Positions 1-62,492 of a DNA stretch of 62,492 nt are shown here, piece after piece (within the stretch, counting starts at the first letter, position 1; each line of letters begins with the position of its first letter). The DNA is from Rhizaria sp. SCN 62-66 (lineage: Eukaryota). Where the stretch lies: contig MEDY01000148.1 in the NCBI GenBank assembly GCA_001724265.1, positions 1-62,492 of the forward strand, given 5' to 3'. Both the position numbers and the translations under genes were made by a program. The notes under the pieces are model-generated. The model worked only from the letters and a program-made list of their open reading frames with translations, had not been told where the DNA came from and made no database searches.

Positions 1-1551
1 CACGGGTCGCGCACAGTCGCGCACATCGCTTTTCGTGTCGTTAACCGCACGAATAGGACTACGCTTGTTCATGTACAATACAATCTTGTTGTGGAGGTCA
101 ACAACGCCGTTTAAATGCAGATGGCTCACGGCAATCATTTTGCCGCTCATAACCTCGCGGATTGCATCTTCAACAGCGCCAGCAACAATCCATACCTCGT
201 CGCTAGAGTTACCAAGCACAATACTGTATAAATTCCTGCCACACGCATCAGAAACCCCATCATACGGTGCACGGGTTATTGTTTTGGTGTAGTATGCGTC
301 CAAGAGCGGAGGCATAGTCTCAGAAACATCCGCGGATCCGAACATGCGTGTGATTGATAGCTTCATCGGAATAATGGGCGCCTTGTCGAGCACTACGGGC
401 TTGATCTAGGGATACGCGGCCACAATCTGCGCTAGAATTGCAGGGTTGCGTCCTGAAAGAGAGCGCTGCAGCAGGCCTCTGAAACTGTCTTGCCTCCTCC
501 TCAGAACAAGGGAGCAGAGCAGCTCGCCGCCCGACTGCCAGAGCAGCGAGTTCGAGAGCTCCGCGCTGCGCTGCCCCAAACGCTCAATAAACCTCATCGC
601 GAGTTCAAAGCAGCGAAAACAGCCGCCAAACGCAGCGGACATCAGCAGATCCAGCTGTAGGTCGCGGCTGCGGAACACAATCGCGATCGGCGCGGCCGCG
701 CCTGAAGTCACATCGGCCGCAGCGTTCCCGGTGTCGTCGCTGTTGCTGTTCGTGAGGAATGCAACCATATCGGCGTTGCCGTTGTTCGCTGCGGCAATAA
801 GCGGATAAAACAGCTCTACGTGCAGCGCTTCCGAATCTGAGGGGAAGCTGTAGCCGCAAGAGCCTGTGTGGGTTCGCATGTCATCCCGCCCCCACAACTC
901 CCTACTTAAGAACTCGGCCGGGTCCAGGCCCCACAGAGGAGTTATGATTTCAACCAGTGTCATACTAAGCCCGCGGCGAGCGTATTCGTCGAATAAGCCA
1001 CGCCTTTGCTAGTTCAGCGCTGCCCACTGCGTCGGCGTCGAGGATGAAAAAAGCGCGCGCGCACAGGCGACGCGGTTCAGCAGTGCTGCTAACAAGAGCG
1101 CAGTCAAGTTCCTGGTGTGCGCAGTTGTGACGTCAGCACCAGTCTAAAGTAGCGCCGTAACAACGCGCGGGAGGTCGAAATGCACTGCAGTTGTGAGCGG
1201 AGACGATCCACGAGTCGTGAGAACGTTTTCGCGCTCGCGAGTTGGGAACAGGGGCAGGGGGGAGCGGCCGCTCAGGGCTAAGGTGTCATTGATGTACACG
1301 GCGTAAAACTCTGGCGACAACAGAGCATGCGCTGCAGCCATGTTGAATAGAACTTCGTCTTCAATGCTAGCTTTGATGTAGTCAACATCGTCACTCTCTG
1401 CATCTGCTGTTGCCGTTGTTGTTGTGCCAGAAGTTGCAGACGCTGCGAGCTGCTCTATAAGGCGCACGAGTGCAGCTGGCTTGCAAAAGGACTCAGTTAG
1501 CGCAAGTGTCTCCAGGTAGGAAACCGCACGGCCATTTATAATACGTTGCAT
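1..1551 (-). CDS. Ankyrin-repeat protein, 3' end runs off the window; one frame of 517 codons with three in-frame TAGs (1144-1146, 1009-1011, 406-408)
   Basis: Manual translation shows ORFs 1144..1551 and 406..963 share a frame that stays open to position 1 apart from the three TAGs. Ankyrin-like text: SPLTTAVHFDLPRVVTALL*TGADVTTAHTRNLTALLLAALLNRVACARAL and YPLIAAANNGNADMVAFL. Could be a pseudogene if TAG is a stop. Confidence 0.6.
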
Positions 1552-2029
1552 TTTTGGCGTTTGCAGTTCCTGTCACTGCTTTGGGTGTGATAAGATATCT
1601 GTCAGAGAGAGTATCGAAAGAAGCTGTTGGGGAAAACTTGAAAGAATGATACCGCATGATCAAGAGATTCATTGCCGAGTTAGTTAATATGTGCTTAATT
1701 AATAGTTAAATAAACACTATAATATGATGTTATAAAGACGAAATGCAGATAATCCATGATGTTTTATGCCAAACAAGAACACCCCTCCATGACTCCAAAC
1801 TCCACCACAAACACAAACCTGCTGATCACCATTTGGTCACGTCACCACTGGTCACAGTCACTTTACCCAACAAGGAGTTCGGAAGCACGTACGGACATTA
1901 GATCGGGATCACCACACATGTGTTGTTTGAGACCGTATATTCTTCGTTGTTTTTTAGAGAAACATATCTGTGTTATTGCTCCCATCCTTCCATACGTCTC
2001 CTCCAAATCACACAGGTTAACGCAGTCCG

Positions 2030-3014
2030 ATGAGTTCGCTCAGGCTGCTGACACCCGCCCTGCATCCAGAGCTCGTACGCGCAAAGAGTCTGTTGCGCCT
2101 TCCCATGGCGCACGCCTAGGGGCGGTTTGCCTTGGTGACGAGCTCCAACTCCGCTGCCGCTGTTCCAAGTCACGATTCGCGTCTCCTTCGCGGCAGCGAC
2201 AGCCACGTCCCCACGTCGTCTGTCTCCAAGCTTCCTGCTCTTGCTTTTAAGTCAACCACTTAAAATGCCTCAGGAACATGCACGTTCGTCAACGTGCCTT
2301 TGTGCATCACCAGTTGTTTTGTCTCTACCAGCGCTGCAACCGCGGCCTCTCTGGCCTCCGGCACTCCTGCCTCCGAAACTCCGACCTCCAACACTCCTGT
2401 CTCCAAAACGCCGACCTCTGACGCGATCTCCGAGATCCTGACCTCTGCCGCGAAAGCAAAGCCGACAACTGTTGAGGAAGCCCTTCGTGCGTCGATAGCG
2501 CACGCGGAGCTCGCGGTTGTTCGCCGGCTCAAAGAACACAATGCCGCAGTGGAGCAGGGGCTTTCCGCAGACGACCCCTAGACGGAGTTCCTCAAGGCTG
2601 AGGAGGCGCTCAATAAGATCAAAGCCAAGCTGGTGAGTCCGGAGGCAAAGCAGCGGCTTGAGAATGCAAACATGCAGGAGCAAAAGATGTAGAAACCAGG
2701 TTGATGCTGAGTTGTGTTTTGCTGACGCGAAGGCCGATGATGCAAACGGTCTTGCTGATGCTAAGGAAACACTTAGTATCGCACGCATCAAGAAAGAATG
2801 GGCGTCTGTCATCATGAATGTGCAAGGGTCCAAGTCGCAAAGACTGAGTGCGAGGTGCGCATTGCTGAGATCGACGCAAAGCTGAAGAGTCAGTAATAGA
2901 AATCCCGGGGGTCTGTTCGTGGGATGAGTTGTGACGACGACATCGTCGTTCTCAAAGCAGCTCAAGGATGCGAAGAAAGAGCTAGAGGATATTCTTAACG
3001 ATGCCCCTTTTTGA
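2030..3014 (+). pseudogene. Decayed gene for a Ser/Thr-rich and coiled-coil protein
   Basis: Frame from ATG 2030 (MSSLRLLTPALHPELVRAK...) carries TAG 2117, TAA 2261, TAG 2579, TAG 2690 and TGA 2702. Coiled-coil-like text continues in shifted frames (NQVDAELCFADAKADDANGLADAKE; EVRIAEIDAKLKSQ; KQLKDAKKELEDILNDAPF*). Confidence 0.45.
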
Positions 3015-3669
3015 CCATCCCAGGCGTGGAGCTTGATGGCCGGCGCAACTTCGGGTTTTACCACATGCGTAGTGTGTATTATTTATATTTGCGCATCATT
3101 GTTGGTGAAAGCATCTGCATTCTTTACTCTGCGGCTCGCTGTCAAGCAGTCAAGCATGCTTCGACGTGATTACTAATGCATCAGTTTCCAACGCATACGA
3201 TGCGACCACAACAACTTTCGATATGAATCGGACACGTGATTTTTCTTAGTATGCCGCAATAGAATTATACATGTTGTTGCGATTAACTTTACAGTTTTGC
3301 GTCATTTTGGACACATTTGTCATGCATTATTCATCGTGAGGCAGAACACTTGGAGTCTCCGGAGTAATCCTTTTAGTCCAGGACTGTAAAGAAGTGGTGG
3401 AGACGTGTCGCTGTTCAAATCAGAGCCACGTATGGAACGCCTACGCATGGTCATAGACTGCTAAATCGACCTATACGTTTTTGTGAATTATTGTATGTTA
3501 TGTATACGCGAATTATCGACTGACGAACGTTGTCCTCATCAACACAATACTTTCTCGACCCATTCACCGTCTTCCTCTTACAACTCGTAGCCTTACTTCC
3601 CCGCACTCTCCCACGCCAGACACACACATCTTAAGTCGACAAGCTACTTCCCAAAGCTTTACAACGGCC

Positions 3670-4739
3670 ATGTCTCGTGCTCGCTCTGCCTCAGGTTTGT
3701 CCAGCTCCTCATTACCTCATGCTACGCCCGCCTTTTGTCTCCCTCATTACGCCCCCACTCAAACTCACCTCACTACCTTGGCTCTCCTCCCCATGTTTTC
3801 CGCCACAGCGTCCTCGCTGCCGCCGAACCTTGTCGAGGTTTTGCAGGACTCTTTCGTCGAGAACAACTTTATCCCCGCCGTGCGCCAGGCGCTGATCTAC
3901 CTCGCCAACGAAGACCCAGATACCCCGGCCGTGCGCGTCGAAGTCGCGCGCGGCTGCCTCGAGACGGCGCTCGAGGCCGTCGAGACGGGCGCGCTCGTCC
4001 CCGCGCAGCAGGACGCGCTTGCGACGGAGCCCGTCTCCGCGGCCCTCTTTCTCGGCTTCGTGTACCTGGTCACGTCCGCCGTGCGCGGCCGCGTGCCGGA
4101 GAAGGTGATTGTCGAGGACCTCAAGAAGATGGGCTTTTCGGCCAGCTACGACGCCGAGTTCATCAGCAAGTTCAACGCCAAACGCGCCGACATTGAGGCT
4201 GCCGCGCTCACCAAGGTATGCCCTTAACCGCTACACCCACTCGCTTTTGATCTCAACTCTTTCTCTCATGATTCACCTTGTCAGGAACTTAGTCACTCAT
4301 GTTCTTGCTGTTCTACTGATACCATATTGCTTCTCTTTAGCGCATCACGCTGCCCGGCCTGGACCGCCTTGACTGGCGCGTGGACGTGGCGATTACGACG
4401 ACGCACCTCGTGCGCGCCTTCAAGCCCACGGTCACATTCCAGGTCACTGCCAGCGACGGCCGCATCCACACCTTCGAGTCCAGCGTCGACAAGTTCCACC
4501 AGGTACGGCGCAAAACATACTCGCTCTTGAACAACTATTGTGTATTTCAAAACAAAATTAGCTATTAACAGAAGCCACCGCTATATTTAAATGCTTCCAC
4601 TCAAACATGATCTCAACTCACCGATGTTGCTCTCTTTTGCGTGTGTACTTTTGTTTAGCTCCGTTTTAACGTTGCGCGTGTGCTTGCTGCGATGCAGAAC
4701 ATCGAGCAGCACCCCACGCTCAAGCGTCTTGTTGACTAA
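3670..4739 (+). CDS. COMMD5: COMM domain-containing protein 5-like; exons 3670-3694, 3809-4215, 4341-4502, 4659-4739
   Basis: Spliced C-terminus LPGLDRLDWRVDVAITTTHLVRAFKPTVTFQVTASDGRIHTFESSVDKFHQLRFNVARVLAAMQNIE matches the COMM domain (WRVDV motif) of COMMD5. GT-AG introns keep frame; TAA stop. Confidence 0.85.
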
Positions 4740-5931
4740 GCATGACGTATGTGCAGAACTGTCATCTGTGTTTTTCGTGTTGTGTGTGTGATGGATGCTG
4801 TTAATGGAGTTAATGTGTGATTACAATTATGTAGTTGTTTGTCGTAATGTATGTTTATTAATATTCGATACAAAGTATGTTTGAAACCACTCTCGCAGTA
4901 TCTCTGTTTTGTTGCCGCCGCGGCAGCAGGACACCGGCGTTTCGTGGGACGGCTGGCGATAGTGTTCCAGCGACTGCGCCGCTGGGTGAAGCGAATGCTC
5001 CTGTTGGACTTTGAACTCCAAGCGCCACCCGCGAGTGACACTGAGTCCATCGCTCTTGTCCCCAGTGCCACTCCTAGTGCTCGTCTCCGTGTAATTACGC
5101 GTCATGGTTCGGCCGGTTGCAGAGCGCTTCACACCCGCGTGGGCGCGTGTCTTCGAAACACAGCTCGTGCGGCTCCTGCGGATGCTCACCTTCGTGGCAC
5201 CGTCGACGCTCTCATCAAATCTGTTTGATGAGAATGTAAACATTAATGTCAATAACGTAAGATACTTAGTTCACATGATTGAATGTGTGGCACAAATCCG
5301 TGCATATACAGACTCAAACTTTCTCTACTCGCTCTAAATCGATCACATATGGAATAATATAGTATGAAATTCCGTATACCACCGTAACGTAGCTTCTATC
5401 CAATGTCTGTCGATGCTATCCGAACAAATGCAATGATACAGCGTTGGAACGAAGCCAAGTTACAAATCTTCCATGCTGATATATGTCATCATAATGGCGC
5501 ATCTAGAGTGGTATATGTCATTTTGTATCTCAAATGCAAGATTGTTTTAAATATCTTCTCATCGCAGTCGAGACTGACGTCCGGGCTGAGACATCTTCTC
5601 AATAGTGCTATTTTTGATATGTCGACCACAAACAAAAGTTGACCAGAAAAGCTGAATGCAAGTGTGTTTGGAGTAACGCTTTGCTTTCGTGGTATTGAAC
5701 ACAGTGCATACAGATGCGAGTTCTGAAAACATGCCCGGGTGGCTTTTCTATTCACAATCATTGTTAAATTGTGCGTATGCGCGTTTACTGAGGCAATCAA
5801 ATGACTTGCTTAGCATGCACCCTGATTCCTGTGCTCACTTCTGTCCGACCTACATTCGCTCTTCTCCAACCTATCCCCTCTCATTAGCGGTTTCACGCGT
5901 CACTGTCCGCGCGGTCGACGTTGGTGTACCT

Positions 5932-6849
5932 ATGTTCCCCACGGTATTCGACTCGCGCTCGCCTAGCCCGGCTGGAAAGATGCTTTCCGGCACAGGTCCC
6001 CAGAAGGCTGGGTCTACAGGCTCCGCTCCTGGCGCTGGCCCTCGTCCTGCTGCACCGTCTTCCGCCGCAGTCGTCCCCGCGCAGCGCCGCGACGGGCCTG
6101 CCCCTGATCCTGTCTCTCTGTCCGCCGCGCTCCTTGCTCCCGGTGGCACGTCCTCGCTCACTGAGGCACAGATCCAGGACATTGTCAAGCAGAACGACGA
6201 GTTGCGCCTCCGACTGCGTGACTTCTCAAGTGCACTCGACCGTGCGCTGCGCAGTGCCAGCACGGGTGGCCCTGCGGCGGCTGCCAAGGCCGCTGGCAAC
6301 GTCCGTATCTCCACATCGGTTCAAGACCCCGAGGTCGCGAACATGCAGAAGCAGATGGACATCGTGCGGCGCGAGCGCGACGAGCTCCGGCGCCAGGCCG
6401 AGAACAACCCGTCGCTGGCCCGCGTGCAGGAGCTGGAGAACAAGCTCCGCGCTTCGCAGGACGAGACCAAGGCCGCCAAGAAGGAGTGCGACGTGATCAA
6501 GCTAGACCTTAAGCGCGCGCAGGACGCGCTGGCCGCCGTGCCCAAGCGGATGCAGGAGCTTGAGGCCCGCGAGCAGAGCAACCTGGACACCGTAGCGGGG
6601 TACAAGGAGAAGATGAAGGAGTATCAGGTGCGGCACGATCGCGACGAGGCCCAGATGCGCGCTGACAAGGCCCGCCTTGTGGACCTCGAGATGACACTCC
6701 GCAAGGCCAACTCCGGCGGCGCCAACGCTAACAGCAACAGCTCTGCAAGTGCGAACACCACGATGAACAGCAGCAAGAGCATCAGTGGCAACGCTTATGT
6801 CGGCGGCAGCGGCAGTGCCAACGTGACTGTGAGTGCTGGCAATAACAGC

Positions 6850-6908
<59 letters not shown>

Positions 6909-7035
6909 GACTGCTGGTGCCAACGGCAACAGTCGGTTTGCTCCTGCGTCGCCGCTGCTGCCGCCTATTGCCGGCGCGGCCAACAGCAACACTCAGCAGA
7001 ACGCCACCGCTCATACGAACGTCAATGCCAACAGC

Positions 7036-7075
<40 letters not shown>

Positions 7076-8985
7076 CCGGTGCCGGTGCCGCTCGCTCTGG
7101 CTGGATCAAGTCACCCCAGAGCAAGATCATCATTGCTCCGAAGAAGCCTGCCGCCGCAGGCGCTTCTGCGAGCCCTGCCAGTCCCCCTCAGCAGCAGCAG
7201 TACAAGCCCAGCCCGAGCCCGGCCCAGTCTAAGCCCCACGCGGCTGATGGTAAAGACGGCAAGGATGGTAAAGACGGCAAGGATGCCAAGCCGCACGCGC
7301 ATGACGCTAAGTCGCATGCCCCGGAAGCCAAGCCGCATGCCGCTGAGGCGAAGCAGCATGCCGCGGAAGTCAAGCCGACCCCGTCCAAGCCTGAGGCGGC
7401 GGCCAGCGCCAACGCGCACAACAGCGCCCAGCCTGCGACTCCTTCGTCTCCGACGGCCAACGCGACTATCACCGCCGGCCCCATCAGCGCGAGCGCGAGC
7501 GTCACTGTGGCCGGCAGCGGCGCGGCGGTTCGTCGGCCGTCGACTGCGATGGACTCTGCGATCGTGGCCGCGCTGAGCGGCGTGTTCGACGGCGGCGATC
7601 ACGGCGAGGGCCACGGCCACGGCGACGACGAGATCGACACCGCAACACCGGTCGGACACACCGCGACGGTCGCCGCGCTCAACGGCAAAGACCACGGTGG
7701 TGCGCACGATGACGGTGCCAAGAAAAAGGAGGACGAAGAGAAGGTTAAGGCTGCTAAGTCTAAAGCTGAGGCTGAGGCTGCTGCTGAGGCTGCCGCTAAG
7801 GCTAAGGCCAAGGCTGACGCGGATGCTAAGGCCAAGGCTGATGCGGAGGCTAAGGCCAAGGCTGACGCGGAGGCTAAAGCTAAGGCTGACGCAGATGCTA
7901 AGGCCAAGGCTGACGCGGATGCTAAAGCTAAGGCGGATGCTGAGGCCAAGGCAAAAGCAGATGTCAAGGCTAAGGCTGAGGCTGATGCAGAGGCTAAGTC
8001 TAAGGCAGAGGCTGAGACCAAGGCCAAGGCCAGGGCTGAGGCCGCTGCCAATGCTAAGGCTGAGGCTAATGCACATGCCAAGGCTAAGGCTGAGGCTGAG
8101 ACTAAGGCTAAGGCTGACGCGGAGGCGAAGGCTGATGCCGACACCAAGCATAAGGCTGATGGTGCTGCTAACGCGGAGCACAAGGACAAGAATAGCGACA
8201 ACAACGACGACGACGACGACGACGAGGCTCTTAACGGCGACGAGAGTGCCGGCTCCAAGCTCTTTGCCAGCGACAGCGACGACGATGACAAGGACGCCGC
8301 GGGCAGCAACAACAAGCCCAAGGATGACGACCACAAGAAGGCCGCCGACGATAACGACGGCCAAAAGGGCGACAAGAGCGGCGACAAGAAGCACGACTCC
8401 AAGCCCAACACCCCCAAGGTCCACGCCTCGCTCACTGTCCCTGCCGCTGCCGACGCCGACCACGCGAGCACTCCGAGCAAGTCGGCCGACTTGGCCGAGG
8501 ATGCGGGCGACAAGAGAGCTGTGGCGACGCCACGCTTGCAGCCGCGGCCGCCGTCTGCGCCGAGGGTGGGGACCGCGCCGCGCTCTCCGGCTCGGCTCGT
8601 CAGCAGTCACGATAAGGCCGGCCGCGAAGGCCACGACAGCAGCGACAAGGGCGACGACGGTCATGAGGACGTGTACAAGGAAGGCGTGCCTAGCAGTGCT
8701 GAGGACGCTCATAGTGACGATGAGAGTCCCAAGAGTGCTCACCACGACGACAATGACGCAGCGTCTAAGCAGGGCAGTCCTAAGAACGCTCACGATGACA
8801 AGGACGAGGACGCTCACAAGGACGACCACGGTGCAAAGAATGTGCATGTTGAAGAGGGCAAGGATAAGGCCCACGATGCGCATAAGAAGGACGACGGCCA
8901 TGAGGCTCACAAGGACGAGAAGCATGATAAGAGCAAGAGCAAGGCAGACGATGATATGAATATGGGCTCTGATCTTGACGATTGA
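5932..8985 (+). CDS. Hypothetical ~1,017 aa protein: N-terminal coiled coil, poly-Asn, AKAKAD/E repeats, Asp/His/Lys-rich tail
   Basis: Long ORF with strong GC3 bias from about 5932. ATG chosen downstream of an acceptor-like TAG at 5885-5887; start could be 5980. TGA stop. Confidence 0.8.
6850..6906 (+). repeat. (AAC)19 coding microsatellite, poly-Asn
   Basis: Perfect AAC run inside the CDS. Confidence 0.95.
7750..8165 (+). repeat. Coding tandem repeat, ~24 bp unit encoding AKAKADA(D/E)
   Basis: Repeated gctaaggccaaggctgacgcgga-type units; Ala/Lys/Glu helical repeat. Confidence 0.9.
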
Positions 8986-9419
8986 ACATTAAAAACACGC
9001 ACACTTTAATATAACCGATAATATGACACTCATTCGGACGACTCTTTTCAAATACTATCATTACATTGCACATCAGGGTGGATCCACCCTAACGGGCCAG
9101 CACTACTTCAAGAATACACTTTCTGTTCGCCTTCGTTATGCTTCTAATGTATTTGTATTTGACTGTAAACTTAAGACTATGAAGATGTTTCAACATGTAC
9201 ATTGTAGCACATTTTCATTTGTGCCCTCCTTGCGACTGACTGTGGTTAGTGGGACCCACATTTAAGAGAAAACGAGAAAATACCAAGAGGTTAGTTTCGC
9301 ACTGAAACTAAATCAAAGTAAAAAAAAATAAACATATTTAAGTTGTAAAAATGTGTATATCTATAGAATATTGTTTAAACTACGTAGAATAATTAATGGA
9401 ACTGATAAATCGTGATAAT

Positions 9420-12400
9420 TTAATTTTCAACAAAATGAAGCACTTCAGCGACGACAGCAGCAGTCTCTTGTGATGCCCCCGTTGCCGCGGCCGCTGCGGC
9501 CAACCGCGCAGCCGCTGCGCTGCCTGCAACAAACGGTTTTTGCAGCAACACACGCTCCATCAGTGCACACTCTGCACGCGAGAGCTGTGAGCTGAGCATG
9601 AACAGTCGCGCCATCGACGTTTCCGACACAATCGCAGGCGAAACAGTCTCAGTCTCAGTTGCGTTGATGTTTTTGGAACTGTACTGATTATGAATAAACA
9701 GCAAATGACGCGCTGCCTGTGAAAGGGCGCGTTTCACAGCGTCAGAACGCATAAAATCTCTATCAGAGCTGCTCGTGTTGTTCCTGTCGTCGTTCATCTT
9801 GACAGTGATGAGGAGTGTGGTCAGATTGGCTGGCGAGTCCAGCACCGTTGACAACAGCGCCAAGCCGCCGTCAAGTAAAGTTGGCTCAGTTGACTGCGCT
9901 TGCGATAAGTCCGTCAGAAGCGCCGGAACTAACTCTTGCAACAGGGTCTCATCCAAGTCTTTCGCGCTGTTGCTGCTCGTGGACTTTGTCGAGGCAACGG
10001 CCCCCCTGGCGCCACCCTTGGCGCGCCCAAGCGTCTCGCGCGCGTCCGCACCACCCGCCACAGAAAAAACCACAGTCGCCGAGCGTAGTACACGCAGTGC
10101 AAGGCCGCGCAGCGCGGGCAACACACTCGCACCCCAGTCGGACTGTGTCGGCAACGCTTGCGGGATGTCCGTGGTGACCGCGCCGAGCACGGTCACACCG
10201 GCGGCCAGCGACGCCGCGTAGCACACGTTGAGCACGCTGTGCGTCACGGGGGCGAGATACGGGTGCAATGCAGCAGCGCGGCGCACGAGCTCCCGGTCGG
10301 CGTGCCACACACTGCTGACGGTTGAGTCTGCGGTACTTGGACCAGAAACAGCGAGACACCAGCGGTGCGCATCAAGAGCAATGGCATGAGCGACGGATGT
10401 AAGAGCCGACTGCGCCTGCGCAGCAACAAGCGCGGGAAGAAGCACAGACGCGCACCACGCAACGCACCGCGCAGCTGACGCAGTTGCCGCAGCGACGCTA
10501 GGGCCGGACTCATTGTTTGCCTCATCATTGTTGTCACTGTTCTTCGCAGCTGTGAGCACTGAGAGCGCAAGCGCAGCAACGTCAGGCGCGTTCGCCAGCA
10601 GCTGCGGCAGAATTGGTGCAAGCGTGAACGCTGACGCCGCAGTCTCCGCTACCGTGCACGCCGCCACAGCCTTGGCCTCAGCCGCTGCGGCTTCGCTGGC
10701 AATGCGAGCAATAATAGCATCAGATGTTACCTCCTTGGACGGAGTGCTAGGGTCAGTGAAAGGGACAGTCGCAGAGGCGAGCGTCGACGCGGACGAGAGC
10801 GGCGCGCTTACACCAAGAAGCAAGAGAGTAAGGGCGGCTTGGGTTCCAGCCGCGAGGCTCTCCGAGTCAAACCCCGAGTATATACCAGTATCAGCACCAT
10901 AGACCTTTGCAGTTGCAGTCGTTGTCGTGGAGTCGACACCTGCAGCCGCTGCGGCCAGCGGCACGATCGCGGAGAACCGCCCAGGTGCGTCGGCAAGCAA
11001 CACGCCACTGTGGGGCAACGCACGCGCGCGGGCACTGGGCAACGCTGACGAAATCACACCACCCGACGCGGAGGCCGAACTCCCCTGCAACAATTCTTCA
11101 TTCGCTGGAGTTGATGCAGTTGCCGAAACGTGCGCATTGCTAGTCGTGACATGGACAGCGGTGGACGACAGCAATGGCATCGACACGGCAACGCTTGTGT
11201 TGGAGTGCGTTGTCGTGGGAAGTGACGGCAGGTGCATCGCACCAGAGCCAGTGATGTTGACCCTCCGCAACACGCGTGCCCACAACGAGCGCACCTGGTT
11301 CCGACTGGCTCTGACATCAGCAACACTCACACTTGGCGTGAGCACCGATGCGGCTGTAATAGCAGCGGCAAGCAGGGCCACCGACGCAGTGGCGTCGGCC
11401 CAGCTCGCTGTTGTCACCAGCCGCTGCCTCCACTTCTGGTTGTGCACCCCCTTAGACGAAGATGTAAGTCCCTCCTTCGGCAGAGGCGCACTGGGAGTAA
11501 GGTGCAACATTGTGCCCAAGTGATGAGCAATGGTCGCGCCGGTGCCGGCGTGGCGGCTGAGCAAAGACCAAAGACGCTCACCGTCATTTGCAGTGGAGAT
11601 GATCAGGGCGCACGTGCGCGTGAGTACAATCAACGCGCGAGTCAGCGCGAGCGCTAAGCCACTGTGCTAACTCTTGTTCCCGCTATTCTGGGCATTCGCA
11701 TCCGCCAAAGCAGTCTGCTTTTGGAGCTGCGCGTGCGTAGAGAGCAACTGCAGCCTGCGGCGGGTTGCGCGGCGGTCGCCACGGCTCACGCCACGGCTAA
11801 CACTGCCGTTGCTCGTCCTCTGAACGCCAGATACAGTGGTTGCAGCAACGCCTGCGATGTTGCTCGAGGGCGCAACAGTTGCCGCTGTCACGGCGACGCT
11901 ATCCGCCGAGGTTGCGCTGCTGTTCGTCGGGGATTGCGATATACTCGAAGTCAGAGGATTGAAGGGTGCCGCATCGGCGGAAAGCGTCGATGTGCTAAGA
12001 CTGAGTGGTGAGGCACTTACATCGGTGACAAGTTGCTGGTCGGAGCCATCACCGCCGTCATTTTCATTCTCACGTTCCACTGTTGCTGTATCCCCAGTCA
12101 CTACATTCACATCTTTATCGGCGGGCACGCGAGCATCCGTTTTGCCATCGCTGACATCACTCACGCGCATGTGCGCAAATGCAACGAGGTTTGTCATCAC
12201 AGCCGCAGTCGCCACCAACAGTGCTGGCAGGGCCGCCGCAGCAGCATCAGGGTCTGCGCGCGCCGCTTGCGCGACACTACTCCAACCGGAACCAGCGCGA
12301 GCACTGGCGACTGCAACTGCAACGGCGGCAGATGCAAGTCCGTGGCCACCGGGCGTCACACACACATCCCGTGCAAGCGCCTCCGTAGTGTCATTCGCGG

Positions 12401-12807
12401 TTGCGGCGACAACAACAGCATTCGCTGAGGCTACAGCGGCAACACGGTGTGTAGCGTCAGTGCTTGTGCTGTTGTGCGTGAGCGCGAGAGTAAGTGCGCG
12501 AGCCGCCGAGGCAACATGCGAAAACGCACCAGTGGATGCGATTGAGTCGCACTCAACAGCATCACCGTTCTTTTCTTCGAGACCAGCGTCCGCGTCAGCT
12601 GCACTCCTGGTTTTCTCAGTGTCACCGTCGCCAGCGACAGTGGCAGCAGCCTCGGCAAACTCAGCTGCAGCCAGCGCTTCAGCGCGCCTGGCAGTCGTCT
12701 TGTTCTTCTTCTTGAGGCGCAGGTGGTACTTGCGCGCCGCGATAGCGCCCGCCACGGCCTCGGTCACAATCGCGGGGTCACTGTACGGGCCCTGACCTTG
12801 TTGTTGC

Positions 12808-12839
<32 letters not shown>

Positions 12840-13353
12840 AAACTGCGCGTCGGCACCAACAGCAGACGTACTTGCCGCCGCCTCAACGGCATCTGCGCCG
12901 TTATTGGTGGCAACCGCAGCGGCACCAGAGCCCACGTTCGCCCCATTCGGGACATTAACACTGTTGCTCTTGCGCCGCTTGGCGCGCCACTCCTTTTCCC
13001 GCGCCACGTGCTCGGCAGTGCGCAGGTGCGCGAGCACTGCGGCGGCACCCACGCCGGCCGCGGCGCCGCACGCACGGCACCGCATGCGCGTCGGGCGCCG
13101 CGGGTATGAGATGAGCCCTGAAGTTAAGCCGCTGCCGGAGCCGGAGCCCGGGGAGGTCACGCTCCCGCCCTGGGAGGCGACGACGCCGCTAGGGGACGCG
13201 GTGACGCTGCCGGTCGCGCTCGGCACAGGCAGCGCTGCAGTGTTCAGCAGCGCGGCAGCTGCTGCGGCATCTGTGGCGCCAGCGGTAGGCGTCGCGGCGC
13301 GCGACGGCATCGCAGACACGGGGACACTGGCGTTCACAGAAGTCACTCCATTG

Positions 13354-13398
<45 letters not shown>

Positions 13399-25220: not shown

Positions 25221-28200
25221 TCACTTCTGAGCCTTGCTGTTCGCTCTGCCATTCGCCCCCTTGCCACCACCACCGCTGCTGCTACTGCTGCTGCCCATGT
25301 TGCGGTGGAATGAGTTTGTGCTGTGGGGCCGCGAGTCCATCGGAGTGTTATTCGCGCTCAGCGCCTTGCCAGTCCACGCGCCGCCGCGAGGGTTCGCGCC
25401 CTTGCCGGGACTGGCGACCCCTTGGGTACTTGCGAAGCTCACAGCGTCACCGCCGCCGCCGGCAGGGTGGGGGTTGCGCCACTGAGACTGCCGGTCAGAC
25501 TCGGACAGCTTGCGCGGGCGACCTTGTTGTGGCGTTTGTGACTGCTGCTGCCGCGGCTTCTGAGCCTGACTGCCCTGCCCGCGCGCCGCCTGCTGCTGGT
25601 GACCGCTGTTGTCGTACTGGGGGGCGTAGCCGCCGACCGCAGCAACGTCGGGCGCGGGCAGCTGCGTCAGCGTCGCCCTCACATCCTGCAGTTGCTGAGT
25701 CTGGTCATACTGATCATACTGGTACTGCTGCTGCTGCTGCGCCTGCTGCTGGTGCTGCTGCGTCTGCAGCACGTCGATCTGCTGCCGCATCATCGCCGTC
25801 GTGGCTTCGTCGACGCCCTCGAGCATCTGCACCTGCTGCAGCAACGCCAGGTAGTCTGCAAGCGAGACCACGTTGCCCAGTGCGTCGACGACGACGGCGC
25901 TGCCCATTGCGGTCGCGTCCGGCGCTGCATCGGCGGCGCCGTAGCCCAGGTCAGTACCCGTGACCGTACTCGTGACATCCATGGCGCCCGTGCTGTCGTA
26001 GTAGCCGGCGTTGGTGTTGTAACCCAAGGCCTGAGCGTCGCCGTACGCGCCGCCCATCTCCTGCTGCTGCTGACTGTAGTAGCTGCTGCTGAGGGGCGCG
26101 TGGTTGGGCGAGGCCGACTGCGACAAGAGCGACACGGCCGGCGGCAGCGCGATCGGCCCGTCCGAGCCCGCACGCGCGCCCCGAGTCGTAGGCGCGCCTG
26201 CCGCACCCATCGCATTCGCCGCTGCTGCGTTCTTGACGTTGGCGTTGGCGGTGGCGTTGCTGCCGTACGAGGCCAGCGTCGTCGTGTGTGCGAACGCGTC
26301 GGCCGCGGCCGCGGTCGCGGCGGCGGCGGCGCTCGCGGCGGCAGCGACCAGTGGCGGCGACGCCAGCGGGCCCAGCCGCGGTGACAACGCAGCGTTGGCC
26401 ATAAGGGCCGCGGCGACGAGCGGGGACGCGCCCGCCGCGACGGCCGCCGCCTCGCCGCCAGCGCCCCCCGCCTGCGTACCATGGGTGTGATGCGGCGAGG
26501 ACACGGGGCCCGCGTGGGGTGACGCCAGAGGAGTCAGGAAGCCAGGCGGGGGCGCACCGGCGGCGGGCCGCGCATAGGCGCCAGAGCCCGGGCGCACGGC
26601 AGCGCCGGAGCCCGGGCGCATGGCAGCGCCGGAACCTGGGCGGAAGCGCGCGGGGGACGCCGCAGGCAGCAGCAGCCCGGAACCTGTCCCCACTGCAGCG
26701 GAGTTGGCGTGAAGCGCGGTTGACAGGGGGGAGCCAACGGCGGCGCCCGCGCCTGGGGGCTGCTGCTGTTGTTTGCGAGGGCTGAAGGCGTTGCCGCCGG
26801 CGATGTTGGAGCCCAGCGACGACGACAGCGCAAAGTCGCCCGTATCAGCGCTCGTCGCATTCGCGTTGGCGCTGGCGTTGGCGGCAGGGATTGAGCTGTT
26901 GAAGAAGTACCCTTCAGCGTTTGCGTTCACCGTAGTATCACCAGCCGCCACCGTAGCCAGACTGGCGTTGGTCGGCTTGCCGCCGTTGCTATCTTTGCTG
27001 CCGGGGGTCTTGAGCGCGCTGTCGATGGGCGACACGAGCGCAGACACGAGCGCGATCGATGACGAGAGGGAGTCGGCACGCGTGAGTAGCGGTGCCGGCC
27101 GCGGAATGATCGGCCGCGGCGGCGTGCCCAGGGCGTTAACCGTCGCCGCGGCAAGCTCGAGCTCGCGCGCCAGCACGGCGTCGGCGTCAGCCTCGGTGAC
27201 ATCGCCATCGCCGCAGCCGAAGTCACCGCCGAGCTCAGTGATATCCTCACCAGTATTGGAGGCGGCGGCGGCGGCGGCGGCGGTATGGGCGTTCGCGGCG
27301 GAGACGGCGTCGGTCGTGGCGGAGTCGGCCGTGCTGCGCAGCGGCGACGGCGGAGCCAACACCGGCGTGTCGGCCTCGCTTGCAACGGACGCCGCCACGG
27401 CGCCGGGCGCAACGCCGACCGCGACGGACACGGCGATGCCGGTGACGCCCGCAGCGCTGCCGCTGCCGCTGCCGCTGTAGCTGTTGACGGAAGCGGCGCG
27501 CGGCGACTGTGACGACTGCGAGGAGGGGATGTTGGGCGACACTGACGACGCCTGCGTGAGCACCGAGGCCAGCAGCCCGTTCGCGGGCGCGCCGCCTAGC
27601 CGCGCGCGGCCGCGCGCCTGCGGCTGAGGCAGCGGCGTCGGCATCACGAGCATCTGGTCGTTCTCTGCGCCAGCGTCCGCCGCCGCTGCTGCTGAGTCAG
27701 CAGCCGCAGCTGCAGCGGAGGCGGCAATCATGCGCGCTTCGGTCTCCGCCTCGGCTGCCGCGACCGCGGCGGCGGCGGCCATGGACTGGGCGTGCGCTTG
27801 CGCAAACGCCGCGTGCGCGTGGGCCTGGAGCACGAGCCGCTGGCGCTCGAGCTCGGCGCGCTGCTGCTCAAACTGGCGCTGCGCCTCGAACTGCGCGGCG
27901 CGGATGTGAGCGTTCTCGGCCTCGGCGGCCGCGGCGGCCTCGGCCTCGGCCTGCGCCTGCGCTTGCACCTGCGCCTGCGCCTGCGCCAGGAACGCCAACA
28001 TGTGGCCCGGGGGCACCGCAGACGCGGCGGGGGCGGTCGCCAGGTGACCGTGGGCGCCCGCGCCGCCCATCGTGCCGCCCAAGTGACCGTGGGCAGCGAG
28101 GTGACCGTGGGCGGCCAGGTGACCGTGGGCGGCGACCGTGGGCTGCTGCGGGAACCCTGTCGCCATCATGCCGCCGGCTCCGACGTAGGGCCCGTTGACC

Positions 28201-28899
28201 CCGCCGTTGTATCCACCACCGTACGCAACATCAGGGCCCGTGAAACCCGCGCCGTTGGGGGGCACGCCCGCGCCCGCGAGCCCCATGTTCGCGTTGTTGC
28301 CTACGTTGACGTTGACGTTCGCGTACATGTTGCCGTAGTGAGGAGCGCCGTATGACGAGGTCACGGCGTTGGCGGCGGCCACGGCGGCGGCGGCCGCGGC
28401 GGCGAGCGCGTTGTTGTTGGCGGCGGCGACCGCGGCGGCGGCCACGGCGGCGGCATTGGCGCTGACGTTTGACACTGCGGCCGTGGCGGCGTCGGCGTGC
28501 ATGGTCAGGTACGTCCCGTCGGTGTTGGACGCGTTCATCAGCATCAGCATCCCGGCATTACCACCGCCACCGCCGTTGTTGCTACTCGACGCGGCATTCG
28601 CGGTGGAGCCAGCGCCAGCGCCCGTGCCAGCAGGGTTTTGACGCGAGCGCGTCTGTTGCTTCGCGCTCGCAGTCCACTGCTGCTTCGCGCCACCCTGCAT
28701 CTGCACCGGCTGCTGCTGCTGAAGCTGCTGCTGCTGTTGTTGTTGCTGTGCAGTGTTGATCATCACGTTGTTGCTGCTGTTGCTGGTTGAGGAAGCAGCG
28801 GTGCGCGCGCGCGCACTGTTCACGCTACTGTAATTGTTGTTATTGTTGTTATGCACACCGGTGACATCACGCTTCAAACCCTGTTGCTGCTGCATCTGC

Positions 28900-28931
<32 letters not shown>

Positions 28932-30067
28932 GAACTGCGCAGCGAATGCGAGCTGACTTGGCGCCGTCACAGCCGCCGTGCTCCCGCCAGCGCTGCTCTT
29001 GGCCCCTGTCACAGTGTTGCCAGCAGCAGCAGCGGCTGCGGCAGCAGCGGCTGCAGCAGTGGACGCGGCGGCGGGCGGCGCGGTGCGCGCGGCGAGGAAC
29101 GCCTTTGCTAGTGAGCTGGGGTCGCGCAGCAGCGCGGGGTCATTGAGTCCCAGAGCAGCGAGCTGAGCCGAGAGCAGCTGGTACCCGCCGCGGCGGCCGG
29201 AGTGGTTCACTGCGATGGCCGCCGTCGGGACGGGCACTGGACCTGGGGCTGAGACCGGCGCAACGGAGGCGGCAGCGGCGGCGGTGGGCACCGGCTGCGG
29301 CTGCTGTTGTTGTTGCTGTTGTTGTTGCTTCTTGGCCTTGGTGCTCCTGTTTGTGGTGGCGGTGGCGGCGGCGGCAGGTTTGGTGACGCCGTCGACGTCG
29401 TTGTCTTTGACGCTCTTGTCAGCACTGCTGCTGCTGCTGCTGCTGCTGATCTGATCGTCGTCGCCGTCGGCAATTACGACGACAACACCGGTCGCAGTTG
29501 CGGCAGCAGCAGTCGGCGCATCGGCACCGGCAGGCTTAGCGGCACTGTCCTTGACAACAATTGCAGCAGCGCCGGAATCCTTCGCCTTCGCGCAAACGGA
29601 CCTGTCGGCGTTTGCACCGGCGGCATCAGTCTGCGTTGCAGCATTTGCAACAGACTCAACAAGAACATGAGCAGCGGTCTTGTCAGCCTTTTTCGCACCG
29701 CTCGGGCTGGCAATATTTGCAGCAATCTTGCTGTTCTCAGTGTGACCTCTAGTCCCTGCATTCGCATTCGCGGGCGCAGCGGCAGCCGCAGTAGCAGCAG
29801 CAACAGGCTTCGCAGCCTTCAATGTGGAGGGCATGGGCGCCGCCATTGGTGGCATGCTAGGGCCGGAGCCGATGCCTGCGCCAGAGCCTGAGCCCGCGGC
29901 GGCGGCCGCCGCGGCTATCGCGGCCGCGGCGGCAGCGGCGGCGAGCTGGTCGGCGACTGAGTACACCGTTGGTGGCGTCGCCACCAGCATGCTGCGCACC
30001 GCGGCGCCGGCCCCCGCCGCGCTACTGTGGGTCGCCTGCGACTGAGATGAGGGCTGCGTGTGCGGGA

Positions 30068-30102
<35 letters not shown>

Positions 30103-31816
30103 TGTTGATGTTGCCTCCGCTGCTGCTTGTCGTTGTTCAAGCCAGCCTTGGCCAATGTGTTGCCGCTGCCGACATTGTTGTGCGCGACAGCAGTCTGTGG
30201 CGGCAGCTGCGGCGGCGAGAGGAGAAAGCGCGCCTCGTCCGCCGCCGCCGCCGCCGTCGCTATGGCCGCCGCCGCCGCCGCGGGATCCGCAGCCGCCGAA
30301 GCTGCGGCCGCGGCCGCGGCCGCCGACGCCGCGGCCGCGGCTGCCGCGGAGACCTTGGTCGACGCGGCGTCGCGCGCGAACTTGACGATGGCGGCCTCGT
30401 GGCTGCCGCCGATGTGCTGGCCATCGCAGTGCAGGATCGCAGACAGCGCGGCCTGCAGCGAGTTGAACTGGACAAAGCCGACGTTGCGGGACTCGCCGTT
30501 GCCGTCGAACAACACCTTACAGTTCATCACCGTGCCGTAGGTGGAGAAGAAGCGCTGCAGCTCGAGCCGGCCCCACGCGTGGGGGAGCCCGGCCACGTAG
30601 ACGTTGGTCTTGGCAGTCTCCGCCCCCGCCGGCGCACCACCCGCCCCAGCCGCCGCCACAGAGGCCGCCGCAGCGCCGGGGCCCTGATGCTGCTGCTGCA
30701 GAGAGGACTCAGCGTGCGCGTGTGCGGCGTCGGGGCGCGAGTGCGTGACCGGCGATACCTTGAGCACTTTGCCCAACAGGTAGGTCCCGTTGAGGGCGCG
30801 CGTGGCGGCAGTCGCGGCGGCCGCGGTGGCGAAGGTGACGAAGCCGTACCCCAGCGAGGCGCCCGTGCTGGCGTTCCGCATCACGCGGCACGTCTGGATG
30901 TCGCCGTGGGGCGAGCACAGGCGCCGCAAGTCGTCCTAGACGGGACCAAGATGAACACATGTGGGAGTGCGAGCGAGTGAGAGAACGTGCATGGCGTTGA
31001 TATTAGGGCGGGCGTATTGAGGTTAACGAGGATCATTTTGGAAATGAAGGCAATTGTTCAGTAAATTTTTTTTTTTTTTTTTTTGTTTTGTTAAGTATGA
31101 GTGACCAAGCGTACCGTTGTGAGTGAAGGAGGCAGAAACTTGACAATGAGGTGCAGCGGGTTGTCAACGGCGCCGCCGCCGCCAATGGTGGAGCCAGCGC
31201 CGCTGCTGTTGTTGTTCGCTGCTTTGTTGGCAGCGCTCTTCGCTTTCGGCTGCTGCTGCTGTTGCGGCTGTTGATGTTGTTGTTGTGGGGGCGCAATGCC
31301 AGCGGCAGTGGCAGAAGCAGCAGGAGCAACAACAGCAGAAACAGCAGCGGCAGCGGGGGTGCCGCTCACACTCGCGGGAGCAGTCGCCGCCGCTGCAGAG
31401 TCAGATGTCGAAACAACAGCTGAAGTGTCACTACCGCCAGCGGCAGACGCGGCAGCAGCAGCAGCAGCAGCGGCGGCGGCGGCGGCGGCGGCGGCCTTCT
31501 TTTGTCTCTTGCTCAGCTTCTTGGGACCATCAGCTGCAACACCAGCTGCCGCCTCAGCTCCAGTCTCGGCCTCGGGATCAGTCGTGGCCTCGGTATAACC
31601 CGCGGGCCCTACAGTCGCATTCGCCGGTTGAGCGTCAACGGGGATGGTGGCGGGAGCGCTAGCGCCAGCACTGGCGCTCTCCGGCGCAGCGACAACCGCA
31701 GTCGAAGCACCATGAGCAGCGCCAGGAGTGCCATCAGCAGCTGCTGCTGTTGCAGAGGGGGCGCTGGCGCTGTTTCGCTGCGCGGCTGCGGCGACGGTAG
31801 TCGACATCTCGGGCAT
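25221..31816 (-). CDS. ELAV/Hu-like RNA-binding protein with two RRMs and a very long Ala/Gln-rich tail (~2,138 aa); exons 31816-31115, 30935-25221
   Basis: RRM1 LIVKFLPPSLTT|DDLRRLCSPHGDIQTCRVMRNASTGASLGYGFVTF; RRM2 NVYVAGLP...RNVGFVQF...VKFA. TGA stop. Confidence 0.8.
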
Positions 31817-32716
31817 CGGCTCGCGCGTCGTCACAGAGCGCACGTTGCTTAGTTATGACAACAGAAACTTGTTTGTGGTCACGTCACGTGCAAGACCGAC
31901 GTGGAGGCGGAGCTTGCAGAGGAGATATGCGGATTAAAAAACACAACTCACACGGGCTGGCCAGAGGCAAGAGCGCGCTGTGGTCAAACTACTATGCGGG
32001 CTGCACGCTGCGACACAGCTGCGGTGAGTCAGGCACAACAGGCAGAGACGCGGCAGGCGAGGGGAAAAAGGTGGGGACAGAGCACGTTCGCGGCCGGGGA
32101 GAGCGGCGACTGCTGTCGGAGGAGACTCGAAGGTCTGGGGAGGCAACAGAGAGCAGGTCGGAATCATGGGGTGAGCTGCTGTGATGCGCAAACGGGATTT
32201 AACACAAAATGTCATCATAGAGCGTGTTTATGGATCTCCGGGGACCGCGGCGGAGCTTTAAAGGGTTTAGGGCTCATTAGGCATTGGTACTATGCCAGCT
32301 ATATGCACTCCATTAGGCAAATTGTTTTAATTTCTTGTAGAAACATTTCTGTTAAATATCATACTTCACAACTGTTGCTACTGTCGGACGAAATGGCGCG
32401 GTGTATATGTTTTCGTTTTCGAGCTTACCTCGACGAAGAACTGAACTTGCATGGTCACGATCACCAACCACTGCGAGTCGGCGGTCAGACGAATGACCGT
32501 GCGCACTTCCAGTCAGTCCGCGATCGGTCAGTGGCGAACTTCGCGCCAACAAAGACCCCACTTGGTTCTCCATATCCAATCGTCATTTGGAAGTGCTACC
32601 TTATCGCGCAAATTTAAATTGAAATTCACGTTTTTTCCCGAAATTGTGTTTTCTAACCTTGCTTATTCACCTCTTTACGCTCTGTTTCCTGATGCCGAGC
32701 AGCAGCTCTCTTCGCG

Positions 32717-34121
32717 ATGCCACCCAAGGCCAAGAAGGCTTCCGCTTCCTCCGGCGCTGCTGGCTCCGGTGCCGAGGCCGACTCCGCGCCGACCCTCCAT
32801 GTTCCCGCATGCTTTTCTGGCAAGGACTTCTACGCCGTGCTCGATGTGCCGAAGACCGCGACTGTGGAGGAGATCTCCAAGGCGTACAAGACTCTGTCGC
32901 TCAAGCACCACCCCGACCGCAACACCGAGTCTACGACGGCGACGGAGGAGTTCCAGTACCTGGCCAAGATCCACGAGACGCTGACCAAGGACCCGCGCCG
33001 CCGCGCGCAGTACGACAAGCACGGCGACGTCTCCGCCGCGGAAAACACTGAAGGCTTCTTCGATGCGTACGAGTACTGGCGCGAAGTGTTCCCGGAGCTC
33101 AACGTCAACGACGTGGACGAGTTCGAGAAGACCTACGTCGGCTCCGCAGACGAGGAGGAGGATGCTATCTCGGCCTGGGAAGAGTGCAAGGGCGACTTCG
33201 GCGTCATGATGACATCGTATCTGTTGTTTTCATCGCTCGAGTCGCTGCCGCGCCACACTGAGCTCATGAAGCGGTTGATCGCTGAGAAGAAGGTCAACAT
33301 GGCCTACGTTGATAAGTTCAACAAGACGCTGCCCACCGCTGCGGCCAAGATCACCAAGTTCGAGAAGGAGCAGGCTGCCCTTAAGAAGGTACGTTAACAC
33401 AACTCAATCTCACTGATGTGTTACTCACTATTTTCGCCACATGAAGGACAAATTCAAGTGTTTTTTTTTATTTATTTCTAATCTCAATGCTTATTGTAAT
33501 CAAATGCCATTAGTACCATGACATTGTCCTTTTAACGTAAGTTCAACTAATCACGTTGACATTTTTTACCTGCTTTGACTTTGTTCCTTCCTTTAGGCCG
33601 AGGAGGAGGAGGCCGCCGCGGCCAAAGCTTCTGGCAAGAGCGCCAAGTCGAAGAAGCCTGACATGGCAGCGCTGATGCAGATGCTGATGGCGCAGAAGGG
33701 CGGCGCCGACAACATGTTCGACATGATCGCGGCTAAGTACGGCGACAAGTCTAAGGGTGCTGCGAAGCCCGCCGCGGCCAAGGGTAAGGGCACTAAACGC
33801 GCTGCGCCGTCGAAGAAGGGCTCGAGCAAGCACGGCGATGATGACGATAATGATGACGATGATGATGATGAGAGCGCGAGCGACGATGTCAGTGGAAGCG
33901 ACTACGGCGACGACGACTACGACAGCGAGGATGACGACGAGGCCATCAAGAACATGTCACCCTCGAAGCGGCCCGTGCCCGCCAAGGAGGGCGCGCGCAA
34001 GATCCTCGCCAAGAGCGCCTCGGCCGCGATCGCCGCTGCCGTTGCTGCCGCCGCCGCGACCAAGGGCGGCAAGGCTAAGGGTCCGCGTAAGATCTCTCTT
34101 GCCGGCCTCAAGAAGAAGTGA
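32717..34121 (+). CDS. DNAJC9: DnaJ protein, DNAJC9-like; exons 32717-33388, 33597-34121
   Basis: J-domain (DFYAVLDV...KHHPDRN) followed by FEKTYVGSADEEEDAISAWEECKGDF, typical of DNAJC9. TGA stop. Confidence 0.8.
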
Positions 34122-34361
34122 ACAGATTGCGATTTGCTAACAAGGCGGTATGTCTCCTGTTCTTGCGTGCTCTGTGTGAGCTTCTGTGACTAAACATACT
34201 CGGATGGTCTGTGACACGGCACTTTATCTTATCATTTTACGGCCTAATACATCAAGTATTGAAATCAGTAGTTTCCTTTGTATTCAATCAAAACGTTACT
34301 GTCCACTTTTGCGCAGTTAATATTAAAGCTCGCATGCCATCTAAGTACCTCCTACATCCTC

Positions 34362-36700
34362 TTACATCGCGCTCCAACGCGGGTTCTGCACCACCACCTT
34401 GTCGCTCTTGAGCGCCTCCACTTCCTGCTCGCTCAGCCCCAACACCTCGGTCAGCACAACCTCCGTGTGCTGGCCCAGGAACGGCGGCGGCCGGCGCGCG
34501 TGCATCGGCAGCTGCACTTCGCCGGCCCGCACAGTCACGGGGCACTTGTTGCCTACGGCTGTCGCCGAGCTGCTGGCGCTGGTCAGAGAGGCGACAAGTG
34601 CGGATGCCTCAGTCATGTACGTGTTCGACGACGACGCAGCCGAAGGAGTACTTACATCGGCACTTACATCCGCACTAGTATTCAGTGGACGGTAGATCTT
34701 CACAGCGGGGCCAATCAACGCCAACTGGGTCCCTTGCTCCTGCTTCTCAGCGCTCGACGCTGGCGCTGCCTCAGCCTCGCATTCAGCGCGCGACTGCGGG
34801 TAGTCGACGAACTGCACCATCCCCCGGCTCAGCACCTGCGGGTGGTTCATTGTCTCGGCGACCGTGAGCACGGGTGCCACGGGCACGCCCAGCCCCGCCA
34901 GCGCCGTCAGCACGGCGCCCGCGTCGGCCGTGCGCAGACGTGCCGTGATCAGCGGCAGCAGCGCCGACTGGTGCTGCACGCGTAGTGGGTTGGTCGCGAA
35001 CCGAGGGTCGGCGGCGACGTCCGGGAGGTCCAGCCCGTCGGGACCGACAAGGAGCTTGAACTGCTTGTTGTTCAGCGCGCCCACGGCAATAAACCGGGGC
35101 GGCTCATTGGGAACAGCAGCGTTCGCACTAGCGGGACTATTCGCGGAGTTAGCGTTCGAGTCGCTCTTGCTGTTGTTGCTGTTGTCACCGGCGGTACTCG
35201 AGCTGTGGCCGCCGATAGGGAAGCACTGGTAAGGCACGATGGAGCCGTGCGCCGTGCCGCGGCGCTGCGAGACAACGCCCGCGGCGAGATACACCTGCGC
35301 AATGTTGGCCAGCGCGGCGACCTGGCACTCGAGCAGCGACGTCACCACACGCGCACCATCGGCGTATCCATCGCTCTTGGCACCAACACTACTCGCTGTG
35401 AAAGCGGACAGTTCTTGTGCTGCTGCTGCAGCGGTGACGGCGGAGGCCGCGCTGATGCGCGTGGGCCGGCAGCCCTGCTTGGCGGCCACGGCGGCCGAGG
35501 CCTGCGAGCCTGCGGCGCGCGCCTGCTGCTCCGTGTTGCCGGCCAGCAGTGCGGCGACAGTAGCCTCGAGCTAAGCTTCACGGCGACTGGCGCGGCGCGC
35601 GCGCTGCGCGGACAGAGAGGCCAGCACCGAGGACAACGTGTTGAGACCTGTGATGACGTCGGTCAGTGCCGCACCGGGGCGCGCCTGTAGTCGAACCGTA
35701 TCGTTGACGTAGAGTTGAAGTGCAACAAGAATTGAGTACAATGATCAAGAGCTGCATATGAACTAACAGTTACAATTGTTTGACGAAAAATAGCACACAA
35801 TCACCCCATAATAAGGTCGCCTCGACTCATGATTTGTATAGTTGTGCATATGCGTGTGACATCGATGCACAAAGACGACTAACGTACCGGAGCATCAGGC
35901 GCACCCGTGACACCCAGCAGCCCGCCGAGCGAGCTGGCCATAACGTCATATCCGGCGGTAGCGCGCATCACGCCGCTCTCGCCGTAGCCCGAGATCGAGG
36001 CGTAGATCAGGTTGGGGTTTTCCCTGGTCAAATCATCGAATCCCAGTCCCAGCTCGTCGAGCTTGCCCGGGATGTAGTTCTCGACGACGACGTCGCACTG
36101 GCGGGCAAGCTGCTTCACCAGGGCAACGCCGCGCGGGGACTTAAGGTCCACCGCAATCGAACGCTTGTTGCGGTTCAGGGCGAGGAAGTACGCGGCCTCG
36201 CCACGGAACCCCGACTCAGCAGCACAGCTCGCAGTCGAAGCTGTGGCAGTCGCGTGATTGGCTGCAGCGGCAGGAGGCTTTGCGGTAAGCGCAGAGATGT
36301 CGTAGGGGTTCTGGAGCTGCTTGCGAAACTCCACAGTGCTCTGTGTCAGCGGCGCGGGCTTGTCTGCGCTGAAAAAAGGCGGCCCCCACTCGCGCGTGTC
36401 GTCGCCGCCAGTCGGGTTCTCGATCTTGATCACCTCGGCGCCGAGGTCGCCCATCAGCATCGTGCAGTACGGGCCCGCGAGCACGCGCGTGAGATCCAAA
36501 ACGCGCACGCCCAATAGGGGAAGCTCTGTCAGACCAGGCGCGGGCGGCGTGGACTGCGCAGCGCTGGTCGCGGTGGTGGAGAACAGGCGAGGACGGGAGT
36601 GCCGAGGGGGGGCCAGGAGATTGCTGGAGCTGCATACTGCAACTGCGCTCGCAGCAGAGCCGATGCGCATAGCACGGCGAGTGGCGCACAGTGCGAACAT
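34362..36700 (-). CDS. CaiB/BaiF family III CoA-transferase (SUGCT-like), probable mitochondrial presequence; exons 36700-35888, 35684-34362; in-frame TAG at 35571-35573
   Basis: [64 protein letters not shown] (catalytic Asp region), [37 protein letters not shown]. Arg-rich N-terminus. TAA stop. Confidence 0.9.
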
Positions 36701-37144
36701 GTTCTGTGAAGAGCGTGTCTTGGTTCTATGACTGGCCGATCACGCCTGGGAGCTGTGATGTTGTCGGGTGGACAACTTGAGAGTGACATAGGATGTGAAG
36801 AACAAGATATGTGGGCTAGGAACAGGTCAAAGCAAAGTGTTGCAAAAATATAATTGATAACCCGTTATTTTAAAACTAAAACATTCTGATAAACCGTTGT
36901 TGACGATCAAAGCACAGAGTTATTCAAAGTTCCGATAAGGCTTGTCGGTGGGGATGTGTGTCCGATCCCACCAACATGTTGGACTTATTTAGAACCATCA
37001 CACAAATCCACATTGCATATGAAAATGTAGATGCCACTTTTTGTACACATAATGAGCTGCATGTATTTATCTAAAACCATGCTTCGTATCTCCTTCGTTT
37101 TACTGCAGAAGTCGCACTACCCCTCCACGTCCCACTCGAGCGGC

Positions 37145-40100
37145 ATGCCTGGCCCCGCGCACCGCAGCAGCGCTGGCAGTGCCAGTCGGTCCATATACCG
37201 TCGTCTCTTGCGCCACATGAAGCGTGCCCAAGAGCTACACCCGTGCTGGTATGACAGCTTTGTCAAATCGATCAAGATCGTCTCCCGTGACCCCTCCGCA
37301 GCCACCCTCACAGTGCCCGCGGCAGTCACTGCTTACGGTGCCACCGCTGCACACGGTCATCACTCTGCAGCGGCGTCGACCCCTGCGCTCCGCACAGAGT
37401 TTGCCGCCGCTACCAGTGCGGTTGGCGCCGACTCTGCGGAGGTCAAGGCGCGCGCACTGTGGGCGCTGGTGGACACGGTGATCCCGCCCATCGCGACGGC
37501 GCCGCTGCCTCTTCAGCAACAACAGCAGCAGCAGCAGTCACCCCGGTTCAGCCCCGATGCACGCCCAGGCAGTGGGCAGACTGGTGCATTTTCCGCTCAT
37601 GCAGCCTCTCCGCAGTGGCTGTGTGTTGACTTGGTTAAGTCGCTCTCTGTACAGGCGCGTGCTCTGATGACAACGGGCTACGCAACTCCCGTGTACTTCG
37701 ATGCGTCTATGGATCATATTGAGCATGCCGGCGTGGGGCGAGAATTTCCCACTGTGCCCGCTGGCATGGTGTTAACTCATACTCTGCCCTCTGACTCACG
37801 CACAGCTGCGAGCAGCAACTGCAGCAATGCGAACGCAGATAACACTGATACCAGCAGTCGTCCAAGCCCAATGTTGCCCATAGTCTCGTACCCCCCTAGT
37901 CAACCCACAATCAGCACTCACCCTGCCTTTGCAGCCACAACGATGCCGCTGTCCCCCTCCCATTGTTTGGACTTGTCACTGCTCGCGCTCCGCACGCTCG
38001 ACCTTCTTGCGCCCCACACTGCCGCAGCAGCCGCGTTTCCAGACACGTTGCGCCGAGTGGAGCGCGAACTGACGGCTGCTCACGGTCACTTCACAGTTCC
38101 ACACCTGATTAAGAAAACCGCGGCGGACTTGGGCTCAACGGGCCGCATGAATGCTGACGCTGCTCACAGTCACGAATTGATTGGAGAGGCTGCGGCACTG
38201 CTGCGCTTGCTGCTAACAGTCGGCAACATCATCGAGCCTGCTCAAAACCACTCAGTCAACATCAGTCAGAATCAGTCTATCACCAGCGACACCTCTTGTG
38301 ATCAGACCACTCTTAGTCAGTTTGCGTGTGATTTCGGGCTCGGCGCAGAGGGCAATAGTGCAATGCAGCGTGTGCTGCTCACGGTCAGCGCACTTGTGGC
38401 CGACCTGGAGCACTCGCCACTTACACTGCCATTGCCACCGAGCCCTAATGCGGGCGCCAACGCGAATACTAGTTATGATACAGGCATGCAGTCGCAGCAA
38501 CATCAGCAACAAGTACAGACATTGCTGCTTAGTCGTCCCGATTCGCCGCTCCCGCCGTCAGTGCGCCTGTCCGCCGCCTCCGCGGTGGCCGCCGCACTGT
38601 TTCCCATGCGTTCTCAGTCGCCCTACTTGGTTGCTCCCCAGCATAGTCACGCGGCAACCGTCGCGGCCGCTGCCATTAACGCTGCAGCCGCGCTTGAAAG
38701 CAACACACGCTCTGCGAACGGCGCCGTGTCTTTGTTACCGTCAGCCGCGCTTACTCCCGTGCCGCTGTCGCCGCCGGTCGCCGCGGCTCTGGCCCAACTG
38801 TTTGCAGCAGCGGCCGGTGTTCGTGTCCGCGCTGTTGCGACCGCGAGCGGCACACCGCTGTTGCTGTACAGGCCGCCGCCGCTCGAGGCCGCCGCTGCGA
38901 CTGCCGCTGACTTAGTCCGTAACAGGACCGACAGTGGCGAAACGAGCGTTGGCGCGGTGAACGAGAGGGAAGAGGTTGAGGACGGAGGACAGCTGTGTCG
39001 AGGTGAAATGGCTGCGCGGCTGCAGGGCGGCCTGCTGTTGAGGCACTCCGTGCGAGTGCGCGCTTTGAGTGCAACTGTTGCGAATCATAAGCAGCACAAT
39101 GACGACACAAGTTTCAAGACAAATACTGCAGCCAGAGGTGATGTTGATGCTGCGGTTGTTGACAGCATGACCTCTGCTGTCTCAGCTAAGGAACTCGCAG
39201 CGAAGCTACTGCAGCAACGCTTCCCGCATTTGAGCAACTCAGGCAAAGTCAATATACCATTGCCAGAGGAGATCAAGAACTCCAATTCTAGCTCAGATGC
39301 GCAGAGTGATGTTGCAAATATCATTGACTCTGCTACACCTGTGCAAGCGTTGCCTCAGCCTTCTAGTGGCTTATCTTTGATCAACGGCCTAACATCCTCG
39401 CTGGATCCACTGCTGTTTGACACTACAGGCGCATTGCCTGTGCTTCTTACGCTCTCGCCCCCACCCACTGCGACGTCGCTCTACAGCAGCAATACAAACG
39501 CCGGCGCCGGCAGCCTTGGCGGCGCTGCGGGCAGCGGTGCGGGCGGCGCGCCTCCAGTGCTCACGGTCGCTGCGGTGACCGTGGGCAGCGCGAGCGAGAA
39601 ACGGCTGTACGAGCGCCCTACGGGCCCGCGCTCCGGCGGGCTTGGGTGGTGGGTCCCGCCGTCAGTGCAGTCTCCAGAACAATCTCTGACTGTGACTGCT
39701 CCGACTCGGAGTGAACAACTTACTGTGAGCTCCGTGAACAACAGTGTTAATGCCAGTACCAATACGTGTGTGAACACATCTGCAACAAGTGCAAGTGCTG
39801 CGCTGACGGTGAGGCTAGCGCCGCATAACCACCGCTCGTCCGATCCCTTGTTTGCGCCCTTCGGAGGCATCGCTGTTCCTTCCACCGCTAGCAGTCACAT
39901 GAACGAGAGCAATAGCGTGTCGCACGGCGCGAGCATCGCGAACAACAACACGGCGCTTGTTTTCACCCACGACAGCCCCGCTGGCGTGAACACCCCTTTA
40001 ATTGCCGTCCCGGGCGCCGCAGTGCCAATGCTGCCACTCTCGTCGCCGCGGCAGCAAGCGCTGCGTGTGGCGCAGCTGGCGCTGGCGTGCGAGAGAGTGA

Positions 40101-40399
40101 TCCGTCTTCCTATGCGGCGCCAGGCTGTGACGCGCGCCGCCTTCGCGCTGCACTGCATGAGCGAGATGTCTGTAAACCGCAGCAACGGTGCGATGACTGC
40201 GCGCGATACGAGCGATTCGAGCGCTCTGAGCGCTCGTGGCGCTAGTGGTAGTGTTGATAGCTTCACGACTGAGTGGGCTCCGTCGGCGGCGGTGCGCGCG
40301 GTGGCGAGTGCGGCCGCGCTGTCGCCGCAGGGGCTGCTGTGGGGACCGGCGTCTGCGGCGGAAGCGGAGTGGCAGTGCATATTCGCGAGAAAGAAATGA
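37145..40399 (+). CDS. Hypothetical ~1,084 aa protein with LYR-like N-terminal motif
   Basis: Long uninterrupted ORF; SRSIYRRLLRHMK near the N-terminus; ATG 37145 follows an acceptor-like CAG at 37106-37108. TGA stop. Confidence 0.7.
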   Translation: MPGPAHRSSAGSASRSIYRRLLRHMKRAQELHPCWYDSFVKSIKIVSRDPSAATLTVPAAVTAYGATAAHGHHSAAASTPALRTEFAAATSAVGADSAEVKARALWALVDTVIPPIATAPLPLQQQQQQQQSPRFSPDARPGSGQTGAFSAHAASPQWLCVDLVKSLSVQARALMTTGYATPVYFDASMDHIEHAGVGREFPTVPAGMVLTHTLPSDSRTAASSNCSNANADNTDTSSRPSPMLPIVSYPPSQPTISTHPAFAATTMPLSPSHCLDLSLLALRTLDLLAPHTAAAAAFPDTLRRVERELTAAHGHFTVPHLIKKTAADLGSTGRMNADAAHSHELIGEAAALLRLLLTVGNIIEPAQNHSVNISQNQSITSDTSCDQTTLSQFACDFGLGAEGNSAMQRVLLTVSALVADLEHSPLTLPLPPSPNAGANANTSYDTGMQSQQHQQQVQTLLLSRPDSPLPPSVRLSAASAVAAALFPMRSQSPYLVAPQHSHAATVAAAAINAAAALESNTRSANGAVSLLPSAALTPVPLSPPVAAALAQLFAAAAGVRVRAVATASGTPLLLYRPPPLEAAAATAADLVRNRTDSGETSVGAVNEREEVEDGGQLCRGEMAARLQGGLLLRHSVRVRALSATVANHKQHNDDTSFKTNTAARGDVDAAVVDSMTSAVSAKELAAKLLQQRFPHLSNSGKVNIPLPEEIKNSNSSSDAQSDVANIIDSATPVQALPQPSSGLSLINGLTSSLDPLLFDTTGALPVLLTLSPPPTATSLYSSNTNAGAGSLGGAAGSGAGGAPPVLTVAAVTVGSASEKRLYERPTGPRSGGLGWWVPPSVQSPEQSLTVTAPTRSEQLTVSSVNNSVNASTNTCVNTSATSASAALTVRLAPHNHRSSDPLFAPFGGIAVPSTASSHMNESNSVSHGASIANNNTALVFTHDSPAGVNTPLIAVPGAAVPMLPLSSPRQQALRVAQLALACERVIRLPMRRQAVTRAAFALHCMSEMSVNRSNGAMTARDTSDSSALSARGASGSVDSFTTEWAPSAAVRAVASAAALSPQGLLWGPASAAEAEWQCIFARKK

Positions 40400-40553
40400 C
40401 CGTGAAGATTTTATCGCGCACTACTACAGCTGTTATATTCTTAAGCTCTGCAATCATGTCTGGATGCATTTCTTGAGCAGTCACCATCTCCAATTCCCAA
40501 GATTCACATAGTTTTGCCTCGTCTGAATTACAAATCTAAATTAACCAAAAGAT

Positions 40554-40629
40554 AAATCGGATGTTCAAATCGGATGTTCAAATCGGATGTTCAAATCGGA
40601 TGTTCATGATGTTTGATATGATGTTTGAT
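40554..40629. repeat. Tandem repeat (AAATCGGATGTTC)x4 followed by (ATGATGTTTGAT)x2
   Basis: Read directly; lies between two convergent 3' ends. Confidence 0.95.
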
Positions 40630-40866
40630 AAGGTACTAGTACATGTACAATGTATTGTGGCAAACACAGAGAATCTGGCTCAACTAATGAGGGAAAGTTT
40701 ATTCTGGTTATTCATAGTTTTCTTAGTACAGATCAATACAATTTACAGATAGCAAGCACATGTACAAACACACTGGGACGCCCCACATATTCATTTACCT
40801 GGCGGCGGACGGAGTGTGATTCGCCAAATGTGCAACGGCTTGCGAGCACGCATGTGTGCATCGCGC

Positions 40867-41520
40867 TTAGGTGGACTTGATCTCGTGGCGGATGATGTTG
40901 ATGATGACGGGGACAACGCCGAGGGCGAGGTTGGCCATATTGTTGAGGGGGTAAAAGATGGCGAAGAAAGTGATGATGACCACGGACCAGGGGTACTGGT
41001 TCTCACTTGTCTTCACACGGAGGACCTGTACACAGCAAGAAAAATGGGAATTCAAAATTCACATCAATTAGACGGATCAGTGGGTATACAGTTATGCTAA
41101 GATCTCAGCTTCATGTAATACAAAAGGATTATATCGCGAAATGTTCGGAGATATGAAGTAGGGAGGGACGTACGATAGAGAGGAGCATTAGGACAGTGGA
41201 GTAGAAGAAGACGCCAAAGTTGAGCAGGTGGGTCTCCTTGTCGCGGAACATCGCGCTGTAGATCAGGCAAAGCAGGAAAGCAATGGTGAAGCAGATACCA
41301 TACTCCTAAAACCGCACCAACGAGAGAGATGAAGCGAAGTTGGCAGAGTGAGCAAGTTGTTACGGAGGGCGAACTACGGAAGGGTGTAGAGAGTTTCAAC
41401 GTCGATAGGTAGTTTTCCAAGACCGATGATATGACGTACCTTGGGAGTGGTGCGCTTGACCTCAGCCTGGACATCATCCGCGAGCTTCTGGATCGAGTTC
41501 TGAAGGTTGGCAGCAGACAT
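40867..41520 (-). CDS. Small 123 aa multi-pass membrane protein; exons 41520-41440, 41305-41174, 41025-40867
   Basis: Three phase-0 exons with GTACGT donors: MSAANLQNSIQKLADDVQAEVKRTTPK|EYGICFTIAFLLCLIYSAMFRDKETHLLNFGVFFYSTVLMLLSI|VLRVKTSENQYPWSVVIITFFAIFYPLNNMANLALGVVPVIINIIRHEIKST. TAA stop. Confidence 0.8.
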
Positions 41521-42276
41521 CTTGTTCTATACAAAATAACGAGGCACAATCCAACGAGTCAGCATGACATGGGGGACATTAGTTAGATGTGCAGCCATAG
41601 TTCAGATATCGCATATAACCACACGAATTAATCAGTGTAAGGAGTTTTCATACGAGTTAGTGGTCGTCAAGGGTTTCGAATCCCCATTGTTGTAAGGAGT
41701 AGATTCATCTGGAGTCCAGGCACGCGTCGAACTGAAATGCCTCTGGTATACATCACCACAGCAAAATCATGGGGTACACAAAAAAAGAAATATCATCGCA
41801 ATCTGTTAAAATTCGGACGTCACAAATTGAAGACATTCTAACGTCTCTTTATGTCGGACAATTGAAGACAAAATTCAATTTTCCCTCGCCCGAAGAAACG
41901 CCAGACAGTCTTGTCCCTCCCTCTGTCCCTCTGGCCAGTGTGCAGCTTTGGTGTTCATCATGACATTACACGTTTGTATTGTAGCTAAACAATGCTGTAC
42001 ATGCTGAGTTTGCATGGCACAACGTAATCATATGTATTTTCCTGCTAAGGCGTCCGACTCCAGAGACAGACTACACAACACGTACACACTAGAGACAGAC
42101 AATCGAAGCTTATAAAGCACTACAAACTAAAACAAAACGTTCTCCAAGCGCTAGAAGACTCCGCCTAAGTTAGCGTTCACGCACCCAGACTCGTACCAAC
42201 GCGCCAAGCGATCTGACGCATCTCAACAACATCATGGTCACGTTTGTATGTTCGTTCAGTCGAGCGAGCTCCCTAC

Positions 42277-45200
42277 TCAGATGTGCGACTTCTTCTTGCC
42301 CTGTTGAATGTGCCGCGCACGGTACGCAAAGCGCAGTGTAGACAGCGTCTCAAGCACCTGCGCGTGGTCGCGCGAGCACGTCACAAGCAGTGTGCGCTTG
42401 CAGTTGGCGTACCCACCGAGCGCCTGCTGCAGCATCTTGGTCAGCTCGCTGTCGCGGTACGGGATGTGCGTCGTGCTGGGGTTAGACAGGCACAAGATGC
42501 AGCGTTCCAGCGTGGCGAGCGACTTGTTGATGTTCTTCGCTTCCTCGAACCGCTTGCCGTGCGTGAGACTCTTTTTCTGCCGCTCGGAGCCGGCGAGATC
42601 GACGAGGTTGAACTTGTTGCGCTCGCGGAAATTACGCTCCACGTTGGTCTGCGTCAGCGTGATGGTGAACAGACAGTGCGAGCGTGACGAACGCTCGTTC
42701 ATCTGCGTCGCAAACACCGTCTTTTGACGCTCTCCGGTGGCGAGGATGTGGTCCACGTCCTTCATACTGCTCGCGCGCAGCAGAGCCGGGTTGTCGAGGC
42801 GGAAATCGCGGTCATTGGCCATGTCCTCGATCAGCTGTAGCCGCGCGCCGCCATTGAGCAGGTCGTGGATACGGTCCTGGTAGATCTCCACGTAGCTCAC
42901 CTCGAACGTGTACGACGTGCCGTGCTCGTGGTTCAGCGTGTGCAGAATTTGCTCGCACGCGCGCGGGACCACGCCCCACAGCGACCGGTCCGCCGGCGTC
43001 AACTGGCCGGTTACGGGATGGATCAGACTGGGACCGAACATCGTCCATGTCTTGCCTGACGCTGTCTGTCCGTAGACAAAGACCGTGGCCGAGTAGCCGA
43101 AGAGCACGTCGCGCGTCATGCGCCACACGAGGCGCGCGTAGAGGTCCTTTTGCGTCGTCGTGCCCGCGAACACGTCGTGGAACTGGAAGTGACGAGGCCT
43201 ATAGAAAGCAATAGAAAAATGGTGTGAAAAAAAAACACATCTTAGAATATTATGCAGAAAGACAGTTGAAAACAACGTGATGACGACGTGACAGACTCCC
43301 GAATAATTTGGTCGAGATAATGCGACTTGAATAAAATATAAAACGTGTAGCAGCAAAGCGTTGGTCGTACCTGTCGTCGACGGTGGCGCGGACCGAGGCC
43401 GTGAGCTCGGAGACCTCAACGATCTCGCACTTGCCCTGGTGCATCTCGACCCACGACCGCGCGTCGTCGCCCTCATCGTTGTCGCCGCCCGCCGCGCCGC
43501 CCGCGCCGCCGCGCTGCTGCTGCTGTTGCTGCTTGCGTGGGCTCGTGCTGCGGCGACTGGGACTGCCGCTGCCGCCGCCCGCGCCGCCGCGCGGTCGCGC
43601 TTGCTGTGCCGCCGACAACGAAAGCGACGCGAACGACGACGTCATCGACCCGCGGCCGCGGCCCGGGCTGCCGCTGCGGGGGCTCCCGGACGCCGTCGCC
43701 GGCCCCCCGCCGCTGGGGGCCGTGGTCGTCGCGCCGAAGCTCACACGCCCTGCGCCGCTCGTAGTGGACTGGGGGCCCGAGGAGGCGGCCCCTGGGGTGA
43801 TGATCTCGTATCCCTCAGGCGCGTCCTCGTCGTCGTTGTTGGTGCCATTGACGCCGCCGCCGTTCGCAGCCCCGATGCCATGGCCCGCGGCGCCGTGCCC
43901 AAACCGCCCGCGCGCGTTGCTGTTGCTGCTGCCCGCGCTGGCTGCGCTGCCATCAGTGGTGAACTGCGCCTTCTCGGCCTGCTCTTCCTCCGGCAGCGGC
44001 TTGAAACGTACGGCGACGCGGAGGTGGAACATGCGCTGGCCCTTTTGCTTCTCCAGCTCCAGAGGCACCCACTTGGTGAAGTACGTGTGCAGGTACCGCT
44101 TCCAGTCCGCGCACGCGTGCTCCGCCGGCAGCGACCAGGCGGGCTTAGTGGCGAAAAACTCGAGGCACTTGTTGTACCAGATCTCGTGCACGTTACATGC
44201 TTCGCCGACGCGGGTCGACACCAGCGCAAGAAGCGCGGCCTCGGTGAAGGTCAGGAAGCCGCAGACGCGGACCCAGAGCCGCACAGGCAGCGTCGCCCAG
44301 TTGGCCTCGGAAGACATGTTGGGCACCATGGCCGCGATCGCGCGCGAAACGGTCTCGCGCTCCTCTGCGTCGCCCAGTGTCAGACTGGCGCGGAACGTGT
44401 CATACTGCTGTTTGGTGACCTGTGCGCGCACGAGGCAGCCGTCGAGCTGCCGCAACGCGCTCGCGATGGCGCCGTCGGCCGCGCGGCGGGCGCCCGAGGC
44501 GACGGCGAGGGCGTCGTCGCGCGCGCGTGCGTCGTCGCCGTCGTCGGCGCGGTGGTAGAAGGACAGCAGGGCGAGCGCGGCCTTCTGCTCGGCGGCGTCG
44601 CCCGACTCGAGTTTTGCGGAGATGTTTAGGTGCTGCGCGTGCGTGATCGCGCCAGAGGCCAAGTCGCTGTCGAGAACGTCAAGGATCTGGCCAACACGCT
44701 CGTGCGAGAGCACTCCGCTCGTGGCCGCGGCGGCGGCGACCATGCTCGCACTCGCGCTGCTGCTGCTGTTGTTGTTGTTGTTCGCGGCCGCGACGGCGGC
44801 GGCGGCGGCGGAGGTGGGCGCGCGCGATAGAGCGAGTGCGTTGCCGACGGGGCCCGTTTTGCTCTCATCGACGGCGGCAGCGCCAGCGCCCGCGGCAGAG
44901 GTGGCCGGGCGCGACTGCTGTTGCGCAGCGTTGCTGGTGTTGCTGGGGGAGGTAGCGCCGGAGGGATTCTCGGAGTCGGTGAGCGGCAGGTAGGGCGCTT
45001 CCTCGCTGGAGATGATAAACTGTTGCGCGGTCAGGTCGTAGGTGCCCGCCTTCCACAGGTCAACACGTTGGCCAGCCTAGAGTCGCAAAGCCAGATCAAA
45101 GAAACAAGAATAAAGCGGTCGTTAGAGGAAGAAACTGGGTAAAGAAATAGCTGTTCCATTGAAATCAACAATAGCGGGGTTTCATAAGAAATGACTTCGA

Positions 45201-45679
45201 GATACATGGTGGCATAATCGTCATGTTTGTGTGCTGGCAGGACGTACATGGGGCACAGGGTGCCAGAGCATGATGCAGTACTGGCGGTGCGACGCGAGGC
45301 GAATGCGCTCATCGGGGCCCTGCAGCCAGAGCTGCTGCGCCTGCTTCTTGTAGTGCTTCTCGACGCGCGACACGCAGAGCTGCGCGCCGTTGTACGCCAC
45401 ACCTTTCGCCGTGGACAGCGTTGCAGTGTCAGGGTGGCTGTGGTCAAGGGTGACGTGGAGACAGAAGTTCGGGTCGGAAGACAGCAGGATACGGTCGTCA
45501 GGCGACAGTGACCAGAGCTGCAGCGAGTTGAGGTTTGAGTTGGAGCGCGCGAGCTTGACGCGCATGCCCGAGACCGTGGGCTCAGCCGGGTCTTTGATCA
45601 CCTGCAAACAGTACTGCTCGCCGGGCGGGCTCGCCTTGTACACGATGCGGGACTCCTCCACGGACGAGAAACGAAGCAT
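42277..45679 (-). CDS. Kinesin with C-terminal motor, F-box and N-terminal ricin-B-lectin-like domain (~1,019 aa); exons 45679-45248, 45076-43371, 43198-42277
   Basis: Motor motifs LRVAVRFKP, YGQTASGKTWTM, VSYVEIYQD, MNERSSRSH, LVDLAGSE, NINKSL, HIPYRDS, ETLSTLRFA. F-box WATLPVRLWVRVCGFLTFTEAALLALVSTRV. QxW repeats in exon 1. Both introns have GTACG donors and keep frame. TGA stop. Confidence 0.85.
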
Positions 45680-46316
45680 GGTCGGATGGGACTGCAGTCA
45701 ACGCACGATTGTGGCGGCTGGCTCACCTGTGGTGGCTGTTGAAGCGGGGTCAGAGAGAGGCCTGTGGGCTAGCGGCACGGAAGGGCGAAGGGAAACGCGC
45801 CTATCAACCTGTGTGTGGGGAAGCAAAAACTACAGGGCCATATAGAGAGGTTGAAGCAGGTTATAGTGAGTGTAATATCGATGTATAAAAAAAGCACTGT
45901 ATGAATATTACTTGTGGCGCTATAAATATTCGAATGACTGATTTAGCACAGCATGGCAGATGAACGAAGTTGAACCGTTTTTCCCTGCCCTCGCTCTTGC
46001 CCGTTGGGCGAGTGCGCTCACGGTCACTTTTCACTTTCGACCACAAACGGCCGAGAGTGAACGAGCAGACCAGACCTATTCGACCTGCCCTCTACAAAGA
46101 CAACGTCAAAGCAACCTCTTCCGACGACTACTGGATACCTTTCTTCCTACTGTAATTAATTTGGCCGTTTTATATCACATCATGTAATGCTATTTGAATT
46201 GGCGACGTTTCAGGCTGCTAAATCCTTCTCTATGTTCTGAGACACGTTTTTGTGGTGAACCATCTCACTCTCTGACTTCTCATATCCATTCCGGCCTCAC
46301 ACTGCCCCCACAGATC

Positions 46317-47084
46317 ATGTCGTCATACTCCGTTGACGCGCAGTGGTCGCAGCAGCACCAGCACCAGACACGCGACGGCACAGCTCCATCCTCGTCCTCT
46401 GACAGCAGTGTGGGTGAGCTTGCCTCCGCCTTCGCTAGCAGCAATCCAGCCTCTGTTTCCTCCGCAGCGGCCGGGACCGGGCCCTCCGCGGCGTCGCTCG
46501 CCGCCGCAGCCGCCGCAGCCGCCGCGCACGGTGGCTACGCCATTAACCCCGCGCAGCAGCATCCGCCGCTGCCGCAGCAGCAGCAGCAGCAGCTCGGCAC
46601 CAGTAACTTCCACTCGCACTCGCACCCCGTAGCCCACGGTCACGGCTATCATGGCCACGGCCACCACGGGCACCCCGGCCACGCGGGCGCGCTGGCGGTC
46701 TACGGTGGCGGCGTCGCGACTCTGGCGAGCGGCACTGAGGGCTCGGAGCCCGCGCTGACCCTGGCGGACCACGAAGACCGTCTGCTCCCGGTCGCCAACA
46801 TCGGCCGTCTGATGAAGCACTCGCTGCCCGCCAACGTCAAGATGACCAAGGAGGCCAAGACGGCGTGCCAGATCGCCGTATCCGAGTTCATCGGGCTGAT
46901 CACGGCCGAGGCGTCGGACCGCATGGTCGAGGACCAGCGCCGCACCATCACCGGCAATGACTTGCTCGATGCGCTGCGGGCGTTCGGGTTCGAGGAGTAC
47001 GTCAAAGACCTCGACCCGCTCGCATCGGAGCTCCGCGTCAAGAAGGCTAACAGTGCCGGCGGCGGCAGCGCGGGCAACGCTTAA
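46317..47084 (+). CDS. NFYB: Nuclear transcription factor Y subunit B (HAP3) histone-fold protein
   Basis: EDRLLPVANIGRLMKHSLPANVKMTKEAKTACQIAVSEFIGLITAEASDRMVEDQRRTITGNDLLDALRAFGFEEY. TAA stop. Confidence 0.9.
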   Translation: MSSYSVDAQWSQQHQHQTRDGTAPSSSSDSSVGELASAFASSNPASVSSAAAGTGPSAASLAAAAAAAAAHGGYAINPAQQHPPLPQQQQQQLGTSNFHSHSHPVAHGHGYHGHGHHGHPGHAGALAVYGGGVATLASGTEGSEPALTLADHEDRLLPVANIGRLMKHSLPANVKMTKEAKTACQIAVSEFIGLITAEASDRMVEDQRRTITGNDLLDALRAFGFEEYVKDLDPLASELRVKKANSAGGGSAGNA

Positions 47085-47727
47085 GTGACAGAGCAGTTGT
47101 TCTGCAAAGAAAATGTTATGCAAAGCAAAGCAAAGTTTAGAATCGTCGTTCACCGACGCGTCTACGGAGTTAGTCAGTGGCGTCTGCGTTCAACGTCTTG
47201 CTTACTTGGCGTTTGGTGGGGGAATCTCGGTTATATAGCGAATATATTTGTTGGTTTGTCCTGTTTTATATGCATTGAACTAAGTGGACAGTAACACTAT
47301 GGATTGGATTGCGTGTCTCTACCTTTTGATAAAATAAATACAATACATGCATTGGTGTCAAGCCAGAATTCCAGATATCTTGAAAGCCGTCAATTTACAT
47401 CGTGTGCGAAGGTTTGGGTTCACAACGAGACCATACATGTGTCTGAATATAGTCGTATGTCATTTGTGGTGGGTTGTTTGACTGGCGACCAGCGAACCGA
47501 GGCAGCGACGGGCTTTTGGCTTTGGCTGACACCGCACTTCCGCAGTCGTATAGGAATCGTATTTAACTTAGTTGACCAGCCGCAAACTAGACTAATGGAA
47601 AGATCTTCACATGAACATACCCGTGCTGTAACTGTGTTTTAAATTACGTTTCTTACCTCGATGTTTCTATCGCTGTGTATTCCTCCGCACTCTCGGTGAC
47701 GTCGACCTCTTGTTCAGCCCTTTCGCA

Positions 47728-48518
47728 ATGTCGCTCCCCATCGGCCAACTCGTCGAGTCCCTGCTGCCCATCGGCATCATCTTCGGTCTCAACGCGCTCA
47801 AGCTTGACTACTCCGACCCCAACGTGCTGCTCGGCTTCCGCCTCGTTTTCGCGTCGTCCGTGGTGATTTACCTCGTCGCCTGCTACCTGGTGCAGTCCAA
47901 GATCTCGGCTAACAAGGCCGCGCTCGACGACGTCAAGTTCACCCACGAGAAGCCCATGGGCTTCGCGGAGAAGATGGCCGCGCAGAGCGAGTACGCGCAG
48001 GCCCAGGCTAGCAACCCCAACGCCGTCAAGCCCAAGGAGACGATCTCGGTGACCGAGACTGCGTTCGAGTACGACATGGGCCAGCTCAAGGAGCTCGCTA
48101 AGTCCGGCCTTATTTCCTACGGTACGCCCTACAACAAACGCATATCACTCATACACATACACATGTGTCCTGCATATAATCCTGACTACATGATATCTCA
48201 AATATGTATTTTTATTGATTCATCCTTTGTTTTTCTGTTGATTTAGCGATGTCCGGCGCGATCCACGCCTACGGTGGCTACACCCAGCCCCTGCTGCTTA
48301 CGGGCATCCTCTCCCTGCGCCGCTTCACCAAGTCGCCCCTGTTTGCGATCCACGTCCTCGGCAAGACGGCCGCAGGTGAGAACCAGCGCCCGTTCAAGCC
48401 CGAGCCGAGCATGATGCAGCAGTTCATGCCCCAGACCGACGCGGCGGCCGAGCCCGAGCCCGCTGCCGAGGCCGCGCCCGCGGTCAAGAACGGCAATGGC
48501 AACAACAAGCGCAAGTAA
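47728..48518 (+). CDS. PHO88: PHO88/SND3 family ER membrane protein; exons 47728-48121, 48247-48518
   Basis: LDYSDPNVLLGFRLVF, TAFEYDMGQLKEL, IHAYGGYTQPLLL, IHVLGKTAAGENQRPFK follow the Pho88 motif series. TAA stop. Confidence 0.8.
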
Positions 48519-49249
48519 GGCAACCGATGTTAGCTGTGTTAACACGCGGCGCTGAATTGGTATCTTATCCGGGTCATGCTCGGCTTTGTGTCTGTTTGAG
48601 TCATATTCTTATTTCCGATCGACCTAGCAACGCACGCGTTCGCTGAGGTAATACTACTTTCTACGATGAAACGTAACGCGGTATAGTTGGTACGTATGTT
48701 GGGGGCTGCTTTGAGTGAGTATACATAGGTTCTAGAAACATATTAATACAATCTATAGTTTGATATTTAACGATAAGCTTACCATCGTTGCGTCAGTCAT
48801 ACGTACTTTACACATTACATGTACTCGTCATACAACACACGCTTTTTCATGTTGCGAAATAACGTCCTTTACTCTTTAGATCACGTCCACAACGAGCTTA
48901 CATACGACGCGGTGACCATGTTGGATTGAAACATGTTTGTGTATTCTACTAAAAAGCCATAATCATGACTGGCACTGCAAACGCTTGGTCGAACGCGTTG
49001 CATGACCAGTCCGACCATATTGCATCCTCCCGCATGTAGTGCGCCAGTACGTAAGTAGATACTGGCCAGATACAAGCTGTACATCGACGTATCATCGTGT
49101 GCGTGTCGAGTCGCTCATGTACAATGATACATTATATAAGAAATAGTGGTTCTGCGTCCGTTAATGCATAGATTACATAACATCACAAAGACACAGCTCT
49201 GGGTATAACACCGTCACATCAGAGTCGCGCTGGCACGGCTCGCATTCGC

Positions 49250-52200
49250 TCACGCGGAGGCCTCCTTCTTCTTGGTGGTGGCGCTGGCGTCGTTGGTGTT
49301 GGCACTGCCCTCGTAGTCGTCCTCGTCCTCGGTCTCCTCGAAGCTCGACACGTACGAGGACGAATCAGACGCGGAGATCTCGGAGCCAGACTCGGAGTCG
49401 GTCACGCCAGGGCGGTTGCCCCACTGCTGCTTGGCGACCTTAAACTCAGACAGCGCGTACCCGTCGTGCTCGTTGATGGCGCGGGCGAGCGCGGCGAAAG
49501 GACGCGCCTGGCGGTCCATGTTGCGCAGCCAGCGGCGCGTGGTGCGCTTGTTGTGCGAGCGCATGTTACGCCACACGAGCGGGAAATTGCTCATGTTGGT
49601 GAAGTTCTGCGTGTACGCAATCGTGTCGTCGACGTTGATCACAGCGTGCCACCACCCCGACGGCACGAAGATCGTCTCGCCAGGGTACTGGATGAACTCG
49701 CAGAAGCCGTAGCCGTCGGCCAGCTCGTCCCACTTGATCATCTTGGCCTTGGCCAGCGCGCGAGCGCGGTCGGCCGCGCTTACTTCATTGCTGTTGGCGG
49801 CCGTCGCGGCGTCGGCCTCGTCGTCCGCGGCGTCGCCGTTCGTAGCAGCACAACCGGCGGCACTCGAGTCCGCGTCAGCGCTGTTGCTCGAGAAGACGTC
49901 GCCGCCCGTGACGCCGTCACGCATGTCGCGCGCGTCGACCGACAAAAACGGGTCGTTGAGCCCGAAGTCGTCGTCCGCGGTGACAGAGGACCAGAGCTTG
50001 AAATCGGGAGCGCTGCCGTCGGCGCCGGAGAGGGATCCCGCGGGGAACATGGTGTGCTTGGCGGCCTCGGAGGTGGGGAACGCAGTCTTCTCGTCGATCG
50101 TCTAAAAGTAAAATTGCAAAAAAAAAAAATATTTGATATATCAGTTGGAGTCGTGATAAATGTGCATAAAGCTACGTGGTTTTAATGACTATGAATAATT
50201 ATGTTGCTAAAAGTGTATCTAAGCAAAATATATGCATGATATTATATTTTTCAAGAAAGTTTGTCACATTGTTCGCGAAGGTTGTGTGTGTACGTACGGG
50301 AAGACCGGCGGCGGCCTGGCGCTGATTGTAGAGGCGGACCTCGCGCTTGCGCTCACGCTCCTGGATCCACTTGCGCAGACGCGGCAGCACCGACGTGAAC
50401 CAGTGCACAGCCTGGTGGGAGAAAAACAAAACGAAACGGAAATGCGTGAAGTCAGATTTGACAGGATAGAGGTAGGATTACACATCAAAACTCAAGCATC
50501 AAATAACATAACAGGGGAACACAGTCGATTATACCAGGGACATTTTAAGAAGCGTTGAGATACTGTGTTTAATCTCTTGTGTTTGAAGAACTTACCTGGG
50601 GGTTGCCGCGGACGCCGAGCTCGGCGACCTCACCGGGGGTCATCACGATGTGACCCTTGGCGATGTTAGTCGGGATTCCGGGCTTCATGAGCACCCAGCG
50701 CTTGCGGCCCGTGGTGGACATGTTCCACGCCGAAGTGCAGCGCGGATCAAGGTGCATGCGCGTGCCGGACCGGCGGGGACCGATCAGCGTCCACTGGTAC
50801 GGCGGGCGCGAGCGCTGCGGGATCACGTCCGTCACAAGGTCCTGCGCGACGAATAAACGCAAAAACAAAGAATATAGAGTACAAGGTAATATTGCGGTGA
50901 GATAAAAGCTGATACATGGGTCGAAAGTAACGATTCATGTTTACCAGTAAATTTCAGTCAGACAGCAGCTGTCTTGTTGCACTAAATTGGTTTACGCTTT
51001 GTTTCCGGCTTTGCAGCGGCATTGACGGACCTGGCGGAAGAAGGAGGGCACACGGTAGAGACTGAGAATGGGCTTGGAGATCGCGCAGCGGTCAAGCGAG
51101 TCCTCGAATAGATACAGCGGCGAATCGTCCTTGTTCCCGCGCATGTACTGCAGAAACACCTTGAGCTTAGCGCGCAGAGTCTCACCGTCGTCGTCGTCGC
51201 CGAGGCGGAAAAGCGCCTCCGCGAAGGGGGTCTTTTTCAGGTACTCAGGGGTCCAGAAGTGCGCGGGGTACCGCGCGTCCTCGGGCCGCGCGGGCTTGAC
51301 GTAGGTGTAGCTCTTGGCGGCCAGGGCGCGGGTGGGGTCCTGCGCAGGTACGTGAGAGAAAACAAAATAATGTAGATATGACGCAATTGTAAGTGAATCG
51401 ACAAAAAATATGATGCGAAACATATAACACATATCGACCCATGCTTCGACAAAAAAAAATGTCCTATCTCGATTACAAGGAGATAAATCTGATTTAAGTA
51501 GTAGTAGAGAAGACGTACCTGGGGCGCAGCGTGGCCCTCCTGGGAGTAAAGAGGGGAGAGGTAGCCCTCAGGGGCGCCAGTCTCGGCCAGCTCGATCATG
51601 CCCGTGATCATCAGGGGCTTGTTCACCTAAGAGTGTGACAACGCACATTATAATGGCAGTTATTTAACCGGAGAGAATAAGCAAGGAGGACAGTTTTGGA
51701 TCGAAACATGTTAAGTTCAAGGTAAAAGCTGACAAACTAATGTACGAAGATAATGAATCACAGAAATGCGCTACAAACAAACTGTAGCTTTAAGCCCAGA
51801 CTTGATCAATTGCGAGTGTTTGTGTGGGTATTTGAGTGAATGAAGTGGCGACGTACCTCCTCGTATGCCATGCGGCACAGGCGGCGCGTGAGCAGCGCGG
51901 CGGGCCACCTGTCAATCGAGCCGATATACGACTTGGCGTCGGGGATCACCCCGTGCAGCGGCACCGCAGGGGGAAACCCCAGCACCGAGTCGCCCTTGTC
52001 CTTGGGCTGTGGGGTTGCCGAGTTGCTGGCGTCAGCAGCGCCGGTGGAGTGCAGCGCGGCGCCGATGGGGGTGCCCTTGAACGCCGCGGTGTCGGCCTTG
52101 GTCAGGTCGGTGGGGACACCGGCATAGTCGTGCGTGTAGCCTTCCGGCAGCGTGGAGAAGCGGGCAGTGATAACGCCGGCGGCGAGCGCGCGGCGCTGGA

Positions 52201-52632
52201 GCTGGTCCTGGTGCAGTGCGTCCACAAGAGCAAGACGGCGAAGGTCGGCAGCCTGCGCAGCGTCGTAAGTCGCGGCGTAGTTGTGCTTGGTCCAGAACGG
52301 CAGAGGGTCGTCGCTGCGGTGGCGCACCTTGATGTACTCGGTCTGCGCGTGCACGAGCTCGTACGGGATGTCGTCGGAATAGCCTAAAATAAACGGCGAT
52401 AGAGATAAAGATAGCGTGGTAGATAGTTGTTTAGTTGCAGCCGCAATAGGCACAGTTGTACGCGGATCGGGCTTTGTTTAGATAATCTTAGACATGAATT
52501 TGGGAAGGAGGTGGATGAGTGACGGGAGAGAAGGCGCTGAGACATACCAGTGACGCCCTCGAAATCGGGGCGCGGCTGAGCCTTCATAGCCGCGGCCTTA
52601 GCCTCATCGGCAGAAGCCTTCTTCGACTGCAT
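49250..52632 (-). CDS. JMJD6: JmjC 2-oxoglutarate oxygenase JMJD6/PSR; exons 52632-52548, 52383-51857, 51626-51519, 51339-51031, 50841-50596, 50411-50298, 50101-49250
   Basis: DDSPLYLFED, RPPYQWTLIGPRRSGTRMHLDP (HxD), TSAWN, GRKRWVL, QYPGETIFVPSGWWHAVINVDDTIAYTQNF, Ser/acidic tail. TGA stop. Confidence 0.92.
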
Positions 52633-53179
52633 CGTGCGAGGGGCTAGAAAGCGAACAAGATCAAGAGCGAAGCAGAGAATGGTGGCGGCGGTGAGCAATA
52701 GCAAAGTGACCCCACGTGGGTTTCGTCCAGATCATCGAAAAGACAAATATAGACACAAAGAACGAATGTGATACAGAAACCAAAAACATTACAAATTGAG
52801 ACACTTTGCCTTAAAGTCAGTTGCATTCCATAATACAACATTTGACGCTTCAATCCAGTAGCGCACTTACTTGCAAAAAACGCATTGAAGACCGAGCGAG
52901 CAAGGATTTGCGGCAAACTAAAAGGATTACTTCGTCCTGAAGCCCGGGGTCAACTCTCGAAAGTGTTCGCAAAACATTGACGCTGCCACAGAATCTCCGT
53001 TAACCCAAAAGGTACATCGATTTCCGAATTCTAATGTGCCTTCGCTGCTATCAATCAAAAGTTTATCATTTCAACTTCCTGCCTATCTCACCTATTCCAC
53101 GTCCTCATCCACTCGCCTCTCACTCTCTTCGTCAGTTCCGCAACAGCTCCCTCAAGACCCCTCTCGCCGCGCGCCCGCC

Positions 53180-56100
53180 ATGTCTTCCGACAACGACGAC
53201 ACCGCGCCCGTCCTCATGACCGACTCCGCCAGTGCCTTGGCTGCTGAGTCGCAGCAGCAACAGCAGCAGCAGGGCCGCAAGAAGGAGAAAGAGACGTTCA
53301 TGACCAACTCGTTCGACCTTTACTTTCTCGCTCCCGTCGACGTCCCGCACTTCCAGGAGCTTCTCGTACGTCAACAGCACCGATATATCACTGTATTGCA
53401 ACACCGTAACGTGCGAAATTGAGGCAATACTGCTCTAAACACTCAAGGTTTGGTACATCATGTCTTGATAATCTTGCAATACCAATTCTCATCCACTTTT
53501 AACTCGTCGTTATCGTTTTCTTTGCTTGCTAACCATCGACGTTCGTATCGCAGAACAAGATGTACGCCAAGAAGGCCGTTCCGAAGCAGCTGACCGCGTT
53601 CAACCGCACCCTCCGCAAGCTCCAGTCAAGCTCTAACCCCGGCGCGCCGAAAGAGGCCGCCCTGCTCAAAGAGCGCATCGCGGCCTTCGAGACCTTGGCC
53701 CCGATGGCCGTGACGAAGCTAGCGTGGGCGCGGCACGTTGGCAAGCAACCCGCGGCGGCGCTGACGGCCGACGACTGCGCGGCGGGCGCGGACGTAGCGC
53801 TGGTGAACAAACTCGTGCAACCGCTCATTGTCAGCAAGGATATGCTGGCGGCGATCAGTAAGCTCAACAGCAAGGTGCGCAAGACGACGCGGTTCGTGAA
53901 AAAGGTCGAGAGCAAGAAGAAGCAGCGTGAGGCCAACAAGGCGGAGCGCGAGGGCACCGCGGCCCCCGCCAAGACCAAGGCCTCCACCAAGGACAAAGAC
54001 GCTAAGGTCGAGAAGAAGGACAAAAAGGACAGGAAGGAGTCTAAGGAGTCCAAGGACGCTAAGGTGGACAAGAAGGAGAAGAAGGACAAGAAGGACAAGG
54101 CCTCATCTGCTGACGCTATGGCCGACGGTGAGTCTAAGCCTGCTGCTGCCAAGAAGGACAAGAAAGACCTGAACAAGAGTAAGATGTCCGACAGTGCTGA
54201 CGCCAATGCTGAGGCTAAGGGCACCGACCGCGACAGTGACTCTGATAGCTCAGACTCTGATAGCTCAGACAGCTCTGATAGCTCTGATTCTGATTCTGAC
54301 TCTGATAGTTCCAGCTCTAGCGACTCCAGCTCTGACAGCGACTCCGACTCAGACTCTGACTCTGACGACGATGACAGTGACAAGAGCAAGCCCGCGTCCG
54401 CCGCGACTGCAAAGAAGAAGGCGAAGCAGACGGACGCGGAGCGCGAGACTGCCGCCCTGGCGCGCCTGTACAAACACCTCGCTCCGGGCACCGTGATCCG
54501 CGCCGTCGTCCACGGCACGGCCGACTTCGGCGTTTTCATCACCACCGTCGTCCGCGGCGTGCCCGTCAAGGCGCTGGTCCACGTCGCCGAGGCCGCCAAG
54601 CGCTCCGAGCCGGGCGCGCCGCCCGTGTCCGTCGACTTGCTCAAGCGCAAGTACCAGAAGGGCGACCGCGTGTCGGCCGTGGTCCTCTCCACCGACGCCG
54701 AGAAGCAGCGCGTCGCGTGCTCGTTTGCGCGCGCACGGTTCCCTGAGGGCGTGCACCACCACCACGTGTCGGCGCGCGCGCTCGCTATCAAGGAGCTTCA
54801 GGTGCGTTCACAGACGAGATTTCACCAGTACAACAAACCGCGATGTGGATTTTAAACATCAATGATAATCCTAAATTGCAGTTTCTATTGTTAGAACACG
54901 TGTTATTTCGTTGTATCTCACATTATTCTAACTCAATATATTTTTATGTTCGTGTTTGTTATTTTTTTTGCACATGTGTAGGCCAAGGACAAGCAGTTCG
55001 AGAACAAGCACTGGTCGCGGCAGTCTGCGGCTGCGCGTGCTGCTCTCAACACCGCCGCGCGCGAAGCCGGCGCCGTGTCGACTATCGACGACGGCTCGAC
55101 GGACATCTACGTCGGCTCGCTCAACGCCGCGATCGCGGGCGAAAACAGCGACGACGAGGACGACAACGTGTACATGCATGAGATCCACCCGATGCACCTG
55201 TACCGCATCTCGCTCGCGCTTCTCATGCGCCTGCAGGGCGGCAAGGCCGCGACGGGCGGCAAGCGGCTCGGCCAGCGCGACCGCCGCAAGCTCGCGGCCG
55301 AGTTTTTCGGTCTTAACTTCGCCGAAGTCGAGGACAAGATCCGTCGCACGCAGGAGTGGGCGGACAAGCAGCGCCAGCAGCGGCTTGAGCAGTCTGCCGC
55401 GACACTCATCGCGGAGGCGGAGCACGACCCCGCCGCCGCCGCGGCCGCCGCGCGCGCCGCGGAGGCCGCGCTGCGCGCGAGTGAGAACGGCGGCGCGGCG
55501 GGCGGCGCGCAGTTGCGCTGGGTGACCGACTACGCGGGCGGCGTGCGTCTGGCGAAGCGCGGCGAGGAGACTGCGGCCGCCAAGGTGTCGCGCGCATACA
55601 ACCTCGTGCGCGACCGCAAGAAGGAGGAGGCCGAGCAGCGCAAGATGGGCGACGGCGGCGGCGACCACGACAACGACGGCGACGACGGTCACGGCCACGG
55701 TGTGGGATCTAAGGGGGGCCGGTCTAAGGGCCGCGCTGAGCCCATCGAGGTGAGTCCCGCGGTTGCCGCCGCGCTGAAGAAGGCGCAGATCGCTACCGAG
55801 CTCGCGGCCGCCGAGGCCAAGGCCAAGGCCGCCGCCGCAGCGTCATCCTCCGCCACCGCGGCCCCCGCGAGCTCCGCCGTAAGTACTTCAAGCGCGTCTA
55901 AGGGTGTCGTCAACAGCGAGCGCGCGGCGCTTATCGCAGCGGGGGCCGCGGGCGTCAACGTTAGCGGTGGCCGCGACCGCGTCATGGGCGACCGCGACCA
56001 ATATGGTGGCAGCGCATACGGGAACAACTTCCGTAACAGCGGCAGCGGTGCTGGCCCTTACGGCTCCGGTGCCCCACGCGACCGCAGTGACCGCGACCGT

Positions 56101-56778
56101 GGCTACGACCGTGAGCAGCGCGGTGACCGTGAGCAGCGCGGTGACCGTGAGCGCGGTGCGCGGCCGAGTGACCGTGAGCGTGAGCAGCGTGAGCGTGAGG
56201 AGAAGCGTGAGCGCGTGCGCGTCGACGGCGGCGACAGCTTCTTCGCTGCCCCCCGCGGCGGCGGCGGCTACGGCGGCTTCGGTGGCGGTGAGCGTCAGTA
56301 CAAGCTCGATGTGCGTTTCTCGCAAAGTAGCCGTTTCAGCAACGATAAGATTGACGACCCCGCGCTCGAGTACCACAACTCCGTCGTCGTCAACCAGTCC
56401 CGCTTCAACAACGGATACGGCAACGACCGCTTAGGCGGTGGCCGCTATGGCGTGACCTACGGCGCGAGCTCTGGGCGTGAACGCGGCGACCGCAACGCGG
56501 GTGACCGTAATGCCAGTGACCGTAATGAGACCCCCGAGGCCGCGGCGGCGCGGAAAGAAGCCGCTCACGCCGCGCGCGCTGTTGAGAAGGCGGCCAACGT
56601 CGCCGCGTGGGAGGCTAAACAGCAGAAGGCCGCCGAGGAGCGGCTCAAGTCGATGGGACATGCGCAGCAGAACACGTTTGACGCCGAGAACGCCAAGTTG
56701 CACCCCTCGTGGGCCGCCAAGCAGAGGGCCAACCTGCCCAAGGCCGACGCGGGCGAGGCCAAGAAGGTCAAGTTCTAA
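53180..56778 (+). CDS. BUD22/SRFBP1-like protein with internal S1 RNA-binding domain (~1,076 aa); exons 53180-53365, 53554-54801, 54982-56778
   Basis: C-terminal LHPSWAAKQR...GEAKKVKF is the BUD22/SRFBP1 signature. S1 fold LAPGTVIRAVVHGTADFGVFI...ALVHVAE...YQKGDRVSAVVLSTDAEKQRVACSF. Lys-rich, SD-repeat and RG/RE tracts. TAA stop. Confidence 0.75.
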
Positions 56779-56790
56779 CCGTAAGCGTAA

Positions 56791-56834
56791 CATAGGTATG
56801 GTCATACCTATGGTCATACTATGACCATAGTATG
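56791..56834. repeat. Three overlapping perfect inverted repeats just after the stop codon
   Basis: 56791-56800/56803-56812, 56808-56817/56821-56830 and 56815-56823/56826-56834 are exact reverse complements. Confidence 0.9.
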
Positions 56835-57289
56835 TTGTTTTGTCTGATATTCGGATTGGTATAGTTTTATTATTAGTTAACATACAGAAAGTAGTCTAGA
56901 TTTAATGTGTAATATTGCTCAAATTGTTTTAAAAAAATGTCTGATAGCAGCGTGTATCCCATGTTATTTACTAAAACCATGCACTAGTGGTGAGATTGTT
57001 GGACAGCGTTAGGGAGCAGAGCCTCTTTTTGCAAAGCGCAATACATCATGATTAGATGGCTGATCGGTCTCAACCATATTTTTTTTTACATTATTCAACT
57101 GTGTATTTTTGGCGTTCTCAATACCATGTACTGATAATAGTTCGCTTGCGCCGTGGAAGATCCTGTATCCACAGTATTAACTTCGAGTAAATGTAGATAC
57201 GACATATTTTCAATTAAAAGCGTTCATAGAAGCGCTCACAGAACAGCAACGCATAGATTTTGCGGCACTTATTTTCAGTATCCTCGATC

Positions 57290-57880
57290 ACGTGGTACAG
57301 GCGGGCCGTATATACATTGCGGCGACAGTGTCAGCACTGTCGAGCGTGTGTATAACGCGTCACAGGACGAAATTCAGGCCCTCGGCGCGCTGTTGTGGTA
57401 TCTATGGGCAACTAAGGACTACAAGCTGTTGCTTTAAATCACGGGCATGTCCCAGGATAACGTTGTCGTATACGCTAACGCGTCACACGCGACAATGCGC
57501 ATGGGCCGCTCTCATATGGGTTACATCGTTAAGATCGCGGGCATGCCTATGATATGGCGCTACTCAATCCAGAAGAGTGTCGCGCGTTCACCCAAGGTTT
57601 CGGAACCGCGCGCGCTGTCAGAGGCTACAGAGGCGGCATTATGGACCAAAGATGTGTTTGAGTGGCTTGGCTGCAAGACAAAGAGCCCGGTGCATGCTCA
57701 CACTGACAACATGCCCACGGTAATGCTGTTACAGAGGCCGGTGACGGGCAAACCCAGCAGTTATGACTGCATTCAAGACGCGCGCTATGTGTTCGAGTGT
57801 GTGGACAAGGAGCAAGTCAAGGTGCAGTACGTGCAGGCTAAGCACAACAAGGCTGACATTATAACCAAGGCTCTCAAACC
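57290..57880 (+). mobile_element. Degenerate Ty1/copia retrotransposon fragment (end of RT plus RNase H)
   Basis: ALGALLWYLWATKDYKL, then VYANASHA...RSHMGYIVKIAGMPMIWRYSIQKSVARS...TDN...VKVQYVQAKHNKADIITKAL follow the copia RT-RNase H consensus. Frameshifted, first catalytic Asp replaced by Asn, no LTR seen. Confidence 0.8.
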
Positions 57881-59047
57881 GGGCACACTGGTCAGACAGA
57901 CGGACAGGAGATACATCGCGTGCTCGTCATTGGCCGCCGTCGCAATCTTGTGCAGCGTCCGCGCGCCGTGCTCGGGGTCGTGCCGAACGCCGACGCCCAG
58001 CACGTAGTGCATCGCCAGCTCCGCGCGACCCGCGGGGCGGCCCGTCGCGTCCGCGCCCATGGCAAAGCGGAACGAGTCGTCATGGTCCTTGGGCTGGCCA
58101 TAAAGGCCCTTGTAGCTAACCTCCGAAAGCAGAATAAGCGCCCACACGTCGCCCGCGTTGGCGGCAATGCGCAGCTAGCATGTGTCGGTCGCGGAATTGC
58201 ATGTTTCGACGAGGTGCTTGCCAAGGGTCACTTGCACTTCGGTCACACCCGCCTCGACCGCAGCCTTCGTGTGCAGCATCAAGCGCTCGCTCTTGCCGTA
58301 ATACGCCACTGCGGGGCCATAGAAGCCGTCGCCCTCGGCATATTGCCCAGATCGCAGCATCAGCGTGTGTCCAAGCGTGGCGTCCGGCTTGAGGGCCAAA
58401 CTGACCATAGTACGTCACACGGCCGTATGTATACATGACAGCCAGTTCGCCCTTCTCCACGCCGCACCGCAGCCACGCCAAGATGTCAACGTTCTTCCGA
58501 TCCCTGAGTTGCGCCAGAACGCCCGTCTCAACGCTGTGCGCAAAGATGGCCGCCACGCGCCCTCCGCGCGCTGGTGGCCAGCGGCGATGGCGGCGTGCAG
58601 GCTTTGCTCGGCATCGTCGAGGTCGAGCTAGCACGACATCAGCCACAGCGCATACTCGTAGCTGCCGTTGGCGCTCAGCGCGGCCAGACTCTTCATCCAC
58701 TTCTTGGCGCCGGTAATGCTATAGCGGCCGAGCTCGGGCCGCACACAGCTCTGCGCCATCTTGCGGATCGCCGCCGGGTGGCCCAGCTTAGCCGCGTCGC
58801 CCACGATCCCCAGCACCTCTTGCAGGTCGCCGCTTGTGGGCGAGCTGGCCAGTAGCGCGGGCCCAATCTCGAACAGCTCCTGCGCCTTGGCGGACGGCGC
58901 CGGCGGCTGCAACGGCAGGGCGGATGCGTTGCGCTGCACGAGGAGCGGTTTTGCCGTTGCAATCGGCTGTGACTGTGCAAAGTAATCGTTCTTGGCCTGC
59001 TGCTTTTGCTGCTGCTGTTGCTGCTGCTGCTGTAGCCTTTGCTGCAT
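57880..59047 (-). pseudogene. Decayed Sel1-like repeat region, in frame with the upstream kinase
   Basis: DAAKLGHPAAIRKMA, AWLRCGVEKGELAVMYTYG, *LRIAANAGDVWA, LAMHYVLGVGVRHDPEHG. TAG 58628 and 58175, two compensating frameshifts near 58560 and 58395, truncated at the copia fragment. Confidence 0.7.
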
Positions 59048-61273
59048 TTACTGCGTCGGACTTAGCTGCACCACGTGGCCACCCACCGACTGTGCGGACT
59101 GCGGAGGCACCAAGCTCAGCTGCGCAAATTGTTGCGGTAACGGATAGCTTGGGTATTGTCCCGACGAAGGCTGCGACTCGCGTCCCACAGCGGGCTGCGT
59201 GCCCCGCAGTTCTTGCTGCTGAGACTGCTGAGACTGCTGAGTTTGCTGAGGGCCGCTTGTAGCTTGCTGAGTGCGAAGAGACGACTGCACAGACGCTGAC
59301 ATTGAAGAGGATGTCACCGCTGGCTGAGGCCGCGGTGTTGTCGGCGACGGCGGGGGCCTCACCACACCGGGCGAGACTACAGTTGCCGACAATACTACGG
59401 ACGAGGTGCCGCTGAGGACCAACTCGTGCACGCTGACCGGGGGCACGTCCGTCGATCGCGTAAGCCAGCCCTCGTTAATGGCAGAGTTGCTCGGCGTCGA
59501 GCGGCGCACGCCCTCTTGCTGTGATGCCTGTGACGCTTGATAACGCTCTTGCTGCGCGACGGGCCTTGGCGACAGCCGCCCTCCGTTGGCTGCGAGCGCC
59601 GCTGCCGCCTGGAATGGCAGAGAGAGTAGCTGGCCGGACGGCGAAACCGGCAGCTGCGTCGCGGAGTCCACCGCAGTTGAGCCGCTGTCATCGCGGACCG
59701 GCTGACGAGGCATGCGCGGCGGCACGCGTGGGGGCACGAGGGGTAACGTTGAAAGCGGTTGCGTCCGCGAGTTCGAAGGTGAAGACGCGCCATCCGCGTC
59801 GCTTACAGGCAGCCGCGGGGGACCGCGGCCGAGGGCCTTGAGCATGAAGTTGCGCACGGCCCGCTCATCGCTTGGAATGGCCTCAAGCTTGTCAACCAAG
59901 TCGTCAATCGCTGGGCGCTTGTCACGCTCTGCATGCCAGCACATGCGAATGAGCTCGATCAGCGCAGGCGGCGGCTCCGTGCCAGGCAGTAACTTGGGCT
60001 GTGCGACACCGTTGTAGGCATCGAGCTCAAGCGTGGGGCGCACACCGCCGGTGATCAGCGCAGGAATTTCTTGGCTTGTCAGGTTTGCAAGCGGCATTAC
60101 ACCAAACGCAATCTCGAACAACGTCATTCCCAGTGCATAAACATCCGACTTGGAATTATGTTGGTAACGTCCACTCAGCAGCTCCGGCGCCATCCACGCA
60201 AGGGTACCCGAAACAGAATCTATCACAATGACACAATGAGTATTGAGATATGAAAATCAAACAATATGAGCACATGTAAATTGAAGATCATGTTTGACTA
60301 GATATTTTTCCCTCGTTGATTGTTGTGACGAAGATATTGTTGATGACGTACGAACTGCAGACGCGAGTGTCATGCTCTGCATCGTTGCGTGAAGCTTTGA
60401 GTTGCCAAAGTCGGACACCCTAACGAGCGCGCGCGTGTCGTTTCCGCCGAGTCCCCAGAGGAAGTTGAGTGGCTTGATGTCGCCGTGGACGATGTTCTCG
60501 ATGCTGAGAGCTTTGATGGCGCTGGCAACCTGCAGTGCCAGCCACACGCGGCCCTGGCTTGAGAGAGTGCGGTAGTCGGGATGCGTCAGCAGCTTGCTGA
60601 GCGGGCCGCCGTCCATGTAGTCCATCACGATGACGAACTTGTTTGCATCTCCGGAGCCGATGACGCTGCCATTGAGGTTGCCGCTACTACCCAAAGCGTT
60701 CGTGTCCGTGAAGCCGCGGCAGCGCACAACATAACTCGACCGGAGGTGGTATTGGACGTTGAGTTCTTGCATCACATCTTCCTTCTCCCGCAGCGCGTCC
60801 ATGCTTGCGTTGAGCACCTTGAGCGCCACCTACTTGGGCTCGGCGCCCTCGGGCTGGTAGGTTGCGCGGTAGACCTTCGAGTAGCCGCCGCGCCCGACAG
60901 GGTTAACGTCGTGAACGTTGACGAACGCAATCCGGGGAATCTCGTTGTTACTGCGGCGGCCGTGGCTGCTGCTGCTGCCGCTGACGCTGCGGCTCAGCGC
61001 ACTCTTGGGCAAGGGCTGTCCGGACGCGCCGAAGAATGAGGACGCGTTAAACGCCATCGGCAAGACTGTTGAGAGCCCGAACCGGTGCGTTATTGCTGCT
61101 AAGCACCGCAAGAGCTCATTGTCAGTCTCGAGAATCAGTGAGTTGGAGCGGCTGCTTCCCTCCTCATCCGCCGAAGTCGGCAGCTGGGCGATGAAGTCCC
61201 TCGTCCTGTATAGAAGTGGTTGCAGCTCTGACAACGCATCTCGGTTGCTCTCACCCAAAGATTGCTGACTCAT
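59048..61273 (-). CDS. TKL-like protein kinase; exons 61273-60352, 60219-59048; in-frame TAG at 60830-60832
   Basis: VGRGGYSKVYRATYQPEGAEPK*VALK, QE, HGDIKPLN, DFG, GTLAWMAPE, SDVYALG, CWHAERDKRP: all catalytic motifs present, no frameshift. Ends at TAA 59048-59050. Confidence 0.75.
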
Positions 61274-62446
61274 GCGCTTGACAATCTCTGTAACATTGAT
61301 TTTGAAGACGCGACAACGCCAAGATTGAGTGAGTGGAATGCGTAACGAAACAGACCAGTCAATGTTTCTCAATGAATATCATGCATACATTATGTAGGCA
61401 ACATGTAGCATAGTAGAACACATGAGTATATGATACTAAGTAACACTTTGGTGTTAAGACGCATGTGTACTGGGAAGGTTCGACGTACCATCATTGAGAA
61501 ACTGTACGTTTTCGATCAGGCTTGTCGCTTTTGCGTTCCTACCGCCTTTCAGGTAAGTGTCATAGACGCACGCAGAGGCAAGGACAACATCGTTGCACAA
61601 ACTGTTAATGTCAGCCATGTTTCAAGCCGTGTGACGTGAGTCCTATGATGCAGTAACTTCTATTTAGATGCAGTTGGGAGCGACGGCGCGCGCAGAATAT
61701 GGTATTGAGTGAGAAGGTCATTGTAAGGCACTTTTGGAGAATTGCGTATAAATCCTGCACATTTTCCACGTTTTAGACTTTAATACTTTGCTTAACTTTC
61801 AAAATTACGTGTTGATGTGCTGAATTTCAACGAAGAAAATTCGTGCTGCCATACGAATCCAAGAAAAACGCTCGGCTGGTGACATCACCTTTCCAAGACA
61901 AAATGATATTTTGAGAACCCCGGCAGAGGGGCGGGGCAGGTGGTGTCGACGTGTGCGCAACTACAATGTGAGATTGCTAACCATTTGCGCATAACAATGA
62001 CGTCGACTACATGTGATTACAGTGTTTATGAATTGAATATGATGTATAGTGAAGATCACAAAAATTACTACGACTAAATGCCCGAAAACGACCCTAGCAG
62101 ACCTCATTGCCATTCGCAGCCCAACGGACTGGTGACGGGAGGCGACCTTCCTTCGGCTCCCAGAGGAACTTTGGGGTGAGGAAAACGGCTTGCAGACAGA
62201 TGTTCTTGATATGAGAATGGTTGCTTATTGTTATGTTTGCTGTGTTCTGTTTGCTTTGTTTGGCGGCAGTGTTTGAGGTTTGTTTTAGGAGGCAGGAAGA
62301 GGGGTCGAGTTGATGTTGACACCAGCGCAGCGCGGAGTTGGACCTCTTTGGTTGCTCGCCCTCCTTCACACCGACCATGGAATGGTTTGCCTTTTGCTAA
62401 CCGTGTACCTTTTGTTGCTATCTGTTTGTTTTCCTTGCGCAGAGAC

Positions 62447-62492
62447 ATGGCTACGCCCGAGGAGCTCAAAGATCTGGACTCCGTCCTCGATC
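62447..62492 (+). CDS. Probable start (or exon) of a gene running off the window: MATPEELKDLDSVLD
   Basis: Pyrimidine tract and CAG at 62440-62442 precede an ATG and GC3-rich codons; only 15 codons visible. Confidence 0.4.
   Translation, partial: MATPEELKDLDSVLD

Follow-up and report, generated by a model that had tools for sequence, protein, structure and literature searches.

The question raised by this locus is whether UAG still acts as a stop codon in its host, an uncultured wastewater eukaryote with intron-bearing genes and GC-rich exons. In the stretch of DNA analyzed here (62,492 nucleotides, the window), TAG interrupts several genes in frame, and an earlier note, made from the letters alone, had proposed that UAG is reassigned or read through. 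Our best explanation is that TAG is decoded or leaky, for which we would put the probability at about 0.45. The six codons named in that note were each located in frame where it had placed them, on the minus strand (CTA on the plus strand), at 406-408, 1009-1011, 1144-1146, 11667-11669, 35571-35573 and 60830-60832, and its peptide contexts (LL*TGADV, YP*IKP, KS*HSG, REA*LEA and PK*VALK) match exactly. Reading TAG as X fuses open reading frames into 1..1551 (517 aa, three TAGs), 9420..21053 (3877 aa, one TAG) and 60257..61273. The list was, however, incomplete, as in-frame TAGs were also found at 2579 on the plus strand and at 58630 and 58177 on the minus strand.

The introns of the window are AT-rich, start with GTACG, GTAAG or GTATG and end in YAG, those of the GTACG type being 100-250 nt long. 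Further TAGs that seem to fuse open reading frames are 3' splice sites (4338, 33594, 41308, 50104, 51629, 54979 and about 30938). None of the six listed TAGs lies in an intron: GTACG..YAG signals are missing at the sites, the surroundings are 56-71% GC, and there is a coding signature on either side. Hidden introns are excluded. The in-frame TAGs are real, fixed and exonic.

The most heavily interrupted frame is copy A of an ankyrin-repeat gene (1..1551, minus strand), which starts with the ATG at 1551, extends beyond the window by 109 codons at its 3' end, and matches Pfam Ank_2 at residues 109-169 (E 9e-8). Apart from its three TAGs it is free of stops and frameshifts. In the database it appears as pieces that break at the TAGs (P0097, 135 aa; P0098, 231 aa), and the homologs P0099 (47% identical) and P0100 (33%) span both sides of them. 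The TAG at codon 136 (1144..1146) falls within an ankyrin repeat (VVTALL-x-TGADV) and lies in a region without differences from a contig of run X3 (1054-1298); P0099 has Arg there, and a near-identical variant, P0248, terminates at the same codon. At codon 181 (1009..1011) X3 again shows no differences (905-1081), and the P0099 open reading frame stops three residues past its last aligned residue (query 179), near the TAG. The third, at codon 382 (406..408), is covered by X3 and X4 over 180-709 with 0 and 1 differences; it is CAG in a second gene copy in X4 (408 A>G) and Asn in P0100. The two copies carry TAG at different codons (136, 181 and 382 in A; 79 in B). Where they were compared (X4 322-709, X3 905-1081 and 1286-1539) no frameshift separates them, only one 3-base insertion, and their 11 synonymous and 23 non-synonymous changed codons are close to neutral.

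Two more frames carry a single TAG each. The low-complexity open reading frame at 9420..21053 (minus strand, 3877 codons, TAA end) was recognized by fusion across the TAG at codon 3129 (11667..11669), behind which 748 open codons follow with a coding signature (log-odds per codon 0.09 in this frame and -0.51 and -0.27 in the other two). It had been called SCAPER-like, a label for which we found no support: the 3877-aa product matched no Pfam family, and a search for relatives found none. The family III CoA-transferase gene (34362..36700, minus strand; PF02515, E 2e-20) consists of exon 1 (36700-35888), an intron (35887-35685, GTACGT..ACAG), exon 2 (35684-34365) and a TAA at 34364-34362. Its TAG, codon 309 of 711 (35571..35573), lies within a lineage-specific insert. 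The ortholog P0009, which shares the intron position and the insert and is 51% identical by BLASTP (65% in a separate alignment), has Glu at this site (RRIA-E-LDATVAA). No intact second copy turned up in the protein collection; the only hits were this ortholog and open reading frames identical to the window gene (P0008, P0096), which begin after the TAG.

The fourth gene named in the earlier note encodes a protein kinase (59048..61618, minus strand; Pkinase at residues 122-300 of the open reading frame in exon 2, E 9e-21). It is made up of exon 1 (61618-61489), an intron (61488-61288), exon 2 (61287-60352), a second intron (60351-60220) and exon 3 (60219-59051), closed by TAA at 59050-59048, and counts 745 codons including one in-frame TAG. 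This TAG (60830..60832, codon 196) follows the glycine loop (GRGGYSKVY) of the kinase domain and precedes VALK, at a position occupied by Thr, Tyr, Ala or Pro in paralogs, and it is conserved in L001, a sister lineage from another collection that is about 5% diverged (7.6-10.9% in non-coding sequence). Over the 1647 nt of frame past the TAG, dN/dS between window and L001 is 0.29 in exon 2 and 0.48 in exon 3, and 37 of 85 changes are synonymous versus 25% under neutrality (binomial P = 2e-4). The same stretch has 86 substitutions and no indel, whereas the flank and introns have 4 indels per 57 substitutions (Fisher P = 0.028) and the part past the TAA has 3 per 40 (P = 0.035). By these contrasts, the TAA frees the frame behind it from selection, and the older TAG does not. 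Purifying selection behind the TAG common to both lineages favours read-through. Translation starting behind the TAG would likewise account for such constraint, and upstream of the TAG dN/dS is about 1.3, with all nine differences in exon 1 (9/9) changing the protein.

The closing TAA of the window kinase (59048..59050) is CAA in L001, and the frame continues there into poly-Gln sequence and a tail domain; L001 also has a second in-frame TAG, in a Gln-rich run where the window has CAG, and at least 290 open codons behind it. By comparison with L001, the former C-terminal tail in the window (57790..59047, minus strand) is decaying: it carries TAGs at 58628-58630 (AAG in L001) and 58175-58177, a 1-base deletion near 58560 and a 1-base insertion near 58385, that is, two frameshifts in 662 nt past the TAA. 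A Pfam search of the tail in both lineages returned no family. A coiled-coil-like gene at 2270..3010 on the plus strand, likewise without a Pfam family, has an in-frame TAG at 2579-2581 and a further TAG (2690-2692), and its frame changes two or more times without intron signals, as judged from the three frames rather than from a homolog. An X3 contig is identical to the window over 1902-5700 (0 differences), and these breaks are therefore present in the DNA; the gene is probably decaying. Some TAGs thus need no read-through, since this gene and the post-TAA tail are decaying for other reasons.

As to gene ends, our own gene models gave 15, of which 9 are TAA, 6 TGA and none TAG, the same count as in the earlier note, reached independently. 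That TAA and TGA are still stops holds as well; they finish every modelled gene (15/15). The probability of no TAG among 15 ends is 0.035 at a TAG share of 20% and 0.013 at 25%, or about 0.01-0.09 depending on the share assumed. A tRNA search within the window found none.

The strongest rival is a standard code in which the TAGs are nonsense lesions in dying, redundant or truncated genes, namely old pseudogenes (2270-3010 and the kinase tail), a weakly constrained two-copy ankyrin family and three young single-hit genes. We regard it as a serious possibility, somewhat short of an even chance. Under the GC3-rich codon usage of the window, random nonsense mutations were computed to yield 69% TAG, 21% TAA and 10% TGA, TAG dominating because, among the codons a single step away from a stop, CAG, AAG, GAG and TCG are used most. 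At that share, nine or more TAGs among ten lesions have a probability of 0.15. The weight that had been placed on frames lacking internal TAA and TGA is therefore lost: TAG is the expected nonsense codon, and TAG-only interruption is weak evidence. In close copies, TAG is matched twice by CAG and once each by AAG and TCG, which together with the Glu of P0009 are the abundant one-step neighbours that this rival expects; more distant relatives have Glu, Arg or Asn, and at the kinase site Thr, Tyr, Ala or Pro. All are one-step neighbours or variable sites; they look like one-step nonsense mutations and point to no single amino acid.

The distribution of TAG is also congenial to a standard code. 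As the earlier note had remarked, the codon is very rare, with about 9 in about 13,700 codons and about 22 genes. This stop-like rarity is more than tenfold below what a neutral CAG synonym would show (for scale, the training genes use TTG 84 times and CTG 241 times), and no TAG occurs in the nine genes with a Pfam-recognized conserved domain (proteasome, kinesin, DnaJ, NF-YB-like, Pho88, JmjC, EF-hand, COMM and S1). TAGs cluster in weakly constrained sequence: 8 of 9 lie outside the long open reading frame at 9420-21053, and 5 in two short stretches, the ankyrin gene having three in its 517 codons (Poisson P = 0.005) and the decaying kinase tail two. The near-neutral ankyrin copies and the dN/dS of the kinase upstream of its TAG also speak for this rival. 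In two of the six TAG-bearing genes, frameshifts or a TAA, real in the DNA, accompany the TAGs.

Several observations resist this account. It does not readily yield the absence of TAG from gene ends, and it needs three to four healthy-looking genes in about 20 to carry fixed nonsense mutations. For the CoA-transferase, no intact spare is in the protein collection. The kinase TAG is older than the split from L001, and the frame behind it is still conserved, against two frameshifts past the TAA. When interruptions are counted in otherwise lesion-free open reading frames, free of an ORF-based bias, all eight are TAG (P = 0.05 at 69%) and none is a frameshift, TAA or TGA; they comprise three in ankyrin A and one each in ankyrin B, the 3877-codon frame, the CoA-transferase, the kinase and L001. 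Of the original proposal, the reality of the TAGs, the 0/15 ends and the stop function of TAA and TGA stand, and the main statistical argument fails; the kinase constraint is a new result in favour of read-through.

If TAG is decoded or leaky, UAG would no longer be a dependable terminator; it would have been purged from gene ends, with TAA and TGA doing that work, and in-frame UAG would be tolerated via ribosomal read-through. The route may be a putative UAG-decoding tRNA, for which Gln would fit best, or efficient near-cognate read-through. Because TAG usage is very low and absent from the nine Pfam-conserved genes, the state would be recent or inefficient; selection would still disfavour TAG, which would gather mostly in inserts and in genes under weak constraint. 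The passage of translation through TAG, the residue inserted and the tRNA or eRF1 basis are what we infer.

Repair at the RNA level, an alternative already named in the earlier note, would have the TAGs corrected in mRNA, comparable to the restorative A-to-I editing of Sordariomycetes, which is TAG-specific and acts in otherwise intact genes; in Fusarium, its first recognized case is reportedly a protein kinase, PUK1. We consider it improbable here. TAG is aligned with Trp or TGG at none of the 9 sites compared, editing leaves the missing TAG ends unexplained, and 6 of about 22 genes affected is far above 71 genes per whole Fusarium genome. Nor is the organism a known Sordariomycete, because its best named CoA-transferase match, from Mortierella, is only 37% identical.

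Base-call or assembly errors, or unrecognized introns, might be suspected in a metagenome assembly where many other ORF-fusing TAGs are 3' splice sites, yet this is very improbable: contigs of X3 and X4, two further sequencing runs from other studies, agree with the window at 406-408, 1009-1011, 1144-1146 and 2579, L001 shares 60830-60832, database frames of several assemblies stop at the same TAGs (P0097, P0248, P0247), the six GC-rich, signal-free sites lie within Pfam domain matches, and frameshift-free frames of 1100-3100 codons show a clean assembly. Systematic base-call error, another alternative raised earlier, is refuted at those five sites, 11667 and 35571 lying outside the comparisons.

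How does the window compare with known systems? In exLh, 56 of 71 genes end in UAA and 15 of 71 in UGA, and in Iotanema spirale 104 transcripts end in UAA, 15 in UGA (7 of them truncated) and none in UAG. The window resembles both in having in-frame UAG in otherwise intact genes, with UAG never a terminator and UAA and UGA ending genes. Unlike in these two, where UAG is dense (384 in 71 genes of exLh, 204 in 126 genes of I. spirale) and occupies hyperconserved Leu or Gln positions (95% and 79%), with tRNA and eRF1 examined, TAG in the window is sparse, absent from the best-conserved genes and without a consistent residue; its usage is 6 to 20 times lower than a rough I. spirale estimate that assumes about 400 codons per transcript. 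With premature-stop pseudogenes, unitary or duplicated, the window shares the one-step nonsense codons, frameshifts in two stretches, clustering in weakly constrained genes and partly relaxed constraint. It differs from them in the lack of TAG ends, the selected frame behind a conserved TAG, four TAG genes without frameshift, TAA or TGA, and a CoA-transferase without an intact spare copy. According to the available part of one report (PMC10776026), the UAG premature stops that Fusarium graminearum and Neurospora crassa repair by restorative editing mostly descend from TGG and become Trp, 71 "pseudogenes" of Sordariomycetes have UAG edited to UGG during sexual development, and PUK1 is among the genes that require it. 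As far as that part goes, the window shares the TAG-only interruption of otherwise intact genes and departs in that its TAGs are never aligned to Trp, are missing at gene ends and affect a much higher share of genes. In the ciliate Oligohymenophorea sp. PL0344, as given in the accessible portion of its description (PMC10553269), UAA and UAG are both sense and UGA is the sole stop; on that basis the window is alike in uncoupling UAG from UAA, and unlike in that TAA clearly terminates, as seen at nine gene ends and in the decay past the TAA at 59050.

About 22 genes were modelled in the window, which is 62.5 kb of eukaryotic nuclear DNA. Its exons are GC-rich (~60–70%) and its introns and spacers AT-rich, a contrast sharp enough for introns to be visible by eye. 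The introns are 100–250 nt long, start with GTACG (less often GTAAG, GTATG or GTGAG) in a 5' splice site that is strongly GGTACG(T), and end in YAG, often TAG (13 introns plus 7 more in the window). The genes assigned to a family encode an ankyrin-repeat protein, a COMM-domain protein, an EF-hand protein, a proteasome beta subunit, an RRM protein, a DNAJC9-like DnaJ protein, a family III CoA-transferase, a kinesin, an NF-YB-like histone-fold protein, Pho88, a JmjC protein, an S1-domain protein and a protein kinase; several long ORFs of low complexity match no family. The very long ORFs, at 5731-8985 (+), 9420-21053 (-) and 25221-31849 (-), are for the most part low-complexity runs rich in Ala, Gln, Asn, Ser and Lys/Asp; the first holds a 380-base degenerate repeat array at 7752-8139, and the RRM domains of the last are the sole family match among the three. 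The spacer that follows the 37031-40399 gene holds, at 40554-40630, a perfect tandem repeat with a 13-base unit (4.1 copies) and, after it, a 12-base repeat. No tRNA gene was found in the window. For lineage placement, a protein-atlas comparison of the proteasome subunit gave broad eukaryotic clusters only.

Sequence of the window recurs in bioreactor and wastewater runs from different studies (0.88, 0.76, 0.76 and 0.61 of the sampled words in runs X1, X2, X3 and X4, respectively) and, for a small part, in RNA libraries; several metagenomes from wastewater and bioreactors contain the organism, as does at least one metatranscriptome made from poly(A) RNA. In the COMM-domain gene, at 4504-4657 (+), 4507 is directly followed by 4657 in one contig of X4. 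The 149 bases skipped correspond approximately to the second intron of this gene (GTACGG...TTTAG), so run X4 has a spliced form beside unspliced sequence.

The earlier note had proposed that TAG is a sense codon in this genome and that TAA and TGA are its stops. The six TAGs behind the proposal, all on the minus strand, are at 406-408, 1009-1011 and 1144-1146 in the ankyrin gene (1-1551), at 11667-11669 in a 3877-codon ORF (9420-21053), at 35571-35573 in the CoA-transferase gene and at 60830-60832 in the kinase gene (59048-61618); position, frame and quoted peptide context proved right for every one of them. With TAG read as X, fused ORFs of 517, 3877 and 338 codons are obtained. All six sites are 56–71% GC, are free of splice signals and have the same-frame coding signature on both sides, and Pfam domain matches enclose the ankyrin site at 1144-1146 and the kinase site. 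When all stop codons of the six frames were screened for stop-free, coding-like sequence on both sides, the screen picked TAG at 60832, 58177 and 11669 and TAA at 59050, and no TGA in the window. On closer reading, extra exonic in-frame TAGs were found at 2579 (+) and at 58630 and 58177 (-), and seven other ORF-fusing TAGs were seen to be 3' splice sites or intronic. The total comes to nine exonic in-frame TAGs in six of the ~22 genes, two of these six being also frameshifted.

Hidden introns were rejected as the source of these TAGs, given GC-rich sites without splice signals and with coding sequence on both sides. Sequencing error was rejected as well, because independent sequence carries five of the TAGs. 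Contigs of X3, a run from another study, have no difference from window 1-5700 over 180-709, 905-1081, 1054-1298 and 1902-5700, and those of X4 have one difference each over 180-709 and 2411-2665; these matches take in all three ankyrin TAGs, the one at 2579 and the places where the 2270-3010 gene changes frame. The kinase TAG is also present on L001, a contig from another collection, and ORFs from several assemblies in the protein collection stop exactly at ankyrin codons 136 and 79. The DNA is therefore correct at the four sites covered by X3 and X4 and at the kinase site. Run X5 covers 9 of 30 bins. The contigs listed for the poly(A) run X9 lie at 1-57, 548-830, 1831-1983, 3974-4006 and 4339-4489, with zero depth in the bins of the TAG sites.

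The kinase gene, with exons at 61618-61489, 61287-60352 and 60219-59051 (-), has 745 codons and a single internal stop, the TAG at codon 196. L001 carries its ortholog in a sister lineage; no window-type kinase copy was found from the metagenome of L001. The two sequences differ by 10.0% in the 5' flank, 10.9% in intron 1, 7.6% in intron 2 and 3.3–6.9% in the exons, and the TAG is identical in both. Downstream of it, dN/dS is 0.29 in exon 2 and 0.48 in exon 3, and 37 of 85 differences are synonymous against a neutral expectation of 25% (P = 2e-4); there are no indels per 86 substitutions, compared with 4 per 57 in the non-coding parts, that is, flank and introns (Fisher P = 0.028). Neutral evolution after the lesion is thus not seen for the kinase, the sole gene given this dN/dS and indel test.

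The end of the same gene offers a second stop codon for comparison. The terminal TAA of the window (59050) is CAA in L001, where the frame stays open through poly-Gln and a tail that is at least 220 codons long; in the window the tail is interrupted by two TAGs (the first is AAG in L001), one single-base deletion and one single-base insertion. On a plain reading, translation stops at TAA and what lies downstream of it is freed from selection, whereas the older, shared TAG does not have this effect. The poly-Gln linker and the tail (window 57790-59050 (-), L001 3100-3810) were original to the kinase, the window gene having lost them by the CAA-to-TAA change and then acquired its two frameshifts and two TAGs, with the L001 tail left intact. 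L001 has an extra TAG of its own in a Gln-rich run where the window has CAG. The tail had been considered Sel1/TPR-like, an assignment rejected because neither window nor L001 gives a Pfam family there.

Upstream of the kinase TAG, dN/dS is ~1.3, and all nine exon-1 differences are non-synonymous. A start downstream of the TAG, giving a kinase without the glycine loop and catalytic lysine, could also cause the observed pattern. The 195 upstream codons have kept the ATG, the splice sites and the frame, their only indels being of 9 and 18 bases. Alignment of the kinase to the genome contig collection gave 28 loci, most of them in records titled bacterial MAGs, none with more than 45% identity in its short best segments and none of this lineage; viral contigs gave one locus, at 35%, again not of this lineage.

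Homologs of the ankyrin gene, P0099 (47% identical, Arg at codon 136) and P0100 (33% identical, Asn at codon 382), indicate by sequence similarity that a real protein family extends on either side of the TAGs. Since each has 6 contigs and the longest of these has the same length in both (67,273 nt), the two may represent a single gene, perhaps broken near the second TAG of the window (~residue 183). Runs X3 and X4 contain a second ankyrin copy, 8–11% diverged and at single-copy depth, which is a paralog and not an allele because depth over the shared blocks is roughly double that of the flank and no variant occurs in the flank at 1902-5700. In this copy the TAG at 408 is CAG and the TCG at 1317 is TAG, the latter confirmed by the 78-aa ORF P0247. 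At least 34 codons have changed between the copies, 11 synonymously and 23 non-synonymously, a ratio that is near neutral overall and ambiguous; outside the block at 100-156 the counts are 11 and 10. This block (minus strand; IREVMSGKMIAVSHLHLNGVVDLHNKI), the most conserved C-terminal ankyrin block, differs at 11 codons, all non-synonymous yet conservative with none synonymous, and no other frame accounts for the pattern. Over the parts compared, the copies show a single 3-base insertion, and frameshifts are absent. They agree at every base in some blocks, for instance 776-933, perhaps through gene conversion. The poly(A) run has contigs on both copies, 1-57 being of the window type and 548-830 of the variant type.

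For the CoA-transferase, whose best named relative is only 37% identical, the TAG lies within an Ala-rich insert; P0009, the only close ortholog, has Glu in place of the TAG and shares both the insert and the location of the intron. The protein collection gave no second copy that is both intact and near-identical. The 3877-codon ORF has no Pfam family, and the 748 codons past its TAG are open and coding-like. Its C-terminal 696 aa gave 134 pattern matches and no relatives among metagenome contigs, and a protein search with residues 2930-3380 around the TAG (lengths 2132-6785) gave no match. The coiled-coil-like gene at 2270-3010 (+) is probably decaying: its coding signal switches frame at ~2690 and ~2810 without intron signals, and besides TAGs at 2579 and 2690 it holds a TAA-TAG pair near 2886, all the same in the X3 contig.

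We consider, at a probability of roughly 0.45, that UAG is decoded or leaky in this organism. Besides the kinase result, this reading draws on the gene ends: the 15 in our own models comprise nine TAA, six TGA and no TAG, in agreement with the earlier tally, and for so small a sample the chance of this is 0.013 at a TAG share of 25%, 0.035 at 20% and 0.087 at 15%. It draws further on the ORFs that are otherwise intact (ankyrin, 3877-codon ORF, CoA-transferase and kinase), where TAG accounts for every one of the 8 lesions. The same three observations count against the main alternative, a standard code in which the TAGs are plain nonsense lesions, which we nevertheless hold to be nearly as likely. 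What had seemed a striking sign, that only TAG interrupts genes, is much less surprising once single-base changes to stop are computed from the counts of 9,851 confident codons: because CAG, AAG, GAG and TCG are abundant, 69% of nonsense changes are expected to give TAG, 21% TAA and 10% TGA, largely independent of transition bias. On this expectation the nine TAGs and one TAA seen are unexceptional (P = 0.15 for at least 9 of 10), and the 8 of 8 in intact ORFs has P = 0.05.

Several further observations favour nonsense lesions. TAG is extremely rare, at ~9 per 13,700 codons, when the first-base synonymous pair TTG:CTG stands at 84:241. Its occurrences cluster in genes where constraint is weak (for the ankyrin gene, Poisson P = 0.005), and the best-conserved genes are free of it, with no in-frame TAG in the proteasome, kinesin, DnaJ, NF-YB-like, Pho88, JmjC, EF-hand, COMM and S1 genes. 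Two TAG-bearing stretches, the 2270-3010 gene and the kinase tail at 57790-59047, have mixed lesion types and are genuinely decaying. The residues aligned with TAG are also inconsistent (CAG, CAG, AAG, TCG, Glu, Arg, Asn, and Thr/Tyr/Ala/Pro), a test of little power because no compared position is hyperconserved. As for a leaky context, C follows 7 of 12 in-frame TAGs, but this was set aside, since codons one step from TAG are already followed by C in 35% of cases (P = 0.083); the comparison with true stops (2 of 14; Fisher P = 0.038) is not solid. A-to-I editing of UAG of the Fusarium type, as outlined in PMC10776026, is a formal rival that meets Trp at none of the nine TAG positions compared. 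What weight is left falls to editing, artefact or some cause not thought of.

A more specific form of UAG decoding, a reassignment caught early, strikes us as rather unlikely. UAG would have gone from gene ends and be decoded, probably as Gln, with UAA and UGA as full stops, in a free-living wastewater eukaryote that is apparently not a ciliate. Decoding would be good enough that in-frame TAGs could become fixed by drift and be retained in more than one lineage, and UAG would still be disfavoured, with a use of ~1 per 1,500 codons. Should the standard code prove right instead, fixed nonsense mutations would be unusually numerous in the window, and it would caution that 'only TAG interrupts genes' is what the null hypothesis predicts for GC3-rich genomes.

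The UAG-only nuclear codes of Iotanema spirale, the rhizarian exLh and some phyllopharyngean ciliates were all discovered as finished states in which UAG sense codons are abundant. We know of no nuclear intermediate described in which UAG has gone from gene ends and occurs sporadically in frame. If UAG is indeed being reassigned here, the lineage would be the intermediate predicted by both the codon-capture and the ambiguous-intermediate models. In exLh there are 384 UAGs in 71 genes, on hyperconserved Leu or Gln positions as in I. spirale, which has 204 in 126 genes (PMC5304391). Among the eRF1 motifs that recognise the third base of the stop codon, the same paper discusses the GTS motif with Thr32, and Leu69 (human numbering). 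The UAG density of both is far above that of the window and, unlike in these codes, no one amino acid is aligned to TAG here; unlike in the restorative editing of Sordariomycetes, TAG is opposite TGG/Trp at none of the positions compared. What the window does share with the UAG-only codes is the use of UAA and UGA at gene ends from which UAG is absent (n = 15).

Follow-up and report, generated by a model that had tools for sequence, protein, structure and literature searches.

Nuclear codes in which UAG alone has been converted from a stop to a sense codon are rare. UAG encodes Gln in Iotanema spirale and Leu in the sainouroid rhizarian exLh (PMC5304391); further UAG-only codes are those of Scotinosphaera (UAG=Ser), Protocruzia tuzeti and the phyllopharyngean ciliates (PMC11687900), and the sections of these two papers that deal with variant codes name about three non-ciliate nuclear cases (PMC5304391, PMC11687900). 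UAR=Gln codes are described for ciliates, hexamitin diplomonads, some Ulvophyceae, Streblomastix and Amoeboaphelidium (PMC5304391, PMC11687900), and ambiguous codes that involve all three stops are described in Amoebophrya sp. ex Karlodinium veneficum, Blastocrithidia and Condylostoma (PMC12005148).

In the window analysed here (the whole stretch of DNA, 62,492 nucleotides), a TAG appears in frame in the middle of a gene for a CoA-transferase. The original prediction had reported this TAG inside a conserved metabolic enzyme, and it is real: the minus-strand translation of positions 35690..34360 agrees with the sequence quoted there, contains the mid-gene TAG and ends in NPRWSAM-stop. The gene consists of the following parts.

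35888..36700, minus strand: CoA-transferase exon 1, with the ATG at 36700-36698 and 271 codons (from the ORF listing and Pfam)
35685..35887, minus strand: intron of the CoA-transferase gene, 203 nt, GTACGT...CAG, phase 0, GC 0.41
34365..35684, minus strand: CoA-transferase exon 2, 440 codons with the TAG counted in
35658..35660, minus strand: catalytic Asp codon GAC, exon-2 residue 9, in TDVITG
35352..35609, minus strand: lineage-specific insertion, exon-2 residues ~26-111 (from the PDB alignment and alignment A1)
35571..35573, minus strand: in-frame TAG, exon-2 codon 38; the plus strand reads cta
34362..34364, minus strand: terminator TAA of the CoA-transferase gene, with AT-rich sequence downstream

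Both exons match the Pfam family CoA_transf_3 (PF02515; curated cut-off 23.3 bits), exon 1 with E 2.7e-57 and 195 bits, and the portion of exon 2 downstream of the TAG with E 3.1e-21 and 76.3 bits over profile positions 238-352 of 366. Exon 1 encodes a Rossmann-like N-terminal part preceded by a basic N-terminal leader which looks like a mitochondrial presequence. The protein obtained by joining the two exons aligns collinearly with the relative P0003 (GITGSEAEPARAGIASTDIITG), which has no intron, and in another relative, P0002, the intron occupies the identical position, between HFQ and ARPG. The catalytic role of an Asp is established for family III CoA-transferases. Such a conserved Asp is found here after the G-x-P-x-R-x-G segment; it is residue 9 of exon 2, invariant in all six sequences of alignment A1, and the surrounding segment aligns with the SUGCT motif RPGVAMTDLATG. 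The best solved structure for the enzyme is human SUGCT, 9br7 (E 3e-24), in which chain residues 172-195 correspond to exon-2 residues 2-25 and chain residues 205-249 to exon-2 residues 112-156. Because the SUGCT alignment stops at exon-2 residue 25 and resumes only at residue 112, residues ~26-111 can be identified as an insertion, with about 9 residues in SUGCT in place of about 86 in exon 2. Human SUGCT (PDB 9br7 and 9br6) and the bacterial CaiB/BaiF proteins likewise belong to PF02515 and possess the catalytic Asp motif, a further sequence block and the PPPxLGQHT block, which is conserved in the CoA-transferase alignment as PPPFLGQHT; the ~86-residue insertion after the catalytic-Asp helix, by contrast, is absent from SUGCT and the bacterial homologs, and the gene in the window further differs from these by additional low-complexity insertions, one intron and the in-frame TAG. 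The C-terminal half is complete, with four stretches aligned to 9br7 that together span chain residues 172-408 of 412, and the C-terminus (NPRWSAM-stop) corresponds to those of P0002 (HPRWTQ...) and P0003 (HDRWK-stop). The best explanation of these features, as far as the sequence goes, is a functional, probably mitochondrial, SUGCT-type family III CoA-transferase, the activity of which is predicted.

The TAG is located 29 codons past the catalytic Asp, within the insertion. Both the translation and the SUGCT alignment place it after the catalytic-Asp segment and before the conserved C-terminal half, exactly where it had been positioned originally. It is followed by 402 further open codons that are homologous to the relatives, carry the C-terminal hallmarks and extend to the TAA. 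Among 1.84 billion representative proteins, only three reach E<=1e-30, namely the window's own ORF, P0002 and P0003; the latter two are the closest relatives found, and both align unbroken through the TAG site. Given the 402 open homologous codons downstream and the alignment of the closest relative on both sides, the context of this TAG is beyond chance. The residue opposite the TAG is Glu in P0002 and, in P0003, either Gln, according to alignment A1, or Glu, according to A2. The database entry for the window's own enzyme is a 328-residue fragment that starts after the TAG; beyond this self-match, the next CoA-transferase match is 51-63% identical, and two database searches returned neither a near-identical copy nor, on the question of a second intact copy that had been raised earlier, any such gene.

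The site had also been described as a tolerant one in a lineage-specific insertion. The insertion is borne out by the comparison of exon-2 residues ~26-111 with SUGCT, whereas the tolerance is only partly so: the TAG does lie in the insertion, but the segment around it is common to three relatives, including RRIAELDATVAAL and SEEEQLRKQVCAL, and in the model of P0003 a helix beginning at the catalytic Asp (residues 192-246) is prolonged by the first part of the insertion, a long helix predicted with confidence (pLDDT 91-97 per block as far as residue 240). Since the site lies in an insertion, this locus cannot identify the amino acid for which TAG would stand.

Removal of the TAG by splicing finds no counterpart among the candidate introns. 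There are 73 frame-preserving GT..AG spans around the TAG; the 40 of these 73 that were listed all have a GC content of 0.67-0.75, compared with 0.41 in the true intron, in line with the earlier statement that no AT-rich intron fits locally, and none of these 40 has a GTAYGY donor or a pyrimidine-rich acceptor. In the real introns of the window, the donor is GTACGT or GTATGC and the acceptor is pyrimidine-rich. We rejected a hidden intron at this place, as none of the spans listed is intron-like by either GC content or splice signals. Splicing of the upstream intron (donor 35887) to the TAG was rejected as well: it keeps the frame, yet it removes 37 residues including the invariant catalytic Asp, the very loss of the catalytic segment that had been anticipated. 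The stretch that would be deleted in this way is GC-rich and matches P0002 (ARPGAAVTDVITG).

Besides the TAG of the CoA-transferase, the window contains five more clean in-frame TAGs.

60830..60832, minus strand: TAG of a gene for a protein kinase, GRGGYSKVYRATYQPEGAEPK-TAG-VALKVL, after the Gly-rich loop and just ahead of the VAxK lysine
1144..1146, minus strand: first TAG of an ankyrin-repeat gene, VVTALL-TAG-TGADV, residue 143
1009..1011, minus strand: second TAG of the ankyrin gene, WAALN-TAG-QRRG, Leu in the paralogue P0033
406..408, minus strand: third TAG of the ankyrin gene, VAAYP-TAG-IKPVV, Gln in the paralogue P0033
11667..11669, minus strand: TAG of a low-complexity giant gene, where it connects an ORF of 3138 codons with one of 748

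A single Pkinase match, in which residues 157-335 align with profile positions 3-153, runs across the kinase TAG, and a weak alignment with ULK1 places E opposite it. In the ankyrin gene, the Ank (122-149) and Ank_2 (116-176) matches both span the TAG at residue 143, and the respective column contains E, K, D, N, Q, A or R among the PDB alignments listed. The ankyrin gene is 78% identical to P0033 over 370 residues, and the alignment includes 5 gap positions, all in-frame, and no other stop; with its three TAGs, this gene is, to all appearances, unlike a decayed pseudogene. The ORF of P0033 starts 16 residues past the position of the first ankyrin TAG. The giant gene has a GC3 of 0.67 on one side of its TAG and 0.68 on the other, and no AT-rich spacer. 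A Sel1-like region (59047-57776), on the other hand, has the look of decay, with one TAA, one TGA and two frameshifts that compensate each other; 59048 (TAA) and 58415 (TGA) fall in this frameshifted, decaying stretch, and the TGA at 60257 is intronic.

Altogether, 18 coding segments (12,858 codons), which were chosen as open under TAG read-through so that the stop count is biased, contain six in-frame TAGs and neither TAA nor TGA. Homology supports five of these stops, all TAG, in three genes (one in the CoA-transferase, one in the kinase and three in the ankyrin gene), and no TAA or TGA interrupts homology-supported coding sequence in the 18 segments. Under the codon usage of the window, TAG would be the outcome of about 64% of the nonsense mutations that change a single base, and the occurrence of TAG in six cases of six is weak evidence alone, given that 0.64^6 is about 0.07. 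The gene ends provide a complementary count: among the 18 ORF ends examined, 11 were judged to be true gene ends, a small sample that depends on this judgement and leaves out 7 ends as intron-internal or uncertain, and these consist of 6 TGA, 5 TAA and no TAG. If a quarter of the terminators were TAG, such a result would be expected about 4% of the time. The residues at the TAG sites, which are few, are mixed: E in P0002, Q or E in P0003, and Q and L in P0033. None of the six TAGs is found in a Gln run, an outcome that carries little information, as it is expected about 14% of the time if TAG stands for Gln, with only 28% of the Gln residues in runs of at least three. A scan of the window detected no tRNA gene of any kind, and the Rfam scan of the window found nothing. 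Codon-usage log-odds scans for coding sequence flanking a stop on either side proved weak or noisy in GC-rich, low-complexity DNA, where the kinase TAG was flagged or missed depending on the setting, and were discarded as evidence; the comparison of ORF lengths under TAG, TAA or TGA read-through was uninformative, since GC-rich off-frames give long spurious ORFs, and premature ORF ends in kinesin relatives supplied no informative pairs of stop and residue.

Taken at its most probable, with a likelihood that we put at about 0.72, the pattern reflects a code in which UAG is a rare sense codon, probably for Gln or Glu, and UAA and UGA still terminate. The mid-gene TAG of the CoA-transferase is most likely translated because UAG appears to have become a rare sense codon in this organism. 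A tRNA with the anticodon CUA would insert an amino acid at UAG, with Gln as the most likely candidate, Glu as the next and Leu disfavored, and eRF1 would terminate at UAG weakly or no longer. Ribosomes would then pass exon-2 codon 38 and produce the full enzyme of ~711 residues, and the recoded residue would lie in the long helix by which the catalytic-Asp helix is prolonged. We infer that the same use of UAG extends to the whole genome.

A code of this kind would resemble the UAG-only codes in that in-frame UAG is found in conserved genes and termination is left to UAA and UGA. UAG is missing from bona fide gene ends both here (0/11) and in exLh (0/71 in the genes reported; PMC5304391). The codon is rarer here, however, with 6 occurrences in 12,858 codons compared with 384 in 71 genes of exLh (PMC5304391); in the proteasome genes of exLh, UAG is described as the commonest Leu codon (PMC5304391), whereas the proteasome exon in the window has none, which makes exLh itself an unlikely source of the window. 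The genome studied here further differs from those with UAG-only codes in being GC-rich, with AT-rich introns of ~200 nt. With the UAR=Gln codes it would share the reading of UAG as a polar residue, possibly Gln, but unlike in those codes, TAA terminates here, at 5 of the 11 gene ends including that of the CoA-transferase. As in Amoebophrya, Blastocrithidia and Condylostoma, stops occur inside essential-looking protist genes and break gene prediction; in contrast to these ambiguous codes with all three stops, TAG is the only one in frame here, without a single TAA or TGA in the coding segments. To our knowledge, trypanosomatids are devoid of introns of the kind present in the window. Amoebophrya sp. 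Kv is described as AT-rich (PMC12005148), compared with about 65-67% GC in the exons of the window, and was rejected as the source of the window on this ground and for its use of all three stops. Scores of the proteasome against PDB entries did not discriminate between taxa.

Several other explanations of the TAGs have to be weighed against a sense UAG. The TAG of the CoA-transferase could be an ordinary stop that arose by a young nonsense mutation (GAG or CAG to TAG), the copy being a fresh pseudogene, a null allele or the product of an assembly error. This possibility gains from the fact that the TAG is the single defect of the gene, from the Glu/Gln of the relatives, of the GAG and CAG type, which is one base away from TAG, from the large share of TAG among the possible nonsense mutations (about 64%), and from the presence of decay elsewhere in the window, in the Sel1-like stretch. 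We nonetheless consider it unlikely, considering that three other genes contain five further clean TAGs, with conserved positions of the kinase and the ankyrin protein among the sites, that these genes are free of TAA, TGA and frameshifts, and that TAG is absent from all 11 judged gene ends; furthermore, the 402 codons past the TAG are intact and conserved, and two database searches found no intact second copy. Quite unlikely, too, appears an ambiguous UAG that would act as a stop in some contexts and be efficiently read through inside genes via a suppressor or near-cognate tRNA, similarly to the context-dependent codes of Condylostoma, karyorelicts, Blastocrithidia and Amoebophrya sp. Kv but limited to UAG. 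A C directly after a stop codon is a leaky context, and of the 9 in-frame TAG sites listed, 5 have C as the next base; the scarcity of TAG in frame and a gene-end sample of only 11 are compatible with ambiguity as well. These 9 listed sites, however, have no common downstream motif, TAG is found at none of the 11 gene ends, and homology-supported coding sequence is free of TAA and TGA, whereas the known ambiguous codes treated in PMC12005148 also involve UAA and/or UGA.

Correction of the TAGs in the RNA, either through A-to-I editing of UAG to UGG (Trp) or through unconventional splicing, seems very improbable. In some filamentous fungi, A-to-I editing corrects premature stops of transcripts from the sexual stage, and the kinase gene with its in-frame TAG is reminiscent of these fungal cases, a feature that speaks for such a correction here. 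Editing of the fungal type would be accompanied by Trp at the homologous positions of relatives, but Trp is present in none of the four relative or paralogue residues (E, Q or E, L, Q), and the column of the ankyrin TAG, among the PDB alignments listed, contains only the residues given above; besides, the closest named kinesin relatives, products of a beetle assembly with 35-37% identity that rank behind two other relatives of 79% and 63%, are non-fungal. Splicing fares no better, with no intron-like span among those listed (40 of 73) and with the catalytic Asp lost if the TAG is used as the acceptor.

If UAG is indeed a sense codon, this organism and its relatives have to be annotated with the correct code: TAG-containing genes are broken up or shortened by standard gene callers, as exemplified by the 328-residue entry for the CoA-transferase. 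The TAG locus in the CoA-transferase also gives a clean tryptic peptide for mass spectrometry. In a broader evolutionary perspective, a possible, still tentative, scenario is an early capture of UAG in a lineage without a known variant code, a GC-rich, intron-bearing non-ciliate, in which UAG would have disappeared from the gene ends and would be returning only rarely (about 0.05% of codons) as a Gln/Glu codon, with UAA and UGA as terminators. UAG-only codes bear on the question of how eRF1 can come to recognize UAG and UAA independently of each other. Reassignment would be caught at an early stage in a genome that has very few sense UAGs, and if the scenario of early capture is true, this lineage would show the first steps of stop-codon reassignment.

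The TAG at 35571-35573 (-) breaks the otherwise open frame of a CoA-transferase gene.

Layout of the CoA-transferase gene
36700-35888 (-): exon 1, ATG plus 271 codons, Pfam PF02515 (E 2.7e-57)
35887-35685 (-): phase-0 intron, 203 nt, ends GTACGT...CAG
35684-34365 (-): exon 2, 440 codons
34362-34364 (-): TAA terminator at the end of exon 2

The encoded protein is collinear across the exon junction with the intron-less environmental protein P0003 (...GITGSEAEPARAGIASTDIITG), and the intron position is the same in another environmental relative, P0002. The best solved relative is the human succinate--hydroxymethylglutarate CoA-transferase, SUGCT (PDB 9br7; E 3e-24), in which chain residues 172-195 and 205-249 align with exon-2 residues 2-25 and 112-156, respectively, so that exon-2 residues ~26-111 form an insertion, opposite some nine residues of SUGCT. 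The TAG is exon-2 residue 38, 29 residues past the catalytic Asp (D9, invariant in 6/6 aligned sequences), and is followed by 402 open, homologous codons with every conserved block present; its placement between the catalytic-Asp segment and the C-terminal half of the enzyme, as originally predicted, is thus borne out.

Searches for relatives, word-indexed over 5.8 billion proteins and exhaustive with HMMER over 1.84 billion representatives, agree: E<=1e-30 is reached by only three proteins, namely P0001, which is the window's own ORF downstream of the TAG (a 328-residue fragment), P0002 (405 residues, identity 51-65%) and P0003 (527 residues, identity 35-48%). Both P0002 and P0003 contain the insertion and are unbroken across the TAG site, which reads RRDARRIA-E-LDATVAALAAG in P0002 and ASSEEE-Q-LRKQVCALQQR in P0003; in the latter, the residue opposite the TAG is Q or E depending on which of two alignments with relatives (A1 or A2, respectively) is used, an ambiguity of one column. 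In the AlphaFold model of P0003 (mean pLDDT 87.6), the TAG-equivalent residue 223/224 lies within a 55-residue helix (192-246) that begins at the catalytic Asp, with pLDDT of 93 for the site block. Being shared by the relatives and helical in this model, the lineage-specific segment is predicted to be structured, not disordered filler. The earlier description of a tolerant site in a lineage-specific insertion accordingly holds for the insertion but only in part for the tolerance.

The window is eukaryotic nuclear DNA with GC-rich exons and AT-rich introns and spacers (GC per 1 kb from 0.43 to 0.74; 0.65 and 0.67 in the CoA-transferase exons and 0.41 in the intron), and its Pfam matches come from ordinary eukaryotic genes (among them ankyrin repeats, proteasome beta subunit, RRM protein, DNAJC9-like, CoA_transf_3, kinesin, NF-YB-like, Pho88, JmjC, S1 and protein kinase). 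A tRNA scan of the 62.5 kb detected no tRNA gene, and an Rfam scan of the whole window gave 0 matches. Long homopolymer or short-period amino-acid repeats (poly-Asn, poly-Gln, (AKAKADAE)n, His-Gly runs) are encoded at 5677-8982 (+) and 25224-30935 (-), and big low-complexity insertions are also present in conserved enzymes, with three more in the CoA-transferase. At 42280-43200 (-), a kinesin motor occupies the C-terminal end of its gene; its nearest named relatives, just 35-37% identical, belong to a family of kinesins annotated as 'unnamed protein product' in the genome assembly of a beetle, and two environmental proteins are 79% and 63% identical, so the lineage seems to be very poorly sampled.

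Introns in the window
33389-~33596 (+)
~4216-4340 (+)
~23320-23120 (-)
35685-35887 (-)

These introns are ~125-210 nt long, with donors AAG/GTACGT, GTATGC or GG/GTACGT and pyrimidine-rich acceptors ending in TAG or CAG; some 'TAGs' in the read-through listing of ORFs (e.g., near 30935, 33596 and 54981) are mere intron acceptors. The TAG in the CoA-transferase does not appear to be one of these. It is contained in 73 frame-preserving GT..AG spans, and the 40 of these that were listed have GC of 0.67-0.75, compared with 0.41 in the real intron, a GTACGT or GTATGC donor in no case, and no pyrimidine-rich acceptor like those of the real introns. Use of the TAG itself as the acceptor of the known intron would keep the frame at the cost of 37 residues including D9, a stretch that is coding in the relatives as well. 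Splicing was therefore rejected, and on both counts, the loss of the catalytic segment and the lack of a fitting AT-rich intron among the spans listed, the original prediction was correct.

Nor is this TAG an isolated defect; others likewise have coding sequence to either side.

Other in-frame TAG codons
60830-60832: kinase domain, between GRGGYSKV and VALKVL, covered by one Pkinase stretch
1144-1146: within an ankyrin repeat (ALL-TAG-TGADV), covered by Ank and Ank_2 matches
1009-1011: same ankyrin gene, Leu in the paralogue P0033
406-408: same ankyrin gene, Gln in P0033
11667-11669: joins ORFs of 3138 and 748 codons, of like composition on either side

The ankyrin gene (1-1572 (-)) extends past the window start and is 78% identical to P0033 over 370 residues, with all gaps in-frame; P0033 (479 aa, encoded on a 95-kb contig) starts 16 residues past the first TAG site of the window's copy, which would fit a TAG at the equivalent place in the paralogue. 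The giant low-complexity ORF at 9423-21110 (-) (~3,880 codons, Ala-, Ser- and Gln-rich, no Pfam domain) is continuous only with TAG 11667-11669 read through, and ends with TAA followed by AT-rich DNA. The plus-strand ORF at 2264-2704 (+), a putative gene with coding-like flanks and no Pfam match, contains an in-frame TAG at 2579-2581 (SADDP-TAG-TEFLK) and another near its end.

Across 18 coding segments, selected as open under TAG read-through, the in-frame stops are TAG 6, TAA 0 and TGA 0; at 6 in 12,858 codons, sense use of TAG would be very uncommon. Among 18 ORF ends, 11 were judged by us to be true termini, from AT-rich DNA past the stop or a C-terminus agreeing with homologues (CoA-transferase with P0002 and P0003, kinesin with its relative P0036, proteasome with full-length PDB chains), and terminate with TGA (6) or TAA (5), never TAG; left out were three ends with the stop just inside an intron, three uncertain ones and one in a decaying stretch. 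A table that sets the 11 terminal stops, none of them TAG, beside the 5 internal ones with homology support, each of them TAG, has an exact probability of 1/4368, with ascertainment that was not blind.

Less probably, the TAG in the CoA-transferase is a very recent nonsense mutation in this one gene. Given the window's codon usage, ~64% of single-base nonsense mutations would yield TAG, so the restriction to TAG is by itself weak evidence of recoding, and the scarcity of TAG in the coding segments is a further counter-weight. Against such a mutation, neither database search retrieved a near-identical intact copy of the CoA-transferase, the second copy for which a check had been proposed. A survey of every window stop with >=60 open codons on each side provides an internal contrast. 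The TGA at 60257 is within an AT-rich intron, and TAA 59048 ends the kinase ORF, the frame running on into Gln-rich and then Sel1/TPR-like sequence. This Sel1-like stretch (57776-59050 (-); no Pfam match at E<=0.1) contains TAGs 58628 and 58175 and TGA 58415, and can be read only if two frameshifts, one near 58565 and one near 58400, compensate each other. On the opposite strand, the adjoining fragment 57438-58100 (+) contains ...KHNKADIITKAL... and resembles the C-terminal RNase H/integrase-adjacent part of a Ty1/copia polyprotein (no Pfam match at E<=0.001). Because it adjoins this copia fragment, the Sel1-like stretch was read as decaying sequence, apparently the remnant of an earlier C-terminal extension; alternatively, sequence errors may account for its state. 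Thus, where sequence decays in the window, TAA, TGA and frameshifts are found; in the CoA-transferase, kinase, ankyrin and giant ORF, the only in-frame stop is TAG.

The TAG in the CoA-transferase is real, and the interpretation first put forward for it is supported: it is probably (roughly 0.72) a translated codon in a predicted active SUGCT-like gene and, as such, one sign that UAG has gone from stop to sense in this organism. Opposite the TAG sites, P0002 has E, P0003 has Q or E, and P0033 has L and Q; a weak alignment with ULK1 has E, and among the PDB ankyrin alignments listed, the ankyrin TAG position is occupied by E, K, D, N, Q, A or R, never by L or W. Across five sites, Gln or Glu would fit UAG best; poorer fits would be Leu, the assignment in the sainouroid rhizarian exLh, Ser, that in Scotinosphaera, and Trp, the product of A-to-I editing. 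Gln is favored at slightly better than even odds, partly because it is the commonest UAG reassignment according to PMC11687900; the other amino acids taken together are unlikely, and Glu somewhat more so.

The pattern agrees with codes in which only UAG is reassigned and UAA and UGA still function as stops, as described for exLh (Leu) and Iotanema spirale (Gln) in PMC5304391, and for Scotinosphaera (Ser), Protocruzia tuzeti and phyllopharyngean ciliates as cited in PMC11687900. Sense TAG is, however, rarer here (6 in 12,858 codons) than in exLh, for which PMC5304391 gives 384 UAG in 71 genes. UAR=Gln codes do not match the pattern, as 5 of the 11 genes end in TAA, and neither do ambiguous all-stop codes; Amoebophrya sp. 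Kv, as described in PMC12005148, is AT-rich and uses all three stops. Our literature search found no GC-rich, intron-bearing non-ciliate with a UAG-only code beyond the cases above. Altogether, the present case is probably a further example of the known UAG-only stop-to-sense codes.

Follow-up and report, generated by a model that had tools for sequence, protein, structure and literature searches.

Much is known about kinesins and about SCF ligases, which regulate kinesins in trans. In the Fbs proteins, the sugar-binding domain lies on the C-terminal side of the F-box. Fbs1/FBXO2, Fbs2/FBXO6, FBXO27 and their plant counterparts are described as sugar-recognising SCF receptors (PMC6389600, PMC4603797), and lectin-type F-box proteins are presented as established cytosolic sugar recognisers in mammals and plants (PMC6389600). 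A ricin-B-type lectin fold is reported in VPS13D, also cytosolic, with a ligand given as not known (PMC10953354). Many lineage-specific extra domains occur in kinesins; Wickstead and colleagues distinguished 105 architectures in 1624 of these proteins (PMC2867816).

We analysed a stretch of 62,492 nucleotides (contig MEDY01000148.1 of assembly GCA_001724265.1, Rhizaria sp. SCN 62-66), here called the window. The source organism is a eukaryotic microbe from wastewater. The minus strand of the window carries a three-exon gene (45679–45248, 45076–43371 and 43198–42277) whose predicted product has 1019 residues. From the N- to the C-terminus, this protein reads as a ricin-B-like beta-trefoil, a low-complexity linker, two helical repeats, an F-box, motor strand beta1, an insert and the remaining motor. 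The original prediction, made from the DNA letters of the window, had joined a ricin-B-like domain and an F-box to a stalkless kinesin head in one polypeptide, and this stands: the same layout is found as a single uninterrupted frame in a relative. It had also stated that no characterised kinesin is known to have this architecture, in agreement with a literature phrase search that found no paper on it, nor on any single chain combining an F-box with a motor head.

Among described motors, the closest is kinesin-1 (kinesin heavy chain, KIF5). The best solved relative of the motor is 1goj, the Neurospora kinesin heavy chain (197 bits), with KIF5C at 185 bits; named database matches at 40–42% identity are mostly kinesin heavy chains, and the P-loop, switch I and switch II are canonical. 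However, the margin is small over Eg5 (182 bits) and KIF3B (181 bits), and in the quick tree described below the family of the window protein forms its own group, separate from kinesin-1. Unlike kinesin-1, the window protein lacks a neck linker, stalk and tail; its beta1 is preceded by an F-box module and followed by a 189-residue insert. With the lectin-type F-box proteins it shares a cytosolic F-box and a carbohydrate-binding-type domain in one chain, sugar binding by the window protein being putative, but its lectin-like domain (Ricin_B_lectin) is N-terminal to the F-box and a kinesin head is attached. The resemblance to VPS13D is a lead only, in that a VPS13D-fragment cluster is the top Atlas look-alike (0.95) of residues 1–165 of an orthologue, P0258; nothing is shared outside the ricin-B-type domain. 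Other regulatory fusions are present among our kinesin matches (P0193 with a Cdc20-type WD40 propeller and P0250 with a Ulp1 protease domain). The F-box of the window kinesin, by comparison, is without counterpart in the main text of the kinesin survey, where, architecture tables aside, the term F-box has 0 occurrences (PMC2867816).

Gene model and single-chain fusion

Once the exons are joined, the reading frame measures 3060 nt (1019 aa, 0 internal stops). It opens with an ATG at 45679–45677 on the minus strand, and an upstream in-frame stop lies six codons earlier. The features are given below with the evidence for each. P0258 (1125 aa) is from a related environmental eukaryote, L001, and A1 is a profile of six family members.

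45248–45679, minus strand: exon 1 (residues 1–144), with start codon, trefoil repeats alpha (~22–70) and beta (~71–132) and the start of gamma
45077–45247, minus strand: intron 1, 171 nt, GT..AG; four in-frame stops, GC lower than in exons
43371–45076, minus strand: exon 2
44993–45076, minus strand: start of exon 2 (residues 145–172), the remainder of repeat gamma with a degenerate third QxW-type motif; the P0258 alignment continues ungapped from exon 1
44705–44983, minus strand: Ala/Ser/Asn-rich linker (residues 176–268), by composition count; 44716–44826 marked as repeat during RNA-read mapping
44324–44695, minus strand: two copies of a short helical motif, L..LD..L..G.IT..QY (residues ~272–395), by regular expression
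44162–44299, minus strand: predicted F-box (residues 404–449; exon-2 residues 260–305), by Pfam F-box-like and family profile A1
44027–44161, minus strand: conserved F-box-to-motor linker (residues 450–494); W86 and W97 invariant in A1, 6/6
43997–44026, minus strand: strand beta1 with RxRP-type motif (residues 495–504, motif 497–504), by kinesin N-terminal profile; V115, R118 and F119 invariant in A1
43430–43996, minus strand: 189-residue Gly/Ala/Ser-rich insert between beta1 and the remaining motor (residues 505–693), by composition count
43371–43429, minus strand: end of exon 2, motor strands preceding the FxFxxVF motif (residues 694–713); ungapped against P0258 over junction 2
43199–43370, minus strand: intron 2, 172 nt, GT..AG; GC ~0.42, no intron at the equivalent place in L001
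42277–43198, minus strand: exon 3, kinesin motor core (coding 43198–42280, stop TGA 42279–42277), by Pfam Kinesin
43071–43048, minus strand: P-loop (residues 756–763), intact
42690–42676, minus strand: switch I (residues 883–887), intact
42600–42583, minus strand: switch II (residues 913–918), intact

The codon of residue 713 is split by intron 2. As originally predicted, the F-box and strand beta1 share an exon, both lying in exon 2 (beta1 at nt 44026–43997). Pfam searches of the neighbouring reading frames gave RRM, histone-fold and weak BAR matches only.

P0258 is encoded by one uninterrupted reading frame without introns (L001 5387–8761, 100% identity, single frame). The window protein is 43% identical to it over residues 1–156 (E 3e-30; exon 1 corresponds to P0258 1–152), 49% identical over residues 310–1010 and 67% identical over exon 3. 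Because P0258 is a single frame and its alignment is gapless at both window splice junctions, the fusion is independent of the splice model used for the window. The original prediction had claimed such independence for the join of F-box and motor, which share an exon; the intronless orthologue supplies it for the whole chain.

These comparisons indicate that the gene is almost certainly one real protein-coding gene encoding the whole lectin-like/F-box/kinesin architecture. It is very improbable that the fusion is instead an artefact of the gene model, in which exon 1 would belong to another gene or the Gly/Ala/Ser-rich sequence that follows beta1 would be non-coding. Read sets from four runs mapped to 42100–45900 yielded short contigs, from a polyA RNA library (X2) and two libraries that are probably DNA, that partly cover each of the three exons; no contig overlaps or bridges an intron. 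The missing bridge leaves room for an artefact, while the mapping as a whole is neutral on splicing and expression. The GC-rich insert is open in all frames, so an open frame there is weak proof of coding. Set against these points, the uninterrupted 1125-codon frame of the relative has the entire layout, including an insert at the equivalent place after beta1, and aligns across both junctions without gaps. In addition, the third trefoil repeat begins in exon 1 and finishes in exon 2, and the GC content of the insert (0.75–0.79) is unlike that of the AT-rich introns (~0.47 for intron 1 and ~0.42 for intron 2, versus ~0.62 for exons).

The N-terminal ricin-B-like domain

Pfam Ricin_B_lectin (PF00652) matches the window protein with 28.6 bits (E 1.8e-6), just under the cut-off of 29, in a query piece stopping two residues before the end of exon 1. 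The P0258 score of 28.5 bits is also just under the cut-off, and the E values of the two orthologues are both near 2e-6. When intron 1 was translated through, each stop written as X, the match did not improve (26.4 bits), and Pfam found no lectin-type family other than Ricin_B_lectin in this part at E up to 1. Repeats alpha and beta resemble one another strongly (z 9.2 in the window and 7.5 in P0258, with 0/500 shuffles as high), and repeat gamma resembles alpha or beta weakly (z 0.0–2.3 over both orthologues; 1.6 and 0.0 in the window).

A two-sequence profile of the N-terminal domain found no ricin-type match among solved chains, and an AF2 model of P0258 residues 1–165 built from a two-row alignment only has a pLDDT of 32. 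The closest Atlas clusters to these residues are a VPS13D fragment, Ricin_B_lectin, RicinB_lectin_2 and CDtoxinA, with scores of 0.94–0.95 that have no alignment or E-value behind them and serve as leads only. Look-alikes with a named family belong to ricin-type or CDtoxinA families throughout. The ricin-B domain was seen in the window protein and P0258 only; it did not turn up in the four remaining F-box kinesins, all of which are on short contigs.

The F-box module

The Pfam F-box-like match in the window protein (18.2 bits, E 0.0021) is below the cut-off of 24.3. Among relatives, P0107 exceeds this cut-off with 31.5 bits and P0003 scores 20.6 bits; Pfam found no F-box in P0258 at E up to 1. 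The motif starts with Leu-Pro in the window and Leu-Asp in P0258. Of the F-box originally placed at 44299–44174, the presence and the start hold, and the end moves, with the Pfam match reaching 44162. The original prediction had also staked its domain calls on ricin and F-box HMMs scoring here; both do, and both fall below their Pfam cut-offs in the window.

A stronger signal comes from the family profile. Among Protein Data Bank sequences, A1 has 41 matches with an E value of 10 or less, 36 of them named as F-box proteins, Skp2, KDM2A/B, GID2 or Cdc4; the remainder are three with unclear names and two ribosomal proteins. The best matches are FBXW8 (E 1.8e-6) and Skp2 (6.3e-5), and the alignment to solved F-box chains spans the entire three-helix motif. 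The predicted F-box is significant at this family-profile level. An AF2 model of the region is helical and of low confidence (mean pLDDT 56, core 67–73). With this low-confidence model, Foldseek gave no match at E 0.001; 35 of the 38 weak matches listed are F-box proteins, mostly chains from Skp1 complexes.

The module lies at a fixed short distance N-terminal to beta1 in all six members. For the short helical motif that precedes it, Pfam gave no match at E up to 1, and the regular expression finds two copies in the window protein, two in P0258 and one each in P0003 and P0010, versus 0/251 in other kinesins.

The kinesin motor

Pfam Kinesin (PF00225) matches exon 3 with 288.9 bits (E 5.8e-86; cut-off 29.3). 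An N-terminal profile derived from 118 ordinary kinesins places the beta1 consensus at residues 495–518 (7.1 bits, E 0.0022, 8 targets); the second Arg of the RxRP motif is replaced by Lys in the window. The intact P-loop and switch I/II of the original prediction were all located in the model, as was its stalkless end: the C-terminus falls about 10 residues past the helix alpha6 motif, and the neck linker and coiled-coil stalk are absent, as they are in P0258. Most other clade members, P0133 and P0107 among them, retain an extension past the motor, with other family members having ~70–130 extra residues C-terminal to it.

A clade of F-box kinesins

The original prediction implied a one-off fusion, which is not what we find. 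An F-box together with a kinesin motor occurs in at least six sequences less than 90% alike, all of them environmental. In a quick tree of 70 rows, the eight family rows form one group (SH-aLRT 99, stem 0.71). This group is separate from those holding named kinesin heavy chains, in a tree whose reference set covers part of the kinesin families and in which a position inside another named family is possible. When A1 was compared with 260 kinesins, the F-box-to-beta1 module was found only in these family lineages. It is very probable that the window protein belongs to a conserved kinesin clade with an N-terminal F-box.

Wider searches added little. A two-row alignment search for related loci returned one locus, and a word-indexed search with A1 returned the window's own product and three known members, with nothing further. 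The same kind of search with exon 2 among longer proteins gave no match, low-complexity sequence having probably swamped the query. In the Atlas, 30/30 of the nearest large clusters to P0107 residues 270–802 are annotated with kinesin families alone, without any F-box.

Possible functions

The domain combination suggests that the protein may tie protein tagging to microtubules. From the known roles of the three families, it is a reasonable inference that the protein is a microtubule-targeted SCF adaptor, or an F-box protein using its motor head for tubulin recognition. As an overall mechanism, we tentatively propose an SCF-docked, trefoil-directed receptor held on microtubules by the motor head. 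The F-box would dock Skp1 and thereby the cullin-1 ligase, and the beta-trefoil would select a ligand, either glycan or protein. The motor head of the window lineage, monomeric without a neck linker, would provide a nucleotide-dependent hold on microtubules rather than walking, and ubiquitination would thus be limited to the microtubule surface. Strand beta1 lies directly after the F-box module, parted from the remaining head by an insert predicted to be disordered. In relatives with a C-terminal extension past the motor, the module may travel along microtubules.

Two other accounts of the module have to be weighed against this scheme. The F-box could bind Skp1 in a protein that is not a substrate receptor, with Skp1/SCF controlling the kinesin's own stability, activity or assembly and the beta-trefoil acting as a cargo or localisation domain. 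A ligand-binding domain N-terminal to and adjoining the F-box is the usual layout of substrate receptors, which argues against this. The F-box sequence evidence (profile A1 and the above-cut-off score of P0107) nevertheless applies here just as well; ~12% of human F-box proteins are reported to have non-canonical functions that do not depend on SCF (PMC3814724), and levels of kinesin-13 and STARD9 are described as being under SCF control (PMC8441365, PMC4310736). On balance, we consider a non-receptor role rather unlikely.

Similarly unlikely, in our judgement, is that the F-box-like helices have lost Skp1 binding and form a structural element on beta1 that tunes or dimerises the motor, making the protein an unusual kinesin whose cargo domain is lectin-like. 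In ordinary kinesins, a cover strand occupies the position where these helices join beta1 here. The constant short spacing from beta1 (6/6 members) would suit such an element, and the low Pfam score in the window, the lack of a match in P0258, its Leu-Asp in place of Leu-Pro and the low confidence of the AF2 model also speak for this account. These features must be reconciled, however, with a family profile that matches solved F-box chains almost exclusively and over the full three-helix motif, with the P0107 score and with the predominance of F-box proteins, mostly from Skp1 complexes, among the weak Foldseek matches listed.

Returning to the receptor held on microtubules, a broader and more doubtful proposal is that the F-box kinesins are an undescribed family joining an SCF ligase to a microtubule motor, in which a sub-lineage gained a lectin-like beta-trefoil and lost the stalk to become a microtubule-anchored, possibly glycan-directed ligase receptor. 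If so, the receptor might, for example, mark damaged or mis-sorted membrane cargo on microtubules. A functional F-box would place ubiquitin-ligase activity on microtubules, or move it along them, and the lectin-like domain would then bring a fold and a place in the cell that are both new to the small group of F-box proteins that recognise sugars. The stalkless, neck-less head of the window lineage offers a natural test of the use of a lone kinesin head. The conserved kinesin clade defined here is so far known from environmental sequence only and is therefore a pointer to the cytoskeletal biology of eukaryotes that have been little sampled.

Gene structure and an orthologous locus

Open frames were listed on the minus strand of positions 41800-46200, where the coding region is GC-rich and broken by two AT-richer stretches. 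The first ATG downstream of an in-frame stop lies at 45679, and the gene model is as follows.

45679-45248, minus strand: exon 1, with GTACGT directly after its end
171 nt between exons 1 and 2, minus strand: intron 1, with four in-frame stops and TAG at its 3' end
45076-43371, minus strand: exon 2, with GTACGA directly after its end
172 nt between exons 2 and 3, minus strand: intron 2, with TAG at its 3' end
43198-42280, minus strand: exon 3, with the stop codon at 42279-42277

The spliced exons comprise 3060 nt and encode 1019 residues with no internal stops. Four sequencing runs matched to the window gene gave no contig across either intron, but the joins are supported by an orthologue. In the motor searches (longer proteins; all representatives), the environmental kinesin P0001 is 67% identical to the window motor, and its 90% cluster includes P0258, a protein of 1125 residues. 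P0258 matches positions 5387-8761 of a locus on a 284-kb metagenome contig (L001) at 100% identity in a single frame, and its gene therefore lacks introns. The order of its parts is that of the window protein, and the two align without gaps over both splice junctions. They are 43% identical over residues 1-156 (E 3e-30) and 49% identical over residues 310-1010, share their first three residues and both stop 10-13 residues past alpha6. The predicted presence of three domains in one polypeptide is thus confirmed in an uninterrupted frame: judged from these sequence comparisons, the fusion is independent of the window splice model, and the ricin-B-like/F-box/kinesin architecture is real and conserved. 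The loci differ in intron number (none in L001 5387-8764 versus two in window 42277-45679), and the GC content of the L001 locus (0.51) is below that of the window exons.

The product of the divergent neighbour at 46188-47084 (plus strand) has an NF-YB/CBF-type histone fold (Pfam CBFD_NFYB_HMF, E 1.2e-14) and a long N-terminus rich in Gln, His and Ala. A 1904-codon open frame at 25221-30935 (minus strand) starts with two RRM RNA-binding domains (E 6.7e-28). Three further very long frames, at 11667-21083 (minus strand, 3138 codons), 5677-8985 (plus strand, 1102) and 37031-40399 (plus strand, 1122), have no Pfam match at E 1e-5; the window DNA is so GC-rich that an open frame by itself is weak evidence for a gene.

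Motor and N-terminal domains

With the window protein searched in three pieces, the Pfam Kinesin family matches at E 5.8e-86 (288.9 bits). As originally predicted, the motor has a canonical P-loop and canonical switches I and II, and no stalk; the protein ends 10 residues past the alpha6 motif. Because the Pfam match does not begin until position 40 of the model, strand beta1 has to be upstream of the matched part. In a profile derived from 118 N-termini of ordinary kinesins, the beta1 consensus aligns to residues 495-518, on exon 2 and about 45 residues C-terminal to the F-box; a Gly/Ala/Ser-rich insert of 189 residues follows. Compared with kinesins of solved structure, the motor scores nearly the same against kinesin-1 (197 and 185 bits), Eg5 (182) and KIF3B (181).

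The N-terminal domain is probably a ricin-B-type beta-trefoil. Pfam Ricin_B_lectin matches the window at E 1.8e-6 (28.6 bits versus a cut-off of 29); both orthologues score E about 2e-6 and miss the cut-off narrowly, by half a bit. Repeats alpha and beta are clear duplicates of each other (z 9.2 and 7.5 in the two orthologues; none of 500 shuffles equal), and the third repeat is weak. All Atlas look-alikes with a named family belong to ricin-type or CDtoxinA families, together with a VPS13D fragment. A two-row profile of the domain found no relative among solved chains, and AF2 gave no usable model of the P0258 domain truncated after residue 165, a cut that by visual inspection leaves out the last trefoil strands, which follow a low-complexity loop.

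Two copies of a short helical motif, L..LD..L..G.IT..QY, precede the F-box (window 44324-44695, minus strand, residues ~272-395). The motif also occurs in P0258 (two copies) and in the environmental kinesins P0003 and P0010, and in none of 251 other kinesins. It matches no Pfam family in the window at E up to 1; we take it to resemble the SHOCT motif.

The F-box and its clade

Pfam F-box-like matches window nucleotides 44299-44162 below threshold (E 0.0021, 18.2 bits versus 24.3), and P0258 has no Pfam F-box match. Other high-ranking kinesins in the searches have the same module directly before beta1: P0107 exceeds the F-box-like cut-off at 31.5 bits, P0003 scores 20.6 bits, P0010 matches the F-box family at 13.6 bits, and P0133 has no Pfam F-box match yet aligns to the module. 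At E up to 10, a search of Protein Data Bank sequences with a profile of these six (A1) gave 41 matches, 36 of them to named F-box proteins, Skp2, KDM2A/B, GID2 or Cdc4; of the remaining five, three are unclearly named and two are ribosomal proteins. The best alignments, to FBXW8 (E 1.8e-6) and Skp2 (E 6.3e-5), cover the full motif. An AF2 model from A1 is helical and of low confidence (mean pLDDT 56, core 67-73); with it, Foldseek returned nothing at E 0.001, and F-box chains account for 35 of the 38 weak matches listed. We take the F-box as real at the family level, and its role in Skp1 docking as putative.

Over 260 fetched kinesins, A1 matched only nine (P0258 and three cluster mates, P0003, P0010 and one mate, P0107 and P0133), and the best of the others has E 0.0012. 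For a quick IQ-TREE analysis, 70 motor domains were kept after removal of four duplicates from within clusters, four proteins with multiple repeats, every row below 270 aligned residues and four of every five unnamed matches. In the resulting tree the six proteins form their own group, which also takes in P0126 and P0002, both truncated at the N-terminus (SH-aLRT 99, stem 0.71), separate from the named kinesin heavy chains; P0107 and P0133 have long branches. About 70-130 residues follow the motor in P0003, P0010, P0107 and P0133 and are absent only in the window protein and P0258, the only two of the six in which Ricin_B was found. The other four lie on contigs of 2.6-2.8 kb, short enough that further upstream exons are possible. 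All members come from environmental assemblies, and the matches listed include no named member from UniRef, EukProt or MMETSP.

Precedents and possible function

Narrow and broad literature searches on F-box kinesins gave no description of this architecture; InterPro lay outside the search, and catalogued examples are possible. The survey of Wickstead and colleagues (PMC2867816) covers 1624 kinesins in 105 architectures; its main text mentions no F-box, and neither 'F-box' nor 'Ricin' occurs in two supplements other than the architecture tables. Two environmental kinesins among the best matches carry other fusions, P0193 with a Cdc20/Fizzy-type WD40 propeller and P0250 with a Ulp1 SUMO-protease domain, and fusions of motor heads to components of ubiquitin-like systems may thus recur.

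A gene-model artefact is very improbable given the uninterrupted P0258 frame. The F-box might instead be degenerate, a structural element ahead of beta1; the sub-threshold window score leans that way, but the P0107 score and the A1 matches to solved F-box proteins point to a genuine family member, and we consider degeneration unlikely. It is similarly doubtful that the putative Skp1 binding serves the kinesin's own control.

SCF substrate receptors typically place a ligand-binding domain at the N-terminus, ahead of the F-box. Established kinesin mechanics imply that a head lacking both neck linker and coiled coil cannot step as part of a dimer, and in the window/P0258 lineage the head would more likely serve to anchor the protein to microtubules in a nucleotide-gated manner. 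Cytosolic F-box proteins of the lectin type, which recognise sugars, are described as established (PMC6389600, PMC4603797). The receptor-type layout, this precedent and the non-stepping head together lead us to favour, tentatively, a reading in which the window protein may be a microtubule-anchored SCF receptor.
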